From Actinomycetota bacterium (GTDB lineage: Bacteria; Actinomycetota; CALGFH01), in NCBI GenBank assembly GCA_035535495.1, contig DATLQA010000233.1, positions 10,734-74,733 on the forward strand: DNA of 64,000 nt. The letters are read 5' to 3'. The notes beneath the pieces were generated by a model. It was not told the origin of the DNA. It worked only from the letters and a program-made list of their open reading frames with translations, and searched no databases. Shown here piece after piece: positions 1-64,000 of the stretch. The translations under genes and the position numbers were made by a program. Positions within the stretch are counted from its first letter, which is position 1. Every line of letters begins with the position of its first letter.

Positions 1-361
1 CTACTACATGCGCTACTACCAGGGGTACGGCTCAGAGGTGCGCTACCCGGCGATCCCGCCGCAGCGGACCAGCCTGCCGTCCAACCCCGCCCACCTCTTC
101 CGCTTCCTCAACACCTGGCCCGGCGCCAGGGACCTGCACGTGGTCATCCAGCAAGGCCAGTCGCAGGAGGAGACGACCGCGATGTTCAAGGTCATCAGGC
201 AGTTCGGCTTCCGGGAGTCGTTCCGCGAGGCGAGCGGGGTCACCTCGGTGATCAACCTGGTGAGGCAGCCGCCAACCGGGCTCGCGCCCAACCAGGGCGC
301 GGCACCGTCGCCGGCGCCGCGGAGTCCGGTCCAGCGGAGTCCGGTCCGGACGACCGGCTGA
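1..361 (+). CDS. Partial CDS (C-terminal part) of a hypothetical protein. The reading frame runs off the 5' edge of the window.
   Basis: Open frame from the window edge to a stop at 359-361. Coding-like codon usage. No recognisable domain. Ends in a 15-bp tandem duplication at about 322-352. Confidence 0.3.
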   Translation, partial: YYMRYYQGYGSEVRYPAIPPQRTSLPSNPAHLFRFLNTWPGARDLHVVIQQGQSQEETTAMFKVIRQFGFRESFREASGVTSVINLVRQPPTGLAPNQGAAPSPAPRSPVQRSPVRTTG

Positions 362-480
362 GGCCGCGGCCGCCGCCCGGCTCCACCATTGGTGGCCGTG
401 TATGCTCCCGGGGTTCGGCAGCCGTCATCCGGGCAGCCGGCCACCCCGAAACGGCCCAGCAGCAGCGGAGGTCGCACGCC

Positions 481-1122
481 GTGCCCCAGGACCCGGCCGT
501 CCCCGAGACGCCAGGCATCGTCATCGGCAACACCACCCCGAAGTACACCGCCAAGAACCCGGCCATCCGGTACCTCACCCAGCGCTGGGTGGACAACCTC
601 GAGAAGGTGTTCGACCGGGTCACCGCCGACCCGCGCGGCGAGCCCAAGGCCGCGCTCGAGGTCGGCTGCGGCGAGGGTGTGATCGCCGACAAGCTGCGGC
701 ACCGGTTCAAGGACGTGGTCGCCCTCGACCTGCCCGATGCCGGCCTGCGGGCCTGGTGGCAGCGCTACCCGGGGCCGCACTATCTGCACGCCGACGCGCA
801 CCACCTGCCCTTCGAGGACGACCAGTTCGACCTGGTGGTCGCCGTGGAGGTGCTGGAGCACCTGCACGACCCGGTCAAGGGCCTGCGCGAGATGGCCCGG
901 ATCTCACGGCGCCACGTGATCTTCTCGGTGCCGCGCGAGCCGATCTTCCGCGGCTGCAACCTGCTCACCGGCCGCTACGTCTCCGACCTCGGCAACACGC
1001 CCGGTCACCTGAACCACTGGTCGAAGCGGGGCTTCGCGAAGTTCGTCTCCACCGTCGCCGACGTCCGCGAGATCACCTCGCCGTTCCCCTGGACCACGGT
1101 TTGGGCGGTGCTGCCGGACTGA
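481..1122 (+). CDS. Class I SAM-dependent methyltransferase
   Basis: Motif I LEVGCGEGV, an acidic residue after beta-2 (VALD), motif II FDLVVAVEVLEHL. This is the Methyltransf_11/25 architecture. Confidence 0.8.
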   Translation: MPQDPAVPETPGIVIGNTTPKYTAKNPAIRYLTQRWVDNLEKVFDRVTADPRGEPKAALEVGCGEGVIADKLRHRFKDVVALDLPDAGLRAWWQRYPGPHYLHADAHHLPFEDDQFDLVVAVEVLEHLHDPVKGLREMARISRRHVIFSVPREPIFRGCNLLTGRYVSDLGNTPGHLNHWSKRGFAKFVSTVADVREITSPFPWTTVWAVLPD

Positions 1123-1129
1123 CAGGAGA

Positions 1130-2152
1130 TCAGCGGCGGGCGCGGTCGGGTTCGTCGGGGGCGGGTGGGGCCGCCGGTAGGGCCTCGGTGGCCGCCGCTT
1201 CGGTTGGCGCGGGGCCGGGCGGCTTGCGGACGCCGATCAGAGCGAGCAGGCCCCAGGCCACGTCGCCGAGGGTGATCAGCAGGCGCGAGACGAGCGCGAG
1301 CACGGTGGCTTGGGCGGTCGGCAGGGTCGCGCCGAACAGCAGGATGAAGGCTGCCTCGCGCGGGCCGGCGCCGGCCGGGAGCACGCCGAGCACGAACCCG
1401 ATCGACCAGGAGGCGGCGAACACCCCGGTCGCTTGCAAGTAGAGGTCGAACGCGTTGGCGCTGCCGAGGTCCAGGGCGAGCGCCCAGGTGTGGACGCCGA
1501 ACAGGGCCCACATCGGCAGGCACCAGAAGGCGGCGACGGCGATGCCGCGCAGGGTCAGCGGCCGCGGCATGGGCTCCCGCTTGGCCAGGCGCAGTGCCGT
1601 CCCGAGACCGCGGTTGAGGATCGCCGGGTGCATCGCCGCCAGGGCCACCGGCAGCACCACCAGCGTCCACCAGTAGCGGCTGAACGCCTGGCCGCCGAGG
1701 AACGGCATGGTCACCGCGGCGAGCACCAGCCCGGTGCCGAGCACCAGCAGCATGAACACGCCGGCGGCGGCGCCGGAGGCGCGCTTCGGCACGCGGTACT
1801 CGGCGCCCAGCCGGATCTGGGTCAGGATCGGCCAGAGCTTGCCTGGCAGGTACTTGCCGAGCTGGCCGATGAAGAAGATCCGCATACCGCCGGAGACCGG
1901 CACGTGCGAGCCGAAGTCGGCCAGCACCGCCTTCCAGCACAGGAAGCTGCACCAGATGGCGCCGAGCACGGCGGCCATCGAGAGCCCGGCGGCGCGCAGC
2001 GACAGCCGGCCGGCATAGTCGCGCACGTCGTCCCAGCGCTTGGCGACCGCGTAGACGATGAAGAGCACGAACGCGGCGACCACCAGCAGGTGCAGGACGG
2101 TGCGCAGCGGCCGGCGCCGGCGCGGCGTTGGCTCGGTCGTCGGCACGCTCAT
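1130..2152 (-). CDS. Lysylphosphatidylglycerol-synthase-like (flippase-like, UPF0104/TIGR00374 family) polytopic membrane protein
   Basis: Eight or more predicted TM helices. Family-typical motifs (GKYLPGKLW, REAAFILLF). The start is set at the internal ATG (revcomp at 2150-2152), which forms an ATGA overlap with the upstream gene. The rest of the 553-aa ORF is an R/G-rich GC artefact. Confidence 0.7.
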   Translation of the reverse strand: MSVPTTEPTPRRRRPLRTVLHLLVVAAFVLFIVYAVAKRWDDVRDYAGRLSLRAAGLSMAAVLGAIWCSFLCWKAVLADFGSHVPVSGGMRIFFIGQLGKYLPGKLWPILTQIRLGAEYRVPKRASGAAAGVFMLLVLGTGLVLAAVTMPFLGGQAFSRYWWTLVVLPVALAAMHPAILNRGLGTALRLAKREPMPRPLTLRGIAVAAFWCLPMWALFGVHTWALALDLGSANAFDLYLQATGVFAASWSIGFVLGVLPAGAGPREAAFILLFGATLPTAQATVLALVSRLLITLGDVAWGLLALIGVRKPPGPAPTEAAATEALPAAPPAPDEPDRARR

Positions 2153-3255
2153 CGTCCCGGCTCCGCGGTGTCCAGCCTGGCGGGGGAGAGCGGCAGTCCG
2201 AAGCGGTCCGCCCAGGCGGTGGCGAGCGCCTCGGGCACCCGGTCGAGCGCGCACGCGACCGTCCGCAGGCGCCCCAGGTCGAGCCCGGCAGGGTCCGCGT
2301 CCGCCGCCAGCACCGTCTCGGCCTGCTCGGGCAGCAGGACGGCGACGGCCACCTTCTCGTCCGCCAGCCGCTTCCAGAACGCGCCTGGTTCGAAGCCGGT
2401 GCCGACCACCACACCCGCCCCGGCCACGAACGGCGCCACCAGGCCGCCCACCACGCCGTCGGGCCGGTAGGACGGCACCCCGGCGAGCAGCCGGTCGGAG
2501 TCGTCCAGGGCCAGGTCGCCGGCTGCCTTCCCGGCGGCCGCCAGCAGCTCGCCCTGGCTGCGGGCCGAGCCGCCGGTCAGCAGCGCCTCGCCGTCCAGCC
2601 CGCCGGCCGCGTCGAACAGGTCGCCCATGCTCGGGACGACGCCGGCGAAGTCCAGCGCGGTCGCCGGGTCGGCGCCGGTGCGGCCGAGCAGGCCGCGGCC
2701 GACGGCCACCAGTGCCGGCCGGCCGTGCTCGTGGTGGAGGGCGGCGGCCAGGGCGGCCAGCCGTTCCTCCGCCACGAAGGCGACGGCGCATCCGGCCGCG
2801 CGGAGCGCGTCGGCGCCGCGTCCGGCGGATGCGGCGGGGTCGAGCGGCACCAGGGACACCCCAGCCCGCCAGCAGGCGAAGGAAATCGCCACCGCCCGCC
2901 AGTGGTTGCCTACCAGGACGGCGACGCGCGCGCCCTCGGCGGCGTCAAGCTCCTCGACCAGGAGGTTCGCGATCTTGGCGGTCCAGTTCTCGAACGTCCG
3001 GTATGACAGCTCGACCCGTTCGGCGCGGTCGTCGTCATAGTGCGTGAGGAAGGGCTTGTCGCCGTACCGTCCCGCCTGCCGTTCGATCAGCGCTCCGATG
3101 CCGGTGACCTGGGGGATGCGGGGCCGGCCGGTCGCCGGGGACGCGGCCGCCGGCGGGTCGTCGGGGAGCTCGTCGGCCTGCACGATCGCTGAACACCTAC
3201 CCTGCGCGTACGTGGTCACAAAGGTTTCCGAGGGAGGTTCAGAGGCTATCTCCAC
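2149..3255 (-). CDS. Conserved actinobacterial hypothetical protein with an AMP-binding-like fold, resembling the TIGR03089 family that is usually found next to flippase-like genes.
   Basis: 368-aa ORF with good coding potential. Operon-style 4-bp overlap with the downstream membrane protein gene. Start codon not verified. Confidence 0.55.
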   Translation of the reverse strand: MEIASEPPSETFVTTYAQGRCSAIVQADELPDDPPAAASPATGRPRIPQVTGIGALIERQAGRYGDKPFLTHYDDDRAERVELSYRTFENWTAKIANLLVEELDAAEGARVAVLVGNHWRAVAISFACWRAGVSLVPLDPAASAGRGADALRAAGCAVAFVAEERLAALAAALHHEHGRPALVAVGRGLLGRTGADPATALDFAGVVPSMGDLFDAAGGLDGEALLTGGSARSQGELLAAAGKAAGDLALDDSDRLLAGVPSYRPDGVVGGLVAPFVAGAGVVVGTGFEPGAFWKRLADEKVAVAVLLPEQAETVLAADADPAGLDLGRLRTVACALDRVPEALATAWADRFGLPLSPARLDTAEPGR

Positions 3256-3309
3256 TCTGTCTCGCCAACGTATCGGTCCTGTCCGGTTCGAAAACGAATC
3301 CAGGCGAGC

Positions 3310-4854
3310 ATGCTACGCTCAGACCCTGGTCCAGAATCCCATGCGCGGCGGGTGCCGTACTTCCATGTCGCTGTCCCATCTCGGGAGCTCGAGCTGGTGA
3401 ACGACCGCAGGACGTCCACGTTGCGACCCCGCCGGGCTGCCCCGGTGCGCGAGGACCTGCTTCCAGCACCCGACGAGGACGTGTGGGGGATCCGCCAGCC
3501 GCCCTCGCACCCGCCCGAGGTCAACTGGTCGCCACGCCGTGACCGCTACCGCCGGCGTCGCCGGATCCTCAAGTGGACCGCCCTGGTCCTGGTCGTCGCC
3601 CTCCTCGTGGCCGGTGCCGTGTTCGCGTACGGCCTGCGCTACACCAACCAGCTGCTCGACAAGGGACGCACCGAGGTCGGCGGGCTGACCCAGGCCGGCG
3701 CCGGGCAGCCCTTCAACGTCCTGCTGGTCGGCTCGGACTCACGCGAAGGCCTGTCCGAGGCGGAAACAAAACGCCTGGCCGTCGGCGAGGCGGGCGGGCG
3801 GCGCACCGACACCATCATCGTCCTGCACGTCAGCCCGCGGAACCGCAAGGCCGCGATGATCTCGATCCCGCGCGACCTGAAGGTGACCATCAACGGCCGC
3901 ACGGCCAAGGTCAACTCCGCCTTCGCCGGCGGCCCCGAGCTCATGGTGCGCACCGTCCAGCAGGTCACCGGTCTGCCGATCCACCATTACGTGGAGATCA
4001 ACTTCGCGGCGTTCGCCAAGGTGGTCGACGCGGTCGGCGGCGTGCGCGTCTGCAACCCGACCAACAAGGACTGGGACGACCGCTTCGCCAACCTGCACCT
4101 GCCCGCCAACACCTGCAGGATCGCCAGCGGGGCGGGGGCACTGTCGTACGTGCGCGCCCGCCACATCGACAGCGACTTCGGCCGGATCGGCCGGCAGCAG
4201 GCGTTCATCCGCGCGCTGATGGCCAAGATCGCCAACAAGGGCAACCTCATCAACGTCCCCAAGATCCTCAGCATCGCCAACATCGTCTCGGGCAACGTCA
4301 CCACCGACCAGAACTTCAGCGTCGGCACCGCCCTGAAGGTCGCCAAGCGCATGGGCTCGCTCTCCTCCAAGGAAGTCGACATGCGCATCTACCCGAGCTA
4401 CCCGGAGGGCATCTCGTTCGTGGAGGCCGCGCCGGAGGCGCCGATCCTCATGAAGGCGCTCCGCGAGGACGCGCCCGTCCTGCCGCCGGTCGGCCTGGCC
4501 GACCAGAAGGGCCCGACCCTTCGCGGCACCAGGCTGTGGGTGCTGAACGGCAGCGGCACGCCAGGGGCGGCGCGGCGAGCCAAGGAGGGCCTCGAGGCCT
4601 ACGGGCTGAACGTGGTCAAATGGGACAACGCCCAGTCGCCGACCGGCAACGCCTCCTACCTGTTCTACCCGACCAAGCGGGCCAAGGAAGCCCAGCTCCT
4701 CGGTGCCCTGCTGGGTCCCCAGGTCCGGGTGGTGCTGGCCCCGTCGGCGTCGACCGCGGCGGTCAAGGGCGTCCTGGTGCTCACCGTGGGCTCCAACTTC
4801 CAGCCGGTGGGCCCGCCAGGGTTCGTGCCGAGCACGCCGACCACCGCCCCGTGA
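3310..4854 (+). CDS. LytR-CpsA-Psr (LCP) family cell-wall glycopolymer ligase with a C-terminal LytR_C domain
   Basis: Cytoplasmic tail, one TM helix (ILKWTALVLVVALLVAGAVFAY), and an LCP core (NVLLVGSDSR...RTDTIIVLHV...ISIPRDL). The start is uncertain; a downstream GTG is possible. Confidence 0.8.
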   Translation: MLRSDPGPESHARRVPYFHVAVPSRELELVNDRRTSTLRPRRAAPVREDLLPAPDEDVWGIRQPPSHPPEVNWSPRRDRYRRRRRILKWTALVLVVALLVAGAVFAYGLRYTNQLLDKGRTEVGGLTQAGAGQPFNVLLVGSDSREGLSEAETKRLAVGEAGGRRTDTIIVLHVSPRNRKAAMISIPRDLKVTINGRTAKVNSAFAGGPELMVRTVQQVTGLPIHHYVEINFAAFAKVVDAVGGVRVCNPTNKDWDDRFANLHLPANTCRIASGAGALSYVRARHIDSDFGRIGRQQAFIRALMAKIANKGNLINVPKILSIANIVSGNVTTDQNFSVGTALKVAKRMGSLSSKEVDMRIYPSYPEGISFVEAAPEAPILMKALREDAPVLPPVGLADQKGPTLRGTRLWVLNGSGTPGAARRAKEGLEAYGLNVVKWDNAQSPTGNASYLFYPTKRAKEAQLLGALLGPQVRVVLAPSASTAAVKGVLVLTVGSNFQPVGPPGFVPSTPTTAP

Positions 4855-5921
4855 AGGCGCTGGTCCTGGCCGGCGGCTCTGGCACCCGCCTCCGCCCGAT
4901 CACCCACACCAACGCCAAGCAGCTGGTCCCGGTCGGCAACAAGCCGATCCTGCACTTCGTGCTGGAGTCGCTGGTCGCCGCCGGCGTCGTCGACGTCGGC
5001 ATGATCGTCGGCGACACCGCCGCGGAGATCCAGGCCAGCGTGGGCGACGGCTCCGAATGGGGCGCGGCGGTCACCTACATCCGCCAGGAGGCGCCGCTCG
5101 GCCTCGCCCACGCGGTGCGGACCGCCGAGCGCTACCTCGGCGACGACGACTTCGTCATGTACCTCGGCGACAACCTGATCCTCGACGGCATCACGCCGCT
5201 GGTCGAGGAGTTCCGCGCCGAGCGGCCGAACTCGCAGATCCTGCTCACCCGGGTGCCCGAACCCGAGCGCTTCGGCGTGGCCGAGCTGGGTCCCGACGGC
5301 CGGGTGGTCCGCCTGGTCGAGAAGCCCAAGCAACCGAAGTCGGATCTGGCCCTGGTCGGCGTCTACATGTTCGACCACCACGTCCACGAGGCCACCAGGG
5401 CGATCAAGCCGTCCGACCGCGGCGAGCTCGAGATCACCGACGCCATCCAGTGGCTGGTGGACAGCGGCTACGACGTCCGGCCGCATCTGATCACCGGCTG
5501 GTGGAAGGACACCGGCCGGCTCGAGGACCTGCTGGACGCCAACCGCCAGGTGCTCGACGAGCTGGTCCCCGCCAACCACGGTTCGATCGACGCGGAGTCC
5601 CGCATCGAGGGCAAGGTGGTGATCCAGGCCGGCGCGGTGATCGAGCGGTCGACCATCCGCGGGCCGGCGATCATCGGCGAGCGGACCCGCATCGTCGACT
5701 CGTACGTGGGGCCGTTCACGTCGATCTACTTCGACTGCCTGATCGACGCGGCCGAGATCGAGAACTCGGTGGTGCTCGAGCAGTCGGTCATCAGAGACCT
5801 GCGCCGCATCGAGTCGAGCCTGATCGGCAAGAACGTCGAGGTGGGCCGGTCGGAGGAGCGCCCGCGGGCCTACCGGCTGATGCTCGGCGACCACTCCCGC
5901 GTCGGCGTCGTCCCCGAGTAG
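4851..5921 (+). CDS. rmlA: Glucose-1-phosphate thymidylyltransferase, long form (nucleotidyltransferase domain plus a C-terminal left-handed beta-helix)
   Basis: N-terminal LVLAGGSGTRLRPITHTNAKQLVPV signature. 356 aa. GTG start with a GTGA overlap on the LCP stop codon. Confidence 0.85.
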   Translation: MKALVLAGGSGTRLRPITHTNAKQLVPVGNKPILHFVLESLVAAGVVDVGMIVGDTAAEIQASVGDGSEWGAAVTYIRQEAPLGLAHAVRTAERYLGDDDFVMYLGDNLILDGITPLVEEFRAERPNSQILLTRVPEPERFGVAELGPDGRVVRLVEKPKQPKSDLALVGVYMFDHHVHEATRAIKPSDRGELEITDAIQWLVDSGYDVRPHLITGWWKDTGRLEDLLDANRQVLDELVPANHGSIDAESRIEGKVVIQAGAVIERSTIRGPAIIGERTRIVDSYVGPFTSIYFDCLIDAAEIENSVVLEQSVIRDLRRIESSLIGKNVEVGRSEERPRAYRLMLGDHSRVGVVPE

Positions 5922-6017
5922 CGGACGCCGGCGGCGCTGCTCCTGGCTGACATGGTGCTGCCCGGCCGCCTTGGTGACCGGAGGGCGGCCGGGCAGGAGT
6001 TGGCCGAGGCTGGCCGG

Positions 6018-6572
6018 CTAGGGCGTGGCCTTCGCCGACTCGCGGCGACCGAGCCACAGGGCGGTGCCGCCGGCGAGCAGCAGGCCGACGGCGAACGCCA
6101 GCTCCCAGCCGATGCTGTCGCTGCCGGTCATCGGCAGCGACCCGCAGTTGGTGGCGGCCGTGTCCTTGGCCTGCATGGTCAGGGTCTCGCCCTTCTTGGT
6201 CCAGATGCTCACGTCCACCGTGCGGACACTGCGCAGGTTGGCGTGGACCACCGACGAGACCATGCCGCCGGTGTCGGACTTGACCGACATCGGCTTGCCG
6301 CTGGTGTTGAGCACCTTGCCGTTGGAGAGGTCACGGGCCAGCAGGAGGAGCTGGGAGCTGGCCGGCATGCCCTCGGCCACCACCGCGACGCTGCCGCAGC
6401 TGGTGTTGGAGACGCGCAAGTCCTTGGGTGCGGCCGCGGCGGGCAGGGCGAAGGTCAGCAGCAGTCCGACTGCGAGAACAAGGATCGACCGCCCCGCGGG
6501 CAGGACGACCCCGGTCCGGCGGGCGACTCGCTTCCGTGGTATCGGCTTCATCGTGGTGGCGGTACGTCGCAT
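6018..6572 (-). CDS. Small secreted surface protein with a C-terminal LPXTG-type sortase sorting signal
   Basis: N-terminal signal peptide. C-terminal LPMTG, then a hydrophobic stretch, then an RRESAK tail. The start overlaps the stop of the upstream acidic-protein gene. Confidence 0.6.
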   Translation of the reverse strand: MRRTATTMKPIPRKRVARRTGVVLPAGRSILVLAVGLLLTFALPAAAAPKDLRVSNTSCGSVAVVAEGMPASSQLLLLARDLSNGKVLNTSGKPMSVKSDTGGMVSSVVHANLRSVRTVDVSIWTKKGETLTMQAKDTAATNCGSLPMTGSDSIGWELAFAVGLLLAGGTALWLGRRESAKATP

Positions 6573-8146
6573 CAGGGGCTCCTCCCCGTCCGTCGACAGG
6601 CTCGGGCGTTGGCGCCGTAGTCCTGGATCGACTTGGACAGCCGCTCGTCGCGGATCTTGGCCACCAGGTACGAGATGACCGCGTCGGCATCGTCCATTGC
6701 TTGCGTGCAGGCAGCCGGGGGCGGCGCGTCACGGATCTGCACCACCGGCTGCGGGGCGGCAGGCGGGCTCACCTGCTGCGGCTCGTTGGACCCGATGGCC
6801 ATGCCGATGCCGATGCCGGCGAGCAGCAGCACCAGCCCGGCGGCGACGTTGACCAGCAACCGGCGGCGCCGGCCGCGTGACCGCTTGGCCTCCTCGGTCT
6901 CCAGCCACTGCTGCAGCGCGACCGCCTTGGCCATCGCCACACCGGCCTGGACCTGGAGCGGGGGCGGTAGCCCAGCGGCGCGCTCCTGGGTCGACGGTCC
7001 GCTGGTCGCGGCGGCGACCAGCTCCTTGTCGCCCGCTGGCAGGGGCTCCCCGGCCTGGGCGACCCAGGCGGCGGCCAGGTCGTCGTCCTCCTGGGACGGC
7101 TCCCAGTCCTCGGTGTGGCGCTCGACCGGCTCCGCCTCCGCCGCCGCGGCCACGGCCGGCTCCTCGTCCTCGGCAGCCTCGGCGGGTGGCTCCTCGTCGG
7201 CGGCGGCCTCCACCTCGTCCGCCTCGTCCTGGGCGGCCTCGTCCTCGGCGTCGAGTTGCTCGGCCGCCTCGACCTCGTCGTCCTGGGTGCTGACCGCGAC
7301 GAACTCCTGGGTCTCCGCCTCCTCGTCCTCGGCGGCCTCGGCGGCGAACGATTCCTCGTCCTCGGCGGCCTCGGCGACCAGCAGCTCCTCGTCCTCGTCC
7401 TCGAAGGTCTCCTCGTGCTCGGCCGCCTCGACGGCGACCGGCTCCTCGGCTTCGGCGCCGAACGCTTCGTCCTCCTCCACGGCCAGCGCCTCGGCCGCGG
7501 CATCCTCGTCCTCGTCCTCGGCGACGAGCTCCTCGTCGGCGTCCTCGTCCTCGGCGACGAGTGCCTCCTCGGCCGCAACCTCGGCGTCCTCGTCGTCCTC
7601 GGCGACCAGTGCGGCCTGGTCCTCGACGTGGTTGTTGTGGAGGTCGGCGTCGGCCTCCGCCTCGAACGGCCCGCCGAACCTCCCGGCCTCGGCCGTCGGG
7701 GCCTGCTCGGCGGCCGGCGGGGTGGCCGGGTCGGCGAGGTCGGGGAAGGCCGGTGCCTGCTGGCGGTTCCAGCGGAACAGGCGGCGGTACCTGGCGGCGC
7801 GCTCGGCCACCGACGTCTCCTCCGGCTCCTGCACGCCGGCGATCAGGTCGGCGACCTGGAAGGGGCGGACGAGGAAGCGCCGCTTCGCGTCCGGAGGCCA
7901 GTCGTTCGTGTCCCTGGCGTTGTCGACCGGCACCACCACGCGGCCCTCGTACCGCTGGCGGAGTTCCTCGTAGGCGTCACGCCGGGTGTCGGCGGGGAGA
8001 TCGAGCACCACCGCGTCGATCGCCGCCGCGGAAGCATTTGGCACCTCGGCCGCGGAGCCGAGCAGGGTGAGACCCTCGGGCGTGGGGAGCGCCATGGTCA
8101 AGATCGCGCCAAGCCGATGGTCGCGCGAAATCAGCACCACGTTCAC
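6572..8146 (-). CDS. Membrane protein with four parts: an N-terminal atypical receiver-like (REC) domain, a poly-acidic (Glu/Asp/Ala) low-complexity region of about 230 aa, one TM helix, and a short extracytoplasmic Cys-containing C-terminal domain.
   Basis: REC-like landmarks are present (DAVVLDLP, VVVPVD, KRRFLVRPF), but the acidic pocket is replaced by ISRDHR. TM helix at LLVNVAAGLVLLLAGIGIGMAI. Confidence 0.6.
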   Translation of the reverse strand: MNVVLISRDHRLGAILTMALPTPEGLTLLGSAAEVPNASAAAIDAVVLDLPADTRRDAYEELRQRYEGRVVVPVDNARDTNDWPPDAKRRFLVRPFQVADLIAGVQEPEETSVAERAARYRRLFRWNRQQAPAFPDLADPATPPAAEQAPTAEAGRFGGPFEAEADADLHNNHVEDQAALVAEDDEDAEVAAEEALVAEDEDADEELVAEDEDEDAAAEALAVEEDEAFGAEAEEPVAVEAAEHEETFEDEDEELLVAEAAEDEESFAAEAAEDEEAETQEFVAVSTQDDEVEAAEQLDAEDEAAQDEADEVEAAADEEPPAEAAEDEEPAVAAAAEAEPVERHTEDWEPSQEDDDLAAAWVAQAGEPLPAGDKELVAAATSGPSTQERAAGLPPPLQVQAGVAMAKAVALQQWLETEEAKRSRGRRRRLLVNVAAGLVLLLAGIGIGMAIGSNEPQQVSPPAAPQPVVQIRDAPPPAACTQAMDDADAVISYLVAKIRDERLSKSIQDYGANARACRRTGRSP

Positions 8147-8568
8147 GGCCGTCCCCCCTCAGTGCACACGGCCTGGAAATCTTCCACGTCGCGCTCGTCC
8201 GGCGCGGTCATGGTCGCTCTGATTCCGACCGGCCGAAACACATGCTGACCGGCTGAATTTGTATGCCCAGGTGGTAGGCGTGTCAACCAATACCTGCCGT
8301 ACCGCTGCTCAGCCGTTTGGTTTTGCGGACTCGAATCGGGATCGCGAATCACACTGCTCTGCAATTGCGTAACTATTCCCGCTTCCATCTCGCTCGGATT
8401 GAAGTCCTCGATCCTGTCAAACAGCATTACAAGCACGTGGAAGCCGGGTACACAGCCCGTCCCGGGTCGGCTCAGGGGCCGGCCCGAGGAGTGAAACGGT
8501 CGCTCGTATTGCTTCGGCCGCCCGGCTCTAGGACCCTGCGCACACCTTCACGGCGGGAGGGTGAGCAA

Positions 8569-8705
8569 ATGACCGACACAGGGTCGGTGACCGCGTAGCG
8601 GGAGGTCCGGGGAAAGGGCTCGGCGTGGTGCTCGGCTCGACCGCCTACAAGCTGCTGCACCGCTCGACCGTCCCGGTCCTGGTGGTGCCCGCCAAGCCCG
8701 GCTGA
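8569..8705 (+). pseudogene. Universal stress protein (UspA family) C-terminal remnant
   Basis: The C-terminal about 30 codons read GKGLGVVLGSTAYKLLHRSTVPVLVVPAKPG followed by a stop; this is the typical USP C-terminus. It follows a 9-codon ORF (MTDTGSVTA, with a good SD) in another frame. No N-terminal USP domain is present. Confidence 0.35.
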
Positions 8706-9184
8706 GCCGGCCACGACCAGGCGTGCACGCTCGCCGCCCGTGTGCCGGTGGCGGCGAGCAGGTGCACGTGACCGGGGTCGAACGCCGTTGTCGAGCCGGC
8801 GCGGAAGGTGGTGCGCCGGCAGGTCGTCCAGATGGTGGCGTCGAGGCAGTCCTCGACCAGCACGCCGTCGAGCACGGTCAGCGCCACCGCGGCGCCGTGG
8901 TGGTCGTGCGCGCGGGTCGCCGCGCCCGGCGCCCACTCGACCAGCCACAGCTCCGCCGTCGCGTTCCAGGCGAGGCGGGTGCGGCGGGCCCCCTCGGGCG
9001 TGGCGCCCAGCAGTGGCCGCCAGCGCGGTGCGCTCGCGGCCAGCAGCCTGGTCGCCTCCGCCAGCCGGCCATGGCCGGGACGCGTCCAGGTGGCCGACAC
9101 GGCGGCGAGGGCGCCGGCGAGGCCGGCGTCGGTGCCGGTGAGCACCTGGTGCACTTCGAGGTCGGGCAGGAGGGTGGGGTTCAA
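8645..9184 (-). CDS. Cysteine dioxygenase type I (cupin fold)
   Basis: Cupin motif WAPGAATRAHDHHGAAVALTVLDG with the three-His metal site. The 3' end overlaps the USP remnant in antisense, so the true C-terminus is uncertain. Confidence 0.7.
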   Translation of the reverse strand: MNPTLLPDLEVHQVLTGTDAGLAGALAAVSATWTRPGHGRLAEATRLLAASAPRWRPLLGATPEGARRTRLAWNATAELWLVEWAPGAATRAHDHHGAAVALTVLDGVLVEDCLDATIWTTCRRTTFRAGSTTAFDPGHVHLLAATGTRAASVHAWSWPAQPGLAGTTRTGTVERCSSL

Positions 9185-9680
9185 GGATGATCCTCCGGTG
9201 GTGACAGGTGAGGCTCGGCGCGACCCCGGCCGCCGCCAACGGCGGCGCGCCGCAGGGTTCGGGCGCGCTACCGCGGAGCGGGAGCGGTCAACGCCGCGTG
9301 GGGCGGGGTCCCTGGAGGATGGGCCCGAGCGGTTCCGGCAGGCTCAGGCGAGCCGCGCGGGACGCTGGGCCCCCGGACACGAGCACCACGGCGCCAGCCC
9401 GGTCGTGCGGGCGGCGCGCTGGCGCGAGGCGTTGTCCCGGAGGTCCATCGGGGGGAGCATCCGCGGTGGGTCGCCTACCTGTCAAGCTCGCTCGCGCCAT
9501 CTGGCCGGCGTGGCCACACGGCGCTGCTCGACCGACACCCGTGGGATCGCGCCGGTGCCTCGCGGACGCGCATTCCTGCGCTCAAAGCGGATACGATCCG
9601 ATCCGGCACCGGAACCGTCGCCCGGGCTGGTGCCTCCCCGTATGCACCCGGGTCGGCACGACGAGAACATCGGGAGCAGG

Positions 9681-10409
9681 ATGATCGACGAGCACGATGC
9701 GGAGCGGGACGGAACGGGGGAGCGGCAGGGGGCGGCCGGGGAGCCGGTGTCCAGCGACACCCCGCCCGCGAGCGAGCTCGTGACCGCTGACGAGCTGGAC
9801 CTGGCGGAGGACGTCGGGCTCGGCGAGGCCGAGCGGGCACTGCTGCGGTGGGCGCTCAGGCAGCGCCAGCGCGCCCCAGGCGAGCCGCTCCTGCCGACCG
9901 GGAACGAGCCGCTCCTGCCGACCGAGGAGCCGACGCCCGACCCGGTGCCGCGGCCGACGCCACCGGCCAGGGCGACACCCACTCCGGCCCCTGAGCCGAG
10001 GCGCGAGGTGGCGCCGATCCCAGCGCCCCGGTCGAAGCCGGTGCGGCTGTGGCCCGAGCCGACCCCCGAGCCGACGGCGGCCCCGGCGCCGGTGCCAAGG
10101 CCCGAGGCGGCTGCCACGAGGGCGGATGACCGGCCCGCCTCTGCGTCGGAGCGGCTCCACAACTCCGCCGAGGAGGCGATCTCCGCCCTGGTCGCCGCGG
10201 GTGGCCCGGACCCACGGGACTACGCGAGCCCGCGCCTGGACCGGCGGGCCAAGATGCTGATCGCGGTCGCGCTGGTGGTGCTGTTGGTGGTCTCGGTCGT
10301 CGGCGGCTTCGTCGGCTACCGCGTGACCCACCGCGCCGCCGGTGCCGGGCCCGAGGCGGTCGGCAGGCCGGCCGGGATCCACGCCGCGCCGGCCAGGCTC
10401 AGCGTGTAG
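9681..10409 (+). CDS. Proline-rich protein with a C-terminal transmembrane anchor (hypothetical)
   Basis: ATG with a GGGAGCAGG Shine-Dalgarno. Pro/Glu-rich region, then a TM helix [22 protein letters not shown]. The upstream part of the 8808..10409 ORF is treated as a GC artefact. Confidence 0.4.
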
Positions 10410-10500
10410 GCTGCCGCGGTCGGCCCCACGGCCACTCGCAACCGGACATGCTGCGCGGTCCCGCCGGCTGGGGCACCCCGAGCAACGGAGGTCTGGACGC

Positions 10501-11373
10501 GTGCGCGTGCTCGTCACCGGAGCCAACGGCCAGGTCGGCCAGGAGCTGCTGGCCGCGTTCGGCGACGCCAAGGAGGTCCACGCGTTCAGCCACGCCGAGC
10601 TGGACGTGGGCAGCTGGCCGGCGGTGGCGTCGACGGTCGCCGAGCTCGAGCCCGACCTGGTCTGCAACGCGGCCGCGTACACCGACGTCGACGGCTGCGA
10701 GGGCGACCCGGACCGGGCCTTCCGCGACAACTGCCTCGCCCCGCGCCACCTCGCCCTTGCCTGCCGCGAGGTCGACGCCGAGCTGGTCCACATCTCCACC
10801 GACTACGTCTTCGAGGGCGGCGCCCGCGCGTCGCGCCCCGACGGCTACGGCGAGTACGACCCGACCGTGCCGGCCAGCGTCTACGGGCGCTCCAAGCTGG
10901 CCGGCGAGCAGGCGATCCGCGACCTCTGGAGCCGCCACTACCTGGTCCGCACCGCCTGGGTGTACGGCGCCGGCCGCAACTTCGTCGGCACCATCCTGCG
11001 GCTGGCGTCCGAGCGCCCCACCCTGCGGGTGGTAGACGACCAGCTCGGCAGCCCCACCTGGTCGCGCGACCTGGCGAGCGGCATCCGGGTGCTGGTCCGC
11101 ACCGGCCAGCACGGCACCTACCACCTCACCGGCGGCGGGTTCTGCTCCTGGTACGAGCTGGCACGCGCCGTGCTGGCCGGCACCGGCCAGGACCCGGACC
11201 GGGTGGAGCCGTGCTCGAGCGACGAGTTCCCCAGGCCGGCGCGGCGGCCCGCCTGGTCGGTGCTGGACAACCGGCTCGCCCGCCTGGTCGGCGTCCCGCC
11301 GCTCCGCCCCTGGCAGCAGGCCCTCCAGGCCTACCTCGAGGAGCGTGCGACACCACCCGTCGCGGTGGGCTGA
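10501..11373 (+). CDS. rmlD: dTDP-4-dehydrorhamnose reductase
   Basis: Rossmann [14 protein letters not shown]. The catalytic YGRSK motif and the STDYVF motif are present. GTG start with an AACGGAGG ribosome-binding site. Confidence 0.85.
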
Positions 11374-11415
11374 CCGCGCGACCGACCCCGGCGGCCGGGC
11401 CGCTCCCTTGGCCGG

Positions 11416-12222
11416 CTACTCCTGGGGGTCGTCGGTGTGTCTGGCCACCACGTAGACCTCGGCCGGCTGATGCATGGCGTCGGTCAGCGCGCGGTGGGCG
11501 AGCAGGATCCGCCGCGCCGAGTCCTGCGTCTCCGCCAGCCGGTCGGCCACCGTCTTGAGCACGTGGACGAGGTTGTGGGCGAACGCCGGGTCGTGTGCCT
11601 CCCCGGCCGGTCGGCCGCGTTCGTGGTGCTCGAGGCCGCGGCCGAGCTTGGTGAGCGCCTGGCCGATGGCGTCGGCGAGGTCGGGATGCACGGTCGGCTC
11701 GTCAGCGCGCAGCCAGGCCGGCGGGTCCGGGCGGGTCGCCGGGTTGCCGCCGGAATCCTCCACCTGGAAACCCGCCCGCCGGCTCAGGTAGGCGAGCAGC
11801 GAGAGGTCGTAGAGCCGGACCAGGGCCGGGTCGCGCCAGGCGTCAGCGGCCAGCACGGCGTAGGAGGCAGGGTTGGCCACCGACGCCACCAGCCGGCCGC
11901 CGGGAGCGAGCACGCGGCCGACGCCGGCCAGCAGCCGCAGGGCCTCTGGTGCCTGCAGCCGGTCGAGCAGGCGGCCGCAGAACACCGCGCGGTACGGGCC
12001 GGGCGGCGGCTCGGCGTCCAGGTGACCGAACGCCCGCGCCGCCTCCTTGCCGGCCGGCCCTGTCCTGATCCCGCTGGCCTCGACCCCGTCGGCGGCCAGC
12101 AGCTCGACCAGCTCCTGCTGGTCGGGACCGAGCGCGAGCACCGGGCCACGGCCGCGCAGCAGCGGCAGGTAGTGCCGCAGGCGGTCGCTCGCTGGCACGG
12201 CCGGCGGCAGCGCGAGGCTCAC
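11416..12222 (-). CDS. Class I methyltransferase-fold protein with a degenerate SAM-binding motif I. It is a paralogue of the methyltransferase at 24250-25101.
   Basis: Shares NPASYAVL..WRDP..VRLYD and a C-terminal HDP..H.L.HVLK...DRL.ETQ region with the paralogue. It has VLALGPDQQ where the paralogue has VVDLGCGRG. Confidence 0.7.
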   Translation of the reverse strand: MSLALPPAVPASDRLRHYLPLLRGRGPVLALGPDQQELVELLAADGVEASGIRTGPAGKEAARAFGHLDAEPPPGPYRAVFCGRLLDRLQAPEALRLLAGVGRVLAPGGRLVASVANPASYAVLAADAWRDPALVRLYDLSLLAYLSRRAGFQVEDSGGNPATRPDPPAWLRADEPTVHPDLADAIGQALTKLGRGLEHHERGRPAGEAHDPAFAHNLVHVLKTVADRLAETQDSARRILLAHRALTDAMHQPAEVYVVARHTDDPQE

Positions 12223-12246
12223 GGGCGTGTCCTGTCCGAGGTCGTG

Positions 12247-12900
12247 CTACTGCCAGTGCTCGATGGTCCTGACCGGCTTGGCCGGGACGCCCGCGACGAG
12301 GGTGGAGGGGGGGACGTCGCGGGTGACGACCGACCCGGCGGCAACGACGGCGCCGTCACCGATGGTCACCCCCTTGAGCACGAGCGCGTTGGTCCCGACC
12401 CAGACACGGTCGCCGATCACGATCGGCGCGGTGTGGGGCTGTGGCAGCCCGTCCACGTAGACGGCGTGGAAGTCGGTGTCCAGGATCTGCACGTTCCAGG
12501 AGATGTTGCAACCCGAACCAATGGTCACGCCGCTGGCGACCAGGATCTTGGTGAAGCCGTTGACCATCGTCTGGTGGCCGATCTCGAGCTGGCCGGCGTC
12601 GACCACGATCCGGGAGCCGCGGTGCAGGTTGACCTGCCCGTCGACCACGAACTGGGCGCCGGGGCGGATCCGGATCACGGTCTCGTCCCTGACGGTGGTC
12701 AGGCCGAAGCTGCCGATGCCGATGCGCAGGTGCCCGTTGTTGCGGAACACCAGCCGGCTGGGGTCGTCGATCACGGTGGCGGACCCGATCGACACCGGCA
12801 GGCGGTGGCGCAGCTCGTAGCGGAGCCGCCCCCGCCAGGCGGCCACGGGCGACACCTCCTGCTCCCGCCAAAGCTGCCGGTCGATCGCCTCTCGGAACAT
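12247..12900 (-). CDS. Hexapeptide-repeat (left-handed beta-helix) O-acetyltransferase, of the WbbJ / maltose O-acetyltransferase type
   Basis: Repeated [LIV]G-x4 hexapeptides and a C-terminal VGTNALVLKGVTIGDGAVVAAGSVVTRDVP. Start ATG (revcomp at 12898-12900) with an AAAGAGGAG ribosome-binding site. Confidence 0.8.
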   Translation of the reverse strand: MFREAIDRQLWREQEVSPVAAWRGRLRYELRHRLPVSIGSATVIDDPSRLVFRNNGHLRIGIGSFGLTTVRDETVIRIRPGAQFVVDGQVNLHRGSRIVVDAGQLEIGHQTMVNGFTKILVASGVTIGSGCNISWNVQILDTDFHAVYVDGLPQPHTAPIVIGDRVWVGTNALVLKGVTIGDGAVVAAGSVVTRDVPPSTLVAGVPAKPVRTIEHWQ

Positions 12901-13095
12901 TCCTCGCTCGCTCCTCTTTCGATGGTCCCGAGGGTCGACGCAGCGGAGCGGCGACCCCCGGCGACAAGATCCCCGGGACCTTCTCACTTCCGCGCCCTGT
13001 AGGACAAAGCGCCGCGAAGCCCCGGGCCCGGCCGGTGTCCACAGCCTTCCCATTCGTCGGGGTCGGCACCTGGAAGCACGTATACTCCCCGCCTC

Positions 13096-15171
13096 ATGGC
13101 GGTCGGAGAGGTTCGTGACATCGACGCCGTGCCGGGCACGACCGGCGAGGCCCAAGCGGAACGCAGGGAGGCGCCCGCGCCCCTGTACGCGGCCGAGGTC
13201 GCCGTCGGCGGGGCCGCGCTCGCGCTCGCCCTGCTCGCCTGGGCCGGCCTCGCGCTCGCCCACGCCCGCCACTACAGCCTCGCCGCCGCCGCCGGCCTCA
13301 CCCTGGTGGCGCTGGCCGTGGTCGTCCTGCTCGCCCGGGCCGGCGCGTCACGGCGTCCCGGTGGCCGCCCGCGGCTGGCGCTCGACCCGCCCGGGCTGGT
13401 CATGGTGGGCGTGCTCGCGCTGATCACCGCGGTCCTGCTCTTCCCCGGCTTCCCCTACGGCGTCGGCGACAAGGACCCTGGCGGCTACGTGTCGCAGGGC
13501 ATCCTCATGGCCCGCACCGGCGACTGGGCGATGAACGACCCGGTGCTCGACAAGGCCCGCATCCCCAGGGTCGCGCTCGCCTCGCCCGGCGCGCGGCTGC
13601 CCGGCCAGTGGATCGAGCACGCCCAGGTCCCGCGCCGCACCATCCCGCAGTTCTACCACCTCTGGTCCGCCGCTCTGGCCAGCGCGTTCGCCGCCGGCGG
13701 CTACACCGGCCTGGCGAACCTCAACCCGCTCTGCGGGGTGCTCGCGGCCTGCCTCGCCGCCCTCGCCGTCCGCAGGGTGTTCGGGCTGGTCGCCGGCTCG
13801 CTGGCCGGCCTGCTGCTGGCCGCCAACATGCTCGAGGTCTGGCAGGCCAAGTACCTGACCAGTGAGGTGTTCACCCAGGTCCTGGTGCTCGGGTCGATCC
13901 TCGGGGTGGTGCTCGCCCTGCGGACCGGGTGGCGCCTGCCCGCCGGCGTGGCCGGGCTGCTGCTCGGGCTCGGCTTCCTCGCCAGGGCCGACGGCCTGGT
14001 CCTGATCCTGATCGCGGTGGGGATCGGCTGCGTGCTGATCGCCACCGGCCGTTTCGACGCCCGCGCCGGCTGGTTCGCCGCCGGCCTCACGCTCACCCTG
14101 CCCCACGGCTTCCTGCAGGCCTACCACTTCGCCAGGCTCTACACCATCTCGGTGAAGCTGCCGGGGGCGACCACGGTGCTCGTGGCCATGGCGGTGCCGC
14201 TCGCCCTGGCGCTCGCGCTGCGCCGCTTCGCCCGGCCGCTGGGGGAGTGGGTGGCCCGCCTGATCGCCGAGCCGCGCGTCCAGCTCCTGGCCGGCGCGGC
14301 CATCGTCGGCCTGGCCGTGCTGCTGCTGGCGGTCGGGTTCCTGCGCCCAAGGCTCTTCGGGATCGACTACTTCAACTACAACGGCCGGGTCATCCGCAGC
14401 TACGACGAGCAGGCCCTCCGCCGCCTGTCCTGGTTCTTCACCCTGCCCGGGTTCGCGCTGATGGTGGCCGGGCTGGCCTACCTCGCCCTGCGCCGCTGGT
14501 CGGCGGCCGCCTGGGCGCTGGTCCTTCCCGGGTTGCTGCTGTTCCCGCTGTACGCCTACGAGGCGCAGAACTCGAGCCGGCTGATGTGGTGGAACCGCCG
14601 CTTCGTGCCGGTGGTGGTGCCGGCGGTGATCATCCTGATCGCGGTGGCCCTGGCCGTCGCCGTGGCCTGGACGGGACGCTGGCGCTGGCCCGTGCGCCTG
14701 GCCGGGCTGGCCGCCACCGGCGCGCTGCTGGCGGTGTTCCTCGGCCAGTCCCTGCCGCTCCGCCACCACCACGAGTTCGCCGGGTCGTTCGAGATCAGCC
14801 AGCGCGTCAGCCGCCTCGCCGGCGACCGCCAGGGCGTGTACCTGTGGCAGTCCCCGGGCGGGCGGCCGGTCTCGGCGACCTCGCTGTTCGCCTCGCCGTT
14901 GTGGCTGCAGGAGGGCGAGATCAGCGCGCTGCTGCCGAGGCGGCCCGACCCCGGCTACGTGCGCTCGTTCGTGCGCGGGTTCCCCGGGCAGCCGGTGTTC
15001 GTGGTGAGCGCGGGCGGCCGGGCCCTCGCCGGCTACGAGCGCGTCGGCCTCCGCCCGGTCGACCGGGTCCGCGCGACCCTGCCGTTCTGGGCCGAGAGCG
15101 ACACCAGCCGGCCGTCCAGGGCCGGCGCGGTCCCGGTCGACTTCACCGTCTGGCGGGTCGCCGGCACGTAG
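13096..15171 (+). CDS. GT-C-fold polytopic membrane glycosyltransferase (putative; probably uses a polyprenol-phosphate-sugar donor). Paralogue 1, 691 aa.
   Basis: About 14 TM helices. The first extracytoplasmic loop carries FPGFPYGVGDKDPGGYV. Conserved MWWNRRFVP and DYFNYNGRVIRSYDEQ blocks are shared with the paralogue at 25299-27374. Confidence 0.7.
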   Translation: MAVGEVRDIDAVPGTTGEAQAERREAPAPLYAAEVAVGGAALALALLAWAGLALAHARHYSLAAAAGLTLVALAVVVLLARAGASRRPGGRPRLALDPPGLVMVGVLALITAVLLFPGFPYGVGDKDPGGYVSQGILMARTGDWAMNDPVLDKARIPRVALASPGARLPGQWIEHAQVPRRTIPQFYHLWSAALASAFAAGGYTGLANLNPLCGVLAACLAALAVRRVFGLVAGSLAGLLLAANMLEVWQAKYLTSEVFTQVLVLGSILGVVLALRTGWRLPAGVAGLLLGLGFLARADGLVLILIAVGIGCVLIATGRFDARAGWFAAGLTLTLPHGFLQAYHFARLYTISVKLPGATTVLVAMAVPLALALALRRFARPLGEWVARLIAEPRVQLLAGAAIVGLAVLLLAVGFLRPRLFGIDYFNYNGRVIRSYDEQALRRLSWFFTLPGFALMVAGLAYLALRRWSAAAWALVLPGLLLFPLYAYEAQNSSRLMWWNRRFVPVVVPAVIILIAVALAVAVAWTGRWRWPVRLAGLAATGALLAVFLGQSLPLRHHHEFAGSFEISQRVSRLAGDRQGVYLWQSPGGRPVSATSLFASPLWLQEGEISALLPRRPDPGYVRSFVRGFPGQPVFVVSAGGRALAGYERVGLRPVDRVRATLPFWAESDTSRPSRAGAVPVDFTVWRVAGT

Positions 15172-15200
15172 CCTGCCCGGCGGACGGTGGCGCCACCGCG

Positions 15201-15548
15201 CTAGTGCCCGGCGCGGGTGCAGGCGTCCCTGGCGCGGGTGTAGCTCGGGCCGTCGACCACGCCGTGCGCGGCGAGCCGGGCGGCCTCCGCGCACGCCGGG
15301 CTCTCGACCGGACGGGGCGGGGTCGGGTCGTCGGCGAAGTACCTGACGGCGAGCTGCGCGAAGATCCAGAACAGCGCGCCGACCATGAGCACGCTGACGA
15401 TCCGCGGCCGGGCCACCTTGGTGCCCGCAGCCTCGTGCGCCCACAGCGGCAGCCGCCGCTTGGCGTGATCCCATTGCGGCCCCCCCGGCCGGAGGATCAG
15501 GACCAGCAGCAGGACGATCGCGATGAAGCCGAGGGTCCCAGAGTCCAT
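15201..15548 (-). CDS. Small two-TM membrane protein (hypothetical)
   Basis: 115-aa ORF with two hydrophobic helices. Convergent with the GT-C gene and divergent from the SpoIID gene. Confidence 0.35.
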   Translation of the reverse strand: MDSGTLGFIAIVLLLVLILRPGGPQWDHAKRRLPLWAHEAAGTKVARPRIVSVLMVGALFWIFAQLAVRYFADDPTPPRPVESPACAEAARLAAHGVVDGPSYTRARDACTRAGH

Positions 15549-15820
15549 GGTTCAGGCTCGCGCCAGGTTCGCCTGATGTCAACCAGTTCGCGCGGTTCGT
15601 GAGCGCTGTCGGCCGTGGCCGGGGGGAGCGGCTCGGCGCCTCGACTCCGACCGCACCGGCCGCCGGGCGGAGCGAGTTCAACCGCCTCAAGACCGGCCCC
15701 TGACCGCCGGCCGGAGCCGGCATCCCCGGCCCCGGCCTGAGACGCGGTGTTCAAGTCACCCCTTCCGGACGCCGACCCTCCAGCTTGTTCACGACCAAGC
15801 TGTCGGGGAGGTCCGGTTCC

Positions 15821-17215
15821 ATGCCCCGCCGTTCGCGCTGGCCTGCCCACATCCTGCTGCTGGCGACCGTCGCCGCCCTGCTGGGCGGGCCCACCGCGGT
15901 CAGGCCCGCCGCGCTCGCCGCTGACCCGTCCGCATCCGATCCGTTCGCCCCGGCGCCGGGCCGGCGGCCGGCCGCCCAGGCACCGGCACGGGCGCCGGCC
16001 GCGGCGCCGGCAGCCTTCCGCATCAGCGGCGGCGGCTACGGCCACGGGGTCGGGATGGGCCAGTACGGCGCCTACGGCATGGCGCTGCGCGGCCGGTCCG
16101 CCGCCGCGATCGTCGGCTTCTACTACGGTGGCGCGGCGGCGCGGAGGGTGGCGCTGCCGGCCGCCATCCGGGTCGGCGTCCTGCAGGCGCCCCGCGACCC
16201 CAGCACCGGCGGGCGGCTGACCAGGGTCCTGGTCCGCGGCCTGCGCCTCCCCGGCCACCGCTCCACCGGCACGATCGCCGCCGGCGGGATCGGCAAGCGG
16301 CACCAGGCCATGGCGAAGGGCCTGCCAGCCAACGTCACCTACGCCGTCCGGCCCGACCGCGGCGGGGTCTCGGTGTTCGCCGGGTCCAAGCGGGTGTTCG
16401 GGCCGACCTTGGCTGGCACCGGGGTCCGCATCCGCTACCAGGAGGGCATGCGCCTGCCGGCCCTGCTGTCGATGCCGCAGGCCGGTCGGACGCTGCGCTG
16501 GGGCCGGCTGGAGGTCAGCCTGGTCCGCGAGCGGAGCGCCTTCCGGCTCCGCGCGGTCGTGGTGATGGCGTTCAACACCTACCTCCGCGGTCTGGCCGAG
16601 ATGCCGAGCTCATGGCCGGCCAAGGCGCTCCAGGCACAGGCCATCGCCGGGCGCAGCTACGCCCTGGCCACGGTCCGCAAGGCCGGCCAGCACCGCGCCA
16701 GGTCCCGCTGGGACGGCTGCGACTGCGGCGTCTACGCCAGCGTCCGCGACCAGAACTGGATCGGCTGGTCCAAGGAGGCCGGCCCGTCCGGCGGCCGCTG
16801 GGTGGCGGCGGTGCGGGCCACCGGCTCGCTGGCGGTGGTCTGGCGGGGCCGGCTGGTGCAGGCGTTCTACTCGTCCTCGTCCGGCGGCCACACCGCCGCG
16901 GCCACCACCTGGGGCGGGCCGAGCCTGCCCTGGCTGCCCGCCCGCGCCGACCCGGACGACGCCGTCCGCGGCCACAACCCGAACCACCGCTGGACCGTCG
17001 TCCGTTCGGCCGCGAACGTCTCGGCCGCCCTCCGCCGCTACCACGTCGGCACGGTCGTCGGCCTCCGGGTGAGCCTGGCCGACGGCTCCGGACGCGCCCG
17101 CTCCGTCCAGGTCCGCGGGACGGCCCGGAGCGTGACCCTCGCCGGCGGCACCTTCCGCAGCCTGCTCCGGCTCAAGTCCACCAGATTCCGGATCGCCCCC
17201 GTGGCCACCGGCTGA
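15821..17215 (+). CDS. SpoIID/LytB domain protein (peptidoglycan hydrolase / amidase enhancer family)
   Basis: Signal peptide plus the SpoIID signature GYGHGVGMGQYGAYGMA. The start is taken at the internal ATG before the signal peptide. Confidence 0.8.
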   Translation: MPRRSRWPAHILLLATVAALLGGPTAVRPAALAADPSASDPFAPAPGRRPAAQAPARAPAAAPAAFRISGGGYGHGVGMGQYGAYGMALRGRSAAAIVGFYYGGAAARRVALPAAIRVGVLQAPRDPSTGGRLTRVLVRGLRLPGHRSTGTIAAGGIGKRHQAMAKGLPANVTYAVRPDRGGVSVFAGSKRVFGPTLAGTGVRIRYQEGMRLPALLSMPQAGRTLRWGRLEVSLVRERSAFRLRAVVVMAFNTYLRGLAEMPSSWPAKALQAQAIAGRSYALATVRKAGQHRARSRWDGCDCGVYASVRDQNWIGWSKEAGPSGGRWVAAVRATGSLAVVWRGRLVQAFYSSSSGGHTAAATTWGGPSLPWLPARADPDDAVRGHNPNHRWTVVRSAANVSAALRRYHVGTVVGLRVSLADGSGRARSVQVRGTARSVTLAGGTFRSLLRLKSTRFRIAPVATG

Positions 17216-17267
17216 CCCTACCGCTCTGGTCCACCGGCCGCCCGCACCGACATGGAGGTCCTGCCCG

Positions 17268-18785
17268 TTGCCCCGGTCACCGCTCACGCTGCTCCGCCGC
17301 CTCGCTACGGCCGGCCTCGCGTTGTCACTCGCGGTCGCGATCGTGGCCGACCTCGGCCCGCCGCGGCCGTCCGCCCCCCGGCCCGGTCCCGGCACCGTCA
17401 AGGACGTGCCCCTGTCGTTCGCCACCGGGTCGGTCGCCGGCCGCCTCGGCGGCGTCGAGCCGGCCCGCCTTCAGGCCACCGCCGGCCAGCGCGGCAGCTG
17501 GACCTCCGCGCCGGTCCCGCTCAACGGCGCCCGCATGGTCGGCCTCTCCTGGCGCAACACGCCGCACGGGCCCTGGACCGTGATCGACGGTGCCGGCGTG
17601 TGGCTGCGGACCAGCACCGCGAGCGGATGGTCGGGCTGGAGCGCGGCGGAGCCGGCCGACGACGGCCCCGACCCTGGCAGCGCCGAGGACCACCAGCAGC
17701 GGGTCTTCTCCGACGCGGTCTGGCTGCCTGCCGACACCAACGCGGTGCAGGTCAGGGTGGACCTGCCCGGGTACCACACCGCCAGCGTGGAACGCCTCAA
17801 CGCCCACCTGGTCTCCCCTGACCCGTCCCCGCTCGTGCCAGACCAGCCGCCACGGGGCGCGGCGGTCGCGGCGACCGCCAAGCCCGCGATCATCTCGCGC
17901 GCCCGCTGGGGTGCTGACGAGCGCCTGCGCGGCGGCCCGCCCAGCTACGCCGACACCGTGAAGGCCGCGTTCGTCCACCACACCGCGCAGAGCAACCGCT
18001 ACAGCAAGCGCGAGAGCGCCGCCCTGGTCAGGGCCGACTACCTCTACCACGTGCGCACCAGGGGCTGGAACGACATCGGCTACAACTTCCTCATCGACCG
18101 CTTCGGCCAGGTCTTCGAGGGCCGCGCCGGCGGGGTCGACCGTCCGGTGATCGGGGCGTGCACGGCCGGGTTCAACACCCGCACCAGCTGCGTGGCGCTG
18201 CTGGGCACGTTCAGCACCAGCAGGCCGCCGGCGACGAGCATGGCGGCGCTGCGTCGGCTGCTCGCCTGGAAGCTCGACCTCACCCACGTCGACCCGGCCT
18301 ACACCACCGTGCTGACCAGCGCCGGCGGGTCCACCAGCCGCTACCGCCGCGGCACCAGGGTGCGCCTGCGGACCATCAGCGGGCACCGCGACACCTCGTT
18401 CACCAGCTGCCCGGGGGCCAGGGTCTACTCCAGCATCACCGGCCTCCGGGTGGCGGTCGCCGCCCTCGGCGGGCCGAAGATCTACGGCGGCGCGACCAGC
18501 GCGGCGACTGTCAACCCTGGCACCACCCGGGTCGGGCTCCCGCTCAGGTTCAACCGGACGGTGCGCTGGTGGGTCAAGGTCGCCGCGGCCGACGGGCGCG
18601 TCATGCGGCGCTGGGCCGGCATCAGCCGCGCCACCCGGATCGTCTGGGACGGCCGCGACGCCCACGGCCAGGCCGCCGTCGCCGGCCGCGCCACCTTCAC
18701 CGCCACCGCCATGGTAGGTGGCCGGCGCGCCCGGCCCCTGACCGCCTCGGTGCTGGTCGGGGGGGCGACCACGACCCAGGAGTAG
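17268..18785 (+). CDS. Secreted N-acetylmuramoyl-L-alanine amidase (Amidase_2 / PGRP domain) with an N-terminal extension
   Basis: Signal peptide. Amidase_2 core: ISRARWGADE, FVHHTA, GWNDIGYNFLIDRFGQVFEGR, CTAGFN. Confidence 0.8.
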   Translation: MPRSPLTLLRRLATAGLALSLAVAIVADLGPPRPSAPRPGPGTVKDVPLSFATGSVAGRLGGVEPARLQATAGQRGSWTSAPVPLNGARMVGLSWRNTPHGPWTVIDGAGVWLRTSTASGWSGWSAAEPADDGPDPGSAEDHQQRVFSDAVWLPADTNAVQVRVDLPGYHTASVERLNAHLVSPDPSPLVPDQPPRGAAVAATAKPAIISRARWGADERLRGGPPSYADTVKAAFVHHTAQSNRYSKRESAALVRADYLYHVRTRGWNDIGYNFLIDRFGQVFEGRAGGVDRPVIGACTAGFNTRTSCVALLGTFSTSRPPATSMAALRRLLAWKLDLTHVDPAYTTVLTSAGGSTSRYRRGTRVRLRTISGHRDTSFTSCPGARVYSSITGLRVAVAALGGPKIYGGATSAATVNPGTTRVGLPLRFNRTVRWWVKVAAADGRVMRRWAGISRATRIVWDGRDAHGQAAVAGRATFTATAMVGGRRARPLTASVLVGGATTTQE

Positions 18786-18809
18786 ACGGCCAGGTGAGCG
18801 CCCCGCCCG

Positions 18810-19703
18810 TCACGACGCCGGCTTGACCGCTTCCCAGGTGAGGAACTGGTAGCTGGGGAAGACCCCGTCCCGCTGCGCCAGCTGGTCGTCGGCGACCACC
18901 ACCAGGTCCTCGGCCTTGGCCGCGGCGACCAGGGCGGCATGGTCGAACTCGGGGAACTCGAAGAAGCGGTCCCAGTGGGCGTCGCCCGCGACCACGCGGC
19001 GGCGGAAGTCCTCGGTGCACAGCACCACCGCCTGGAAGCCGTGCCGGCGCAGCCGTTCGGTCAGATCCATGCCGAAGCGCCAGAAGACCGGGGTGTTGTC
19101 GCCGTGGAACTCCGGCTCCGGCGGCGGCGCCGTGGTCGCCTGCCCGACCGGCACCTGCAGCAGCATGCGGCCGCCGGGGCTGAGCACCCGGTAGATCTCG
19201 GACAGGGCGGCCTCGGTGTCGGGCACGTGCTCCAGCACGTGCGCGGTGAGCAGCACGTCGATCGAGTCGTCGGGCAGGTCGAGGCGTTGCAGGTCGAGCT
19301 TGACGCTCGCCTTGTGCGCCCGCTGGTCGTAGTCGCTGGCCAGGTAGTGCACCCGGCGCGCCATCGTGTCCCGGTAGCCGGCGCCAAGGCGCGGGCTGGT
19401 CTCCAGCACCCGCAGCCGGCGCTCAAGCGGCACGCGCTGGTACAGGCACAGGTACATGAAGCGGTCGCGGCCGACCGCCTGGCAGTTCGGGCACTGGGCG
19501 GCCTCGGAATGCGGCGCGCCGGGGAACTGCGGTCCGCGCCAGTCGCAGAGGATGCACCAGGCGCCCTCGGCGGGGATGTCCTGTGCCCTGATCGGTGCCC
19601 ATGGCCGCAGCCGCGGGCCGTCGCCGCGCTGGCCGCCCAGCGCGTGCCGGGCCGAGCGGGCCAGCTCCCTGGTCTTGTTCCTGAGCGCGGTGGCGTACGA
19701 CAT
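18810..19703 (-). CDS. SAM-dependent methyltransferase (Methyltransf_11) with an N-terminal Cys4 zinc-ribbon
   Basis: CILCDW...CPNC ribbon. Motif II DVLLTAHVLEHV. ATG with a CAGGAG ribosome-binding site. Confidence 0.8.
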   Translation of the reverse strand: MSYATALRNKTRELARSARHALGGQRGDGPRLRPWAPIRAQDIPAEGAWCILCDWRGPQFPGAPHSEAAQCPNCQAVGRDRFMYLCLYQRVPLERRLRVLETSPRLGAGYRDTMARRVHYLASDYDQRAHKASVKLDLQRLDLPDDSIDVLLTAHVLEHVPDTEAALSEIYRVLSPGGRMLLQVPVGQATTAPPPEPEFHGDNTPVFWRFGMDLTERLRRHGFQAVVLCTEDFRRRVVAGDAHWDRFFEFPEFDHAALVAAAKAEDLVVVADDQLAQRDGVFPSYQFLTWEAVKPAS

Positions 19704-19757
19704 GCTGCTGCTCCTGAGGGTTGGTCGCCGGTCGTTCGCTGGTCCGGCCGTCGGACG

Positions 19758-20669
19758 TCAGTCGTCGCCCGTCCGCCTGACCACCAGGTCGCCGAGCAGC
19801 GCGATGGCGGCGATGTTGATGCCGGCCAGGCCGATCAGCACGGTGGAGCCCGCCACCCGGAACGGGTGCAGGATCAGGTCGGAGATGAGCTTCACGAAGG
19901 TGCCGCCCATCAGGGTCAGCGCCACCGGCATGAGCACGCGCAGCGGGTTGAAGTACATCACCATGCGCAGGACCTGGATGATGTAGTTGTAGGCGTCCTT
20001 GAACGGGTGGAACTTCGAGCGTCCGGCGCGCTTGAAGTAGTCGATCGGGACGTACTTGATCTGGTGCCCGTTGGACAGGAACGCCAGCGTGATGGTGGTC
20101 ACGCAGGAGAACCCTGGTGGCAGCAGGCGCAGGTAGGGCTTGGCCACCTCGCGCTTGAAGGCGCGCAGCCCCGAGTTCAGGTCCGGGATCTCGGTGTTGG
20201 TGAGGTAGGAGGCGAGCCGGCGGATGAGCCACTTGGCCGGCACGCGGAAGAACTTGTAGGTGCCCGCCTCGGTCTTGCGCGCCCCGACCACCTGGTCGTA
20301 GTTCTCGTCGAGCTCGCGCACCAGGTCGGGGATGAGCTCGTTGGGGTAGGTCATGTCCGCGTCGGTCCAGACCACCACGCGGCCGCGGGCCTCGTGGGTG
20401 CCGATGCGGCGGGCGGTGCCCGAGCCCTGGTTGCGCGGGAACAGGATGGTGCGGATGCCCTGGATGGAGGAGAGGACCTCGCGGGTGCCGTCGGTGGAGC
20501 CGTCGTCAACGCAGATCAGCTCGTAGCTCATGCCGGCCTGGTCGAGCGCGGCACGGATGCGCTTGATCTCCTGCTCGACATGGTCGCGCTCGTTGTAGCA
20601 GGGCAGCACCACCGAGACCTCGGGGACGGCCTCGACGGGCAGGGGGGAAGGAGCCGGTGCGGTGGACAC
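19758..20669 (-). CDS. GT2 polyprenol-phosphate glycosyltransferase (GtrB / Ppm1 / DPM1-like), which makes a lipid-linked monosaccharide donor
   Basis: VSVVLPCYNE, VDDGSTDGT and DADM motifs, with two C-terminal TM helices. The start is set at a GTG (revcomp at 20667-20669) with an AGGAG ribosome-binding site. A longer ORF would leave no divergent promoter space. Confidence 0.8.
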   Translation of the reverse strand: MSTAPAPSPLPVEAVPEVSVVLPCYNERDHVEQEIKRIRAALDQAGMSYELICVDDGSTDGTREVLSSIQGIRTILFPRNQGSGTARRIGTHEARGRVVVWTDADMTYPNELIPDLVRELDENYDQVVGARKTEAGTYKFFRVPAKWLIRRLASYLTNTEIPDLNSGLRAFKREVAKPYLRLLPPGFSCVTTITLAFLSNGHQIKYVPIDYFKRAGRSKFHPFKDAYNYIIQVLRMVMYFNPLRVLMPVALTLMGGTFVKLISDLILHPFRVAGSTVLIGLAGINIAAIALLGDLVVRRTGDD

Positions 20670-20764
20670 GGGACTGCACTCCTGACGACGATCGGCGGGT
20701 CTGGCGAGCTCGGACGGCGAGGGCCGGCGGCGTGGCGGGCCCAAGGTCCCGAGAACGGTCTAGG

Positions 20765-21727
20765 ATGCTACCGCACCCCCGAGCACCGCAGGTAAAGGGC
20801 AAGGAGCCGATCACGTCCACCGCCTCAGATCCGGTACCGGCTCAGGTCGGCGCCGTGCTGGTCACCTACGAGAGCGCCGCCGACCTGCCCGGCTGCGTCG
20901 AGTCGATCACCAGCGCCGCGCCGCCTGGCGGGGTCGAGGTGGTGGTGGTCGACAACGCCTCCCGTGACGGCTCCGCCGAGGTCGCACGCGCTCTCGGCCT
21001 CAAGGTGATCGAGAACCCCGGCAACGAGGGGTACGCCAGGGCGATGAACGCCGGCGCCGCCGCCACCTCGAGCGCCTGGGTGCTGGCGCTCAACCCGGAC
21101 ACGCGGCTTCCACCCGGCGCGCTGGCCCACATGCTGGTCACCGGCGAGGCCGACCCGGCGGTCGGCTGCGTCGGGCCCGACCTGCGCAACCCCGACGGCA
21201 CCTGGTACCCGACCGGGCGTCGCTTCCCGTCCCTGGCGGTCGGCGGCCTGCACGCCCTGCTCGCCCCGGTCTGGCCGTCCAACCCGGCCACCCGCCACTA
21301 CCACATGGCCGACGCCGACCGCCGCCACCCGGTCACGGTCGACTGGGTCTCGGGCGCCTGCATGCTGCTGCGCCGCTCCGCGTTCGAGGCGGTCGGCGGC
21401 TTCGACGGCGGCTACTTCATGTACTTCGAGGACATGGACCTGTGCCTGCGCCTGGCACGGGCCGGCTGGCGGGTGGTGCTCGATCCCGGCGTCAGGGTCG
21501 AGCACGCCGGCGGCAACTCCACCCGCAAGGCCCCTTACCGCAAGGTCCTCAACCACCACCGCTCCACCCTGCGCTTCTACTGCCGCCGCTACGCCTCCGA
21601 CCCCCGCATCGTGCTCGCCCCGGTGGTCGCGGCCGCCCTGGTCGTCCGCGCCGGTGTCTCCCTGGCGCGCACCGCCATCGTGGTCAGGTCCCAGGCCAAG
21701 GCCCTGGCCGCCGACCACGACGGCTGA
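20765..21727 (+). CDS. GT2 glycosyltransferase, WbbL-like (dTDP-rhamnosyl transferase family)
   Basis: N-terminal VLVTYESAADLPG and VVVDNASRDGS, and a DxD-type FEDMDL motif. Alternative GTG start at 20855. Confidence 0.75.
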   Translation: MLPHPRAPQVKGKEPITSTASDPVPAQVGAVLVTYESAADLPGCVESITSAAPPGGVEVVVVDNASRDGSAEVARALGLKVIENPGNEGYARAMNAGAAATSSAWVLALNPDTRLPPGALAHMLVTGEADPAVGCVGPDLRNPDGTWYPTGRRFPSLAVGGLHALLAPVWPSNPATRHYHMADADRRHPVTVDWVSGACMLLRRSAFEAVGGFDGGYFMYFEDMDLCLRLARAGWRVVLDPGVRVEHAGGNSTRKAPYRKVLNHHRSTLRFYCRRYASDPRIVLAPVVAAALVVRAGVSLARTAIVVRSQAKALAADHDG

Positions 21728-21751
21728 CCAGCTGGCACGGCGGACGGGATC

Positions 21752-22315
21752 ATGGCCGACACCGCCTTCACCACGCTGACCTCCGACCGGCTGGTGCTGC
21801 GCCGGTTCCGGCCGGAGGACCTGGACGCGTTCGTCGCCTACCGCTCCGATCCCGAGGTCGCCCGCTACCAGGGCTGGGAGGCGCCGTATTCCCGCGCCGA
21901 GGCGACCAGGTTCCTCGCCGACCTTCAGGCCACCCACCCGGACACGCCCGACGTGTGGTACCAGATCGCGGTCGCGCTGCGGCAGACGGACCAGCTGATC
22001 GGCGACTGCGCCGCCCACGTCGAACCCGACGACCCGCGGCAGGCCGAGATCGGCTTCACCATCGCCCCGGCCCACCAGGGCCACGGCTACGCCACCGAGG
22101 CGGTGCGCCGGCTCCTCGACTACCTGCTCGTCGAGCGGGGCAAGCACCGCGTCCACGCGAGCTGCGACGACCGCAACACCCGCTCGGCGGCGCTGCTGGA
22201 ACGGGTCGGGATGCGCCGCGAGGGCCACCTGCTGGAGAGCACCTGGGCCAAGGGCGAGTGGACCAGCGACCTGCTGTTCGCCGTCCTGCGCCGCGACTGG
22301 CCGCCCGGAGGCTGA
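21752..22315 (+). CDS. GNAT family N-acetyltransferase (RimJ/RimL-like)
   Basis: 187 aa. GNAT motif A region QGHGYATEAVRRLLDY. Confidence 0.8.
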   Translation: MADTAFTTLTSDRLVLRRFRPEDLDAFVAYRSDPEVARYQGWEAPYSRAEATRFLADLQATHPDTPDVWYQIAVALRQTDQLIGDCAAHVEPDDPRQAEIGFTIAPAHQGHGYATEAVRRLLDYLLVERGKHRVHASCDDRNTRSAALLERVGMRREGHLLESTWAKGEWTSDLLFAVLRRDWPPGG

Positions 22316-22346
22316 CCTGCAGCCGGGGCTCGAAATCCGCCACCGG

Positions 22347-22646
22347 TTGCTGCGGACCAGGGCCGAGACGGGCACGCCCGTCCAGGCCCTGGTCCGCAGC
22401 ACCGGCGACGCCAAGAGCCTGCTGGTCCGCTCTGCCACCGGCTACTGGATCCGCTTCCCAGTCGGCGACCTGGACCGCCTGCTGCTGGCCACCCGAGTCG
22501 GCGGGGAGCCGCTGGCCGCCAGGCACGGCTTCCCGCTCCGCCTGGTCGCCCCTGGCCGGCGCGGCTTCTGGTGGGTGAAGTGGGTCGACCGCGTCGAGCT
22601 GCACGACACGCCGTGGTGGTGGCAACCACCGTTCCCGGTGACCTAG
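22347..22646 (+). pseudogene. C-terminal fragment of a sulfite-oxidase-family molybdopterin oxidoreductase (MsrP/YedY-like). The N-terminal about 130-150 aa are missing.
   Basis: EPLAARHGFPLRLVAPGRRGFWWVKWVDRVEL matches the C-terminal end of the Moco domain. No upstream coding sequence is left between it and the GNAT gene. Confidence 0.5.
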
Positions 22647-24199
22647 GAGCCGGTCCCGGCCAGGCCGGCGCGGGTGGCGATCTCATGCCAGCGCCGACGG
22701 AAGGCGTCCTCGGAGAAGGCCTGGGCGCGCTCGACCGCGGCCGCGCCGAGGCGGCGGCAGTGGTCGGGGTCGGCGGCCAGCTCGCGGGTGCGGGCCTCCA
22801 GCTCTTCGAGCGTCGACCAGCGGTAGCCGTCGACCCCCTGGCGGACGATCTCGCGCTGGCCGGCCTGGTCGATCACCACCGGGACGCAGCCGGCCGCCAT
22901 CGCCTCGACGGTGGTCATGCCGAAGTGCTCGAACACCCACGGCTGCTGCTCGGGGTCCTCGCCGAGGCCGGTCGCCGCCCAGAAGATCGAGCTGGTGGCG
23001 AACAGCTCGTCGACCTTGGCCCTTGGCGCGTTGGGGTGGATCTCCACCGGCAGGCCGGCGGCGGCCTCGCGCAGCGCGGCCAGGTAGGGGCGCTGGGACG
23101 GCTCGCAGCCGCCGACCACGTGCAGCGTCCAGGAGTCCAGGCCGCCGTTGCGGACCATCTGGCCGAAGGCCTGCACCTGTTCCAGCTGCTTCTTGTTGTG
23201 GCCGAGGCCGGGGGCGAAGAAGCGTCCGACCGTGAGGATCTTGCGGTCCTTGCTGCCGGGTTGGAGCTCGTGCACGCGGATCGGCGGGAACAGGACCTCG
23301 CTGTCGACCCCCCAGAGCCGCTTGATCCACGAGCGGGTGTACTCCGAGTTGGCCATCACCACCTGGTAGTGGTCGAGGAAGGACAGGTCGGTGGGGTCGC
23401 GCAGCAGCCAGGGGAACCGCTCGGCGACCCGCTGGCGCAGGTCCCGCTGGGACCCGGCCATGCGCAGGCGGCTCACCGCCACGCCCAGGTCGCGGTCGTC
23501 GCCGCCGCCCGGCTTGAACGTCTCGGTGCGCAGCACCAGCTCGGCCGGCTGCGGCGAGGCCGGCAGGCGCACCTCGTGCCCCCGGAACCGGTCCGGCTGG
23601 GCGACCAGCCGTGCCAGCTCGCGGCCGTCCTCGTCGCGGAAGGTCAGCTCGGCCGGTCCGGGCGCACCGGGCCGGCCGAGGTCGAAGGTGAGCACCCGCT
23701 CCCCCTCGCTGCCCGGGACCTGCAGGAGCGAGCGGTCGCTGGTCCACGCCCACGAGCGGCGCCGCCCGCCCTCAGGGGGAAACCAGCCCAGCCCGTAGCC
23801 GATGTCCGGCCGTACCTGGCGGACGTACGGGCCGGCCAGGCGGACCAGGCGCCGCCGCCACGCCGCCATGTCGTGGTCGAACGGGGTGGGGAACCAGCAC
23901 AGGTAGAGGCTGTGGGCCGCCCGCGCCTTGATGCGGCTCATGTAGGAGGCGTTGACGAACAGGTCGTACTCGGACGACACCCGGGCCAGGTCGGTCTCGC
24001 CCCGGTCGGAGACCACCCGCAGCGCCACCTTGGCCAGGTCCAGTCCGAGATGGTCGGCGAGGACGTCCTTGCCGACGTCCTCGTGGCCGATGAGGTCGAC
24101 CTCGTGGCCGTCCTCGGCGAGGACCTGGGCGAGCATGCTGGAGTGGCGCTCACCGCCACCCATCGAATGCAGGAACCGGTTGTAGACGGCGGCCTTCAA
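22643..24199 (-). CDS. GT4 family glycosyltransferase (large form, with an inserted domain)
   Basis: C-terminal GT4 signature (FEHFGMTTVEAMAAGCVPVV) and an N-terminal Rossmann half. Proposed TTG start with an AGGGAG ribosome-binding site; an upstream ATG at 24298 is the alternative. Confidence 0.7.
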   Translation of the reverse strand: MKAAVYNRFLHSMGGGERHSSMLAQVLAEDGHEVDLIGHEDVGKDVLADHLGLDLAKVALRVVSDRGETDLARVSSEYDLFVNASYMSRIKARAAHSLYLCWFPTPFDHDMAAWRRRLVRLAGPYVRQVRPDIGYGLGWFPPEGGRRRSWAWTSDRSLLQVPGSEGERVLTFDLGRPGAPGPAELTFRDEDGRELARLVAQPDRFRGHEVRLPASPQPAELVLRTETFKPGGGDDRDLGVAVSRLRMAGSQRDLRQRVAERFPWLLRDPTDLSFLDHYQVVMANSEYTRSWIKRLWGVDSEVLFPPIRVHELQPGSKDRKILTVGRFFAPGLGHNKKQLEQVQAFGQMVRNGGLDSWTLHVVGGCEPSQRPYLAALREAAAGLPVEIHPNAPRAKVDELFATSSIFWAATGLGEDPEQQPWVFEHFGMTTVEAMAAGCVPVVIDQAGQREIVRQGVDGYRWSTLEELEARTRELAADPDHCRRLGAAAVERAQAFSEDAFRRRWHEIATRAGLAGTGS

Positions 24200-24249
24200 G
24201 CGTCGGACACTCCCTGTGGCGTGGTGGGCGTCGGCGCGGGCCGCGCCGG

Positions 24250-25101
24250 TCAGGCGTGCGCGCGCACGAAGATCTCGTTCGGCTGGTACATCCCCCATAC
24301 TAGGTTGTCGTGCGCGATCCGGAGCTCCCGCACCGCCTCCTGCGTCTCCCGCAGCCGGTCGCAGAGCACCTTGGCGACGTGGGCGAGCTGGTAGGCCCAC
24401 GAAGGGTCGTGCGACTCCCGCCAGCGGCCGCGGCCGTCGTGATGCTGCAGCGCCATGGCGACCTGGCTGGTGGCGGCGTCGAGGACGTCGTCAAGTCCCG
24501 GGTGGACGATCGCCTCCGGCGCCAGGAACCCCGGCGGCGGCCCCGGATGGTTCTGCGGGTTCGGCCCTGACTCCTCGACCTCGAGGCCGGCCTCACGGCA
24601 GAGGAACTCCAGCAGCGGGGCGTCGTAGAAGCGCACGTGGGTCGGGTCCCGCCAGAAGTCGTGGGTGAGCACCGCGTAACAGGCCGGGTTGGGGGTGGCG
24701 GCCACGAACTTGCCGCCAGGCACCAGCACCTTGCGGACGCCGTCGAGCATGCGCACGACCTGCTCCGGCGTGAGGTGCTCGACGAAGTGGGCGCAGAAGA
24801 CCCCGCCGAACGGCCCTGGGGTCGGGTCGGCGTGCAGGTACTCGATGGCGTCGTCGAGGAGCACGTCGAGCCCGCGGCCGCGGGCCTGCTCCACCATGCC
24901 CTCGTCCGAGTCGACGCCGACGGCCTTGATGCCCGCGTCGTGCAGCATGGTGACGAAGTCGCCGCGGCCGCAGCCAAGGTCGACCACTGGCGCCGCCTGG
25001 TCGGCGAACATCGGCACGTAGAAGCTCTGCACGGCACGCGCGTGCTCGCCGTGGGGGTCGAAGTCCATGTAGGCGTAGTAGTCGCTTTCGAGTCGGGTCA
25101 T
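24250..25101 (-). CDS. Class I SAM-dependent methyltransferase with a C-terminal helical extension. Paralogue of 11416-12222.
   Basis: Intact motif I VVDLGCGRGDF, post-I acid VGVDSD, motif II FGGVFCAHFVEHL. Confidence 0.8.
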   Translation of the reverse strand: MTRLESDYYAYMDFDPHGEHARAVQSFYVPMFADQAAPVVDLGCGRGDFVTMLHDAGIKAVGVDSDEGMVEQARGRGLDVLLDDAIEYLHADPTPGPFGGVFCAHFVEHLTPEQVVRMLDGVRKVLVPGGKFVAATPNPACYAVLTHDFWRDPTHVRFYDAPLLEFLCREAGLEVEESGPNPQNHPGPPPGFLAPEAIVHPGLDDVLDAATSQVAMALQHHDGRGRWRESHDPSWAYQLAHVAKVLCDRLRETQEAVRELRIAHDNLVWGMYQPNEIFVRAHA

Positions 25102-25298
25102 GGTCGACCTCCTTGCGCCGCGACCACGCTGCCGCGGTGCCGCCTCCCCCCGTACGACATGGCGCCCAGGACCGAGGGCACCCGAATGCTACCGACCGGC
25201 GCGTCCGCAGGGCGACTCCTGGGCTCGCCGGCCGGCGCCTGGCCGGCTCCAAGCGGGCCGGGGCAGGACGCCGGTGGCCGGGTAGACTGCGGCGCGAC

Positions 25299-27374
25299 AT
25301 GCGGACCCGCTCCACCTCCCCGCCTGCCGCCGAGCCGGAGGCCCTGGATGCGGCCGCGCCGGCCGGCGCCGCGATCGAGCTGCGACCGGCCGAGGCGCTG
25401 TGGCTGGGCGGCACCGCCGTGATCGCCGCGGTCTGCTGGGCGTCCCTGGCCGCCGCGCACCTCGCTGTGCTCTCGGTCGGCTCGGTGCTCGGCCTGGCGG
25501 CGGTGATGCTCGCGGCGCTCGCCGTCCCCGTCTGGCTGTCCCTGCGGCGCGGAGCCCGCCGCCTGGTCCTCGGCGGCCGCCTCGGCTGGGTCGAGGTGGC
25601 GGCGCTGGCGGCCGGCGCCGGCCTGCTGCTCCTGCTCTACCTGCCCGGCTTCCCGTACGGCGTGGCCGACAAGGACCCCGGCGGGTACGTGCAGCACGGC
25701 TTCTCGATCGCCCGCACCGGCGACTTCCGCATCCACGACGAGGCCCTGGCCAAGCTGCCGGACATGACCCGGTACGGCGCCGGCATCCGCTTCCCCGGCA
25801 TCTGGATCAGCGACGCCGCCCGCGCCGAGGTGGTGCCGCAGTTCTACCACCTGTACCCGGCCACCCTCGGCTTCCTCGGCCGGCTCTCGGGCCAGACCGC
25901 CATGATGAGCCTGAACGCGCTGCTCGCGGTGGTGTCCGCCGCCGGGGTGTACCTGGTGGGGCGGCGACTGGCCGGGCCGGTCGCCGGGGCGGTGGCCGCC
26001 GCCGTGCTCGCCCTCGACATGGTCCAGGTCTGGCAGGCCAAGTACCCGACCACCGAGATCTCCACCAAGCTCTTCTTCGTGGTCACCATCCTCGGCCTGG
26101 TGGTCGCCGCCGAGACCCGCTGGTGGCCGCCGGCGGTGCTGGCCGGCGCGGCGCTCGGGGTCGCCTGGCTGGACCGGCCCGACACGCTGCTGCCGGTGCT
26201 GATCGCTCTCGGCGTGCTCGCCGCCGCGGTGGTGCTCGGGCGCTTCGGGCGGCTCCACGCCGCGTTCGCGCTCGGCCTGGCGGTGGTCGCCCCCCACGCC
26301 ATCTGGCAGGCGCTCGGCCCTGCCGGCAGGTACAGCCAGGCCGCCGGCGGCATCACCAGCGGCCGGCTCGCCCTGGCCGCCGCCGCGCTCGCCGCCGGCA
26401 CGGTGGTCGGCCGGGTGCTGTGGCGGGGGCCGCTCGGCCGGTGGATCGAGCGGTTGGCGGGCCGGCTGGTCGCCGACCCGCGCCGCCGCTTGGCGCTCAA
26501 GGCGCTGCTCCCGGCCGGCCTGGTCCTGCTCGCCCTGGTCGCGTGGTTCCGGCCGCAGCTCTTCGGCGCCGACTACTTCGACTACAACGGCCGCCTGATC
26601 CGCAGCTACGACGAGCAGAACCTGCGCCGCCTCGCCTGGTTCGTGACCGTGCCGGGGATCGCCGCCACCCTGGTCGGCTTCGCGGTGGTGGCGCTGCGCC
26701 GCTGGCGGGCGGCGGTCTGGATCGCGGTCGGGCCGGCGGTGGTGCTGCTCATCCTCTACCTCTACCAGGCGGTCAACTCGACCCGGCTGATGTGGTGGAG
26801 CCGGCGCTACGTGCCCAGCGGCCTGCTGGTGTTCGCACTGCTGATCGGGATCGCCTGCGCCGCGGCGTGGGCGTGGCGGGGGAGAGGACGACTGCTCGCG
26901 CTGGTCGCCGCCGTGGCGGTGGCCGGGGTGGTGGTGGGGACCGGGCTGGTGCAGAGCCTGCCGCTCGCCAGGCACCGGGAGTTCGGCGGGTCGTTCGCCG
27001 CCTCGGCCCGGATCGCCGACGCCGCGCACGGCCGCCAGGGGGTGTTCGTCTGGGGGCCGCGCCGCACCTACTACGACACCATGCCGCTGTTCGCCGCGCC
27101 GGTGTGGCTGCAACGCGACCAGCTCTCGGTGATCCTGCCGCCGAACGGCACCCGCGCCGACCTGGAGCGCATCCAACGTGCCTTCCCCGGCCAGCCGCTG
27201 TTCCTGGTCACCGGCTCGCTGGGCCTGCCGCCGACCCTCCGCCAGGCCGGCCTGCGCAAGGTCGACGGCTTCCGGGTGGCGATGCCGTTCTGGCAGGAGT
27301 CCGACACCCAGCGGCCCTCCCACAACGTCGGCGTCGGCGCCAGGATCGAGATCTGGTCGCTCGGCGGGCCATAG
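25299..27374 (+). CDS. GT-C-fold polytopic membrane glycosyltransferase (putative). Paralogue 2, 691 aa.
   Basis: LPGFPYGVADKDPGGYV, MWWSRRYVP and DYFDYNGRLIRSYDEQ blocks. With the ATG at 25299 the product length is the same as paralogue 1 (691 aa). Confidence 0.7.
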   Translation: MRTRSTSPPAAEPEALDAAAPAGAAIELRPAEALWLGGTAVIAAVCWASLAAAHLAVLSVGSVLGLAAVMLAALAVPVWLSLRRGARRLVLGGRLGWVEVAALAAGAGLLLLLYLPGFPYGVADKDPGGYVQHGFSIARTGDFRIHDEALAKLPDMTRYGAGIRFPGIWISDAARAEVVPQFYHLYPATLGFLGRLSGQTAMMSLNALLAVVSAAGVYLVGRRLAGPVAGAVAAAVLALDMVQVWQAKYPTTEISTKLFFVVTILGLVVAAETRWWPPAVLAGAALGVAWLDRPDTLLPVLIALGVLAAAVVLGRFGRLHAAFALGLAVVAPHAIWQALGPAGRYSQAAGGITSGRLALAAAALAAGTVVGRVLWRGPLGRWIERLAGRLVADPRRRLALKALLPAGLVLLALVAWFRPQLFGADYFDYNGRLIRSYDEQNLRRLAWFVTVPGIAATLVGFAVVALRRWRAAVWIAVGPAVVLLILYLYQAVNSTRLMWWSRRYVPSGLLVFALLIGIACAAAWAWRGRGRLLALVAAVAVAGVVVGTGLVQSLPLARHREFGGSFAASARIADAAHGRQGVFVWGPRRTYYDTMPLFAAPVWLQRDQLSVILPPNGTRADLERIQRAFPGQPLFLVTGSLGLPPTLRQAGLRKVDGFRVAMPFWQESDTQRPSHNVGVGARIEIWSLGGP

Positions 27375-27406
27375 GCTCGCCCGGCATCGTCGATCCCCGA
27401 TGCCGG

Positions 27407-29044
27407 TCAGCCCCTGGCGCCGGTCAGCAGCAGCAGCGGCAGCCGGCCGCTGTTGGCCCTGCGGGCGGTCGGGGCCGCCTTGCCCCAGACCGGCCCGCCG
27501 TCGCCGGCCTCGGCGAGCACCAGCCACACCCGACCCGAGCGGGTCCGGGCGGTGGCCTCGCGGACGGCCGCCTCCGCGCCCGGCTGCCCGCGCTGGTGGG
27601 TGACCACCAGCTCCGGCCGGTCCGGGTAGTCCACCTGGAACAGCACGGCCGTGTCGCTCTGGGTGGGCGTGAAGGTGGGCCGGTCCGGCCAGTAGTAGGC
27701 GAACGCGAACGAGGCGTTGCGGCCGACCAGCACCACGTCGCCCGGCCGCCGGTTCTCGAGCACGAAGGCGACCTGCTGGCGCAGGGTGCTGCCCGGCATC
27801 GGCCTGCGGACCGCCTCGCGGCTCGCCGGCACCAGCAGCGCGGCCGCCAGCCCGGCGGCGGCCAGCCCCACCGGGACCGTCGCCGGCCGCCGGAACGACC
27901 AGGCGACCAGCGCGCCGACGCCGAGCCCGGCGCAGACGGTGAACAGCACGGTGACGAACAGGCTGGTCCGCTCGTCCAGGAACGGGTACCGGTGGGCCGC
28001 GCCCGCGACCACCAGCTCGGCCAGCAGGACCGGCACCGCCAGCGCGGTCGCCGGCAGGCGCCCGCGCCACAGCGCCGCCAGGCCGCCCAGCGCCAGCACG
28101 ACGGCGAGCGCCCAGGGCCCGAACCCGGCTCGGCCGAGCGTCTCGGCCAGACGGGTGGCGACGAACGAGACCGCCCGGCCGGGCCCCTCGGACACCGGGA
28201 CGAAGGCGTACCCCCAGTACCGCTGCATGGCCGCGTTGTCGCCCACCGACAGGAACACCAGGAAGACGGCCGCCTCGACGGCACCGGCGACGAGCCCGAG
28301 CCCGAGGACCTGGCGCAGCCGCCCCCAGCGCCGCTCCGCCAGGCAGCGCAGCGCGAGCGCGCCGAACACCGCCGCCGAGGCGAACACGGCCGCGTGGCTG
28401 ACCAGCACCGCCGCCGCGCAGGCCACGCACAGGACCAGCAGCCGCCAGGGGCCGCGGCGCTCCGGCCCGGTCCAGTCCGCCTCGACGCGGGCACCGAGCC
28501 AGAGCAGCAGCAGGGTCACGAACACGTCGCCGGTGTACTGCTTGAGGTCGTCGTTGGCGATGGCGCTCGGGGCGATCGCCGCGGCCACGCCGGCGGCGAC
28601 CGCCTGGACCCGTCCCAGCCGCCGGCCGAGCAGGTAGGCGGGCACCACCGCCGCCACCGCGAACGCGATCGGCAGCAGCCGCAGCCGCTCGGGCGGCCCG
28701 ATCTCCGGGACCAGGCGCAGCAGCGACGTCCAGCCGATCGGCGTGGACGAGGTCAGCATGCGCAGCTGGTGGAACGGGGCGCGGACCGAGTCGGCGACCC
28801 AGCCCTCGTCCAGCCAGAACGAGTGCGACAGCAGGTAGCCGAGCCGGCGGCTCACCGTCGCCAGGACGAGCAGGACGGCGACCAGGCCGAGCTCGACCGC
28901 CGGGTGGCGGGCCAGCCGCCGCCAGCCCCCGGCGCGCGGCTGGCGCGGCGCGGCCGGTCGGGCGGGCGCCGCGCCGTGCCGCTCGACCGGCGGCCTCCTC
29001 TGGTCCACCGCCGCCCGTGGCCCTGGGTGCTGGCTGTCGGTCAT
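27407..29044 (-). CDS. Polytopic membrane protein, GT-C / ArnT-PMT-like (putative glycosyltransferase)
   Basis: 545 aa with 11 or more TM helices. A DEGW motif sits in the first loop. The soluble C-terminal domain is probably periplasmic. The rest of the 1267-aa ORF is a GC artefact. Confidence 0.55.
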   Translation of the reverse strand: MTDSQHPGPRAAVDQRRPPVERHGAAPARPAAPRQPRAGGWRRLARHPAVELGLVAVLLVLATVSRRLGYLLSHSFWLDEGWVADSVRAPFHQLRMLTSSTPIGWTSLLRLVPEIGPPERLRLLPIAFAVAAVVPAYLLGRRLGRVQAVAAGVAAAIAPSAIANDDLKQYTGDVFVTLLLLWLGARVEADWTGPERRGPWRLLVLCVACAAAVLVSHAAVFASAAVFGALALRCLAERRWGRLRQVLGLGLVAGAVEAAVFLVFLSVGDNAAMQRYWGYAFVPVSEGPGRAVSFVATRLAETLGRAGFGPWALAVVLALGGLAALWRGRLPATALAVPVLLAELVVAGAAHRYPFLDERTSLFVTVLFTVCAGLGVGALVAWSFRRPATVPVGLAAAGLAAALLVPASREAVRRPMPGSTLRQQVAFVLENRRPGDVVLVGRNASFAFAYYWPDRPTFTPTQSDTAVLFQVDYPDRPELVVTHQRGQPGAEAAVREATARTRSGRVWLVLAEAGDGGPVWGKAAPTARRANSGRLPLLLLTGARG

Positions 29045-29215
29045 GACCGCGAATTGTGGCACAGACGCGCGAGTGAACGTCCTGGCCGGCGGCGCCGGGG
29101 ATGTACGCCGTGCGCCGGTATACTCCGGGAGTCCCGGGCCGGTCGGGCCGGGACGTTCGGTTGCAGGATCCCGATGGTCACGCTGCTCGCCGACGGCGAG
29201 CGAGGAGAGGCACGC

Positions 29216-30076
29216 ATGGCGAGTGCGGCCGACGCCCGCGCCCTTGCCCAGACCCGGGTCCGCTGGGAACTGCTGGCGAACCTGGTGCGCAAGGACCTCA
29301 AGGTCAAATACAAGAACTCGGCCCTCGGCTTCGCCTGGTCGCTGGCCAACCCGCTGCTCTACCTGGCGGTGTTCTCGATCGTGTTCAGCGGGTTCCTGCT
29401 GCGCGGCGGCGTCCCCAGGTTCGCGGTCTACCTGATGTCCGGGCTGCTGGTCTGGAACTTCTTCGCCACCGCCACGATGGGCGCCACCGGCGCCGTCACC
29501 GGCAGCGCCAACCTGGTCAAGAAGGTCCGCTTCCCGCGCATCGTGCTGCCGCTGGCCTCGGTCGGCTTCGCCGGCGTGCACTTCGTGCTCCAGCTCGGGG
29601 TGCTGTTCGTGGTCCTGGTGCCGCTGCACCGGACCGCGTTCGGGGCGCAACTCTGGCTGGCCGTGCCCGCGCTCGCGGTGGCGGTGGCCTTCACCGTGGG
29701 GATGAGCCTGCTCGCCTCCAGCCTCAACGTCCGCTTCCGCGACGTCGAGCACCTGCTGGAGGTCGCCCTGCTCGCCTGGTTCTGGCTCACCCCGATCGTC
29801 TACCCGGTCGCGCTGGTCAAGGAGCGGCTGGGCGAGCTGTTCTGGCTCTACATGGCCAACCCGATGGCCACCGTGGTGGTGGCGATGCAGCGGGCGATCT
29901 ACGCCGACGCCGCCCCGATCGGCAAGGACGGCGTGGCCGTGCCCGTCCTGGCCGACGGCGGCTACGCCTTCTACCTCAGGTGGCTCGGCATCACCGGGCT
30001 GGTGTCGCTGGGGCTGATCGCGATCGGGTTGTTCACCTTCCGCCGGCTGGAAGCCGACTTCGCCGAGGAGCTGTAG
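29216..30076 (+). CDS. wzm: ABC-2 type polysaccharide export permease (Wzm)
   Basis: Six TM helices. ABC-2 signature KDLKVKYKNSALGFAWSLANP. GAGGAGAGG ribosome-binding site. Confidence 0.85.
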   Translation: MASAADARALAQTRVRWELLANLVRKDLKVKYKNSALGFAWSLANPLLYLAVFSIVFSGFLLRGGVPRFAVYLMSGLLVWNFFATATMGATGAVTGSANLVKKVRFPRIVLPLASVGFAGVHFVLQLGVLFVVLVPLHRTAFGAQLWLAVPALAVAVAFTVGMSLLASSLNVRFRDVEHLLEVALLAWFWLTPIVYPVALVKERLGELFWLYMANPMATVVVAMQRAIYADAAPIGKDGVAVPVLADGGYAFYLRWLGITGLVSLGLIAIGLFTFRRLEADFAEEL

Positions 30077-30079
30077 CCG

Positions 30080-31267
30080 GTGGGCGGCGAGGCGATCACG
30101 GCCCGCGGGGTCGGCAAGCGGTTCCAGCTCCACCACAAGCGGGCCACCAGCCTGAAGGAGCGGCTGCTGCTGGCCCGCTCCTCCTCGTCGGAGGACTTCT
30201 GGGCCCTGCGCGACGTCGACCTGGCCGTCGGCCAGGCGGAGACGGTCGGCCTGATCGGGCCCAACGGCTCCGGCAAGTCCACCCTGCTCAAGGTGCTGGC
30301 CGGCATCCTCGCGCCGACCAAGGGCGAGGTCGAGGTCCGCGGCCGCATCGCTTCGCTGCTGGAGCTGGGCGCCGGCTTCAGCGGCGAGCTGACCGGCCGC
30401 GAGAACGTCTACCTGAACGCCTCCATCCTCGGCCTGACCCGGCGCGAGATCGACCGGCAGTTCGACAGCATCGTGGACTTCGCCGAGCTGGAACCGTTCA
30501 TCGACAACCAGGTCAAGCACTACTCGTCGGGCATGTACGTCCGGCTCGGCTTCGCCGTGGCGGCACACGTCGATCCGGACGTGCTCCTGGTCGACGAGGT
30601 GCTGGCCGTCGGCGACGAGGCCTTCGCCGCCAAGTGCCTGGCCAAGGTGGCCGAGTTCCAGGCCCAGGGCCGCACCATCCTGTTCGTCACCCACGGCCTC
30701 GACCAGGTCAGCCAGGTCTGCGACCGGGCGGTCGTGCTCAACCAGGGGCGGGTGCTGTTCGACGGCGAACCCGCCGAGGCGGTCTCCAAGCTCCGCGCCT
30801 TCCTCGGCACCTCCGAGGACCCGGCCGCCGGGCTCGGCGGCGACGGGCTGCTGGAGATCGTCGACGCGCACGTGATCGACCCGGCCGCCGGCGGCGAGCA
30901 GCTCGACTTCCACGTCGGCGACAAGCTCGCCATCGACGTGATCGTCAAGGGCAGGGCGGAGGCCCCGGCGGCCGACCTCCGCCTGGTGGTGACCGGCCCG
31001 GCCGACTACCCGATGTTCCTGATGGAGAGCCCGCCTGGGGTGGTGCCGGCCGGCGGGGCGGTGCACACCGTCCGCTTCCTCCTCCCCGCCTTCCCCTCCC
31101 TGCAGGGGCTGTTCTCGCTGTCGGTGGCGCTGATCCGCTCGGGCGGCAAGGACGTGCTCGACGCCCGCCGCTTCGGCGAGCGGATCCGCGTGTACGGCCC
31201 CGCCACCCACGGCTTCCAGCTGGTCGACTTCGAGACCGAGCTGCTCCCGCCCGAGGACCGGCCATGA
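30080..31267 (+). CDS. wzt: ABC transporter ATP-binding protein (Wzt) with a C-terminal extension of about 150 aa, in the position of a terminal-modification-recognising carbohydrate-binding domain
   Basis: Walker A GPNGSGKST, signature YSSGMYVRL, Walker B LLVDEVL. The C-terminal extension (residues about 250-395) is annotated by analogy to Wzt_C. GTG start 4 nt after the wzm stop. Confidence 0.85.
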   Translation: MGGEAITARGVGKRFQLHHKRATSLKERLLLARSSSSEDFWALRDVDLAVGQAETVGLIGPNGSGKSTLLKVLAGILAPTKGEVEVRGRIASLLELGAGFSGELTGRENVYLNASILGLTRREIDRQFDSIVDFAELEPFIDNQVKHYSSGMYVRLGFAVAAHVDPDVLLVDEVLAVGDEAFAAKCLAKVAEFQAQGRTILFVTHGLDQVSQVCDRAVVLNQGRVLFDGEPAEAVSKLRAFLGTSEDPAAGLGGDGLLEIVDAHVIDPAAGGEQLDFHVGDKLAIDVIVKGRAEAPAADLRLVVTGPADYPMFLMESPPGVVPAGGAVHTVRFLLPAFPSLQGLFSLSVALIRSGGKDVLDARRFGERIRVYGPATHGFQLVDFETELLPPEDRP

Positions 31268-32631
31268 CCGGCGCCGCGCCGCTGGTCACCGTGGTGATCG
31301 TCAACTGGAACGGCGCCCACCTCCTGCCCGCCTGCCTGGACGCGCTGGCCGCCCAGGACCTGCCGGAGGGGCGCATGGCGGTGTGGGTGGTCGACAACGC
31401 CTCGACCGACCCCTCCCGCGAGCTGCTCGCGCGCGACTACCCGTGGGTGAAGGTGCTCGCCAACACCCGCAACGACGGCTTCGCCGGCGGCAACAACGTC
31501 GCCCTGCGCCAGGTGGACACGCCCTACGTGACCCTGCTCAACAACGACGCCCGGCCCGCGCCCGACTGGCTCGCCCGCCTGCTGGAGCCGTTCGAGGCGC
31601 CGGGTTCCGAGCGGCTGGCCGCGGCCACCTCCAAGCTGGTCTTCCTGCCCCGCTTCGTGTCGCTGCGGGTGTCGATGCCCGGCTTCGTGCCTGGCGGCCT
31701 CGACCCACGCGAACTGGGCGCCCGGGTCTACCAGGTGACCGTGAACGGCGCCGACGTCACCGAGCAGGTGCTCTGGGACCAGGTCGCCTACGGCCCGGAA
31801 GGGGAGGGTGCCTGGCGCTTCCGCTGGCTCCGCCCGGCCGGCACCCTGCTGGTCCCCGTCGCGGAGGAGGGCGGGCCTGCTACCGGGCCGTTCCGCCTCG
31901 GCCTCCGCCTGGCCGCCGAGACCGCCAAGGCGGTCGAGGTCGCCTTCCCGGGCGGCACCGCCACCGTCAAGGCGACCCAGGAGGTGGCCGACGCCGAGGT
32001 CGACCTGCCGGCCGGCGTCCAGCTGGTGGACGTGCTCAACAACGCCGGCGGCAAGGTGTTCGCCGACGGCTACGGCGCCGACCGCGCCTACCAGGAACCC
32101 GACCTCGGCCAGTACGAGCACGCCGAGGAGGTGTTCACCTTCTGCGGCGCGGCGGTGTGCTTCCGCACCGAGGCGCTGCGCGAGGCGGGCTTCTTCGACG
32201 ACGACTTCTTCCTCTACTACGAGGACACCGACCTGGCCTGGCGGCTCCGCGCGCTCGGCTGGTCGATCGGCTACCAGCCGGCCGCGGTGGTGCGCCACAT
32301 CCACTCGGCCTCCTCCAAGGAGTGGTCGCCGCTGTTCATCTTCCACGTGGACCGCAACCGGCTGCTGATGCTGACCAAGAACGCCAGCGCCCCACTCGCC
32401 GTCCGCGAGGTGCTGCGCTACCCGCTGACCACCGCCTCGCTGGCCCTGCGGGAGGTCGCCAGGGCGCGCCAGTCCCGCCGCCGCCCGCCGGTGCGGCCGA
32501 CCCTGCTCCGCCTCCGGGTCTGCGCCTCCTACCTGCGCCTGCTCCCAGCCATGCTGGCCCGCCGCCGCGACCTGGCCCGCCGCGCCCGCGTCGACCGCGG
32601 CCAGCTCGAGCGCTGGCTGGTGCCGCGCTGA
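31264..32631 (+). CDS. GT2 family glycosyltransferase (WbbL/GlfT1-like, with an insertion)
   Basis: VTVVIVNWNG, VVDNASTD and YYEDTD motifs. ATGA overlap with wzt. Confidence 0.8.
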   Translation: MTGAAPLVTVVIVNWNGAHLLPACLDALAAQDLPEGRMAVWVVDNASTDPSRELLARDYPWVKVLANTRNDGFAGGNNVALRQVDTPYVTLLNNDARPAPDWLARLLEPFEAPGSERLAAATSKLVFLPRFVSLRVSMPGFVPGGLDPRELGARVYQVTVNGADVTEQVLWDQVAYGPEGEGAWRFRWLRPAGTLLVPVAEEGGPATGPFRLGLRLAAETAKAVEVAFPGGTATVKATQEVADAEVDLPAGVQLVDVLNNAGGKVFADGYGADRAYQEPDLGQYEHAEEVFTFCGAAVCFRTEALREAGFFDDDFFLYYEDTDLAWRLRALGWSIGYQPAAVVRHIHSASSKEWSPLFIFHVDRNRLLMLTKNASAPLAVREVLRYPLTTASLALREVARARQSRRRPPVRPTLLRLRVCASYLRLLPAMLARRRDLARRARVDRGQLERWLVPR

Positions 32632-32635
32632 GCCC

Positions 32636-33748
32636 ATGAAGGTCGCGCTCGACGCCACCCCGCTGCTCGGCGTCCGCACCGGCGTCGGGCAGTACGTCCA
32701 CGGCCTGGTCTCCGGCATGGTGCAGCTCGGCGAGCCCGACGAGCTGGTGCTGGTCCCGTTCAGCTGGCGTGGCACCAGGGACCTGCCCGCGGCCGCGCCC
32801 GAGGGCCCGCTGGTGCGCGTCGGCCGCCGCCGGGTACCCGCCCGGCTGCTGGTCCAGGCCTGGTCGCGGCTGCCGCTTCCGCCGGTGGAGTGGCTCGCCG
32901 GACGGGTCGACGTCTTCCACGCCACCAACTTCGTGTTGCCGCCCGCCCGCCGCGCGGCCGGCGTGCTCACCATCCACGACCTCACCTACCTGCGCTTTCC
33001 GGCGATGGTCACGGCCGCGACGGCGCGCTACACCACCCTGGTGCCGCGCGGCCTCGCCCGCGGGGCGACCGTCTGCACGCCCACCAGGGCGGTGGCCGCC
33101 GAGGTGATGGAGGCCTACCGGGTGCCGCCGGAGCGGGTGGTGGTGACCCCGCTCGGCGTCGGCCGGGCCTGGTCGGAGGGGCGCCCGCCCGAGCCGGCCT
33201 GGCTCGACGCCCACACCCTGCCAGCGCGCTACCTGCTGTTCGTCGGCAGCCGCGAGCCTCGCAAGGGCCTCGAGGTCCTGCTCGCCGCCTACCGCGAGCT
33301 GCTCGCCGACGAGCCGGGCGCCCCGCCGCTGGTGCTCGCCGGGCCGCCCGGCTGGGGCGAGGCGCTGGATCTCGACGGCCTGCCGGACGGGGCCGTGCGC
33401 ATGCCCGGCTACCTGCCGGAGCCCGATCTGATGCGGCTGGTCGCCGGTGCCGCCGCGCTGGTCTTCTCCTCCCGTTACGAGGGCTTCGGCCTGCCGCCGC
33501 TGCAGGCGCTGGCCTGCGGCACCCCGGTGGTGGCGTCCGACCTGCCGGCGCTCAGGGAGGTCCTCGGCGACCAGGCCGAGTTCGTCCCCGTCGGCGACCA
33601 CGCCGCGCTCGCCGCCGCGCTCGCCGCGGTGCTGAAAGACGACGGCGGCGCGGCGGGCAGGTCCGCCAGGCGCGACCACGCCGCGGCCTTCACCTGGGAG
33701 GACTGCGCGCGCGCCACGCTCACCGCCTACCAGCGTGCCCTGGCATGA
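32636..33748 (+). CDS. GT4 glycosyltransferase (putative mannosyltransferase), first of three in tandem
   Basis: EGFGLPPLQALACGTPVV signature. Confidence 0.8.
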   Translation: MKVALDATPLLGVRTGVGQYVHGLVSGMVQLGEPDELVLVPFSWRGTRDLPAAAPEGPLVRVGRRRVPARLLVQAWSRLPLPPVEWLAGRVDVFHATNFVLPPARRAAGVLTIHDLTYLRFPAMVTAATARYTTLVPRGLARGATVCTPTRAVAAEVMEAYRVPPERVVVTPLGVGRAWSEGRPPEPAWLDAHTLPARYLLFVGSREPRKGLEVLLAAYRELLADEPGAPPLVLAGPPGWGEALDLDGLPDGAVRMPGYLPEPDLMRLVAGAAALVFSSRYEGFGLPPLQALACGTPVVASDLPALREVLGDQAEFVPVGDHAALAAALAAVLKDDGGAAGRSARRDHAAAFTWEDCARATLTAYQRALA

Positions 33749-34962
33749 ACGCTCCAGGCCCGGCGTCAGCTCCGCCGCCTCCGGCCGAGCCCGAGCCGGG
33801 CGACCGCCCCGGTCCGCTGCCCGGCGGCGGTCGCGCCACCAGCCTGCGCGCCGGCGTGGTCGCCGAGCAGCTGTTCGGCCCCGTGCCCGGGGGGATCGGC
33901 CGCTACGTCGGCGCGCTCGCCCGCCACCTGCCCGCCGTGGCCGCGGCCGCCGATCCCGGCGGGAGCATCCGCTGGATCACCGGCCGGCACCCGCCAGAGC
34001 GGCTCGCCGCGGCCGGGCTCGACCCGTCGGCGACCACCACCCTGGCGCTGCCGGGCAGGCTGGCCACCCGCGCCTGGGTCAGCCTGCGCCGCCCCCGCCT
34101 GCCGGGCCGGCTGGTCGCCGAGCTCGACCTGGTCCACGCGACCAGCGCGGCCGTGCCGCCCGCCACCGGCCGCGCCCTGGTCGCCACCGTCCACGACCTC
34201 GGCTTCCGCCACCACCCCGAGACCTACCCGGCCGCCGGCCGCCGCTTCCACGAGCGCGCCACCCGCATCGTGGTGGCCGAGGCCGCCCGCGTGCTGGTGC
34301 CGTCGGCGGCGACCGGCTTCGACCTGACCGACCTCTACGGCCTGGAGCCCAGCCGGGTGGCGGTCACCGCGCTCGGCGTCGACCTCCCCGAGCCCGACCC
34401 GGCGCCGGCCCGCCTCCTCTTGGCCGAGCTCGGCGTGCGCGGGCCGTTCCTGCTCGCGGTCGGCACCCTCGAGCCACGCAAGAACCTGCGCCGGCTGCTG
34501 GCCGCGTTCGCGGCCAGCGCCCAGGAGCTGCCCGACCACCATCTGGTGGTGGCCGGGCCGGTCGGCTGGGGCCCGGCGCTCCGCCCGACCTACGAGTCGG
34601 TCAGGGTCAAGCTGGCCGGCCCGGTCGACGACGTCACCCTGCACGGCCTCTACGACGCCGCCGACGGCCTCGCCTATCCGAGCCTGTACGAGGGCTTCGG
34701 CCTGCCGGTGCTGGAGGCGATGGCCCACGGTACCCCGGTGCTGACCAGCGACCGCTCCAGCCTGCCCGAGGTCGCCGGCGACGCCGCCCTGCTGGTGGAC
34801 CATGACGACGAGGACGCCATCGCCGCCGGGCTGGTGCGCCTGGTCGGCGACCAGGCGCTGCGGGCCCGGCTGGCCGCCGCCGGCCGGCGGCGGGCGGCGC
34901 GCTACACCTGGCCGGCGACCGCCGCCGCGACCTGGGCGGCCTACCAGGAGGCGCTGGCGTGA
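33745..34962 (+). CDS. GT4 glycosyltransferase, second of three
   Basis: EGFGLPVLEAMAHGTPVL. ATGA overlap with the previous gene. Confidence 0.8.
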   Translation: MNAPGPASAPPPPAEPEPGDRPGPLPGGGRATSLRAGVVAEQLFGPVPGGIGRYVGALARHLPAVAAAADPGGSIRWITGRHPPERLAAAGLDPSATTTLALPGRLATRAWVSLRRPRLPGRLVAELDLVHATSAAVPPATGRALVATVHDLGFRHHPETYPAAGRRFHERATRIVVAEAARVLVPSAATGFDLTDLYGLEPSRVAVTALGVDLPEPDPAPARLLLAELGVRGPFLLAVGTLEPRKNLRRLLAAFAASAQELPDHHLVVAGPVGWGPALRPTYESVRVKLAGPVDDVTLHGLYDAADGLAYPSLYEGFGLPVLEAMAHGTPVLTSDRSSLPEVAGDAALLVDHDDEDAIAAGLVRLVGDQALRARLAAAGRRRAARYTWPATAAATWAAYQEALA

Positions 34963-36107
34963 CCCTGCCGTTGCGGGTGGGGGTCGACGCCACCGCCATC
35001 CCGGCACGGCTCACCGGCGCCGGCATCTACGCCGCCGGGCTGCTCAGTACGCTCGCCCGCCGCGACGACGTCGACCTGGAGGTGCTCGCCAGCGCGGCCG
35101 CCGCCGAGATCCTCGCCGCTCCGGGTCTGCGCCTGCGGGTGGTCGCCGCGGCCGGGGCCGGCCGGCCCGTCCGGATCGCCTGGACGCAGCTGGCCGCCGG
35201 CCGCGCCGTCCGCCGCGCCGGCAACCAGGTCTTCCACGGCCTCCACTACGAGCTGCCGTACCGTGCCTCGCTGCCGCAGGTGGTCACCGTCCACGACCTC
35301 ACCATGGTCACCCATCCGGAGTGGCACGAGCCGGCCAAGGTCCGCTACTTCGGCTGGGCGATGCGCCGCGCGGTCCAGGCCGCCGACCGGGTCCTGTGCG
35401 TCTCGGCGACCACCGCCCACGACCTGGCCGAGCACCTCGGCGTGGCACCGGACCGGGTGGACGTCACCCCGCTCGGCACCGACCTCGCCCCCGCCTCCGA
35501 GCGGGAGATCGCCGACCTGCGCGACCGGCTCGGCCTCGACGGCCCGTTCCTGCTCGGGCTCGGCACCCTGGAGCCCCGCAAGGACCTGCCCACCCTGGTG
35601 CGGGCGTTCGCCACCCTGGCCGGCGAGCTGCCCCACGCCCTGGTGCTTGCCGGCCTGCCCGGCTGGGGCGCCGGCGAGCTGGCCGCCGCGGTCGAGGCCA
35701 GCGGCGTGGCCGACCGCATCCACCTGCCCGGCTACGTCTCCGAAGCCGACAAGGCGGCCCTGCTCAGCGGCGCCGACCTGCTCGTCTACCCGAGCCGCTA
35801 CGAGGGCTTCGGCCTGCCGGTGCTGGAGGCGATGGCGTGCGGCACCCCGGTGGTGACCACCACCGGCGGGTCGCTGCCGGAGGTCGCCGGCGACGCCGCC
35901 CTGCTGGTCGAGCCCGGCGATCCCGAGCAGCTCGCCGCGGCGGTGGTGAAGCTCCTCGGCGACCAGGCGGCCTGGAGCGACCTGGCCCGCCGCGGCTACG
36001 CCAGGGCGGCCGGCTTCACCTGGGAGCGCTGCGCCGAGCTGACCCTCGCCGCCTACCGGAAGGCCGCCGCCGGCGGGCCCGCGCGCCCGAGCGGCGGCAC
36101 CCCGTAG
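34959..36107 (+). CDS. GT4 glycosyltransferase, third of three
   Basis: EGFGLPVLEAMACGTPVV. GTGA overlap with the previous gene. Confidence 0.8.
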   Translation: MTLPLRVGVDATAIPARLTGAGIYAAGLLSTLARRDDVDLEVLASAAAAEILAAPGLRLRVVAAAGAGRPVRIAWTQLAAGRAVRRAGNQVFHGLHYELPYRASLPQVVTVHDLTMVTHPEWHEPAKVRYFGWAMRRAVQAADRVLCVSATTAHDLAEHLGVAPDRVDVTPLGTDLAPASEREIADLRDRLGLDGPFLLGLGTLEPRKDLPTLVRAFATLAGELPHALVLAGLPGWGAGELAAAVEASGVADRIHLPGYVSEADKAALLSGADLLVYPSRYEGFGLPVLEAMACGTPVVTTTGGSLPEVAGDAALLVEPGDPEQLAAAVVKLLGDQAAWSDLARRGYARAAGFTWERCAELTLAAYRKAAAGGPARPSGGTP

Positions 36108-36145
36108 ACTGCGGCCATCGCCAGCGCCGCAAGGAGACCGAACCC

Positions 36146-37264
36146 GTGCAAGCCGTCATCCTCGCCGGAGGCTTCGGCACCCGCCTCCGCCCCCTCACCA
36201 CCACCCGGCCGAAGCCGCTGATCCCCTTCGCCAACGAGCCGTTCCTGCTGCACAACCTCCGCCAGCTCGCCGCCGCCGGCCTCAACGAGGTGGTCCTTTC
36301 CACCATGTACCTGCCGGAGGCGTTCGACGAGCTGCTGCCGGCGGCCCGCAAGGCCGGGGTCGAGGTGACGCTCTCCTCCGAGGACACCCCGATGGGCACC
36401 TCGGGCGCGGTCAAGCGCCTGTCACACCTGCTGCACTCCACCTTCCTGGTGCTCAACGGCGACATCCTGGTGGACCTGGACTTCCAGCGCCTGGTCGCGC
36501 GGCACCTCGAACGCAAGGCGGCCGCCACCCTGGCGCTGGTGCGCGTGCCCGACCCGAGCGCGTTCGGCCTGGTCCCGGTCGACGGCGACGGGCGCGTGGC
36601 GGCGTTCCTGGAGAAGCCGGGCCCGGACGAGGACCGCTGGGTGACCGACCTGATCAACGCGGGCGTGTACGTGCTGGAGCCGTCGGTGCTCGAGCACGTG
36701 CCAGCGGGCCAACCCTCATCCTTCGAGCGAGACCTGTTCCCCAGCCTGCTCGCCTCGGGCGCGTCCGTCTACGGCTACGAGCTGTACGGCTACTGGCGCG
36801 ACCTCGGCACGCCCATCGCCTACCTGCAGGCCCAGGCCGACCTGCTCGAAGGCCGGCTGCACCTGCCCATCAACGCCACCGAGCGCCGCCGCAACCAGTA
36901 CATCGCCGACAACGCCGAGATCGACGAGGGCGCGGTGCTGCGCGGCCCGATCATGGTCGGCGCCGGCGCCCGCATCGAGGACGAGGCCCGCGTGTTCGGT
37001 CCGTCGGTGCTCGGACCCGGCGCAGTGGTCCGCGGCGGGGCCCGCCTGGAGCGCTCGGTGCTGCTCGAGAACGCGCGCCTGGAGCCGGGCGCCAAGGTCT
37101 CCGACTCGATCATCGGCAGCGAGGTGGTGGTCGGCTCCGGCGCGGTGGTCGGTGACGGCACCATCCTCGGCGACCGGGTGGTGATCGAGGACGGCAACGT
37201 GCTCGCCGGCGGCCTCCGCGTCGCCCCCGGCGTCCACCTCGGCCCCGGCGCCATCCGCGTCTGA
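36146..37264 (+). CDS. manC: Mannose-1-phosphate guanylyltransferase (GDP-mannose pyrophosphorylase; nucleotidyltransferase plus LbH)
   Basis: AVILAGGFGTRLRPLT N-terminus. 372 aa. AAGGAGA ribosome-binding site and a GTG start. Confidence 0.85.
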   Translation: MQAVILAGGFGTRLRPLTTTRPKPLIPFANEPFLLHNLRQLAAAGLNEVVLSTMYLPEAFDELLPAARKAGVEVTLSSEDTPMGTSGAVKRLSHLLHSTFLVLNGDILVDLDFQRLVARHLERKAAATLALVRVPDPSAFGLVPVDGDGRVAAFLEKPGPDEDRWVTDLINAGVYVLEPSVLEHVPAGQPSSFERDLFPSLLASGASVYGYELYGYWRDLGTPIAYLQAQADLLEGRLHLPINATERRRNQYIADNAEIDEGAVLRGPIMVGAGARIEDEARVFGPSVLGPGAVVRGGARLERSVLLENARLEPGAKVSDSIIGSEVVVGSGAVVGDGTILGDRVVIEDGNVLAGGLRVAPGVHLGPGAIRV

Positions 37265-37287
37265 GGGCGGCCGCGCCGGCGCCTGGG

Positions 37288-38022
37288 CTAGATCGCGTTC
37301 TTCTCCGGTGCCACCGACTTGGCGCCGCGGGGGACCATGAAGTCGTTGATGAAGGCCGAGACCACGTCGATGTTCACCCGCTGGCTGGTCTGCAGGTGCC
37401 GCCAGGCGGTCATGGTCAGGCCGTCGGACGGCAGGCCCTCATACGGCGCCAGCACGAGCTTGTCCTCGCTGAGCCCCTCGGCGATGCGGGTCAGCGTCTC
37501 GACCTGGTCGGCGGGGAGGTTCTTGTACTGGAGCACCACGTAGCCGTGTTCCAGGTTGTGCACCAGCGCCCGCTCGTCCTGCTGGTCACGGTAGATGCCC
37601 CTCGGCAGCGGCGTGCCCAGGTGGTCCCCTGAGGTCGGGGGCTGCGAGTTCCAGTTCCTGGGCTGGGCGTCCGCACCGATGTGGTCGCGGCCGGCCTCGG
37701 CGAACTGCCGCACCTGGCTGGCGCCGGCCGCGCGGGTGGCGGCCGCCAGCTGGGCGGCGTCCGGGTTGGTCAGCTTGATGGAGGTGTCCCGTCCCTGCCA
37801 CAGGATCACGCCGACCAGCGCCAGCACCACCACGACGCCCCCGGCTGTCCAGGCGATGGCACGCTTCCGCCTGCGCCGCTCGGCCTCCCGCCTGGCCGCC
37901 GCCCCCTTGGCGAGCTTGCCCTTGCCGGCCGGCCCCTTCGGCTGCTTCTTGGACGCGGGGGCGGGCCGGTTGGATGCCGGCTTGGCGCCCTTCGCCTTGC
38001 CGGGCTTCTGCTGATCGACCAT
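37288..38022 (-). CDS. DUF3105 domain membrane-anchored protein
   Basis: Lys-rich tail, one TM helix, and the DUF3105 signature LVHNLEHGYVVLQY. Confidence 0.7.
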   Translation of the reverse strand: MVDQQKPGKAKGAKPASNRPAPASKKQPKGPAGKGKLAKGAAARREAERRRRKRAIAWTAGGVVVVLALVGVILWQGRDTSIKLTNPDAAQLAAATRAAGASQVRQFAEAGRDHIGADAQPRNWNSQPPTSGDHLGTPLPRGIYRDQQDERALVHNLEHGYVVLQYKNLPADQVETLTRIAEGLSEDKLVLAPYEGLPSDGLTMTAWRHLQTSQRVNIDVVSAFINDFMVPRGAKSVAPEKNAI

Positions 38023-38177
38023 GGACGACTGTCTCCAAAACGGGTGGGACGGACGGCGGAGGTTCAATTCTATGCACCTGGGCGCGAAACGGCGGCACCG
38101 GCCCGCGGTGTAGCCCGGCCTCGCCTCGGGTAGACGCCATCGGGTCGACCCCGCGAGCAGCGACGAGAGGCGGCGGC

Positions 38178-39668
38178 ATGAGCGTCCTGAAGACCAAGCC
38201 GGTCGAGCAGTGCATCAGCGACACCGAGGTGGAGGGGCACCAGCTCCGCCGCGACCTGTCCGCCCTCGACCTGACCGTCTTCGGCGTCGGGGTCACCATC
38301 GGCACCGGTATCTTCGTGCTCACCGGGGTGGCCGCCGCCACCAAGGCCGGTCCGGCCATCGCGCTGTCCTTCGTGGTCGCCGCAGTCGCCTGCGCCCTCG
38401 CCGGGCTGTGCTACGCCGAGCTGGCCAGCGCCGTGCCGGTGGCCGGCAGCGCCTACACCTTCTCCTACGCCACCCTGGGCGAGCTGATCGCCTGGATCAT
38501 CGGCTGGGACCTGGTGCTCGAATTCACCCTCGGCGGAGCGGCGGTGGCCAAGGGCTGGTCCAAGTACCTGGTCGAGCTGCTGCCGTTCACCCTCCCCGCC
38601 AGCATCGCCGGTGACAGCCCGACGGTCGACGTGCCCGCCGCGTTGGTGGTGGCCGCGCTCACCGTGGTCGCGATCATCGGGGTGAAGTTCAGCGCACGCT
38701 TCAACAGCCTCCTGGTCGCCGTCAAGGTCGCGGTGGTGCTGCTGTTCATCGCCGTCGGCCTGACCGCGGTCAAGGCGAGCAACTGGAGCCCGTTCATCCC
38801 GCCGGCCGCCAAGGCGCCCAAGGCGGTGACCGCCGTCGAGACCGGCACGCCAGTGATCCAGCTGCTGCTCGGGCAGGAGCCGCTCGACTACGGCCTGCTC
38901 GGCATCGGCTTCGGCGCCGCCATCGTGTTCTTCGCCTTCATCGGCTTCGACGTGATCGCCACCACCGCCGAGGAGGTCCGCCGGCCGCAGCGCGACCTGC
39001 CCATCGGCATCCTCGGCTCGCTGGCCATCTGCACCGTGCTCTACGTGATCGTCTCGGTGGTGATGACCGGCCTGCTCCGCTACACCGAGCTGAACGACGC
39101 CGCGCCGATGGCCAAGGCGCTCAAGGCCAACGGCCTCGACCTGGCCGCCAGCCTGGTCTCGCTCGGCGCCCTCGCCGGCCTCACCACGGTCATCCTGGTG
39201 CTGATGATGGGCCAGGCCCGGGTCCTGTTCGCCATGAGCCGCGACCGGCTGCTCCCCGAGGGGCTGGCCAAGGTCCACCCGACCTTCCGCACCCCGTGGA
39301 TCATCTCGCTGCTCACCGGCACGGTGATCGCGGTGATCACCGCCCTGGTGGACCTGGAGACCCTGGCCGACCTGGTGAACATCGGCACGCTGTTCGCCTT
39401 CGTGCTGGTCTCGATCGGGGTGGTGGTGCTGCGTCGCACGCGGCCCGACCTGCAGCGCGCCTTCCGCACCCCGGCGGTGCCGCTGATCCCCGCCCTGGCC
39501 GTGGTCGCCTGCCTGTTCCTGATGCTGAACCTCGGCACCCACACCTGGTACCGCTTCCTCGCCTGGATGGTGATCGGCCTGGTGGTCTACTTCTTCTACG
39601 GCCGGCGCCGCAGCCGCCTGGCCACCGGCGAGAAGACGGTGGCCACCGGCGACGGTCAGGCGCGGTAG
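38178..39668 (+). CDS. APC-family amino acid permease
   Basis: 12 TM helices. LTVFGVGVTIGTGIFVLTG N-terminal signature. Confidence 0.85.
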   Translation: MSVLKTKPVEQCISDTEVEGHQLRRDLSALDLTVFGVGVTIGTGIFVLTGVAAATKAGPAIALSFVVAAVACALAGLCYAELASAVPVAGSAYTFSYATLGELIAWIIGWDLVLEFTLGGAAVAKGWSKYLVELLPFTLPASIAGDSPTVDVPAALVVAALTVVAIIGVKFSARFNSLLVAVKVAVVLLFIAVGLTAVKASNWSPFIPPAAKAPKAVTAVETGTPVIQLLLGQEPLDYGLLGIGFGAAIVFFAFIGFDVIATTAEEVRRPQRDLPIGILGSLAICTVLYVIVSVVMTGLLRYTELNDAAPMAKALKANGLDLAASLVSLGALAGLTTVILVLMMGQARVLFAMSRDRLLPEGLAKVHPTFRTPWIISLLTGTVIAVITALVDLETLADLVNIGTLFAFVLVSIGVVVLRRTRPDLQRAFRTPAVPLIPALAVVACLFLMLNLGTHTWYRFLAWMVIGLVVYFFYGRRRSRLATGEKTVATGDGQAR

Positions 39669-39676
39669 CCGCGACC

Positions 39677-40447
39677 TCAGGTGGACGGCGGGGCCGGGAC
39701 CGGCCTGCCGACCAGGTGGAGCCGGTCGCGGCGGGCCAGGGTGAAGCCGAGCTTGGCGGCGACCCGCAGGCTGGCCAGGTTGTCGGGCGAGGTCGTCCAG
39801 GTCGGCGTCCGGCCGCGGCGGCGGATGTCGTGGCAGACGGCGGCGGCGCAGGCGGTGGACAGCCCGAGGCGGCGGTGCGCCGGCTCGGTGGCCACGCCGA
39901 TGTCCTCGTACCGCCAGCCGGCGAAGAACGGGCAGGCCACCGCGGCCAATCGGCCATCCACGAACGCCCCGCACCCCATGCCGCTGGCGGCCAGCCCGGC
40001 GGGGCCGCCCCAGGTCCCGGAGATCCAACCCGTCTCGCCGCCGAGGCCGGCGAGCGCGCCGGCGTCGGCCGGGACGAGCCGGCGCACCACCTGCCCGGGC
40101 GGGAGCGCGGGACTCCGCGCCGGGAGCCGCTCCTGCGTGAGGATCACCCGTGGCCACTCGTGCACCTCACCGAACGCCGCCCGCAACAGCGGCACGAACG
40201 GCTCGGCCGCGTCCACGAAGCCGGTGACCTGGCCGCGCAGCTCGCCCGGGTCGAGCGCGCCCGGGTCCCCGGCGAGCAGGTAGTTGCCGGCCGACTCCAC
40301 CACCAGCGCCCGCGGGTCGGGCCAGCGGTCCGCCAGGCACCGGCCGTGACCGGTCAGGATCACGTGCTGGGCGACCAGCGGACCGGGCCGCTCTGGCAGG
40401 AACCACCCGCGGACGGCCGCGAGCTGCTCACCCGTGACCGGCACCAT
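39677..40447 (-). CDS. GNAT family acetyltransferase with an N-terminal extension
   Basis: C-terminal GNAT core YEDIGVATEPAHRRLGL...LGF. Confidence 0.6.
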   Translation of the reverse strand: MVPVTGEQLAAVRGWFLPERPGPLVAQHVILTGHGRCLADRWPDPRALVVESAGNYLLAGDPGALDPGELRGQVTGFVDAAEPFVPLLRAAFGEVHEWPRVILTQERLPARSPALPPGQVVRRLVPADAGALAGLGGETGWISGTWGGPAGLAASGMGCGAFVDGRLAAVACPFFAGWRYEDIGVATEPAHRRLGLSTACAAAVCHDIRRRGRTPTWTTSPDNLASLRVAAKLGFTLARRDRLHLVGRPVPAPPST

Positions 40448-40468
40448 CGCGCCCCTCCCCGCGCCGAC

Positions 40469-41827
40469 CTACCGGTCGATCAGGCCGGAGCTCGGCGGGG
40501 TCGCCGGTGGGGGAGTGGCGTCCGGGCCGGAGCGGCCGGCGGCCAGCGCGCCGAGGGGGAGCCAGCCGCCGGGGAGGTCGAGCGCCCTGGCGGCGGCCTG
40601 GCGGTGTGACGGCCCGGCGGGGACCCACGCCGCCGCCATGCCCTGGGCGCGGAGGGCGAGCAGCAGGGCCTGGGTGAACGCGCCGGCGGCCAGCTCGTCC
40701 GCTGGCCCGGCGCCGGCCAGGCAAACCACCAGCAGCACCGGCGCCAGCGCGGCCAGGGCGGCCCGCTCCGCTCCGCCGGACGCCTCGTCCTGGGCGGGTG
40801 CCGCCCCGGCGGCGGTGCCGAGGCCTGGCAGGGCCGGCGCGTTCTCGCCGGCCGGTTCCGGCCTGGTGGCGGCCAGCCAGCGCTCGCGGGCGGCGGCCGA
40901 GACGACCCGGACCACCGGGGGGGCCGGCCAGGGCGCGGCCAGGGTGGCGGCCTCGACGGCCCGCTCGACCAGGGCCGGGTCGACCGGGTCGGGGAGCAGG
41001 GCGGCGGGTCGGCCAGCACCCTCGAGGAAGGCGAGCAGCTCCTCCGGCGCGCCGGCGGTGCGGAACAGGTCGTCGGATGCCGGGCGGACGAGGTCGCGGG
41101 CGGTGCCGTCCCCTGGCGGGCGTGCCACCCCGCGGAGCAGCGCGGCGGGGACCCGGGCGAGCTTCCCCTTGACCAGGTCGGCAGCCGCGGCCACCTCGTC
41201 GGGCACGGCCGTCTCGGTGACCTCGAGCACGCGGCCGTCGCCGTCCGGGCGGCCGCGGTAGTCGGCCAGGGCGCCCATGCCGGCCAGCCCGACGGCGACG
41301 TCGGTCTGGCCAAGCCGCCAGGGCCGGCCGAGGGTGTCGGTGACCACCACGGCGAGGTCGGCGCCGGTCGCGGCGGCCAGGGCGGCGCGCAGCCTGGCGG
41401 CCGAGGCGTCCGGGTCCTCGGGCAGGGGCACCAGCGCGTCGCCGCCGGCGTTGGACGCGTCGATCAGGGCGTTCGCCCCGACCAGGCCATGCCGGGTCTC
41501 GGCGATCACCAGCCGGCCGCGCCTGGCCACCACCCGGACGGTCTCGGCGGCGACCGTCTCGCGGTGGATCCGCTCGCGCTCGGCCTCCTCGGCCGGCAGC
41601 GGCACCAGGCGGCCTTCGGCCTTGGCGACCACCTTGGAGGTCACCGCCAGCACGTCGCCGTCGCGCAACCGCTCGCCGGCGGCCTCGACCCCGTCCAGCA
41701 GCAGCCTGACCAGGTCGTCGCCCGCCCGGATCTCGGGCAGCCCGGGCAGGGGGATCACGCTCACCACGCCGGGCCGCCCGGGCGCCGCGGCGCCCGGCCC
41801 GTCCTTGGCAGGCGGCGGGGTGCTCAT
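40469..41827 (-). CDS. fbiB: Coenzyme F420:L-glutamate ligase (CofE domain) fused to a nitroreductase-like C-terminal domain (FbiB)
   Basis: CofE motifs (VTSKVVAKAEGR, ALIDASNAGG, VVTDTLGRPWRLGQTDVAVG). ATG (revcomp at 41825-41827) in an ATGA overlap with fbiA. The upstream part of the 608-aa ORF is an R/G artefact. Confidence 0.85.
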   Translation of the reverse strand: MSTPPPAKDGPGAAAPGRPGVVSVIPLPGLPEIRAGDDLVRLLLDGVEAAGERLRDGDVLAVTSKVVAKAEGRLVPLPAEEAERERIHRETVAAETVRVVARRGRLVIAETRHGLVGANALIDASNAGGDALVPLPEDPDASAARLRAALAAATGADLAVVVTDTLGRPWRLGQTDVAVGLAGMGALADYRGRPDGDGRVLEVTETAVPDEVAAAADLVKGKLARVPAALLRGVARPPGDGTARDLVRPASDDLFRTAGAPEELLAFLEGAGRPAALLPDPVDPALVERAVEAATLAAPWPAPPVVRVVSAAARERWLAATRPEPAGENAPALPGLGTAAGAAPAQDEASGGAERAALAALAPVLLVVCLAGAGPADELAAGAFTQALLLALRAQGMAAAWVPAGPSHRQAAARALDLPGGWLPLGALAAGRSGPDATPPPATPPSSGLIDR

Positions 41828-42792
41828 AGCGCCGAGAGCGCGGTCTTGGCCAGGGCGGCGGCGTCCTCGACGGTGTGCATGATGGTGGGGGCGACCAGCG
41901 CCCGCAGCCCCAGCGCGGTCACGTCCTCGGCCTGGCCGGCGTCGAGGAGGTCGAGGACGAACGCGTCGACCAGGTCGGCGTAGAGGCCGGCCACGCCGCG
42001 GGCGGACACCTCCACCTCCCAGGCGGGCAGGAGCTTGTCCGCCATGCCGCGCACCGGCGCGCCGGCCACGATCGGGGTCACGGCCACCTTGGCGCAGGTG
42101 GCGGCCTGCACCGCCTCGACCACGCCGGGCACCGCCAGGATCGGGGCGATCGAGACGACCGGGTTGGAGGGGCAGACCACGATGCCGTCCGCGGCGGCCA
42201 GCGCGTCGAGCACGCCCGGCGCCGGGCGTGCCCGCTGGACGCCCTCGAAGCGGACTCGCCGGACCGGATCGCGTGCCTGGCGGCCCACCCACCACTCCTG
42301 GAAGCTCAGGTCGGTCGGGCCGTCCGGCCCGTCGACCTCGACCCGGGTCTCGACCCGGTCGTCGCTCATCGGCAGCAGGTGGGCGGCGACCCCCATGCGG
42401 TCGCAGAGCTCGGCCGTCACCTGGCTGAGGCTGGCGCCTTCGGCCAGGCGGCGGGTGCGGTACAGATGGGTGGCGATGTCCCGGTCGCCAAGGCCGAACC
42501 AGCCAGGCTCGCCCAGGCGGACCAGCGCGTCGCGGACGTTCCAGGTCTCGCCGGCGAGCCCCCAGCCGCGCTCGGAGTCGGCCCTGCCGGCCAGGGTGTA
42601 GGTGACCGAGTCCAGGTCCGGCGAGATCGCCAGCCCGTGCATGCGCAGGTCGTCACCGGTGTTGACGACCACCACGAGCTGCTCGGCCGGGTGGATGCGG
42701 ACGAGCCCTCGCAGGAACCGGCCGGCCCCGACGCCGCCCGCGAGCGCCACCAGCATCTGCCGCCTCCGTCGTCTACGGTCCGCCCTGGGCAC
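41824..42792 (-). CDS. fbiA: 2-phospho-L-lactate transferase (CofD/FbiA)
   Basis: CofD family fold. An alternative start at the ATG at 42756 ([12 protein letters not shown]) is perhaps more likely. Confidence 0.85.
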   Translation of the reverse strand: MPRADRRRRRRQMLVALAGGVGAGRFLRGLVRIHPAEQLVVVVNTGDDLRMHGLAISPDLDSVTYTLAGRADSERGWGLAGETWNVRDALVRLGEPGWFGLGDRDIATHLYRTRRLAEGASLSQVTAELCDRMGVAAHLLPMSDDRVETRVEVDGPDGPTDLSFQEWWVGRQARDPVRRVRFEGVQRARPAPGVLDALAAADGIVVCPSNPVVSIAPILAVPGVVEAVQAATCAKVAVTPIVAGAPVRGMADKLLPAWEVEVSARGVAGLYADLVDAFVLDLLDAGQAEDVTALGLRALVAPTIMHTVEDAAALAKTALSAL

Positions 42793-42877
42793 GGGCTGAC
42801 GCCTGGCTGGGTCCGGGCGCAGTCTGCCACCGCGTCAACCGGCCCCGCCAACCGGGCAGGCGTCCGTGCTCGGGCGG

Positions 42878-43726
42878 CTAGGTGCTGCTGGGAGGCGGCG
42901 GCTGGGGCTGGGTGGCGCCCCGCTGCTGCTTCTGCTGCTTCGCGCTGACCAGCGCCTTCTGGGCGACCTGGATCGCCTCATTGGCGGCGGGCGAGGTCTT
43001 GGGAAGCGCCATGGCCACGCTGGTGAGGCGGATGATCTGCCGGTCCTGGACCTCGACGAGGCCTTGCCGCAGGGCGACCGCCCGCTTGTCGTCGAGTTCC
43101 TGCAGCTGGGCCTGGTCGACCGCTTGGGCGGCGGCGTCGACCGAGGCGCGGAGGCTCAGGATGGCGTCGGGGACGCGGTCCATCTGGCGGGCGTTGGCCA
43201 GACGGGTCAGCTCGCTCAGCCGGACGTCGGCGATGCGCATGCGCTCGCGCGCGGCGCCCGTCGGCGACCAGCCCAGCGAGACCAGGCGGACCTCCTCGAC
43301 GGAGAGCTTCACCGGGTAGAGGGGCTGTCCCGGCAGGGCGTTGCCGGAGGCCATCGTGGCCGGGATGAGCAGCAGGGCGGCCGCTAGCAAGGCGGTGGCG
43401 ACGCGGCGGCGCAGCCGCGACGGCCGCACCTGGCTCGCGGCGGGGTCGACCGGCTGGAGCTGGACGACGTCGGTGCCGATGCGCCGGCGCGTCCCGTTGG
43501 CCGAGAAGGTGATCGGAGCGAGCCTTGGCGTACCGATCGCATGGTTCAGATGCCGGCGCGCGACGCCCGGATCGAGCGTCACCGTCGCCAGCTCCGCCCG
43601 CAGGGCGGTGGCCACCGCGACCAGCGGGGCGAGTTCCACCGAGACGTAGCGGTCAGACCCGCCCGCGGGCGCGTCCAGCAGCGCGTCCAGCTCGTCGTCG
43701 AGGCTCAACGGCCTCCCCATCGTCAA
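42878..43726 (-). CDS. Membrane-anchored anti-sigma factor (DUF5667-like extracytoplasmic domain)
   Basis: Single TM helix. A PGQPLYPVKLSVEEVRL block. ATGA overlap with the upstream ECF sigma gene. Confidence 0.6.
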   Translation of the reverse strand: MTMGRPLSLDDELDALLDAPAGGSDRYVSVELAPLVAVATALRAELATVTLDPGVARRHLNHAIGTPRLAPITFSANGTRRRIGTDVVQLQPVDPAASQVRPSRLRRRVATALLAAALLLIPATMASGNALPGQPLYPVKLSVEEVRLVSLGWSPTGAARERMRIADVRLSELTRLANARQMDRVPDAILSLRASVDAAAQAVDQAQLQELDDKRAVALRQGLVEVQDRQIIRLTSVAMALPKTSPAANEAIQVAQKALVSAKQQKQQRGATQPQPPPPSST

Positions 43727-44424
43727 CCCTCCTCCTGTGAAGGCAGGCGATCAGGAGGGCCGGATAGATACGGGTTGTCGTCTGGCAGATCGTCTTCCGG
43801 CTGGTCGGTGCGGAGCTCGAGCACCCGCGCCAGGCTGGCCAGACCGCGGTGCTGCAACGACTTGACCGCGCCGGTGGTCTTGCCGAGGGTGGTGGCCACC
43901 TCCGGGGCGGTCAGCCCGGCCGCCAGCCGGAGCAGCAGGACCTCGCGCTGGTCGGTGGAGAGCTGCTGGAGGGCCGCCATCACCCGGCTGGCGTCGAGCC
44001 GCTCGATCGCCAGGTCCTGCGGGTCGGGCGCGTTCTCGACCAGGGCGGCCTCGTCGAGCACGTCGTCGAGGTTCTCGGTGCGGACCCTGGCGACCCGGCG
44101 CCGGTAGTCGTAGAGGTCGTGGCGGGCGATGCGGAACAGCCAGCCGCCGAGCTTGTTGATCTCGCCGCGGAACCCGGGCAGGGATTCGATCGCGGCGGTG
44201 AAGACCGTGCCGGTGAGGTCCTCGGCCGCGTGGCGGTCGCCGACCGCGGCGACGAAGAAGCGCAGCAGCGCTGGCGCGTATGCCTGGTAGATGCGCGTGA
44301 CCGCGGCGGGGTCGCGGCGACGGGCCGCGACCAGGTCAGCCGCGGTGAGTTCGATCCCGCTCGCGATCACGACCCCGGGAGCCCCGGGGGTGGGCGAGGT
44401 GCGTGTGGTCTTGAACACGAACAT
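43723..44424 (-). CDS. ECF (sigma-70 family) RNA polymerase sigma factor with a C-terminal acidic extension
   Basis: Region 2 (FRIARHDLYDYRRR) and region 4 helix-turn-helix (LTAPEVATTLGKTTGAVKSLQHRG). Confidence 0.8.
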   Translation of the reverse strand: MFVFKTTRTSPTPGAPGVVIASGIELTAADLVAARRRDPAAVTRIYQAYAPALLRFFVAAVGDRHAAEDLTGTVFTAAIESLPGFRGEINKLGGWLFRIARHDLYDYRRRVARVRTENLDDVLDEAALVENAPDPQDLAIERLDASRVMAALQQLSTDQREVLLLRLAAGLTAPEVATTLGKTTGAVKSLQHRGLASLARVLELRTDQPEDDLPDDNPYLSGPPDRLPSQEEG

Positions 44425-44631
44425 CCCTCAGAAGGTCTATCAGGCGGCGTAGAGGCTATCCGATCAGGCCGGATATGCACGAGTCCCAAGAGGCTCCGTT
44501 ACGTCACAGCTTGATGGCGGCCGCGTACCAAACTGCTTGATTCTGCCTCTCAAGCTGGCGCAGAATGCCACCGATGTAATTACGGCCATGGAGCTACGTA
44601 CCACGCCGCCGCGAGCACGAAAGAGGCCGGG

Positions 44632-44874
44632 ATGACCACACTCCCCCTCGTCGAACCGCAAGCCTGGTACGAGCAGGCTGCCTGCCTGCAGGCCAATGCC
44701 GACTGCTTCTTCCCGGAGAAGGGCGGCTCCACCCGCGAGGCCAAGCGGATCTGCTCGACCTGCACCGTTCGCCTCGAATGCCTGCAATATGCTCTCGCCA
44801 ACGACGAACGCTTCGGCATCTGGGGCGGTCTGAGCGAGCGCGAGCGCCGGCGGCTCAAGCGCCTGGCGTCCTAG
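44632..44874 (+). CDS. whiB: WhiB-family (Wbl) Fe-S transcription factor, WhiB2/WhmD-like
   Basis: Four Cys (C..C..C..C). GIWGG turn and a basic C-terminal tail. Confidence 0.9.
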   Translation: MTTLPLVEPQAWYEQAACLQANADCFFPEKGGSTREAKRICSTCTVRLECLQYALANDERFGIWGGLSERERRRLKRLAS

Positions 44875-44887
44875 CGCCCTCCCTGCG

Positions 44888-44908
44888 GAGAAATGCTCCG
44901 CAGTCCCA
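44888..44908 (+). terminator. Putative intrinsic terminator hairpin downstream of whiB
   Basis: A perfect 8-bp stem CTGCGGAG / CTCCGCAG with a 5-nt loop, followed by a T-rich tract (ttctttgtatctttctt). Confidence 0.4.
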
Positions 44909-45332
44909 CGTAGGCAGTTCTTTGTATCTTTCTTCGTGGTCGCCGGCTGCCGCATGGGTGCCGCGGATTGCCCCGGACGGGCGCGTCCGGGCGGCCGGAT
45001 CTTCCCGCCGGCGCCACCCGGACGCGGGCACGCGGGTGGGGCGCTGACCGGCACGGATGCGTTGCAGCAGCCCAAGCGTGGTAGGATCCGTCCCGCCCGT
45101 GGGGAGGTCATCCATCCCCACGGGTATTTGTCATGGCTTATACAGTCGACGGGTGCATCGAGCCGTGACGGATGAACGAGGGTGGAATGGTCAAGGTGGC
45201 AAAATACGCGGACACGGTGCCGTAGGAGCGGGCACGCACGTGAGGACGCCGGACCGACTCGAACCTGCCGACAGGCAAGCCCCGCATCCCTGACAACGTC
45301 ACCACCCCCCACGCTCAGGAGACGCATCGCCA

Positions 45333-48300
45333 GTGGCAGTCAGCCCTCAGCGCGTCCTCGCCGTGGTCGTGGTCCACAACGGGCGGCCATTCCTGCGGGA
45401 CACGTTCCGAGGCCTCGCGGAGCAGACCCGCCCGATCGACGACGTGCTGATCGTCGACACGGGCTCGACCGACGGCAGCGCCGACTGGGCCAGGGCACGG
45501 CTCGGCCCCGACGCCATCCTGGCCGTCCGTGGCCAGTTCGGCCGGGCGGTCTCCGCCGCGCTCCGCGACCCACGTTCGGCGGAGATGGACTGGCTGTGGC
45601 TGCTCCACGACGACTCCGCGCCGGAGGCCGAGGCGCTGGAGCGGCTGCTGGGTGAGGCCGAGGCACGCCCTGGGGCGAGCGTCCTCGGGCCCAAGCTGGT
45701 GGGCTGGAACGACTCCAACCGCCTGCAGGAGGTCGGCTGGAAGGTCGACCGCACCGGCCGGGCGGTGTCGCCGATCGAGGACGACGAGATCGACCAGGGC
45801 CAGCACGACCTGGTCCAGGACGTCTTCTACGTGTCGACCGCCGGCATGCTGGTCCGGCGCGAGGCGCTGCTGGCGGTCGGGGGCTTCGACGAGCGCATCT
45901 CGGCGTTCCGCGACGACCTGGACCTGTGCTGGCGCGCCCACCTGGTGGGGGAGCGGGTGCTGATCGTCCCCCACGCCAAGGTCCGCCACTTCGGCGCGGC
46001 CGCCTCCCGTGCCCGCCGCACCCGCGCGGTCAGCCTGCCCCGCTACCTGGTCGAACGGCACACCACCTTGGCGTTGTTCAAGTCGACCTCGCTGCGCCGC
46101 CTGCCGCTGGTGATGACGCTCGCCTTCGTCGGCGCGCTGATCCGCGCGCTCGGGCTGACGCTGACCGGCCGTCCCGGCGACGCCGCCCAGGTGCTGTGGG
46201 CCTGGGGGTGGAACGCCAAGGAGCTGCCCATCTCCCTGGTCCACCGGCGCCGCGCGCAGAAGAGCCGCAGGCTGGACGACGCGCGCCTGTCGGCCTTCCA
46301 GGCGCCAGGCGGCCAGCGCGTGCGCGCGCTCCTGCGCGACCTGCTGGACCTGGTCTACGGGGAGGTGGGCGAGCACGTCGCCGAGGTGCGGTTCAAAGAG
46401 GAGGAGGACTCGCCGGCGCTTGGCGCCTCGATCGGGCGGGTGATGGCCAGGCACCCGGTGGGGTTCGCCGTGGCGGCCTTCGCCGCCCTGATGGCGGTCT
46501 CGCTCCGCGCCCTGCTGGTGGCCCCCGGGATCAGCGGCGGCGCCCTCGCCCCCTTCCCGGCCAGCGGCCTGGACCTGCTCAACGAGTACCGGGCCGCGCT
46601 CCACGGCGGCGGGCTTGGCTCGACCCTGGCCGCGTCCCCGTCACTCGCCCTGCTCGGCGCCGCCAGCCTGCTCACCGCCGGCAAGGCGCTGGTGACCCAG
46701 AAGCTGCTGCTGTGGCTGGCCCTGCCGTTGGCCGCCGCCACCTGCACCCGCGCGCTGCGGGTGGTGGTGCCCGAGCGCGCCCCCAGGGCCGTCGCCGGCC
46801 TGCTCTACGCCACCACCCCGCTGGCCATCGGCGCGCTGGCCCAGGGCCGCCTCGGTGAGCTGGCCTTCCTGGTGATCGCCCCGCTCGCCCTCGCCCAGGT
46901 GGTGCTCGCCTTCCGTGGTGACCAGCCGCGCGAGCCGTGGCGGCCGGCGCTCCGCTTCACCCTGCTGGCCGCGGTCGCCGTCGCCATGTACCCGCCAGCC
47001 CTGATCCCGCTCGGGCTGGTGGTGTTCGGCGCCGTCGGCGTGGCCGTCTTCCGCGCCAGGGGCCCGGCCTCCTCCACCGCGATCCGCCAGGCCATCTACC
47101 TCGGTGCCGGCTTCGCCGCCGTGCTGGCCCTGCTCGCCCCATGGAGTGGCCTGCTGTTCACCGGCGCGTCGCCGCTGCGCGCGATCGGCAGGCCGCTGGT
47201 CTCGCCGACAATGGTCGACCTGCTGCAGCTCCGCCCGGGCGGGCCGGGGCTGCCCACCACCCTGGTCGGACCGGTGTACCCGATTCTCGCGCTCGCCGCC
47301 CTGCTGCTCGTCCCCGCCGCCCGCCGGGTCCAGACGTTCATGCTGGTGCTCGGGTTCGTGGTGGCCGCCGCGCTGGCCGCCTGGCAGGCCAAGGGCCTGC
47401 CGCCCCTGATCACCGACTGGGCCGGCGGGATCATGGTCGCCGGCGCGGTGACCTGGGCCGGCGCGGCCGCGCTGGCCCTGGCCGGGATCGGCGCGGTCCG
47501 GCTCAAGCTGGACCTGGACCCGCGGCGGCTCGCCGCCACCGCCCTCGCCCTGGTCGTGGTCGCGTCCAGCGTGATGGTGTTCGCGCACCTGGCCTCCGGC
47601 TCGTGGGGGGAGCTGCAGGCGGTGCGCGGCCGCGCCCTGCCCGCCACCGTCACCGGCGGCCAGGCCAGGGTGCTGTGGCTGGCCGGCCGGCCCGATCACG
47701 GTCTCGATTACGGCGTGACCGGCCCGAACGGCCGCACCCTGCTCGACTCCGGCCGGCCGGAGCCGGTGCCGGCCGCCGAGGCGCTCGGCTCGGTGGTGAC
47801 CGACATCGCCCAGGCCCGCACCCACCGGGCCGGGGCGATGCTGCGGATGTTCAACATCGGCTATGTGGTGGTGCGGACCGGCCCGGACGCCGACCGGCTC
47901 ACCGACCTGGTCGCCCGCCAGCAGGACCTGGTCTGGCGGCCGTCGAGCCAGGCCGGCCTGTATGAAGGCCCCGAGGTCAGCCCCGGTGGCTGGGTGCTGC
48001 CAGGCAAGCCACCGCAGCGGGTCCAGGACCTGGTGGTCGCCGAGGCACCGGTCGCCCTGCGCGGCACCGGCCTCGGCAACGGCACCGGCCAGGTGGAGGG
48101 GCCAGGGACGGTGATCGTGCCCGTGCCGGCGGGTCGGACCTGGAGCGCCTGGGTCGGTGACACCCCGCTCGCGCCGACCTCGGCGCTCGGCTGGGAACAG
48201 GCCTTCGTCCTGCCGCAAGGGGTGAGTGGCGTGCTGCAGGTCCGGGAGACCGGCCAGAGCCGGCGCAACACCCTGCTGCTGGTCGAGGGCCTGCTGGTGC

Positions 48301-48425
48301 TGGCCGCGTTCGCCACCCTGTTCCGTCCGACCAGGTCGGCGCCGCCATCCGCCCCGATCACCCTGGACGACACCGTCACCGACCTGCCGGTCGTCGAGCT
48401 GACCAGGCAAGGAGCCGCGCGGTGA
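45333..48425 (+). CDS. GT2 glycosyltransferase domain fused to a large polytopic membrane domain (1030 aa)
   Basis: N-terminal GT2 (VVVVHNG, VDTGSTDGS, DxD-type FRDDLD), then more than 12 TM helices. GTG start with an AGGAGA ribosome-binding site. Confidence 0.8.
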   Translation: MAVSPQRVLAVVVVHNGRPFLRDTFRGLAEQTRPIDDVLIVDTGSTDGSADWARARLGPDAILAVRGQFGRAVSAALRDPRSAEMDWLWLLHDDSAPEAEALERLLGEAEARPGASVLGPKLVGWNDSNRLQEVGWKVDRTGRAVSPIEDDEIDQGQHDLVQDVFYVSTAGMLVRREALLAVGGFDERISAFRDDLDLCWRAHLVGERVLIVPHAKVRHFGAAASRARRTRAVSLPRYLVERHTTLALFKSTSLRRLPLVMTLAFVGALIRALGLTLTGRPGDAAQVLWAWGWNAKELPISLVHRRRAQKSRRLDDARLSAFQAPGGQRVRALLRDLLDLVYGEVGEHVAEVRFKEEEDSPALGASIGRVMARHPVGFAVAAFAALMAVSLRALLVAPGISGGALAPFPASGLDLLNEYRAALHGGGLGSTLAASPSLALLGAASLLTAGKALVTQKLLLWLALPLAAATCTRALRVVVPERAPRAVAGLLYATTPLAIGALAQGRLGELAFLVIAPLALAQVVLAFRGDQPREPWRPALRFTLLAAVAVAMYPPALIPLGLVVFGAVGVAVFRARGPASSTAIRQAIYLGAGFAAVLALLAPWSGLLFTGASPLRAIGRPLVSPTMVDLLQLRPGGPGLPTTLVGPVYPILALAALLLVPAARRVQTFMLVLGFVVAAALAAWQAKGLPPLITDWAGGIMVAGAVTWAGAAALALAGIGAVRLKLDLDPRRLAATALALVVVASSVMVFAHLASGSWGELQAVRGRALPATVTGGQARVLWLAGRPDHGLDYGVTGPNGRTLLDSGRPEPVPAAEALGSVVTDIAQARTHRAGAMLRMFNIGYVVVRTGPDADRLTDLVARQQDLVWRPSSQAGLYEGPEVSPGGWVLPGKPPQRVQDLVVAEAPVALRGTGLGNGTGQVEGPGTVIVPVPAGRTWSAWVGDTPLAPTSALGWEQAFVLPQGVSGVLQVRETGQSRRNTLLLVEGLLVLAAFATLFRPTRSAPPSAPITLDDTVTDLPVVELTRQGAAR

Positions 48426-51124
48426 GCGACCGCCCGCCCGACTGGAGCGAGCACCCTGACTATCAGGACTGGCCCGACTACGAGGGCGAGACCGATTCGG
48501 GCCTTGGCAACGGCCGCGGGCGGGCCGAGGCCCCCGGCCGGCCGCGGCAGCGTCCCGACGCCGCCGAGCCCGGCCAGGGTGGACCCCGGCCCGGCCAGCG
48601 ATCCGAGTGGCGCGGCCCGGTCGGCCCCGGCTGGCCCGCTCCCGGCGGCCAGCCCGCCGCCGAGCGGCGCGACCCCGGCGGCCAGCCTGGCTGGCAGGAT
48701 GCCGGCGACCGGTCCGAGCCGCCCTGGCGTGCCGGCCAGCCGCCCAGCGACGAGCCCGGATGGCGGGATCCCCGGGACCCGTCCGGTCCCGGCCGGGACG
48801 AGGCGCCGGACGAACCCGAGTGGCGTGACGCCGCCACCTGGGGGACGGATCCGCGTGGCGTGCCCCCACCGCCCGGCGGGTGGCAGGACCCGCCCACGCA
48901 GCCCGGCGAGCCGGGGCCTGGCGGCAAGCACGACAGCGGCCGGGTGATCCCAGGGCGCGCCCAGCGCAACAGCGGCCGGATCACCGGGCGGCTGACCCGG
49001 CGGACGCAGCGCGGCGGCCGGCAGGCGCCCCGCCGCGACCTCGCGGATGGGACCCAGGCCCCGCCCCCCCGGCCGGAGGCGGAGGCGCCTGGCCCGCCCG
49101 CACGGCCCGCCTGGTCTCCGGAGCAGCCGGACGCCGGGCGTTCCTGGCCTCCCGAGGGCCATGGCCAGGCCCCGCCGGCGGGCCGGCGGCCGACGCCGCC
49201 GCCTGCCTGGGCAGGTGGCGAGCAGGCCCCACCGCCGGCACCGCCGCGCGGCCCGGCCGGTGGCGGCGCGCCGCCACCCGCGGGCGCCCAGCGGCCGGTG
49301 CCGCCGCAGGCCTGGGCGCGTGGCGAGCCGTCCGACCCGGGCCGGTTCGCCGGACCGGCGGGAGCGCCCCGACCGCGCCACGGCTCCCCGCCGGCTCCCG
49401 GCTCCGGTGACGACCAGCCGAGGCGGTACGGCGAGGCACCGGCCGGGCCGGGCTTCGCCGGCTACGGCGGCCCGCCCGCGGCCGAGCGGCGCGACGACCT
49501 GGCAGGGCGGCCGCGGCGCGCCGGCTACGACGCCGAGGACGGGGTCCAGCCCGAGGGACTGGTGGCCGGCGAGCCCGGGGCGCCTGGCTGGGACGGCCCG
49601 GCGGCGCTCCCCAGGCCCTCGCGCGGACGCCCCCGCCACGGCGCCCACGGCCGCACCCGGGCCAGGAGGCTGCCCGGCCTGCCCAAGCCGAGCCTGCCCA
49701 AGCCGAGCCTGCCCACGGTCAGGCGGGCGAGGATCCCCCAGGCGAGCCTCGCGCTTGCCGGGATCGCCATCCTGGTCGCCGGCGGGCTCGCCGGGCTGAT
49801 GAACGTGCTGCCCAAGGCCTCCGCCCCGGTCGCCGCCGATGCCGGCGCGCCCTACTCGGCCCGCTGGGTGTGCCCGTTGCTGCCCAGCTCGCTCGGCACG
49901 GTGGTGACCGACAACCTCGGCCAGCGCGCCGCCGCGATGCGGGTCGGGGTCAACGCGCTCCGGTCCCAGGGCGTCGCCGGGCCAGGGGGGCAGCCTTTCC
50001 CGGACCTGGCGGCGGGGGCGAGCCGCCAGGTGCGCGCCCAGAGCGGCCCCAACGGTGGCTTCGTGCAGGTGGAGGCGTTCGGCGCGCCGATCGCGGCGAC
50101 CTCCGCCGACCAGCCCACCTGCGTGCCCGGTCCGGCCACCCGCTGGTGGCTGTCTGGTCTCACCGTGACCAACGAGACCAAGGTCACCATGGTGATCGCC
50201 AACCCCGAGACGGCCGACGCCACCGTCAACATCACCCCGCACGTGAGCGAGGGCTCGCTGCACCCCGAGGGCCTGCAGAACGTGTTCGTGAAGGCCGGCA
50301 CCACGGTCCGCAAGGACCTCAGCGTCCCCCAGGTGCAGGGACTCCCGTTCACCGCCGAGGTGGTGGCGAGCCAGGGCCGGGTGGTGGTGGGCACGCGCAT
50401 GGACAGCCGCATCGGCGAGCGCCAGGAGAGCCTGATCGTGCCCGCGCAGCAGACCGAGCGTTCGTCGTGGCTGTTCTCGGGTGGTCTGGCCGGCGACGCG
50501 CGCCAGGTCGAGCTGCTGGTCACCAACCCCAACCCCAAGGCGCTGTCGCTGGTGGTCGAGGGCGTCAACGACCAGGGCCGGTTCAAGGTGCCCGGGTTCG
50601 ACCTTCCGATCTCCGACGGCTCCAGCAACGAGGCGATCGTCCCGGTCCAGTTCGGCAAGACGGGCGCGTTCTCGCTGCGGGTGCGGTCCAAGGACGGCTC
50701 CAGGTTCGTCGCCGCGATGCGCTTCGGCTCGGGCGCCAGCCCGGTCAACGCCAGCTACCTCGACCTCGGCGGCAGCGGGCTGGACGCCCGCTGGATGGCG
50801 CCGGTGGCGCCCACCTCGGGCCGGGTGGTGCTCGCCAACACCGCCGCGACGCCGGTCAGGGCGACGCTGTCCGGGCTGGCGCGCTCGGACGGCGGAGCCA
50901 GCACCCAGGCCGGTCCGGCCGGGAAGGGGTCCGCGGTCACGATCCAGCCCGGGCAGGTCCGGATCGCCACCGTGCCGAAGGGCGTGCGGAGCCTGCTCCT
51001 GGTGGCGGATGGTCCCGGCCTGGTGGTCGCCCCGGTCGGCGAGGGCCAGCTGGTGCCCGGCTCGCAGGTGGGCGGGGTGCCGCTCGCCGGCGCGGTGACG
51101 CCCGGCCCGGCGGCCGCGCCCTGA
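48422..51124 (+). CDS. DUF5719-like protein with a Pro/Gly/Arg-rich disordered N-terminal region of about 430 aa, one TM helix, and a large extracytoplasmic domain
   Basis: GTGA overlap with the upstream GT2-membrane gene. Repeated P(E/G)W(R/Q)D Trp motifs in the N-terminal tail. TM helix LALAGIAILVAGGLAGLM. Confidence 0.65.
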   Translation: MSDRPPDWSEHPDYQDWPDYEGETDSGLGNGRGRAEAPGRPRQRPDAAEPGQGGPRPGQRSEWRGPVGPGWPAPGGQPAAERRDPGGQPGWQDAGDRSEPPWRAGQPPSDEPGWRDPRDPSGPGRDEAPDEPEWRDAATWGTDPRGVPPPPGGWQDPPTQPGEPGPGGKHDSGRVIPGRAQRNSGRITGRLTRRTQRGGRQAPRRDLADGTQAPPPRPEAEAPGPPARPAWSPEQPDAGRSWPPEGHGQAPPAGRRPTPPPAWAGGEQAPPPAPPRGPAGGGAPPPAGAQRPVPPQAWARGEPSDPGRFAGPAGAPRPRHGSPPAPGSGDDQPRRYGEAPAGPGFAGYGGPPAAERRDDLAGRPRRAGYDAEDGVQPEGLVAGEPGAPGWDGPAALPRPSRGRPRHGAHGRTRARRLPGLPKPSLPKPSLPTVRRARIPQASLALAGIAILVAGGLAGLMNVLPKASAPVAADAGAPYSARWVCPLLPSSLGTVVTDNLGQRAAAMRVGVNALRSQGVAGPGGQPFPDLAAGASRQVRAQSGPNGGFVQVEAFGAPIAATSADQPTCVPGPATRWWLSGLTVTNETKVTMVIANPETADATVNITPHVSEGSLHPEGLQNVFVKAGTTVRKDLSVPQVQGLPFTAEVVASQGRVVVGTRMDSRIGERQESLIVPAQQTERSSWLFSGGLAGDARQVELLVTNPNPKALSLVVEGVNDQGRFKVPGFDLPISDGSSNEAIVPVQFGKTGAFSLRVRSKDGSRFVAAMRFGSGASPVNASYLDLGGSGLDARWMAPVAPTSGRVVLANTAATPVRATLSGLARSDGGASTQAGPAGKGSAVTIQPGQVRIATVPKGVRSLLLVADGPGLVVAPVGEGQLVPGSQVGGVPLAGAVTPGPAAAP

Positions 51125-51182
51125 CGCCCGAGCCGGCCGCGCCGCGCCGGTCCACCGGCCTGGCCTCCCCGGCCCGGGGCGG

Positions 51183-51515
51183 TTACCAGCCGAGCTCGTC
51201 CAGGCGGTCGTCGTCGATGCCGAAGTAATGGGCCACCTCGTGGATGACCACCTCGCGCACCAGCTCGGCCAGGTCGGCGTCGGAGTGCGAGCGGGCCTCG
51301 ATGGGCCGGCGGAAGATCACGATCCGGTCGGGCAGCACGGCCGAGTAACCCGCGCTCCGCTCGGGCAGCGGCACGCCCTGGTAGAGGCCGAGCAGCAGGC
51401 CGCCGCCTGGCACCTCGTCACCCCGGAAGGTCTCCTCGACCACGAACTCCACGTTCTCGAGCTGGTCGCGGAACTCGGCCGGGATCGAGCCGACCGCCGC
51501 CTCGACCAGCCGCAT
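51183..51515 (-). CDS. Metallopeptidase-family protein (DUF1025-like, HExxH zinc motif)
   Basis: VVIHEVAHYFG motif. 110 aa from the internal ATG (revcomp at 51513-51515). Confidence 0.65.
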   Translation of the reverse strand: MRLVEAAVGSIPAEFRDQLENVEFVVEETFRGDEVPGGGLLLGLYQGVPLPERSAGYSAVLPDRIVIFRRPIEARSHSDADLAELVREVVIHEVAHYFGIDDDRLDELGW

Positions 51516-51956
51516 GAACGCCTCGCTGCCCGACCCGGGTGGCTGCACCGCGGGGATCGGCAGCCGGGGCCGGGGCGCACGGCGGCCATGACGCTGACGG
51601 GCCAGGACGGGCTCCTCTCCGTGGGGCGGCACCGACCCCGACGCCGGATCGCTCCCGGGCGCCCAGGGGTGGCGGCGCAACCATAGCTCTCCGGCGCGGC
51701 CGCGGCAGAACCCGCGTTGACCGCCACCGATGGCCGCCCGTAGCGTCGGCCGTGACGCCTGCGGGGACCCGTAGGGGCGACCCGATCGTCGCCGCGGGCG
51801 TCGTTCTAGTCATCCTGAGTGGTTCGGCCCGCCCGATCGGGCCATACGGCACCCGCGCGCTCATGCCGAGTAGTGGAGCGACCACGCGCGGTGATCATGA
51901 CCGCGCTGGGCCGGCAACTTCCCTACCCCAGCGGGGCTCACCGCCGAGGTGCCACC

Positions 51957-52133
51957 ATGACGTGCCCGACCTGCAGCTCCCACCGCCTCACCGCGATCGC
52001 CATCAAGCTGGCGCCCGAGGAGGACCACCTCTTCGCCTCCTGCCACGCGTGCGAGTGGAAGGGCTGGTTCAAGCACGGCAGCGCCGTGCCCCTCGAGCAC
52101 ATCCTCTCGCTCACCTCGGAGCGGAGGTTCTAG
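51957..52133 (+). CDS. DUF3499 family small Cys-rich protein
   Basis: CPTC...CHAC zinc-ribbon-like. 58 aa. Confidence 0.65.
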   Translation: MTCPTCSSHRLTAIAIKLAPEEDHLFASCHACEWKGWFKHGSAVPLEHILSLTSERRF

Positions 52134-52300
52134 CTGAGGCCCTAGCCGCCCGTCACCGTGGGCGTCGCGCCGCCCCAGCACAACGAGCCACACCGCCGCC
52201 GAGCCCTGTCGGTCGCCCTGCCTGCGGGGCAGTCGTCTAGAATGCGCCCTCGCAGTGCCTCCGCCGCCACGGAGGCCGGCCGCCGTCGCAAGGAGTCACC

Positions 52301-53659
52301 GTGCCCGCCGATCTCGACAAGGTGTTCAAGGCGTACGACATCCGCGGGGTCTACCCCGATGAGATCGACGAGGACCTCGCGTACGCGGTCGGCCGCGCCT
52401 TCGTCGGGCTGACCGGCGCGCGCACGGTCGCCATCGGCCACGACATGCGGCCGTCGTCCCCGCCCATGACCGACGCCCTCACCGCCGGCGCGACCAGCCA
52501 GGGCGCGGACGTCATCCGGGTCGGGCTCTGCTCGACCGACATGCTGTACTTCGTCTCCGGCGCCCTCGGCGTCGCCGGGATCATGCTCACCGCCTCGCAC
52601 AACCCGGCCCGCTACAACGGCCTCAAGCTCTGCCGGCCCGGCGCGGTCCCGGTCGGGGTCGAATCCGGCCTGGCCGACCTGCAGCGCATGGTCGCCGCCG
52701 GCGAGCCGGCGGCCCGGCCCGACCGCCCCGGCACCGTGAGCGACCGCGAGGACCTGCTGGAGCGCTACGCCGAGCACGTCCGCGGCTTCGTCGACCCCGG
52801 GGCCTTGCGGCCGCTCCGGGTGGTGGTCGACGCCGGCAACGGCATGGCCGGCCACGTCCTGCCCGTGGTGTTCAAGGGCCTGCCGTTCCAGCTCGACCCG
52901 ATGTACTTCGAGCTCGACGGCAACTTCCCCAACCATCCGGCCGATCCGATCAACCCCGAGAACCTGGCCGACCTGCGCAAGCAGGTGCTCGCCACCGGCG
53001 CCGACGTCGGCCTGGCCTTCGACGGCGACGCCGACCGGGTGTTCCTGGTCGACGAGCGCGGCGGGATCGTGCCCTCCAGCCTGGTGGTGGCGCTGGTCGC
53101 CCAGACCATGTGCGAGCGCGAGCCGGGCGCGACCGTGCTCTACAACCTGATCTGCTCGCGCATCGTGCCCGAGACCATCAAGGCGGCCGGCGGGACGCCG
53201 GTGCGGACCCGGGTGGGCCACTCGTTCATCAAGCAGGTGATGGCCGATACCGGCGCCATCTTCGGCGGGGAGCACTCCGGGCACTACTACTTCCGGGACA
53301 ACTACCGGGCCGACTCCGGCCTGGTGGCCGCCGTGGTGGTGCTGGAGGTCCTCTCGGGCGCCGGCCGGCCCCTGTCGGAGGTGCTCGCCCCCTACCGCAA
53401 GTACGCCGCCTCGGGCGAGATCAACCGCCGCGTCGACGGCGACCCCGCCGCGGTGATCGACCGCATCGCCGCGGCCTGGCCGGCCGCGGCGGCCGACCGC
53501 ACCGACGGCCTCACCATCCAGGGTCCGACCTGGTGGTTCAACCTGCGCCCGAGCAACACCGAACCGCTGCTGCGTCTCAACGTCGAGGCGGCCGACCAGG
53601 AGGAGATGGCCCGCGTGCGGGACGAGGTCCTCGACGCCGTCGGCGGCGAGCCGGCGTAG
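52301..53659 (+). CDS. Phosphomannomutase / phosphoglucomutase
   Basis: Active-site loop LTASHNPARYNG. Metal site FDGDADR. GTG start with an AAGGAG ribosome-binding site. Confidence 0.85.
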   Translation: MPADLDKVFKAYDIRGVYPDEIDEDLAYAVGRAFVGLTGARTVAIGHDMRPSSPPMTDALTAGATSQGADVIRVGLCSTDMLYFVSGALGVAGIMLTASHNPARYNGLKLCRPGAVPVGVESGLADLQRMVAAGEPAARPDRPGTVSDREDLLERYAEHVRGFVDPGALRPLRVVVDAGNGMAGHVLPVVFKGLPFQLDPMYFELDGNFPNHPADPINPENLADLRKQVLATGADVGLAFDGDADRVFLVDERGGIVPSSLVVALVAQTMCEREPGATVLYNLICSRIVPETIKAAGGTPVRTRVGHSFIKQVMADTGAIFGGEHSGHYYFRDNYRADSGLVAAVVVLEVLSGAGRPLSEVLAPYRKYAASGEINRRVDGDPAAVIDRIAAAWPAAAADRTDGLTIQGPTWWFNLRPSNTEPLLRLNVEAADQEEMARVRDEVLDAVGGEPA

Positions 53660-53715
53660 CCCGACCGTCCCCAACCCGGCCGCGCGGCCGGGCCGTAGGA
53701 GGGAAGGAGCGCACC

Positions 53716-53895
53716 ATGCCGCTGGACTCCGAGTTGCTCGGCATCCTGATCTGCCCGAACTGCCACGGCGAGATCGACTACAAGGAGGCCGAGGCGGTCA
53801 TCGAGTGCCGCCAGTGCCACTACCGCTACCCGGTCCGCGACGACATCCCCGTGATGCTGGTCGACGAGGCCGAGAAGCCGGAATCCGCCAAGTGA
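53716..53895 (+). CDS. Trm112-family small protein
   Basis: LLGILICPNCHG...ECRQCHYRYPVRDDIPVML is the Trm112 zinc-ribbon-like fold. Confidence 0.7.
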   Translation: MPLDSELLGILICPNCHGEIDYKEAEAVIECRQCHYRYPVRDDIPVMLVDEAEKPESAK

Positions 53896-54953
53896 CCCTC
53901 GACGACGCGGCCGCGCTGGCCGCGGCCGACCCTGGGGGGATGCTGGCCGCGGTGGCCGGCGCCGGCGACCAGGCCCGCGCCGCCGCCGAGGCAGCCAAGC
54001 GCGCCGGCCTGGCCGGGCCGCGACCCGACAACGTGGTGGTGGCCGGCATGGGCGGCTCCGGGGTGGCCGGCGACGTGCTCGCCGCGCTCGCCTTCGGCGA
54101 ATCACCCGTCCCGGTGGTGACGGCCAAGGGCGACCGCCTGCCCGCCTTCGTCGGCCCAGGCACCCTGCTGATCGCGGTCTCCTACTCGGGCAACACCGAC
54201 GAGACCCTGGCCGCCGTCGAGCAGGGGCTGGCGGCCGGCGCCCGGCTGGTCGCGGTCGCCTCCGGCGGGCGCCTGGCGGAACTGGCCCAGGGCCACGGCG
54301 GCGCGCTGGTGCTGGTCCAGGGCGGGCGGATGCCCCGCGCCGCGCTCTGGTCGCTGGTCGTGCCCGTGCTGCTCGCCGCGGAGGCCCGCGGGGTGCTCGC
54401 GCCGGTCGCGGCGGACCTCGGCGCGGCGGCGGCGGCGCTGGACACCGAGGCAGCCGCCCTCGGCCCGGCCGTCCCCAGCGCCGACAACCCGGCCAAGCAG
54501 GCCGCGCTCCGCCTGCGCGACCGGCTCCCGCTGGCCTGGGGCACCGGGCAGCTCGGCGCCGTCGCGGCCACCCGGTTCCGCACCCAGTGCAACGAGAACG
54601 CCAAGGTGACCGCGGTCTCCGCGGCCGTGCCCGAGGCCAACCACAACGAGGTCATGGGGCTGGAAGGCGGGCTCGGCCGCGGCCGCGAGCTGGTCCTGCT
54701 GCGCGACCAGGCCGGCGAGCACGAGCGCGACGGGCGCCGGCTCGCCGTGGTCTTCCAGGCGCTCGGGGTCACCGACCCGGTGGCCCGGCTGTCGGGGGAG
54801 GGCCCGCCCCCGGTGCGGCTGGCCCGGCTCACCGCCTTCGCCGACTTCACCACCACCTACCTGGGCGTGGCCCGCGGTGTGGACCCCACGCCGATCCGCA
54901 CGCTCGACGAGATCAAGGTGGCGATGGCGGCCGGGGCGGGCGCCTCGCCATGA
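53892..54953 (+). CDS. SIS-domain bifunctional phosphoglucose/phosphomannose isomerase family protein
   Basis: SIS motifs (VVVAGMGGSGVAGD, LLIAVSYSGNTDET). GTGA overlap with the Trm112-like gene. Confidence 0.7.
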   Translation: MTLDDAAALAAADPGGMLAAVAGAGDQARAAAEAAKRAGLAGPRPDNVVVAGMGGSGVAGDVLAALAFGESPVPVVTAKGDRLPAFVGPGTLLIAVSYSGNTDETLAAVEQGLAAGARLVAVASGGRLAELAQGHGGALVLVQGGRMPRAALWSLVVPVLLAAEARGVLAPVAADLGAAAAALDTEAAALGPAVPSADNPAKQAALRLRDRLPLAWGTGQLGAVAATRFRTQCNENAKVTAVSAAVPEANHNEVMGLEGGLGRGRELVLLRDQAGEHERDGRRLAVVFQALGVTDPVARLSGEGPPPVRLARLTAFADFTTTYLGVARGVDPTPIRTLDEIKVAMAAGAGASP

Positions 54954-55759
54954 CCGGCGCCGCGCCGGAGGCGGTCGCCGAAGCCGCGGCGGCGCTCAGC
55001 CCGCGCCTGCCGGAGCGCCCCGCGGTCGCCCTGGTGCTCGGCTCCGGTCTCGGCGGGCTGGCCGACGAGGTCGACGGCGCGGTGGCCATGCCCGCCGCCG
55101 AGGTGCCCGGCATGCCGGTGCCGAAGGTTCCCGGCCATGCCGGTGCCCTGGTCGCCGGGCGGCTGGCCGGCGTGCCCGTGCTGGTCCTGGCCGGCAGGGT
55201 CCACACCTACGAGGGCTACACCGCCGCCGAGGTCGCCTTCCCGACCCGGCTGGCGGCGGCACTGGGCTGCCGCGCGCTGATCGCCACCAACGCCGCCGGC
55301 GGCCTCAACCTCGACTACCAGCCGGGTGAGCTGATGGTGCTCCGCGACCACATCAACTTCCTGTTCGACAACCCGCTCAAGGGCGGGCCTTCGTTCGTGG
55401 ACCTGGCCGGCGCGTACGACCCCGACCTCAGGGAGGTGGCCGCCCGGCACGCCGCCGCGGCCGGGGCGCCCGTCCACGAGGGCGTCTACCTGGCCGCCGC
55501 CGGGCCGTCCTACGAGACCCCCGCCGAGATCGCCATGTTCCGTGCCTGGGGCGCCGACGCGGTCGGCATGTCCACCGTGCCGGAGGTGATCGCCGCCCGC
55601 GCCCACGGCATGCGCGTGGCCGCCGTCTCGGCGATCACCAACGTGCACCGCCCTGGCGGGACCCCGACCAGCCACGCCGAGGTCCTCGAGGTCGGCGCGC
55701 GGCTCCGCCCCCGCTTCCGCGAGCTGGTCCTGGCCCTGCTCCCGGCCGCCGCCGGCTGA
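54950..55759 (+). CDS. Purine nucleoside phosphorylase (PNP/MTAP family I)
   Basis: LVLGSGLG, VHTYEGY and GMSTVPEV motifs. ATGA overlap with the SIS gene. Confidence 0.85.
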   Translation: MTGAAPEAVAEAAAALSPRLPERPAVALVLGSGLGGLADEVDGAVAMPAAEVPGMPVPKVPGHAGALVAGRLAGVPVLVLAGRVHTYEGYTAAEVAFPTRLAAALGCRALIATNAAGGLNLDYQPGELMVLRDHINFLFDNPLKGGPSFVDLAGAYDPDLREVAARHAAAAGAPVHEGVYLAAAGPSYETPAEIAMFRAWGADAVGMSTVPEVIAARAHGMRVAAVSAITNVHRPGGTPTSHAEVLEVGARLRPRFRELVLALLPAAAG

Positions 55760-55790
55760 GCCGGCAGCCCTCCCTCTCGTCGGCGGCGCA

Positions 55791-56954
55791 CTACTGGTGC
55801 GGCATGAGCCGCCCGCCGTGGCCCGGCCTGCCAGCCGCCCCCGCGCCGGCGAGGTAGGCGTGGTCGGCCTCTGGCGGGACCGGCACGGCGCCGGGCGGGT
55901 GGGGGAGGCGGACCGCGAACACCGAGCCGTCCGGGTCGGTCCGTTCCAGCACCACCTCGGCGCCGATGCTGGCGGCCAGGCGCCGGCACAGGTACAGGCC
56001 GAGGCCGATGCCCCCCGCCTGCCTGGTGCGCGACTGGTCGACCTGGTAGAAGCGCTCGAAGATGCGCTCCCGCGCCTCGAGCGGGATGCCGGGCCCCTGG
56101 TCGGCCACGAGCACGTCGGTCGAGGTCCGGCCCGGCCGGACCCGCACGGTGACGGTGGTGCCCGCCGGGGCGTACTTGCGGGCGTTGCCGACCAGGTTGG
56201 CCAGGATCTGGTGGAGCCGGTCGGCGTCGCTGCGCACCGGTCCCAGCCCGGCGGGCACGTCGGTCTCCATCAGGTGCTGGGTGCCGTCGGCGGCGAGGTC
56301 CTCGAGCACCTGGTCGACCAGGACGTCCAGGCGGACGTCGCTGAGCAGGGGGCGGTCCTCGCCGGACTCGAGCCGCGAGACGACCAGCAGGTCCTCGATC
56401 AGCCGGCGCAGGCGCCGGCTCTGGCGGTCGGCCACCTCGAGCAGCGAGCGGGCCGTGGTCGGGTCGAGTTGGGTGCCGGCCCGCAGCAGCGTCGCCAGGC
56501 TCCCCTGGATCGAGGTGAGCGGGCTGCGCAGCTCGTGGGAGACGGCCGCCACGAAGTCGTCCTTCAGCCGGTTGGACTCGCGCAGCCCCTCCAGCGAGGC
56601 CCGCAGCCGGCTGTTGGTCTGGTTGAGCCGGTCGAACTGCTCGTGGTCGCCGGGCTCGCGTCCCAGCAGCCGGGCGGCGGCCGTCACCGCCACCAGCGGC
56701 ACCAGCAGCAGCAGCGCGGTCGCCGGGGACCACCAGGTGCGCGTGGCGGCGAGCAGGCCGAGGCCGCCGCCTGCCACGACCGCGGCCGCCGACCAGGCCA
56801 CCAGCGCTCCGGCCGTGTGCCCGGGCAGCGACCGCCCGAGCACGGCCAGGACCTGCCCGGCCATGCCGCCGCCGGGCGGCCACGCCTGCCCGCTGCCCGC
56901 CGGTCCCGCTTGCCGCATCCCGCCTCGCTCCTCGGACCCGGAGCCGCCGTCCAC
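55791..56954 (-). CDS. Sensor histidine kinase (two N-terminal TM helices, HisKA, HATPase_c)
   Basis: H-box VAAVSHELRSPLTSI. N-box LANLVGNARKYA. G-boxes DQGPGIP and GGIGLGL. Probable start at an internal ATG (56918 or 56864). Confidence 0.8.
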   Translation of the reverse strand: MDGGSGSEERGGMRQAGPAGSGQAWPPGGGMAGQVLAVLGRSLPGHTAGALVAWSAAAVVAGGGLGLLAATRTWWSPATALLLLVPLVAVTAAARLLGREPGDHEQFDRLNQTNSRLRASLEGLRESNRLKDDFVAAVSHELRSPLTSIQGSLATLLRAGTQLDPTTARSLLEVADRQSRRLRRLIEDLLVVSRLESGEDRPLLSDVRLDVLVDQVLEDLAADGTQHLMETDVPAGLGPVRSDADRLHQILANLVGNARKYAPAGTTVTVRVRPGRTSTDVLVADQGPGIPLEARERIFERFYQVDQSRTRQAGGIGLGLYLCRRLAASIGAEVVLERTDPDGSVFAVRLPHPPGAVPVPPEADHAYLAGAGAAGRPGHGGRLMPHQ

Positions 56955-57115
56955 GGCGGCTCGCTCACGTCCTGATCGGCAGGCTTGGCGCCCGCGTGAT
57001 GGGAACCGCCCTGTTCAGTTGAGCGCCACGCGTGCGTCAGGCAGACTGAGCGGTCAACCCGCAAGCCGAGCCGAACCGGCGTGCCCTCCCGTACGCCGCC
57101 GCCCAAGGAGGATCC

Positions 57116-58369
57116 TTGCCGTACGACGTCGCTGATCTCGCCCTCGCCGACGAGGGCCGGCTGCGCATCGAGTGGGCCGACAGGCACATGCCGGTGCTGC
57201 GCGACATCCGCGCACGCTTCGAGAAGGAGCAGCCCCTCGCCGGCCTCGAGGTGGCCGCCTGCCTGCACGTGACCACCGAGACGGCCAACCTGATGCGCGC
57301 CCTCAAGGCCGGCGGCGCGTCGGTCACCCTCTGCGCCTCCAACCCGCTGTCGACCCAGGACGACACCGCCGCCGCGCTGGTACAGCACTATGGCATCGAC
57401 GTGTTCGCCCGCCGCGGGGTCGACAACGCCGGCTACTACCAGCACCTCGAAGCGGCGCTCGACACCCGTCCCAACGTCACCATGGACGACGGCTGCGACC
57501 TGGTCACCCTGCTGCACACCCGGCGCACCGACCAGCTCGGCCAGGTGCGGGTGGGCACCGAGGAGACCACCACCGGGGTCATCCGGCTGCGCCAGATGGA
57601 GCGCGAGGGCGCCCTGGCCTACCCGATCATCGCGGTCAACGACACCCCCACCAAGCACCTGTTCGACAACCGCTACGGCACCGGCCAGTCGAGCATCGAC
57701 GGGATCCTGCGGGCCACCAACCTCCTGCTCGCCGGGACCACCTTCGTGGTCGCCGGCTACGGCTACTGCGGCAAGGGCCTGGCCATGCGCGCCCGCGGCA
57801 TGGGCGCCAAGGTGGTCGTCACCGAGGTCGAGCCGGTCCGCGCGCTCGAGGCGGCGATGGAGGGCTTCCGGGTGGCGCCGATGCTCTCCGCGGCCCGCGA
57901 GGCCGACCTGATCGTGTCGGTCACCGGCGACCGCGACATCCTCCGGCGCGAGCACTTCGAGGTGATGAAGGACGGCGTGATCCTGGCCAACTCCGGCCAC
58001 TTCGACGTGGAGATCGACAAGGTCGCCCTCCGCGAGCTCGCCACCTCGGTGACGCGGGTCCGCGAGAACGTCGAGGAGTTCGTGATGGACGACGGCCGGC
58101 GCATCAACCTGGTCGCCGAGGGGCGGCTGGTCAACCTCGGCGCCGCCGAGGGCCACCCCGCCGCGGTGATGGACATGTCGTTCGCCGACCAGGCCCTGTC
58201 GCTGGAGTGGCTGACCCGCCAGCAGAGCCTCGACGTCCGCGTCCACGACGTCCCGGCCGAGATCGACGCCGAGGTCGCCAGGGTGAAGCTGGCCACCATG
58301 GCCATCGAGATCGACACGCTCACCCAGGCCCAGGTCGACTACCTGCACTCCTGGACCGAGGGCACCTGA
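57116..58369 (+). CDS. ahcY: Adenosylhomocysteinase (short form, about 417 aa)
   Basis: NAD-binding GYGYCGKG and conserved SAHH blocks throughout. Apparent TTG start with an AAGGAGGA ribosome-binding site. Confidence 0.9.
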
Positions 58370-58391
58370 GCCGCCACGGCACGGCAGCGAG

Positions 58392-58421
58392 GTTGGGGCC
58401 CCGCCGTGGCGGGGCCCCAAC
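58392..58421. terminator. GC-rich hairpin between the convergent ahcY and RDD genes (candidate bidirectional terminator)
   Basis: Arms GTTGGGGCCCCGCC / GGCGGGGCCCCAAC. No T-tract, as is common in high-GC actinobacteria. Confidence 0.4.
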
Positions 58422-58423
58422 CG

Positions 58424-59404
58424 CTATCCGGGTGGGGAGAACCCGCCAGGCTCAACGGCCGGCGGAGGCTCCAGGGCCTCGGCGTCCGGGTCGCCGGTGC
58501 CGGATCGCGGCGGTGCCGGCGGCGGGGCGCCGGGCGCCGGCCCGGCGGGCACCGCGGGCGGGGTGGGCGGCGCCGAGGCGGGCGGAGCGGCAGGCTGCCA
58601 GCCGCTCGGGAGCGGGGGCGCCGGTGCGCCGGCGGCGGCGCGCTGGCGCCGCTGGTAGGCGGCTGCCACGCAGCGCAGGTAGGCCTCGGGCGGGACCCCG
58701 TCGGGCGGCGGCGGGCGGAGCCGCGTGGCCAGCGGCGTGGCGAGCTGCGCGGCCAGTGACGCCCGCGACGCGGGGGCGAACTGCTCGGCGCGGAGCAGGA
58801 AGCTCCGCACCGCCTGGTAGTCCTCGGTGGCCACGCCGGTGACGTCCAGGGTGGCGGTATAGGACTCGAGTCCTGGCGGGGCAGCGAAGCTGACCGGCGC
58901 GGCCAGCTTGGTCGCGCTGCGCTCGCGCAGCACCAGGGTCCCGGCGACCATGTCGCCCAGCCGCTGGTTGTCGCGGCTGAACAGGATGAACACGACCGCG
59001 AAGAAGCCGCTTCCGAGCAGGAAGTCGACGGTGCCGAGCAGGGTGCGGATAGCCGCGTGCCTGAACCGCACCGGCGCCCCCTCGCGGGTCACCACCCGCA
59101 GGCCGAGCGCGGCCTTGCCGAGGGTGCGGCCGCGCCACAGCGTCTCGAAGGCGATGAAGTAGCCGAGCCACCACCCTGGTATCAGCACGAAGAACATGGC
59201 CAGCACCAGCCAGTCCGGCAGCGCGAGGTCGGCCGCGTTGACCAGCAGGGCGACCCCGGTGATGCCCACGAACAGGCCGGCGAGGACCACCGCCATGTCG
59301 ATCAGGAACGCCAGGATCCGCGAGCCGACGTTGGCGGTCTGGAACTCCAGGGCCACCGCCTCGGGGGTGACCATCCTGGTGGAGCCCTGCGCCATCGTCC
59401 GCAT
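58424..59404 (-). CDS. RDD-family membrane protein with a Pro-rich C-terminal tail
   Basis: RDD core with three TM helices (RILAFLIDMAVVLAGLF...). Confidence 0.75.
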   Translation of the reverse strand: MRTMAQGSTRMVTPEAVALEFQTANVGSRILAFLIDMAVVLAGLFVGITGVALLVNAADLALPDWLVLAMFFVLIPGWWLGYFIAFETLWRGRTLGKAALGLRVVTREGAPVRFRHAAIRTLLGTVDFLLGSGFFAVVFILFSRDNQRLGDMVAGTLVLRERSATKLAAPVSFAAPPGLESYTATLDVTGVATEDYQAVRSFLLRAEQFAPASRASLAAQLATPLATRLRPPPPDGVPPEAYLRCVAAAYQRRQRAAAGAPAPPLPSGWQPAAPPASAPPTPPAVPAGPAPGAPPPAPPRSGTGDPDAEALEPPPAVEPGGFSPPG

Positions 59405-59435
59405 TCCCTCCCGAGATGGGCTCTACAATCCGGCG

Positions 59436-60482
59436 GTGGACATCGACCGGTACATCGCCGGCAACACGCCGGCGTGGAACCGCCTGGCGGAGCTGACCAG
59501 CCGGGCCCAGCGCGGGGTCGGCCGGCTGCCAGCCGCCGAGCTGGCCGAGCTGGTCCGGCTCTACCAGCGGGTCGCCGGCCACCTCTCCTACGCCCAAACC
59601 TACTACCGCGATCCGGCCCTCGTCGCCAGGCTGTCCAGCCTGGTCGCGCGGGCGGCGGCGGTGGTCTACGGCACCAGGCCGCGCACCCCGCGGGTGCTCG
59701 GCCGCTTCTTCACCACCACCTTCCCGGCCGCGGTCTGGCACGCGCGCTGGTTCGTGCTCGCCTCCACGCTGCTCTCCCTGATCCCCGCGCTGGTCCTCGG
59801 GATCTGGATCGCCAATTCGACCGCGGCCCTGGAGGCCCTCGGCCCGCCCGCCGTCCGCGAGGCCTACGTCTCTTCCGACTTCGAGTCCTACTACTCCTCG
59901 GCGCCGGCCGCCCAGTTCGCCTCCCAGGTCTTCGCCAACAACGTGCAGGTCGCCTTCCAGGCCTTCGCGCTCGGCATCCTGCTCTGCGTCGGCAGCGCCT
60001 ACGTGCTGGTGACCAACGGCGCCATGCTCGGCCTGGCCGCCGGCCTGTTCGCCGCGGTCGGCCAGCAGCCCAAGTTCTGGGGGCTGATCCTGCCCCACGG
60101 CATGCTGGAGCTGACCGCGGTGTTCGTGGCCGGCGCCTCCGGGCTCCGCCTCGGCTGGACGGTGATCGACCCGGGTGACCGGCCCCGAGGCGAAGCCCTC
60201 GCCGAGGAAGGCCGGCGCGCGGTGGTGATCGTGCTCGGCCTGATCCTCACCTTCTTCGTCGCCGGCACGATCGAGGGGTTCGTCACCGGCCGGCCCTGGC
60301 CGACCGTGCTGCGGGTCGGCATCGGCGCGGTGGCCGAGGCCGCCTTCCTCGGCTACATCTGGGTGCTCGGCCGTGCCGCCGCCCGCCGAGGCCTGACCGG
60401 CGCCCTCGGCGAGGAGGACGAGGGCAGCTGGCTGATCCGCGGTGAGGTTTCTCCCAGCCGGGGCTACCGCTCCGCTACTTGA
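59436..60482 (+). CDS. SpoIIM-like (stage II sporulation protein M family / DUF95) polytopic membrane protein
   Basis: GTG start. A longer ORF would overlap the RDD gene. Family-typical TM pattern. Confidence 0.6.
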   Translation: MDIDRYIAGNTPAWNRLAELTSRAQRGVGRLPAAELAELVRLYQRVAGHLSYAQTYYRDPALVARLSSLVARAAAVVYGTRPRTPRVLGRFFTTTFPAAVWHARWFVLASTLLSLIPALVLGIWIANSTAALEALGPPAVREAYVSSDFESYYSSAPAAQFASQVFANNVQVAFQAFALGILLCVGSAYVLVTNGAMLGLAAGLFAAVGQQPKFWGLILPHGMLELTAVFVAGASGLRLGWTVIDPGDRPRGEALAEEGRRAVVIVLGLILTFFVAGTIEGFVTGRPWPTVLRVGIGAVAEAAFLGYIWVLGRAAARRGLTGALGEEDEGSWLIRGEVSPSRGYRSAT

Positions 60483-60495
60483 GCCCCGGACCCCT
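60461..60495. repeat. 35-bp direct repeat, copy A. It lies immediately 3' of the DUF58 stop and within the last codons of the convergent SpoIIM-like gene.
   Basis: ggggctaccgctccgctacttgagccccggacccc, compared with copy B at 61833-61868 (about 33/36 identical). Confidence 0.6.
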
Positions 60496-61872
60496 AGAGC
60501 CGGCCGGTCGCCTTGACCCGCAGGTAGGCGTCGGCCAGCTCGGGGGCGAGCCGGCCGGGGCCGGCGTCGACCACCACCGCGCCGAGCCCGCGGAGGCGGG
60601 CGACGGTGCGCCGCCGCGCCTCCAGGGTGGCGGTGGCGGCGGCCTTGCGATAGGCGGCGCCGGCCTCCGCCGGGGTCGAGCGCGCCCAGGTGGTGATCTC
60701 AGGGTCGGTCACGCTGGCCACCACCACCAGGTGGCTGCGGGCGATCAGGGGGAGGGCGGGCAGCAGCGTCTCGGTCACCGCCTGCTCGGCCAGCTCGGTG
60801 AAGACCACCAGCATGGCCCGGCGCCGGAACCGGACCAGGGTCTCGGCGAACGCGCCACGATAGTCGCTCTCCACCAGCTTCGGCTCCAACTGGTACATCG
60901 CCTCGGTGACCCGGGAGAGCTGGTCGCGGCTGTGCCCAGGGTTGACCGCCGCCCGCACCTCGCTGTCGAACGCCACCAGCCCGGCCCGGTCGCCCAGCCG
61001 GGTCGCGACCGCGGTGAGCATCATCACCGCGTCCATGGCGTGGTCGAGGCGGGGCACCTCCTCGACCCGCCCGGCCATGGTCCGGCCGGCGTCCAGCAGC
61101 AGCAGCACCGTCTGGTTGCGCTCCGCCCGGTAGGTCCTGACGATCGCCTTGCCGGCGCGGGCGGTGGCCGCCCAGTCCATGCGCCGGAACTCGTCGTCCA
61201 CGCTGTACTCGCGGAGCGAGTCGAACTCGGTGCCGCCGCCGCGCCCCTGCGCCGAGCGGAGCCCGACCTCGAGGATGCGGGCCTTGTTGATGCGCAGCTC
61301 CGCCTCGTCGCGGGACTTGAACGGCGGGTACACGCGGAGGGTGCCAGGCAGCTCGCGGCGGCCCTGGCGGGCCGCCAGGCCGAGCGGGCCCTGGGCCCGC
61401 AGGGTCAGCTCGGTGGGGGTGAAGCGGCCGCGGCGGGTCGGGCGGATCGCGGTCGCCGCCGCCGCCCGGCCGTGGGCGGGGACGACCAGCCGCGCCCGCC
61501 TGGTGGTGGCCGCCAGCGACGGCGCCAGCTCGTCGGCGAGCCGCACGCGCACCGCCCGCCCCGACCGGCGGCCCTGCCGGTTGGCCACCCGCCAGACCAC
61601 CCGGCCCTCGCCGCCGAGCGGGACGATCCCAGGCAGCTCCCGCTCAACCTCGAGATCCTCCGGCTTGGTGGCCAGCAGCCAGTCGGCCACCGCGACGGCC
61701 AGCAGCAGCCCGTCGACCAGCACCAGCCCGAACGGCGGGCGGAGCGGCAGGGTCAGCACCGCCAGCGAGCAGACCGCCGCCAGCACGGCCAGCCGCCAGG
61801 TCGGCACCGGCAGAAGGCCCCTTGTTCCCGGGGGGCTACCGCTTCGCTCCTTGAGCCCCCCGGACCCCCCGC

Positions 61873-61876
<4 letters not shown>
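60494..61876 (-). CDS. DUF58 domain protein (vWA-like; the MoxR-associated partner)
   Basis: DUF58 core (GGTEFDSLREYSVDDEFRRMDW). ATGA overlap with the upstream MoxR gene. Confidence 0.8.
61833..61868. repeat. 35-bp direct repeat, copy B. It lies within codons 3-15 of DUF58, immediately 3' of the MoxR stop.
   Basis: ggggctaccgcttcgctccttgagcccccggacccc. Confidence 0.6.
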
Positions 61877-62809
<933 letters not shown>

Positions 62810-62820
<11 letters not shown>

Positions 62821-63907
62821 TGGTGACCTCCCGGCGGACGGCGTCGACGGTGTGGGCGAGCGCGACGAGCTCGGCCTCGTCGCGCGGGGTGGCCGGTGCG
62901 AGCGCGGCCAGCGCGCGCTCGACCGGGATGCCGGTGCGGGCCGCGGCCGCCTCGGCCACCCGCTGGGGTGGGGTGGCGGCGGGCAGGCCGAGGCGCTCGG
63001 CCAGGACGCGGCGCAGGTCGTCGGCGAGCAGGCCGGCTGCCTGGTCGCGGCCGCGGGCCCGCTGCAGCAGGTTGCCGACGGCCACCACCAGCTCGGAGCC
63101 TTCGAGCTGGACGGGCTGCGGCTCGCGCACCGGACGGCCGAGGCGGCGCGCCCGCCACATGGCGAGCACCACGAACGCGACCACCAGTTGCCAGCCGAAC
63201 AGCTTGACCCGGGGGGCGATCAGGTCGGTGAGGCCGCGCGCGCCGCCGCCTGGTGGCGGCGGCCGCAGCACCACCACCCGCGTGCCCGCCGACGGCGCCA
63301 GCAGGCTGGCGGCCAGCACCGCGTTGTCGGCCTTGCCGAGTTCGCGGTTGACCAGCGCGCTGGCCCCGCCGAGACGGACCAGGGTGCCGCCACCGAGCGG
63401 CTGGGCGACCAGCCAGGAGCCCTCGCCCCGGCTGAAGCAGCCCTGGCTGCCCGGCGGCGGCTCGAACAGCACGCCACCCGGGGCCGACACCCGCCCCACG
63501 TCGCGCAGGGCGGGCAGGTCGCAGCGGCGCTGCAACTGGACGTCGACCAGCCCGAAGGTGGCGGTGCCGGCCGTGTCGAGGTCGGACACCGAGGAGCTCG
63601 GGTCGGCCACCACCAGGGTGCCGCCCTGGCGCACCCAGCCGAGCAGCACCTCCCGATCAGGGGTTTCGAGGGCGTCGACCAGCAGCAGGGCGGTCCCGTC
63701 CGTTCCTGGCGGTGGCGCCTGGCCGACGGAGACGTCGGCGCCCAGCTCCCGCAAGACCTCGACCAGGGCCTTGGTGCCGAGCGGGCCGGGGGAGTCAGGG
63801 TCGAGCGGGGCGCCCTCCCCGGGCTGCCGCCCGCCGATCAGCGCGGCCGCCACCAGCCCGGCGGCCACCAGCAGCCAGGGCAGCACCCGCCGCAACCGCC
63901 CGCTCAC
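62810..63907 (-). CDS. DUF4350-like protein (upstream partner in the MoxR operon) with an N-terminal membrane anchor
   Basis: Operon position upstream of MoxR. N-terminal TM helix. GTGA overlap with the next upstream gene. Confidence 0.6.
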
Positions 63908-64000
63908 GCCGGCACCCTGGTCAGGACCTGGTCGGACAGCGTCCGCAGGCGGGCGGCGTCGTCCGGGCCTGTTGGCCAGCGCGCGTACCAGGCAAGCTCG
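63904..64000 (-). CDS. Partial CDS (3' end) of the next upstream MoxR-operon gene. It continues beyond the window.
   Basis: Open frame on the minus strand whose stop overlaps the GTG start of the DUF4350-like gene. Confidence 0.3.
   Translation of the reverse strand, partial: ELAWYARWPTGPDDAARLRTLSDQVLTRVPA

Follow-up and report, generated by a model that had tools for sequence, protein, structure and literature searches.

A putative membrane-anchored pseudo-receiver family of uncultured Actinomycetota, paired in one clade with a predicted sortase substrate

Pseudo-receivers (PsRs), defined by a receiver fold or receiver homology in which at least one of the five catalytic residues is missing, are common, but their workings in bacteria are largely unknown according to PMC12632262, where the metal-binding acidic residues, the Thr/Ser and the Lys are given as required for phosphotransfer chemistry. 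Among sortase-dependent proteins, the LPXTG protein GspA of Actinomyces oris is glycosylated by LcpA (PMC6381275), and the small membrane protein SafA modulates an actinobacterial sortase (PMC9282373). Two adjacent genes of the window analysed here (the whole 64-kb stretch of DNA), designated X and Y, encode a bitopic membrane protein with a PsR domain and a small LPXTG protein, respectively (Table 1). To judge from their sequences and homologues, they are a real, conserved two-gene operon of uncultured soil Actinomycetes.

Both open reading frames named in a preliminary description of this DNA are present, with the GC1>GC2<<GC3 coding signature by codon-position GC (GC3 0.93, in a genome of ~72% GC); the pattern holds across the acidic part of gene X, and the antisense ORFs have atypical patterns. 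The reported overlap of the two genes is also present, the stop codon of X (TGA, 6574-6572) and the start codon of Y (ATG, 6572-6570) having one base in common (TGATG), and gene Y is evidently translationally coupled to gene X. The start assigned to Y is supported because homologues share its MRRT N-terminus in the alignment.

Table 1. Coordinates of genes X and Y, their predicted domains and the associated putative regulatory elements.
Feature	Position	Strand	Description	Support
Gene X	6572..8146	-	524 aa, bitopic membrane pseudo-receiver protein; stop included; GTG start	ORF, coding signature, homologues
X residues 1-110	7817..8146	-	Predicted cytoplasmic pseudo-receiver (REC-fold) domain	
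X residues 111-160	7667..7816	-	Conserved basic segment (AARYRRLFRWNR) and Pro/Ala linker	Conserved among close relatives
X residues 161-350	7097..7666	-	Poly-acidic Glu/Asp/Ala low-complexity region, hypervariable	
X residues 351-395	6962..7096	-	Second variable linker segment (SQEDDDLAAAW...)	
X residues 396-430	6857..6961	-	Juxtamembrane helix (QAGVAMAKAVALQQWLETEE) and positive cluster RSRGRRRR	Nearly invariant in clade
X residues 431-452	6791..6856	-	Predicted TM helix with conserved G-x-x-x-G	Hydropathy
X residues 453-479	6710..6790	-	Predicted extracytoplasmic Pro-rich stalk	Length varies; Pro/Ala/Thr-rich in all members
X residues 480-517	6596..6709	-	Invariant C-x36-C element (CTQAMDDADAVISYLVAKIRDERLSKSIQDYGANARAC)	
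Shine-Dalgarno of gene Y	6579..6585	-	GGAGGAG, within 3' end of gene X	Sequence
Gene Y	6018..6572	-	184-aa LPXTG protein	
Y residues 1-47	6432..6572	-	Predicted signal peptide, long basic n-region, AxA cleavage site before APKDL	43 homologues aligned
Y residues 48-145	6138..6431	-	Predicted 7-strand Ig/FN3-like beta-sandwich between invariant Cys59 and Cys143	
Y residues 146-184	6021..6137	-	Sorting signal: LPMTG, hydrophobic helix, RRESAK tail	
-35-like hexamer, putative operon promoter	8281..8286	-	TTGACA	TTGACAC invariant in upstream regions at 5 homologous loci
-10-like hexamer	8258..8263	-	TACAAA, 17 nt downstream of -35	Conserved in 4/5 loci
Leader	8147..8257	-	Conserved, ~105 nt, ending in G-rich SD (GGGGGG) before GTG start of X	
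Hairpin between convergent Y and rmlA	5958..5996	-	13-bp, GC-rich, terminator-like, no U-tract	

The receiver landmarks described in X (DAVVLDLP, VVVPVD, RRFLVRPF and ISRDHR) are all found, and the proposed receiver fold of its N-terminal domain is borne out as a (beta-alpha)5 CheY-like fold by family profile homology and by structural matches, the CpaE/TadZ and FrzS receivers among them. The homology is revealed by the family profile only: searches with the complete 524-aa protein returned no meaningful match in Pfam (0 hits at E<=1), NCBIfam or PDB sequences, and PF00072 detects 0 of 100 relatives at E<=0.01. The domain is a PsR by definition, with four of the five catalytic positions substituted: Ser7 and Arg8 occupy the site of the Mg2+-binding DD pair after beta1 (Ser in 64% and Arg in 55% of the family), Val74 that of the Thr/Ser at the end of beta4 (Leu/Val in 96%) and Arg94 that of the Lys at the end of beta5 (Arg in 99%). 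Because the Mg-binding acidic pair, the Thr and the Lys are lost, the head of X most likely acts without phosphorylation, via protein-protein or ligand contacts. Helix alpha2 is degenerate, and the family has invariant residues of its own (R55, R63 and G68). The same N-terminal domain is also fused to Bac_transf, DUF4012, Rce1-like, GAF and polytopic proteins.

The phospho-acceptor position at the end of beta3 is Asp49, the counterpart of CpxR Asp51 in the alignment, and 97 of the 100 relatives have Asp here; such near-invariance is odd for a domain never using it. Another conserved Asp, found in 70% of the family at DD+1 (one position after the Mg pair), could partly stand in for the acidic pair.

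Between its end domains, X has the acidic region previously described: Glu makes up 31% of residues 161-350, Ala 27% and Asp 14%, and the net charge of this stretch is -84 (-90 over residues 161-395). The region contains in-frame imperfect repeats (periods 6-33 nt, all multiples of 3) with many in-frame indels among relatives; it is nearly absent in the 79%-identical P0073 and absent in P0004 and P0005, and most of the 23 full-length clusters have in its place Ala/Pro/Arg/Gly-rich linkers that are often net-positive. The frame is kept over many indels, so that homologues from 364 to 524 aa long retain the conserved C-terminal module in frame, and across the family the linker ranges from 0 to 300 aa in length and from about -90 to +19 in charge, with both end domains fixed. 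The comparison marks the poly-acidic stretch as a rapidly evolving spacer that is specific to this lineage. A cytoplasmic location is predicted for it because it lies N-terminal to the TM helix, on the RSRGRRRR side, in a protein without a signal peptide.

As previously described, one TM helix (approximately residues 431-452) is followed by a tail, 72 aa long, which bears Cys480 and Cys517. Among 25 diverse members, the first Gly of the G-x-x-x-G motif is invariant and the second nearly so (at least 90%); in the C-x36-C element both Cys, an L and an R-L are invariant, and an I and an R-D nearly invariant. The RSRGRRRR cluster and the positive-inside rule predict an N-in/C-out topology, and the C-x36-C element probably forms a helical hairpin stapled by a disulfide. 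Searched as a profile, the TM helix plus C-x36-C module had no match in the PDB, and the element had no Pfam match.

The N-terminal secretion signal of Y has a basic n-region, a hydrophobic core and, in the alignment, a putative AxA cleavage site before the conserved APKDL; a Tat-type export signal was also entertained but discarded, since homologues do not consistently share the RR pair. The domain that follows was modelled by AF2 with pLDDT 85.6 and may be closed by a Cys59-Cys143 disulfide. Its Foldseek matches, at TM ~0.5, are to FN3, reeler and enediyne-chromoprotein folds and amount to a generic Ig/FN3 resemblance; a weak NCBIfam 'enediyne chromoprotein' match (E 0.06) reflects the shared beta-sandwich only. 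The identification of Y as a sortase substrate is upheld by its C-terminus (LPMTG-SDSIGWELAFAVGLLLAGGTALWLG-RRESAK), which passes TIGR01167 with 16.9 bits (cutoff 15.9), is conserved in the 43 aligned homologues and is the only sorting signal within the window. Y is unusually small, with one ~95-aa Ig-like domain and 2 residues from the last domain Cys to LPMTG. A nearby sortase gene had been suggested as a check, but no TLxTC-motif ORF was found within the 64-kb window.

Upstream of X, the -35/-10 pair is a putative operon promoter by virtue of its conservation across loci; a simple consensus promoter scanner called no sigma-70 site at the locus because the -10 hexamer deviates. The leader includes blocks conserved among homologous loci (for example, CTGGTTCGACCGGTC.GGA), and an Rfam search of the locus including the leader gave chance-level matches only. 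What had been taken for a low-GC gene-remnant island (8147-8640) aligns across homologous loci as a conserved promoter/leader region. A 97-aa ORF overlapping the start of X (8143-8436, minus strand) was rejected as a gene because homologous loci align there with 1-nt indels. Downstream of Y, the region of the hairpin (5925-6025) has an MFE fold of -52.1 kcal/mol (z = -2.6).

An exhaustive profile search places gene X in a family of 204 homologous clusters at 50% identity; word-index searches returned 5-7 relatives only, and a profile search of genome contigs with a narrower alignment returned 3 MAG loci. All relatives come from metagenomes or MAGs, almost all are unnamed or 'hypothetical', and the family is apparently confined to uncultured Actinomycetes/Actinomycetota. 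The search for the gene pair in other Actinomycetota was positive, with the same gene order in loci L001-L005 and L011, and in every syntenic locus an LCP gene and rmlA, convergent, adjoin the pair. X homologues at ~35-43% identity occur without an adjacent LPXTG gene in L006, L008, L009/10 and L014, and Y is unlikely to be a universal ligand because the C-x36-C element is just as well conserved in these homologues. In GC and GC3, both genes are typical of the genome. Since the low-GC stretch is a conserved promoter/leader and flanking synteny is kept in L001-L005 and L011, nothing points to the insertion of an accessory unit that had been proposed; the operon is by all indications chromosomal and vertically inherited.

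The earlier interpretation is partly supported, in its REC-like head on a membrane protein and its predicted sortase-anchored partner, but not in its island or insertion, nor in its polyanionic envelope protein. The whole may be best explained, with about an even chance of being right, by X as an N-in/C-out pseudo-receiver adaptor or sensor with a disordered tether, coupled to wall-anchored Y. The linker would tie the head to the membrane while drifting freely in length and chemistry, in-frame repeat expansion having apparently made it a ~190-aa polyanionic spacer in this lineage. The Pro-rich stalk would present the C-x36-C element outside the membrane, and sortase would attach Y, with its disulfide-bracketed Ig/FN3-like domain, to peptidoglycan almost without a stalk. 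As an envelope-to-cytoplasm adaptor or sensor, X would read a wall-associated cue through its ecto element, in this clade plausibly by interacting with the co-expressed Y, and the pseudo-receiver would relay the cue by binding cytoplasmic partners of envelope biogenesis or two-component signalling.

X could instead be dedicated to the biogenesis, sorting or retention of Y, holding or positioning the membrane-embedded LPXTG precursor for sortase or for LCP-dependent glycosylation with no inward signalling. This is unlikely: translational coupling, conserved X-Y adjacency, the LCP gene and rmlA beside the pair, and the precedents of SafA and of an LCP-glycosylated LPXTG protein agree with it, but X occurs without adjacent Y, a pure chaperone has no evident use for a conserved REC-fold domain in the cytoplasm, no TLxTC-motif sortase gene lies within the window, and the LCP/rmlA adjacency may be mere inherited synteny. 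It is distinctly unlikely that the N-terminal domain is a genuine, if atypical, phospho-accepting receiver, making X a membrane-tethered response regulator or a phosphate sink served by a histidine kinase. The acceptor Asp and the Asp at DD+1 are conserved as such a role would have it, the L006 homologue directly follows genes for a GAF-histidine kinase and a NarL-type regulator, and JGI annotates one relative as 'NarL/FixJ family response regulator'; against this, residues needed for phosphotransfer (PMC12632262) are replaced family-wide, PF00072 misses all 100 relatives at E<=0.01, and neither the window nor L001-L005 and L011 have a kinase gene beside the pair.

That X is an anti-sigma-factor-like single-pass regulator, sequestering a transcription factor and releasing it on an envelope cue, is very unlikely. 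The topology is the same, with a cytoplasmic N-domain, a single TM helix and a small sensor outside the membrane, and a sigma-70-family gene is divergently upstream of the pair in L001 and L002, but only there, none adjoining it in the window, L003-L005 or L011; X has no zf-HC2/RskA-type signature and no Pfam or NCBIfam hit, its fold is REC rather than an anti-sigma domain, and an anti-sigma factor identity was rejected. The preliminary description also offered a cation-binding or polyanion-mimicking envelope protein with the poly-acidic region as its functional core, which the extreme charge over 190 aa would suit; this is highly improbable for a region that is predicted to be cytoplasmic and that is missing or replaced, often by net-positive linkers, in relatives. 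Low-complexity repeats could also mean that the long acidic ORF is a non-coding artefact or pseudogene. This reading, raised at the outset, is almost certainly wrong and effectively refuted by frame conservation among homologues, along with the coding GC-position pattern throughout and repeat periods that are all multiples of 3.

X defines an undescribed pseudo-receiver family of about 200 clusters at 50% identity, with no Pfam or NCBIfam model, which has its own invariant residues, is membrane-anchored or fused to envelope enzymes and in one clade is hard-wired to a sortase substrate. The pair opens phosphorylation-independent signalling or scaffolding at the cell envelope of actinobacteria to concrete tests, and the linker is a clean natural case of a disordered tether drifting in length and charge between fixed end domains; in practice, such work is limited by the lack of a known cultured host. 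A bolder possibility, rather doubtful, is that X and the stalk-less Ig-like Y form a new pair of membrane receptor and wall-tethered ligand reporting cell-wall state (peptidoglycan distance, integrity or turnover) without phosphotransfer, the N-domain being a new actinobacterial pseudo-receiver family and a common regulatory handle on envelope-biogenesis proteins.

Like single-pass anti-sigma factors and ToxR-like bitopic regulators, X has an N-in cytoplasmic regulatory domain, one TM helix and a small sensor, but it has no anti-sigma or DNA-binding domain and, in most loci, no cognate sigma gene. Compared with REC/CheY-like domains (PF00072), the head of X is missed by the model, has Ser/Arg for DD, Val/Leu for Thr and Arg for Lys, and is joined to a TM helix and ecto element in place of an enzymatic or DNA-binding output; it differs from aspartate-less receivers in retaining the Asp. 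It resembles bacterial PsRs such as the CpaE/TadZ atypical receiver and FrzS in having a receiver fold without the phosphotransfer residues and presumed protein-protein contacts (PMC12632262), but matches no Pfam model, including the minor PsR families listed in that review (0 hits, E<=1). The architecture of PsR, disordered linker, TM helix and C-x36-C element with an LPXTG partner was not found in the pseudo-receiver literature searched, including the sections consulted of PMC12632262. Y has the signal peptide, LPMTG, hydrophobic helix and basic tail of LPXTG proteins (TIGR01167), but is unusually small and nearly stalk-less. By context, it is likened to the GspA/LcpA/SrtA pathway of A. oris, adjoining an LCP gene in a glycopolymer locus.

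Two minus-strand open reading frames, X and the LPXTG-protein gene Y downstream of it, lie where the preliminary description had placed them and carry the coding signature expected at ~72% genome GC (GC1 > GC2 << GC3, with GC3 at 0.93), which X keeps in every 50-codon block, the acidic part included; the overlapping antisense ORFs have atypical GC-position patterns. The overlap of the X stop codon and the Y start is a single common base (TGATG) with GGAGGAG 6 nt 5' of the Y ATG, and this overlapping ATG is supported because the Y homologues start with the same MRRT in the alignment. A 13-bp GC hairpin lies 3' of the Y stop codon.

Coordinates of the X-Y operon, its surroundings in the window, and features of homologous loci (L-numbers)
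Feature	Position	Strand	Description
X ORF	6572..8146	-	524 aa, GTG start
Y ORF	6018..6572	-	184 aa, ATG start
Region upstream of X	8147-8440	-	~63% GC; conserved across five loci well past the promoter hexamers
ORF overlapping the X GTG start	8143-8436	-	97 aa; rejected as a gene: not conserved as coding, 1-nt indels
Pro-rich ORF	9684-10409	+	~240 aa, C-terminal TM helix, no Pfam match; just upstream of rmlD
Peptidoglycan-remodelling cluster	13096-18785	+	691-aa ORF without Pfam match, then SpoIID-like, then Amidase_2 (N-acetylmuramoyl-L-alanine amidase) protein
Sigma-70-family gene, L001/L002	5247-6380	-	Extra BFN (bifunctional nuclease) domain match
X homologue and its context, L006	4920-7804	+	X homologue 43% identical; N-domain, TM helix and C-x36-C; no LPXTG gene
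Y homologue, L012	1381-1713	+	
Y homologue, L013	1059-1391	+	

The whole X protein has no match in Pfam, NCBIfam or PDB sequences; an exhaustive profile search found relatives in 204 clusters at 50% identity. A profile of its N-terminal domain (first ~118 residues, 43 sequences) matches among PDB sequences almost only response-regulator receiver (REC) domains, aligned end to end (CpxR, E = 1.6e-7; RegX3, YycF and KdpE, around 1e-5). The AlphaFold2 model built on the same alignment is confident (pLDDT 86, pTM 0.82), with topology b-a-b-(a)-b-a-b-a-b-a and a degenerate second helix, and receiver domains make up nearly all of its top 50 Foldseek matches in the PDB (AdeR, CpxR and PmrA at probability 1.00, TM 0.55-0.67), among them the atypical receivers of CpaE/TadZ. 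Because sequence profile and structure both give receivers, the REC-like N-terminus proposed from the sequence is supported as a receiver fold.

In the profile alignment, Asp49 (DAVVLDLP) occupies the phospho-acceptor position, whereas Ser7 and Arg8 stand at the metal-binding acidic positions (DD1 and DD2), Val74 at the Thr position and Arg94 at the Lys position. Among 100 relatives, the acceptor is Asp in 97, the Lys position is Arg in 99 (followed by Pro in all 100), the Thr/Ser position is Leu or Val in 96, DD1 is Ser in 64, DD2 is Arg in 55 and DD+1 is Asp in 70; Arg55, Arg63 and Gly68 are near-invariant residues peculiar to the family. The first description of the acidic pocket as replaced by ISRDHR is correct; the acceptor Asp is kept. 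The REC model PF00072 detects none of the 100 relatives at E ≤ 0.01. The domain fits the definition of a pseudo-receiver in a 2025 review (PMC12632262): a domain recognised as a receiver that is without residues needed for phosphotransfer. No Pfam model matches it, and this extends to the minor families of pseudo-receivers named in the review.

At the other end of X, the best hydrophobic segment (residues 430-452, directly after RSRGRRRR) and a 72-aa tail with Cys480 and Cys517 agree with the single TM helix and Cys-containing tail of ~70 aa described earlier. Across 25 diverse members of this C-terminal module, the TM helix has a conserved G-x-x-x-G motif (the first Gly is invariant, the second present in ≥90%), the Pro-rich stalk after it varies in length, and the C-x36-C element is invariant (consensus C..A...AD.AISYLV..IRD.RL......Y......C(R/Q)); to judge by its spacing and pattern, this element would be a helical hairpin stapled by a disulfide. 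No sequence relative of this module was found in the PDB. One metagenomic protein (P0085, 277 aa) has an N-terminus like that of a short-chain dehydrogenase and continues as the C-terminal half of X (...EDWEPSQEDEDLAAA to the end); a rearrangement or a chimeric assembly accounts for it.

The poly-acidic stretch between these domains, the most eye-catching feature of X, turned out to be a dispensable spacer. Residues 161-350 are indeed rich in Glu (31%), Ala (27%) and Asp (14%), with a net charge of -84, as had been noticed; in two compact homologues (P0004, 225 aa, and P0005) the TM helix and Cys tail come straight after the N-domain, with no acidic region. The linkers of the 23 full-length clusters among the representatives are 52-300 aa long; most are rich in Ala, Pro, Arg and Gly, and a positive net charge is frequent. 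Only the clade of the window has strongly negative linkers (-50 to -68; about -90 in X itself); moderately negative ones (-18 and -30) are seen in two clusters further away. Within the window clade, residues 1-135 (N-domain) and 395-524 (juxtamembrane helix to C-terminus) are almost invariant and the middle is full of in-frame indels; P0073 is 79% identical to X overall, yet lacks almost the entire middle region. The acidic-region DNA is built of imperfect tandem repeats whose periods (6, 9, 15, 18, 24, 27 and 33 nt) are all divisible by three. The stretch is a disordered tether elaborated by repeats in this lineage, and is not the functional element that is conserved. Many distant full-length homologues (P0077, P0082, P0084, P0093-P0097 and P0103) carry the short motif R-L-S-(S/T/P)-(D/E/G)-E-(P/S/N)-L-W-(D/E) in an otherwise unconserved cytoplasmic linker, to which EDWEPSQEDDDLAAAW in the window clade is possibly related.

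Y fits its earlier description as a sortase substrate: its C-terminus (LPMTG, hydrophobic helix, RRESAK) scores 16.9 bits against a curated LPXTG-anchor model (cutoff 15.9). Its 66 relatives are all from Actinomycetota metagenomes or MAGs, and the alignment shows a signal peptide with AxA preceding APKDL, a domain of ~95 aa bracketed by invariant Cys59 and Cys143, and two residues only between the last Cys and LP(M/L/R)TG, followed by a hydrophobic helix and basic tail. The AlphaFold2 model is a seven-strand beta-sandwich (pLDDT 85.6) with generic structural matches (FN3, reeler and enediyne-chromoprotein-like folds, TM ~0.5). Y carries the sole sorting signal of the window, and the search for a nearby sortase gene found no ORF with the TLxTC motif in the 64 kb.

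The gene pair was sought in other Actinomycetota and found in six loci (L001-L005 and L011), where module HMMs detect the N-domain and C-terminal module followed by the LPXTG domain. On long contigs with Y homologues, an X homologue (351-495 aa) is directly upstream (gap 4-5 nt), and the neighbours are those of the window: convergent LCP and rmlA genes to one side and, to the opposite side, a cysteine-dioxygenase-type cupin gene, rmlD and an unannotated gene. The unannotated gene, in the position of the Pro-rich ORF of the window, is present in L001, L003 and L011; in one lineage (L001/L002) the interval from the cupin gene to X has gained the sigma-70-family gene and a NUDIX gene, divergent from X. 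A scan of species-representative genomes gave three loci only, all in uncultured 'Actinomycetes/Actinomycetota bacterium' MAGs, and the clusters are named 'hypothetical protein' or not at all, except for one fragment labelled 'GAF domain-containing protein'. The lower-GC stretch of ~500 bp upstream of X, taken earlier for a gene-remnant island at which an accessory unit had been inserted, aligns with the corresponding regions of other loci as promoter and leader, with the same neighbours, and insertion beside gene remnants was rejected. Within this stretch TTGACAC is invariant and is followed after 17 nt by TACAAA; a leader of ~105 nt is conserved as well, and the ribosome-binding site is rich in G. 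Further conserved blocks 5' of the -35 (CAATTGCAG, GATT, CGATTCAA and TACGGC) and in the leader (CTGGTTCGACCGGTC.GGA) may serve as operator sites or form a structured leader; the region has no Rfam match. X and Y form an operon that is inherited vertically and has a predicted promoter of its own. The wider window encodes envelope functions (LPG-synthase-like, LCP, RmlA, RmlD, methyltransferases, acetyltransferase, SpoIID-like, amidase and GT2), and the peptidoglycan-remodelling cluster is a few kb from the operon.

Pairing with an LPXTG protein characterises a single clade. In more distant X homologues (about 35-43% N-domain identity) the C-x36-C element is kept but no Y lies next to the gene, and those of L008, L009/L010 and L014 are stand-alone. 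In L012 and L013, two independent samples, a Y homologue overlaps the stop of a 42%-identical X homologue by 4 nt, lacks the signal peptide and first ~19 profile positions, keeps LPRTG and the TM helix, and is probably in decay. Some proteins have the N-domain but not the C-terminal module, often then with one TM helix and a different C-terminal part, in fusions with GAF (5 of 100), Bac_transf, DUF4012 and Rce1-like domains, and at the head of large polytopic membrane proteins without Pfam domain; examples of these fusions and polytopic proteins are P0152 (1412 aa, 21-member cluster), P0139, P0148, P0160, P0184 and P0156/P0179. On envelope proteins of uncultured Actinomycetota the N-domain thus behaves as a promiscuous module, and it has the look of a cytoplasmic regulatory or adaptor unit that can be reused, mainly on membrane and envelope proteins.

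The anatomy of X and Y and its conservation are matters of observation, and the anatomy is far more certain than X-Y contact or output. X may be an N-in/C-out adaptor whose extracytoplasmic hairpin, on its Pro-rich stalk, would read a wall-associated cue, in the window clade plausibly the co-translated Y, which would sit at the peptidoglycan attachment point because it has no stalk; the pseudo-receiver head on its flexible tether would pass its state on by contacts with cytoplasmic partners, not by phosphotransfer. This mechanism as a whole is given about an even chance. Modelled on Actinomyces oris, in which the LPXTG protein GspA is glycosylated in an LcpA-dependent manner (PMC6381275), X might instead be a dedicated sorting or modification factor for Y, which is rather unlikely. 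An atypical but real phospho-acceptor, phosphorylated by a kinase, would accord with the retained acceptor Asp and with L006, where the X homologue is directly 3' of a GAF-histidine kinase and NarL-type regulator (with a convergent Lon protease gene next), a context that hints at a link of the family to two-component systems; this reading is unlikely, and an anti-sigma-like regulator is improbable. The acidic region is predicted to be cytoplasmic because it precedes the TM helix, beside a positive cluster, and X lacks a signal peptide; this argues against the earlier idea of a polyanionic envelope protein; a role of the region as cation binder is very improbable. The frame is always kept in the acidic stretch, so that it is taken to be translated, and a non-coding artefact is scarcely credible.

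X-Y is a clean, testable lead into the workings of bacterial pseudo-receivers at the cell envelope, limited by the lack of a cultured host. The combination of pseudo-receiver, disordered tether, GxxxG TM helix and C-x36-C hairpin is absent from the domain libraries searched, and neither this architecture nor its coupling to a sortase substrate was found in the pseudo-receiver literature searched. The pseudo-receiver family of the N-domain is itself undescribed; the receiver fold, the pseudo-receiver concept, the LPXTG substrate and the Ig-like domain are of known kinds.

Follow-up and report, generated by a model that had tools for sequence, protein, structure and literature searches.

Two methyltransferase genes that each lie divergently beside a gene for a large membrane glycosyltransferase raise the question of whether these enzymes work together on a cell-wall glycan. 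We analyzed a 64,000-nucleotide stretch of DNA from an Actinomycetota bacterium (the window), in which MT1 neighbors GTC1 and MT2 neighbors GTC2 (Table 1). A first-pass annotation had interpreted the two pairs as a duplicated periplasmic unit that modifies an exported polymer. Our findings uphold the paralogy of both pairs and favor glycan modification outside the membrane, with a lipid-linked donor synthase and a flippase candidate as better-supported partners of the GT-C proteins than the methyltransferases.

Table 1. Positions of the genes and promoter-like elements in the window
Feature	Position	Strand	Description
PplT/UPF0104 (LPG_synthase_TM) protein	1130-2152	-	Flippase-like; PF03706, TIGR00374
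LCP ligase	3445-4854	+	LytR-CpsA-Psr ligase; PF03816 (1e-40), LytR_C
MT1	11416-12222	-	MT2 paralogue; degenerate SAM-binding motifs; weak Methyltransf_23 match only
AcT	12247-12900	-	Hexapeptide-repeat (LbH) acetyltransferase; Pfam Hexapep
TATACT	13081-13086	+	-10-like TANNNT hexamer ending 9 nt upstream of GTC1 ATG
GTC1	13096-15171	+	691-aa GT-C fold glycosyltransferase; ~15 TM helices
MT3	18810-19703	-	Class I methyltransferase unrelated to MT1/MT2; Methyltransf_11
GT2a	19758-20612	-	ArnC/GtrB/DPMS-type polyprenyl-phosphate glycosyltransferase; GT-A domain
GT4a	22643-24199	-	GT4 glycosyltransferase (518 aa) immediately downstream of MT2; Glycos_transf_1
MT2	24250-25101	-	Class I SAM methyltransferase; intact LGCGRG; Methyltransf_25/23/11
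TAGACT	25284-25289	+	-10-like TANNNT hexamer ending 9 nt upstream of GTC2 ATG
GTC2	25299-27374	+	Divergent GTC1 paralogue; all family-invariant residues kept
Mem533	27407-29008	-	Polytopic membrane protein, C-terminal soluble part
Wzm	29216-30076	+	ABC-2 glycan exporter part; ABC2_membrane
Wzt	30080-31267	+	ABC-2 glycan exporter part; ABC_tran; ~150-aa C-terminal extension
GT2c	31264-32631	+	Cytoplasmic backbone-building glycosyltransferase (Pfam)
GT4b-d	32636-33748, 33856-34962, 34959-36107	+	Cytoplasmic backbone-building glycosyltransferases (Pfam)

GTC1 and GTC2 share family signatures and a GT-C fold

GTC1 and GTC2 were 43% identical over 580 aligned residues (E = 3e-124), and MT1 and MT2 were 42% identical over 255 residues (E = 2e-65), including the shared stretch HDP..H.L.HV.K...DRL.ETQ. 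All open reading frames examined were found at their annotated positions with coding-type GC3 (0.89 to 0.96). Since nucleotide identity between the modules was only 65.5% for the GT-C genes and 68% for the methyltransferase genes, the pairs are not an assembly artifact. Orthologues of GTC2 occurred in related loci with 85% (L057), 72% (L073), and 58% (L004) identity. In rough neighbor-joining trees, GTC2 fell outside the entire Actinomycetes GTC1 clade, and MT1 sat apart from the MT2 clade on a long branch, a pattern that does not resemble recent duplication of a two-gene module.

Three sequence blocks picked out in the first-pass annotation, FPGFPYGV(G/A)DKDPGGYV, DYF(N/D)YNGR(V/L)IRSYDEQ, and MWW(N/S)RR(F/Y)VP, were present in both proteins and are genuine family signatures, as seen in 61 GT-C homologues drawn from three classes of actinobacteria. 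P117, G118, Y121, D125, D127, P128, G129, Y131, W498, R501, and R502 were 98 to 100% conserved in this set; D125, D127, E257, W498, R501, and R502 occurred in all 61 sequences and R297, D299, and R417 in 60. In GTC1, the first large loop on the outer side carries the invariant D125-K-D127. The family motif MWWxRR, variable at its third position (T, S, V, A, or N), was placed between TM helices, outside a C-terminal extracytoplasmic alpha/beta domain formed by about residues 556 to 691. The exact length of 691 aa noted for both proteins hinges on the chosen ATG starts, and homologues ranged from ~640 to 730 aa. Both ATGs are nevertheless backed by -10-like hexamers, one of which (TATACT) was conserved in L001, and these elements suggest that the GTC1 and GTC2 transcripts are leaderless.

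Searches of NCBIfam with GTC1 and GTC2 returned zero matches, and no PDB sequence, including that of ArnT or any other solved GT-C, matched either protein, even in a profile search. Pfam PMT_2 matched GTC2 at 34.4 bits (gathering score, 26.1) but GTC1 fell short, leaving PMT_2 support marginal for the family. Consistent with the annotation's failure to recognize a characterized family, these searches support the placement of GTC1 and GTC2 in a family that appears to have no characterized member.

An AF2 model of the GT-C protein (pLDDT 83.7, pTM 0.88) contained 15 helices, with a basic N-terminus and a basic loop at residues 85 to 97. Helix parity in this model would put the C-terminal domain, like each of the three signature blocks, on the outer face of the membrane. 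The best structural matches were the oligosaccharyltransferases (OSTs) AglB, STT3, and PglB; AftA, AftB, and AftD were also among the matches, and OST, ArnT, and ALG12 outscored PMT. These comparisons support the annotated GT-C fold over a transporter fold, at the superfamily level only because TM-scores were 0.33 to 0.46. Since the best matches include OSTs that use PP-linked donors, the fold alone leaves the donor type unfixed.

MT1 and MT2 are cytoplasmic-type enzymes with different conservation

The AF2 model of MT2 (pLDDT 86) matched generic class I and sugar O-/C-methyltransferases in Foldseek. The C-terminal helical extension described as unusual is indeed shared by MT1 and MT2, but more than 1,000 homologues keep it at ~99% coverage, and the model shows it as helices (204 to 217 and 234 to 271) inserted ahead of the final strand of the Rossmann beta-sheet, not as an appended domain. 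In MT1, LGPDQQ replaces LGCGRG, the acidic post-I residue is lost, and ~10 residues are deleted. MT1 kept 29 of 60 conserved columns in its N-terminal half versus 38 of 60 in the rest, and its dN/dS against the L001 orthologue was 0.42, compared to 0.17 to 0.34 for neighboring genes. Judged from these features, MT1 has probably lost SAM binding and is probably catalytically impaired. Neither a signal peptide nor a TM segment was found in MT1 or MT2, and SAM is a cytoplasmic cofactor; a periplasmic unit of methyltransferase and GT-C is therefore unsupported.

GT-C genes accompany wzm-wzt and polymer-assembly genes

We counted neighbors in 32 related GT-C loci flanked by 8 kb or more on each side. 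The commonest were Wzm (25 loci) and Wzt (24 loci), along with the polymerase-like GT2c (25), PplT (19), GT2a (16 close and 11 distant, GT2a-like), AcT (16 within 10 kb; 11 within 3 kb), and MT3 (8). The canonical order was GT4b-GT4a-GT2c-[MT]-Wzt-Wzm, divergent from GT-C-[AcT]-GT2a-PplT. An MT1/2-type gene lay within 10 kb of the GT-C gene in only 6 of these loci, mostly after wzt within the divergent wzm-wzt-GT operon, so the proposed pairing is not conserved. Two GT-C paralogues also occurred in L004, L046, and L073, and many loci had a single GT-C. A motif-based genome scan for GT-C loci returned none from Mycobacterium or Corynebacterium.

GT2c and GT4b-d were conserved with wzm-wzt beside GT-C, the order MT2-GT4a recurred in L070 to L072 and L011, and precursor genes encode RmlA-like, RmlD, ManC, and PMM proteins. 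Wzm and Wzt had NCBIfam matches of the TagH and galactan Wzt/RfbE types, and the Wzt C-terminal extension had no match in PDB or Pfam. AcT, correctly annotated as a hexapeptide O-acetyltransferase, is transcribed ahead of MT1 and divergently from GTC1; its WbbJ/WcaF/NeuD-type NCBIfam matches were all below cutoff. The LCP ligase, whose gene was conserved in L001 and L072, is expected to link the completed polymer to peptidoglycan. Mem533 has at least eight TM-like segments, FWLDEGW after TM1, and a weak DUF6077 match; a profile comparison showed no likeness to the GT-C family. In L003, L005, and L006 its gene adjoins one resembling GT2a, and Mem533 is possibly another lipid-donor-dependent transferase.

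GT2a and a PplT-type protein are candidate GT-C partners

The closest PDB relatives of GT2a were ArnC (6e-24), DPMS (1e-20), and GtrB (6e-20), and its top NCBIfam matches were AglJ, PgfS, ArnC, Dol-P-hexose transferase, and PpgS. GT2a has two C-terminal TM helices (226 to 244 and 252 to 279), and its start is possibly upstream, at 20744. Median identity was 63% across 35 loci, and GT2a directly abuts GT-C in L007, L043, L049, and L054. On this sequence evidence, we propose that GT2a makes a lipid-linked sugar donor. The PplT-type protein, with seven TM-like segments and a PF03706 score of 55.3 bits (cutoff, 33.4), is a candidate flippase for this donor, and in many loci its gene comes after GT2a. 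A lipid flippase role is predicted for PplT/UPF0104 domains, which frequently occur fused to glycosyltransferases or linked with them (bioRxiv 10.1101/2022.03.11.483950), and GpgF has been cited likewise (PMC12713373). In the window, the GT2a and PplT genes are 5 to 12 kb from the GT-C genes, and one clear polyprenyl-phosphate GT2 accompanies two, perhaps three, GT-C-type genes. Roughly one-third of loci lack GT2a and PplT near GT-C, although both could be encoded elsewhere.

A model for decoration of an exported wall glycopolymer

Our preferred explanation, to which we assign a probability of about 0.6 as a whole, is that GTC1 and GTC2 are long-diverged paralogues within a GT-C fold membrane glycosyltransferase family that is a regular component of Wzm/Wzt-dependent cell-wall glycopolymer loci in Actinomycetota, with GT2a, a flippase, and GT-C decorating an ABC-exported, LCP-attached polymer from outside. 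This explanation also takes the methyltransferases as enzymes of the cytoplasmic polymer-assembly operon rather than functional GT-C partners, and the divergent adjacency in the window as a result of local gene order. The pathway components come from homology and linkage, and from these we infer the chemistry and step order. GT2b, GT2c, and GT4a-d would build a polyprenyl-PP-linked backbone in the cytoplasm from dTDP-rhamnose and GDP-mannose supplied via RmlA-like, RmlD, ManC, and PMM, with O-methylation and O-acetylation by MT2, MT3, g481, and AcT, and Wzm/Wzt would export the polymer. GT2a would produce a polyprenyl-phosphate monosaccharide for flipping by the PplT-type protein. At the outer face, GTC1 and GTC2 would move the donor sugar onto the exported polymer, using the D125-x-D127 loop, the loop at 422 to 449, and W498, R501, and R502 at the interface (probably in phosphate binding), before the LCP ligase joins the product to peptidoglycan. 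The locus context favors extracytoplasmic modification of an exported glycan, as the first-pass annotation had also suggested. Addition of sugars to the polymer outside the membrane is the most likely function of both proteins, which most likely differ in acceptor position or anomer.

That methyltransferase and GT-C instead form a dedicated, duplicated two-gene unit, each copy installing one methylated branch or cap (for example, by methylation of the lipid-linked donor or the GT-C-added sugar), is quite improbable. An MT1/2-family gene is divergent from GT-C in the window and in its close relatives L001 and L073, the two paralogue pairs have diverged to similar extents, and if a polyprenyl-P-sugar were methylated in the cytoplasm and then flipped, no extracellular SAM would be needed. 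Against this stand the scarcity of MT1/2-type genes near GT-C, the loss of motif I from MT1, and mismatched tree histories, with module 1 combining a canonical GT-C with a divergent methyltransferase and module 2 the reverse. In addition, contigs retrieved by MT2 homologues carried [AcT]-MT-GT4a beside wzm-wzt with no GT-C within 8 kb, and the GTC2 orthologue in L073 adjoins an unrelated methyltransferase.

Synteny with the mycobacterial rmlD-wbbL-manC wall region, one donor synthase common to several GT-C-type genes, the AftA, AftB, and AftD matches, and the potential of ManC and PMM to feed GDP-mannose to a Ppm-type synthase would fit GT-Cs that prime or elongate a second extracellular glycan domain from polyprenyl-phosphate sugars, as Emb/Aft or Mpt enzymes do, instead of adding single side-chain residues. 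This alternative is unlikely considering the single GT-C of many loci, the absence of extra processivity-associated domains, and a C-terminal domain that is small in contrast to those of Emb or AftD. We consider it very improbable that the GT-Cs are PMT-type protein O-glycosyl (mannosyl) transferases modifying secreted proteins with polyprenyl-P-mannose from GT2a: PMT_2, a broad ArnT/PMT-like model, missed GTC1; PMT-specific models and solved PMT sequences gave no match; PMT scored below OST, ArnT, and ALG12 in the structural comparison; and GT-C genes are tightly linked to wzm-wzt and polysaccharide glycosyltransferases, often via a shared divergent promoter. Least probable is OST- or ligase-like en bloc transfer of the whole exported polymer from its polyprenyl-PP carrier. 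The top-ranking OSTs and a GT-C gene directly beside wzm-wzt would suit such a role, but the WWDxG motif is absent, with MWWxRR differing in its variable third position and its site between TM helices, the locus encodes an LCP ligase, and an en bloc transferase would not be expected to pair so often with a monosaccharide-phosphate-lipid synthase.

Comparison with known systems

Decoration of an exported polymer by GT2a, flippase, and GT-C has its precedent in streptococcal rhamnopolysaccharides, with no sequence relationship established. In Streptococcus mutans SCC, an ABC-exported rhamnan is modified by the GT-Cs SccM and SccQ, each paired with an Und-P-Glc synthase and acting at different positions, before LCP attachment (PMC11754754). 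SCC (SccN/SccM and SccP/SccQ) and the actinobacterial locus share a cytoplasmic backbone with ABC export, GT-A polyprenyl-phosphate synthases, two outside-acting GT-C paralogues, and LCP attachment; SCC has one synthase per GT-C, whereas the window has one clear synthase for two, and a PplT-type flippase candidate is a feature of the actinobacterial locus with none assigned in SCC.

In more than 10 related loci, the order wzm-wzt-MT-GTs mirrors the wzm-wzt-wbdD-wbdA order of E. coli O9a. WbdD is the chain-terminating methyltransferase of E. coli O9a/O8, where Wzt has a carbohydrate-binding module (PMC3482155). The likeness extends to the 38-residue helix of MT2 and the Wzt extension, but MT2 has no kinase domain and resembles WbdD, in sequence and structure, only in the generic Rossmann fold, its helix is an insertion instead of a C-terminal coiled coil, and the Wzt extension matches no known Wzt carbohydrate-binding module. 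Because MT2 sits with wzt and GT genes, it may cap the chain end, a proposal based on gene order and a Wzt extension without a domain match.

An actinobacterial GT-C, Rv3779, which adjoins rfbE/rfbD, offers another parallel. M. tuberculosis Rv3779, PpgS (Rv3631), and Rv3632 add galactosamine to arabinogalactan (summarized in PMC3485146). Compared by description, both systems combine a GT-C acting on a Wzm/Wzt-exported, LCP-attached wall polysaccharide with a GT2-made polyprenyl-P-sugar, and PpgS is among the GT2a matches; the accessory membrane protein is the small Rv3632 in M. tuberculosis and PplT-type here. Other three-component extracytoplasmic glycosylation systems include GtrA/GtrB/Gtr, ArnC/ArnEF/ArnT, and Citrobacter ORF15/ORF14/ORF12, the last being GT136 (PMC11127046). 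The flippase candidate here is of the PplT/UPF0104 family as opposed to the GtrA/SMR or MATE families, and the GT-C proteins of the window have an additional N-terminal TM hairpin and their own signature motifs. On the preferred reading, the GT-C family is new, while the kind of system, three-component decoration, is already known.

Paralogy of the two gene pairs

Because the window has a G+C content of about 74%, genes were called by codon-position GC. By this measure, the five open reading frames (ORFs) of the first-pass annotation had a GC3 of 0.89 to 0.96 and are real coding frames. Confirming the proposed paralogy, the glycosyltransferases GTC1 and GTC2 were 43% identical over 580 residues (E of 3e-124), and all three sequence blocks quoted for them were found in their alignment. 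The adjoining methyltransferases MT1 and MT2 shared 42% identity along 255 residues, a range that takes in the HDP...DRL.ETQ stretch, and the additional gene of module 1, AcT, does encode a hexapeptide acetyltransferase. Since nucleotide identity between the modules was only 65.5% for the GT-C genes and 68% for the methyltransferase genes, and amino acid identity as low as 43% and 42%, duplication by misassembly is ruled out.

Features of the window discussed in the text
Feature	Position	Strand	Description
Methyltransferase	481-1122	+	Class I, unrelated to MT1 and MT2
PplT	1130-2152	-	PF03706/TIGR00374 "flippase-like" PplT protein
524-aa protein	6572-8146	-	Very long low-complexity region rich in Glu, Asp and Ala; one TM helix close to the C terminus
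Long ORF	8808-10409	+	Probably over-called
Pro-rich protein	9642-10409		Likely gene inside the long ORF; one TM helix
MT1	11416-12222	-	Methyltransferase
AcT	12247-12900	-	Hexapeptide acetyltransferase
TANNNT-N9-ATG of GTC1	13081-13098		Hexamer TATACT
GTC1	13096-15171	+	GT-C glycosyltransferase, 691 aa
SpoIID-domain and Amidase_2 proteins	15785-18785	+	TM or signal segment at the N terminus of both
MT3	18810-19703	-	Class I methyltransferase, unrelated to MT1 and MT2
GT2a	19758-20612	-	Polyprenyl-phosphate GT2 (predicted)
MT2	24250-25101	-	Methyltransferase
TANNNT-N9-ATG of GTC2	25284-25301		Hexamer TAGACT
GTC2	25299-27374	+	GT-C glycosyltransferase, 691 aa
Mem533	27407-29008	-	Polytopic membrane protein, 533 aa
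Wzt	30080-31267	+	ABC-2 glycan exporter component
ManC to SahH	36146-58369		End of cluster and downstream genes

The claim that both GT-C proteins are exactly 691 aa held with the chosen ATG starts, and the equality hinges on those starts. They are backed by a TANNNT hexamer that ends exactly 9 nt before each GT-C ATG, a geometry that suggests leaderless transcripts; the GTC1 hexamer was kept in the related locus L001. Alignment of the two divergent intergenic regions revealed no common regulatory element other than this TANNNT-N9-ATG geometry.

The 691-aa proteins belong to an uncharacterized GT-C family

The AlphaFold2 model of GTC1 was confident (pLDDT 83.7, pTM 0.88) and contained about 15 transmembrane (TM) helices, the canonical first of which is preceded by an N-terminal hairpin. 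An alpha/beta domain makes up the C-terminal part, at approximately residues 556 to 691. The polytopic membrane core superposed structurally on known GT-C enzymes. From the positive-inside rule and helix parity, we infer that the D-K-D loop (residues 116 to 188, after TM3) faces outward, as do the loop at residues 422 to 449, the MWWxRR turn and the C-terminal domain. Among 61 homologues from Actinomycetes, Acidimicrobiia and Thermoleophilia, D125, D127, E257, W498, R501 and R502 were invariant and R297, D299 and R417 nearly so, and the acidic motif D125-[KR]-D127 in the first large outer loop was present in 61 of 61 sequences. The model, the outward elements and this conservation together support the original assignment of these proteins as GT-C glycosyltransferases. 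A transporter fold was rejected, as transporters were matched only at a Foldseek E of >0.1 and a TM score of about 0.1. The outer loops were the best-conserved parts of GTC1 and GTC2 (79% conserved in the 422-449 loop and 53% in EL1 versus 37% in the TM core), and the quoted signature is a genuine signature of the family. Judged from their residues, both copies look catalytically competent.

In agreement with the view that the loop signature is unlike that of any characterized GT-C family, neither phmmer nor a 26-sequence profile matched the GTC proteins to the sequence of any solved GT-C structure. NCBIfam gave nothing meaningful for either protein, and the only Pfam match was of GTC2 to the ArnT/PMT-like family PMT_2 (PF13231; 34.4 bits against a gathering cutoff of 26.1), with no match for GTC1. 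PMT_2 was matched by 14 of 26 family members at an E of ≤0.01 and by 7 of 10 distant relatives at an E of ≤0.001, six of the latter above the 26.1-bit cutoff; the distant relatives (820 to 1,019 aa) matched PMT_2 only. Oligosaccharyltransferase sequences did not match the GTC proteins, and the WWDxG motif of these enzymes (STT3/PglB/AglB, GT66) was absent from the C-terminal domain of the family. The only WW of the family is that of MWWxRR (residues 497 to 502), which lies between TM helices and, where the D would be, has N, T, S, V or A. When 1.84 billion representatives were scanned in full with an HMM, 452 clusters were recovered at an E of ≤1e-30 and 1,802 at an E of ≤1e-10, and nearly all homologues were metagenomic "hypothetical proteins." We regard the GT-C proteins as a new, uncharacterized family acting within a known kind of pathway.

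Gene content and conservation of the locus

The locus is a wall-glycopolymer gene cluster, in keeping with the proposal that the GT-C enzymes modify a glycan outside the cytoplasm. It begins with genes for an LCP (LytR-CpsA-Psr) ligase, an RmlA-like protein and RmlD, followed by MT1 and AcT divergent from GTC1, then SpoIID and amidase genes, MT3, GT2a, GT2b and a GNAT gene. GT4a and MT2, divergent from GTC2, precede the genes for a 533-aa membrane protein (Mem533), Wzm and Wzt, and the cluster ends with GT2c, three GT4 genes and ManC. From ManC, the order continues with DUF3105, permease, GNAT, fbiB/fbiA-type (FbiB/CofE, FbiA/CofD) and anti-sigma/ECF sigma genes and a gene for a 1,030-aa GT2, and then with DUF5719, PMM, PGI-like, PNP, histidine kinase and SahH genes. 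This region resembles the wall/F420 region conserved in mycobacteria (rmlD-wbbL-manC...fbiAB...manB...sahH in Mycobacterium tuberculosis), with the glycopolymer locus standing where wbbL lies.

The SpoIID-domain and Amidase_2 proteins between the modules were kept at that place in L001 and L073 and were represented by one fused 797-aa protein in L072. The 524-aa acidic protein had no family match and no homologue among related loci, and the N-terminal part of the probably over-called ORF was Arg/Ser-rich, with a composition like that of a wrong frame. The methyltransferase gene at the start of the window adjoined a GT2a or PplT gene in L002, L009, L010, L012, L013 and L042. Counting MT1, MT2 and MT3, this brings the methyltransferase genes of the locus to four, a hint that the glycan is heavily O-methylated. 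Mem533, encoded next to GTC2, has a soluble C-terminal part and the sequence FWLDEGW after its first TM helix; it gave a weak DUF6077 match only and was paired with a GT2a-like gene in L003, L005 and L006. The idea that it is a third protein of the GTC1/GTC2 family was rejected (hhalign probability of 0.1%). Going by its topology and the FWLDEGW sequence, one might guess at a GT-C nature for Mem533, which is a possible further lipid-donor-dependent transferase. At its C terminus, Wzt has an extension of about 150 aa (residues ~245 to 395) that had no significant match, to a known carbohydrate-binding module or otherwise, in Pfam (including Wzt_C) or the PDB; the extension could be a novel module that binds the glycan terminus.

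Scanning one genome per GTDB species yielded 69 loci, which came from Frankiaceae, Pseudonocardiales, other "Mycobacteriales" metagenome-assembled genomes (MAGs), cultured Pseudofrankia, Acidimicrobiia and one Solirubrobacteraceae MAG. Placement of the window proteins on these loci by tblastn revealed a canonical order, GT4b-GT4a-GT2c-[MT]-Wzt-Wzm divergent from GT-C-[AcT]-GT2a-PplT. Neighbors within 10 kb of the GT-C gene were counted in the 32 loci with at least 8 kb on both sides: Wzm and GT2c were each found in 25, Wzt in 24, a PplT-type protein in 19, AcT in 16 and GT2a at ≥50% identity in 16, with a more distant GT2a-like protein in 11. Two GT-C paralogues per locus also occurred in L004, L046 and L073. 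In five loci (L041, L062, L065 and the Pseudofrankia loci L045 and L068), tblastn matched the GT-C protein in two separate segments, interrupted by a gap or a change of frame. Some carriers, among them the only cultured ones (Pseudofrankia), may thus have insertions, frameshifts or pseudogenes.

The methyltransferases and their pairing with GT-C genes

MT2 is a normal class I SAM-dependent methyltransferase, with intact motif I (LGCGRG) and the acidic residue after strand 2 (GVDSD), a Pfam Methyltransf_25 match of 1e-13 and a seven-stranded model (pLDDT 86). MT1 lacks both class I SAM motifs (GxGxG and the post-strand-2 acidic residue). Motif I, LGCGRG in the family, reads LGPDQQ in MT1 and LGPDHE in its L001 orthologue (8372-9196, minus strand), and both proteins have lost the acidic residue (GIRTG in MT1) and, through a deletion, about 10 residues more. 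L073 has an intact homologue. Of the columns conserved in the family, MT1 retained 48% in its SAM-binding half versus 63% in the remainder, and its dN/dS was 0.42 versus 0.17 to 0.34 for neighboring genes, yet both MT1 and its L001 orthologue are still open reading frames. MT1 is probably a recently inactivated enzyme (pseudoenzyme) or one kept for a noncatalytic role. The C-terminal helical extension described for both methyltransferases was upheld as a common stretch; in the MT2 model, it is an insertion before the final beta-strand (a linker, a short helix and a 38-residue helix) rather than a terminal addition. This differs from the C-terminal coiled-coil ruler of WbdD, a family to which MT2 does not belong: no similarity extended past the Rossmann core, and WbdD was not among the 44 PDB sequence matches or top 50 Foldseek matches of MT2. 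The structural neighbors of MT2 were generic small-molecule and sugar O- and C-methyltransferases, and the family has >1,200 members with full-length coverage.

The first-pass annotation took the pairing of a methyltransferase with a GT-C enzyme to suggest a periplasmic unit. Our analysis does not support this reading. No TM segment was found in MT1 or MT2, and an MT1/2-type gene lay within 10 kb of the GT-C gene in only 6 of the 32 loci. Contigs found via MT2 homologues had the order [AcT]-MT-GT4a (516 to 518 aa)-Wzm-Wzt-GT2c-GT4, with no GT-C gene within 8 kb. The 431-kb contig L073 encodes orthologues of both GTC1 and GTC2 (75% and 72%); its single MT1/2-family gene, accompanied by AcT, adjoins the GTC1 orthologue, and the GTC2 orthologue faces an unrelated methyltransferase gene. 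In rough neighbor-joining trees, the Actinomycetes GTC1 clade as a whole excluded GTC2 (together with L004_7855), and the MT2 clade excluded MT1, which joined L001 on a long branch. Module 1 thus combines a canonical GT-C with an aberrant methyltransferase and module 2 the reverse, so the histories of the partners do not match. We conclude that the pairing reflects local gene order and not a conserved unit. Where a GT-C locus had a methyltransferase gene, this gene followed wzt, as in L007, L009, L010, L013, L025, L034, L038, L041, L058 and L064. Considering this wzm-wzt-MT-GT order and the Wzt extension, we favor a weakly supported role for MT2 in cytoplasmic O-methylation of the glycan backbone, possibly at the nonreducing end as an export or termination signal; the support is weak because the extension matches nothing known.

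A predicted three-component system

GT2a has a GT-A domain followed by two C-terminal TM helices. Its closest solved relatives were ArnC (6e-24), the Pyrococcus furiosus Dol-P-Man synthase (DPMS; 1e-20) and GtrB (6e-20), and its top NCBIfam matches were AglJ, PgfS, ArnC, Dol-P-hexose transferase and PpgS, which identify it, at the level of sequence, as a polyprenyl-phosphate glycosyltransferase. GT2a was very well conserved (median identity of 63%), lay directly against the GT-C gene in L007, L043, L049 and L054 and was followed by the PplT gene in many loci. From its linkage to this ArnC/GtrB/DPMS-type GT2, a polyprenyl-phosphate-linked sugar donor is indirectly predicted for the GT-C enzymes. 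A synthase, a flippase and a GT-C enzyme form an established three-component logic (PMC11127046), in which the linked polyprenyl-phosphate GT-A enzyme with C-terminal TM helices corresponds to GT2a. PplT/UPF0104 domains, which frequently occur fused or linked to glycosyltransferases, are predicted to translocate lipids (bioRxiv 10.1101/2022.03.11.483950; GpgF in PMC12713373), and the PplT protein, our candidate flippase, is unlike the GtrA, SMR and MATE types of characterized systems. The closest worked example for this locus is the SCC of Streptococcus mutans, where the GT-C enzymes SccM and SccQ, each with its own Und-P-Glc synthase, add glucose at different positions of an ABC-exported rhamnan before LCP attachment (PMC11754754).

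We assign a probability of roughly 0.4 to the reading that the GT-C protein, the ArnC-like GT2a and the PplT/UPF0104 protein constitute an undescribed three-component system, with the GT-C protein founding a new CAZy family and the PplT protein being the first flippase of its kind for polyprenyl-phosphate sugars. This system would decorate an uncharacterized methylated, acetylated, LCP-attached wall polysaccharide common to Frankiaceae, Pseudonocardiales, other soil Actinomycetes and Acidimicrobiia.

O-methyl sugars have long been used in Frankia chemotaxonomy, and Mort et al. in 1983 (cited in PMC3729583) reportedly described 2-O-methyl-D-mannose in Frankia. The wall polysaccharide of such loci might be the source of these sugars; since no MT1/2 gene lies within reach at the Frankia alni locus (L024), the link to 2-O-methyl-D-mannose stays a lead. 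To our knowledge, next to nothing is known of the wall glycopolymers in uncultured soil Actinomycetota and Acidimicrobiia, the exceptions being the mycolata and a few streptomycetes. The recurrence of this locus type in at least 69 species-level genomes, combining ABC export, LCP attachment and an unstudied GT-C family (~450 to 1,800 clusters at 50% identity), therefore provides a concrete gene set for finding or engineering such a polymer. As streptococci, enterobacteria and mycobacteria already provide established cases of the general logic, the advance is incremental rather than conceptual. The locus type would enlarge the known repertoire by a GT-C family and possibly by a new class of lipid-sugar flippase.

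Follow-up and report, generated by a model that had tools for sequence, protein, structure and literature searches.

A probable pseudo-methyltransferase that has lost its SAM-binding elements in a glycan-assembly region of an uncultured actinobacterium

Results

Two methyltransferase-fold genes in a glycopolymer region

The window, by which we mean the whole stretch of 64,000 nucleotides analysed here (G+C content ~74%), is a cell-envelope glycopolymer region. Its genes code for an LCP ligase, a sugar nucleotidyltransferase, RmlD, GT2 and GT4 enzymes, three GT-C-like membrane proteins, SpoIID, an amidase and a Wzm/Wzt-type ABC transporter. The genes that concern us are the following:

10501–11373, forward strand: RmlD (dTDP-4-dehydrorhamnose reductase), 290 aa, convergent with gene A (Pfam RmlD_sub_bind, E = 1.6e-94)
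11416–12222, reverse strand: gene A, class I methyltransferase-fold protein without SAM-binding motifs (268 aa)
12247–12900, reverse strand: hexapeptide-repeat acetyltransferase, 217 aa, 24 nt upstream of gene A (Pfam Hexapep)
13096–15171, forward strand: polytopic membrane protein, 691 aa, divergent from the acetyltransferase–gene A pair
22643–24400, reverse strand: GT4 glycosyltransferase directly downstream of gene B (Pfam; coordinates of the longest ORF, whose real start probably lies further downstream)
24250–25101, reverse strand: gene B, canonical paralogue with motif I, beta-2 Asp and beta-3 intact (283 aa)
25113–27374, forward strand: PMT_2/GT-C-like membrane protein, divergent from gene B (Pfam PF13231)
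29216–31267, forward strand: Wzm-like ABC-2 permease and Wzt-like ABC ATPase, the latter extended at its C terminus by ~145 unassigned aa

The products of genes A and B share 42% identity across 255 residues (BLASTP, E = 2e-65), and with a third-position GC (GC3) of 0.93 and 0.94, respectively, both are genuine coding frames. Protein A passes the Pfam threshold for Methyltransf_23 only (29.9 bits against a cut-off of 27), whereas B passes it for six models (Methyltransf_25, _23, _11, _12, _31 and MetW); an NCBIfam search with A gave no meaningful match (best E = 0.27). The identical A protein is found on five independent metagenome contigs, so gene A is not an assembly artefact. These contigs, together with the 17 orthologue clusters described below, also ruled out a frameshift or assembly error that would conceal a GxGxG motif, and the ORF in the frame overlapping gene A has no such motif. 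A B-like paralogue is paired with an A-like gene in the metagenome-assembled genome (MAG) DASUZB as well, the co-occurrence of A and B being checkable in two genomes only.

Cofactor-binding elements are missing from A

The segments of gene A that would correspond to the cofactor site, and the family signature that follows them, are located as follows:

12109–12144, reverse strand: beta-1 and degenerate motif I (PVLALGPDQQEL), residues 27–38 of A
12046–12081, reverse strand: beta-2 and post-I loop (EASGIRTGPAGK), residues 48–59 of A
12022–12036, reverse strand: site of a ~10-residue deletion, from which beta-3/motif III with its B-invariant Asp is gone
11806–11874, reverse strand: family signature NPxxYAVL..W.DP..R.YD, residues 117–139 of A

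An earlier, sequence-only reading of this DNA had held that B is canonical at motif I and in the post-I loop, that A has no GxGxG motif and that it has no clear acidic residue at the end of beta-2. The BLASTP alignment confirms the description of B, and both statements on A hold. Motif I is VVDLGCGRGDF in B and VLALGPDQQEL in A; the first glycine of the motif is retained, the second and third are replaced by Asp34 and Gln36, and the preceding acidic residue by Ala30. Gly2 and Gly3 are each 100% conserved in ~115 aligned B-clade sequences, whereas in the A clade (n = 17) Gly2 is present in a single sequence (Asp in 15, Gly in one, Ser in one) and Gly3 in none (Glu in nine, Arg in five, Gln in three), a contrast that chance does not explain; the acidic residue ahead of the motif is Val or Ala in the A clade. 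In the post-I segment VGVDSD of B corresponds to SGIRTG of A, with Arg53 in place of the Asp that ends beta-2. This ribose-binding Asp is found in 98% of the B clade and is Arg, Gly, Lys or Ser in the A clade, where a second Asp, two residues further on in the B clade, is Gly.

Two further features of A had escaped the earlier reading, the deletion of beta-3 and a wider loss of family-invariant residues. A has no counterpart to ~10 residues where B reads GLDVLLDDAIEY, that is, beta-3 and motif III, and a gap at the G..V...D of beta-3, including the B-invariant Asp, is seen in 17/17 A-clade sequences. Some 20 other B-invariant residues, many of them polar, are exchanged in A, counting positions at which 90% or more of the B clade agree and the A clade differs (17 A-clade and ~115 B-clade sequences aligned). 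The exchanges in A include H84R, T115V/P116A, C120S, F128A, H134L, Y251H and N254A, and E87, H88, H126, D127, T133, N163, H164 and W214 are also exchanged in the A clade. The family signature keeps its backbone in A, whereas B-invariant residues inside it (Cys, His, Asp, Phe, Thr and His) are exchanged. Conversely, 23 positions are constant within the A clade yet unlike the B consensus, among them Asp34 in the old loop and His251. To say, as the earlier reading did, that the remainder of the fold aligns is too generous.

A functional GxG elsewhere in A was not found at either of the two sites that could be considered. The GRG at residues 23–25 sits before beta-1, on the wrong side of the sheet, and the GIGPG that follows beta-2 in 12/17 orthologues is not at the position of the SAM loop. 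From the alignment of A with the B clade we conclude that four separate cofactor determinants and many family-invariant polar residues are gone. Class I methyltransferases with a non-canonical motif I exist (CheR, COMT), and therefore motif I alone is no proof of a dead enzyme.

Could A still be an active SAM-dependent methyltransferase with a remodelled, non-canonical pocket? The fold and the match to Methyltransf_23 above threshold would agree with this, as would the conserved Gly1 and lid motif (NP..W.DP..R.YD), the fact that some bona fide class I methyltransferases do without GxGxG, and the new Gly-rich GIGPG loop past beta-2 in most orthologues. We nevertheless regard it as very unlikely: four independent cofactor determinants and the strand beta-3 are lost together, the positions concerned vary inside the clade (D/G/S, H/Q/R and E/R/Q), GIGPG is missing from the window's own protein, which has GIRTG there, and the SAM subdomain is near-neutral (omega 0.78, against 0.16 in B; see below), as would not be expected of a working pocket.

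Orthologues share the losses, which are derived

Searching the database with A yielded 17 clusters at 60–91% identity, from metagenomes only. The loop is degenerate in every cluster (LGPDQQ, LGSDHE, LGGDHE or LGADHE), so the loss of motif I is conserved in orthologues, and the deletion is common to all. The search with B gave more than 1,200 relatives, and in the best 120 of these the loop is nearly always LGCGRGE. Among ~15 full-length family clusters at 50% identity, obtained by an exhaustive profile search, the motifs are absent from the A clade only.

The polarity of the change is given by two relatives, P0019 and P0020. P0019 (locus L021) is 52% identical to A and lies in the same acetyltransferase–methyltransferase–RmlD synteny as the A lineage, and it retains LGCGPG, GVEPDE and beta-3; P0020 likewise retains LGCGPG and GVEPDE. 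A neighbour-joining tree places P0019/P0020 as the sister group of the A clade, and the joint group as sister to the B clade. Since P0019 has the same neighbours and still carries GxGxG and beta-3, the loss in A is derived. P0019 and P0020 are, however, already devoid of the B-invariant beta-3 Asp, H84, H88, P116, C120, H134 and N254. These residue losses suggest an order of events in which putative catalytic or acceptor residues went first and the cofactor site second, and the decay of the A lineage, as judged from these sequences, looks stepwise.

The modelled fold is retained except for beta-3

AF2 models of both proteins were of good overall confidence (pLDDT 84.5 for A and 87.5 for B). 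For B the model shows all seven strands of the canonical fold, beta-3 spanning residues 80–82. In the model of A, beta-1 (28–31) and beta-2 (49–51) are followed, with no beta-3 between, by beta-4 (77–83), beta-5 and beta-6, and within the N-terminal domain pLDDT is lowest at residues 51–60. The C-terminal part is predicted to form two helices (180–201 and 212–250), followed by beta-7 (255–262):

11473–11685, reverse strand: helical hairpin between beta-6 and beta-7, residues 180–250 of A

Because beta-7 lies beyond this predicted hairpin of 22 + 39 residues, what appears to be a C-terminal extension is an insertion between beta-6 and beta-7. According to the model, then, A keeps its fold except for beta-3, as a Rossmann-like domain minus an edge strand. 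SpnF and SpnL, which have the methyltransferase fold and another chemistry, are among the structural neighbours.

Purifying selection on A is relaxed and redistributed

Every full-length A orthologue has an intact ORF: no frameshift or stop was found in 16 full-length orthologue clusters (P0001–P0016), which reach down to 60% identity with dS ~0.5 per pair, or in the five identical contigs. Nei–Gojobori estimates with bootstrap against four orthologous loci gave dN/dS (omega) values for A of 0.31, 0.38, 0.53 and 0.68, with bootstrap upper limits of 0.48–0.89. In each genome comparison dN of A tops that of all neighbourhood genes; for the window against MAG DASUZB, dN and omega are 0.18 and 0.38 for A, and 0.05 and 0.12 for B. 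An omega of up to 0.68 and the fastest evolution in the neighbourhood also fit a gene that is sliding to loss.

Constraint is unevenly spread along the protein. In the former SAM subdomain (residues 27–76) omega of A is 0.60–0.95 (pooled 0.78), against 0.16 in B, whereas in the linker, hairpin and beta-7 it is 0.21–0.52 (pooled 0.39), against 0.07 in B, and in the N-terminal helices the pooled values are 0.29 for A and 0.16 for B. Column conservation follows the same division, being lower in A than in B at motif I, post-I, beta-4 and beta-5, while the hairpin columns are 1.2–2.1-fold more conserved in the A clade than in the B clade, depending on the sub-segment. The hairpin is thus among the most constrained parts of A, second to the short N-terminal helices. 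A is not a pseudogene; purifying selection on it is relaxed and redistributed, yet real.

These data bear on two alternatives. One is that A is a functionless, decaying gene whose frame is merely not yet broken, and its dN, the highest among neighbours in every genome pair, and its omega, which reaches ~0.8 in the N-terminal subdomain, are what such a gene would show. Against this, the ORFs are unbroken across P0001–P0016 and the five contigs, every bootstrap upper limit of omega is below 1, constraint is clear in the hairpin, the N-terminal helices and beta-7, and the 23 A-specific conserved positions, the GC3 and a plausible ribosome-binding site also speak against decay, which we consider improbable. 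The other is that A has gained a different activity or ligand on the methyltransferase scaffold, either as a SAM-independent enzyme or as a reader of glycan termini that uses the lid. The 23 positions that are conserved in A and unlike B, Asp34 and His251 included, would suit such a change, as would the retained lid signature and the presence of SpnF and SpnL among the structural neighbours. But no new polar or catalytic constellation is apparent, most of the 23 replacements are small or apolar (Ala, Leu, Val, Gly), and the region of the former active site is under less constraint than any other part of A, so that a new activity seems to us unlikely, if somewhat less so than mere decay.

Genomic neighbourhood of the A and B lineages

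Eight A-lineage loci share one layout, in which a divergent membrane protein of 690 aa is followed by the acetyltransferase, then the methyltransferase-like gene, and a convergent RmlD. The hexapeptide acetyltransferase is always paired with A-lineage genes, at a spacing of 6–24 nt in the eight loci, and the two genes are probably co-transcribed; in the window a weak AGGA, 8–11 nt ahead of the GTG of gene A, is a plausible ribosome-binding site. The 691-aa membrane protein is a paralogue (41–44% identity) of the PMT_2/GT-C-like protein next to gene B. The acetyltransferase or the GT-C enzyme had been proposed earlier as partners of A. Both are indeed invariant neighbours of the A lineage, a matter of synteny only over the eight loci, but the invariant neighbour of the B lineage is a GT4 gene.

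In ~10 genome loci a large GT4 gene comes after the B-lineage methyltransferase. A Mycobacteriales MAG (L018) has the order wzm-wzt-methyltransferase-GT2-GT4 with overlapping stop and start codons, an arrangement that corresponds to wzm-wzt-wbdD-wbdA in E. coli O9a. Methyltransferase–GT2 and methyltransferase–GT4 fusion proteins are found among more distant relatives, and in the more distant full-length members the stretch between beta-6 and beta-7 is longer and coiled-coil-like. Coiled coils are typical of the terminators of ABC-transporter-dependent glycans, of which WbdD recruits the polymerase WbdA (PMC11231755, PMC5082667). From the wzm-wzt-methyltransferase-GT position and the pairing or fusion with GT4 and GT2, by analogy, we infer that B methylates glycans and possibly acts as a chain terminator.

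Gene A lies ~17 kb from wzm/wzt. No Pfam match to a Wzt_C carbohydrate-binding domain was obtained in the Wzt-like ATPase even at E <= 1, and cap-dependent export is thus still speculative. Judged by sequence, a direct kinship with WbdD was rejected, as no WbdD chain was among the 59 PDB matches of the family profile (E <= 1e-3).

Discussion

In this work, we have followed up a methyltransferase paralogue whose SAM-binding loop seemed to have been lost. As the cofactor elements are gone and the ORF is intact and under selection, A is most likely a non-catalytic pseudo-enzyme, and the proposal to that effect in the sequence-only reading gains support from the conserved and derived losses, the fold retained in the model and the purifying selection. 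Our favoured explanation, judged from sequence comparison and carrying somewhat better than even weight with us, is that A is a pseudo-methyltransferase that would have lost SAM binding and catalysis and be kept by selection for a scaffold role.

The following course of events would account for the data. A would represent an old paralogous lineage within a glycan-associated family of class I SAM methyltransferases. At a stage represented by P0019/P0020, several family-invariant residues, probably catalytic or acceptor-binding, would have been lost. In a second step, confined to the window clade, Gly2 and Gly3 of motif I, the acidic residue of beta-2, and beta-3 with its Asp would have followed. 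On this view A is retained because its ancestor had a second, structural role, for which the hairpin, the N-terminal helices and the lid surface may now serve. A would most likely act as a scaffold or adaptor while a rhamnose-containing cell-wall polysaccharide is assembled in the cytoplasm. The most obvious candidate partner is the probably co-transcribed hexapeptide acetyltransferase, and paralogue B may perhaps be another; like the absence of SAM binding and the scaffold role itself, the identity of the partner is something that we infer.

METTL14, Trm6 and DNMT3L are dead methyltransferase paralogues. Others that partner active enzymes are the TbPRMT1 prozyme (bioRxiv 10.1101/776112) and DRM3 (PMC2965745). 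A resembles these paralogues in having lost cofactor or catalytic residues while keeping the fold and selection, with an active paralogue in the same genome. It differs from them in that they are eukaryotic and have proven heteromeric partners, whereas A comes from an uncultured actinobacterium, belongs to cell-wall glycan assembly and has candidate partners only, and also in that the whole strand beta-3 is deleted in A.

A second comparison concerns the pseudo-methyltransferase domain carried by animal fatty-acid synthase and by some polyketide synthases. Here too a methyltransferase fold without the SAM motif serves as a purely structural part of a biosynthetic assembly, but that domain belongs to a megasynthase, whereas A is free-standing and has a helical hairpin insertion. 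To our knowledge, few pseudoenzymes are known from bacterial envelope biogenesis, although eukaryotic signalling and the methylation of RNA and DNA offer well-documented cases, and our search of the literature on bacterial pseudo-methyltransferases found nothing specific. The dead methyltransferase paralogue is thus a known concept, and the uncharacterised actinobacterial glycan-assembly family is a new setting for it; what stands out in A is the deletion of an entire strand, together with the apparent evolutionary intermediates.

The comparison with WbdD-type terminators is of another kind, since it concerns the parent family. The B lineage shares with them the wzm-wzt-methyltransferase-GT position, the pairing or fusion with GT4 or GT2, and a helical, coiled-coil-like element, and in WbdD a non-catalytic job, the recruitment of the polymerase, could outlive catalysis. 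The differences lie in the architecture: WbdD has a long C-terminal ruler, whereas the beta-6/beta-7 hairpin of A is much shorter; A has no kinase domain and no predicted membrane-anchoring helix; it adjoins an acetyltransferase and not a GT4 gene; and it lacks the SAM motifs of an active capping domain. PDB entry 3DLI, a structural-genomics protein from Archaeoglobus fulgidus that the entry names simply as a methyltransferase, has intact SAM motifs, which are absent from A.

A bolder view, which we put forward tentatively and hold to be less probable than not by a good measure, is that the A lineage preserves living intermediates of a glycan chain terminator that turned, step by step, from a methyltransferase into a subunit with an architectural task only. 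If this were so, the hairpin would have been kept because the ancestor organised the polymerase, the acetyltransferase or the export machinery independently of catalysis, and an acetyl mark, set by the probably co-transcribed acetyltransferase, may have taken the place of the methyl cap. In P0021/P0022, a further partial decay of independent origin would mark the family as prone to such transitions.

What would the finding mean for this family? The A lineage is known from uncultured soil Actinomycetes only, and the impact is accordingly moderate. For the A clade, 'SAM-dependent methyltransferase' would be the wrong functional label, and annotations should be read with this in mind. If A is non-catalytic, the series from B through P0019 to A would show how a cofactor site decays while the interaction surface is preserved. 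And if A is a non-catalytic subunit, the structural role of the methyltransferases of ABC-transporter-dependent glycans would be separable from capping, as the work on WbdD also hints.

Results and Discussion

Gene order in one relative points to a possible role for the lineage of B, the canonical methyltransferase (MT) paralogue. At 2173-9506 of L018, a locus from a Mycobacteriales MAG (JBHELW010000099), a GT-C-like gene on the minus strand is followed by wzm, wzt, a B-type MT gene, GT2 and GT4, and stop and start codons overlap in this row. This order mirrors the wzm-wzt-wbdD-wbdA arrangement of E. coli O9a and suggests by analogy that methyltransferases of the B lineage terminate or cap glycan chains. 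Among relatives of the MT core, some also carry fused glycosyltransferase domains (protein clusters P0163, P0217 and P0292; MT-GT2 of 618 aa, MT-GT4 of 814 aa and GT4...MT of 1324 aa). By the Rosetta-stone argument, these fusions support a functional connection of glycan polymerases with the MT family of A and B, A being the paralogue lacking SAM-binding motifs. The following genes of the window accompany the two paralogues:

13096-15171, plus strand, large polytopic membrane protein, paralogue of the 25113-27374 product
25113-27374, plus strand, large polytopic membrane protein with a Pfam PMT_2 match
27407-29014, minus strand, large polytopic membrane protein, third of three in the window
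30080-31267, plus strand, Wzt-like ABC ATPase with a C-terminal extension of ~145 residues
22347-22646, plus strand, ORF of 99 aa with high GC3, between the GNAT and GT4 genes
18810-19703, minus strand, third methyltransferase-like gene (297 aa), matching Pfam methyltransferase models

The first two membrane proteins are 41-44% identical and have GFPYGV(G/A)DKDPGGY in common; PMT_2 is matched by the second only, not by its paralogue, and the third has no Pfam match. Because each of these two paralogues adjoins one MT paralogue (A or B) in divergent orientation, we suggest that an MT plus GT-C module was duplicated long ago. The ATPase extension matches no Pfam family, Wzt_C included, and resembles that of the L018 Wzt; it is a candidate module that could bind the glycan cap.

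The longest GT4 ORF (22643-24400, minus strand) shares 151 nt with the 3΄ end of B (24250-25101, minus strand). At the genome loci L013, L009 and L012 the GT4 match begins 7-40 nt past the end of the MT gene, so the real GT4 start in the window probably lies near 24220. The 99-aa ORF matches a Pfam molybdopterin-binding oxidoreductase domain in the C-terminal half only (positions 78-164/169), and is possibly what remains of a longer gene, or a fragment of one.

Positional orthologues of A (P0019, P0020 and P0148; L021 2548-3528) retain both GxGxG and the acidic residue of beta-2, but several residues invariant in B are already missing from them (H84, H88, C120, H134 and the beta-3 Asp). Such proteins may represent intermediates that bind SAM yet are altered in catalysis. 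Clusters P0021 and P0022 (L020 6604-7401), placed on longer branches inside the B clade, read LGWGGG or LGGGRS at motif I and bear a deletion of ~19 residues spanning the post-I helix and beta-3. This is a second partial degeneration, independent of A; the L020 gene adjoins an LCP ligase and TylF/CmcI-type methyltransferases.

The 18810-19703 product has a non-canonical motif I (VLETSPRLG), with a zinc-ribbon-like CxxC...CxxC pair at its N-terminus and mainly C-terminal Pfam methyltransferase matches (Methyltransf_23 starting at residue 93, Methyltransf_11 at residue 127). Its good conservation (omega 0.12-0.42) indicates that it is probably active despite its odd motif I loop, a case that warns against judging a methyltransferase by motif I alone.
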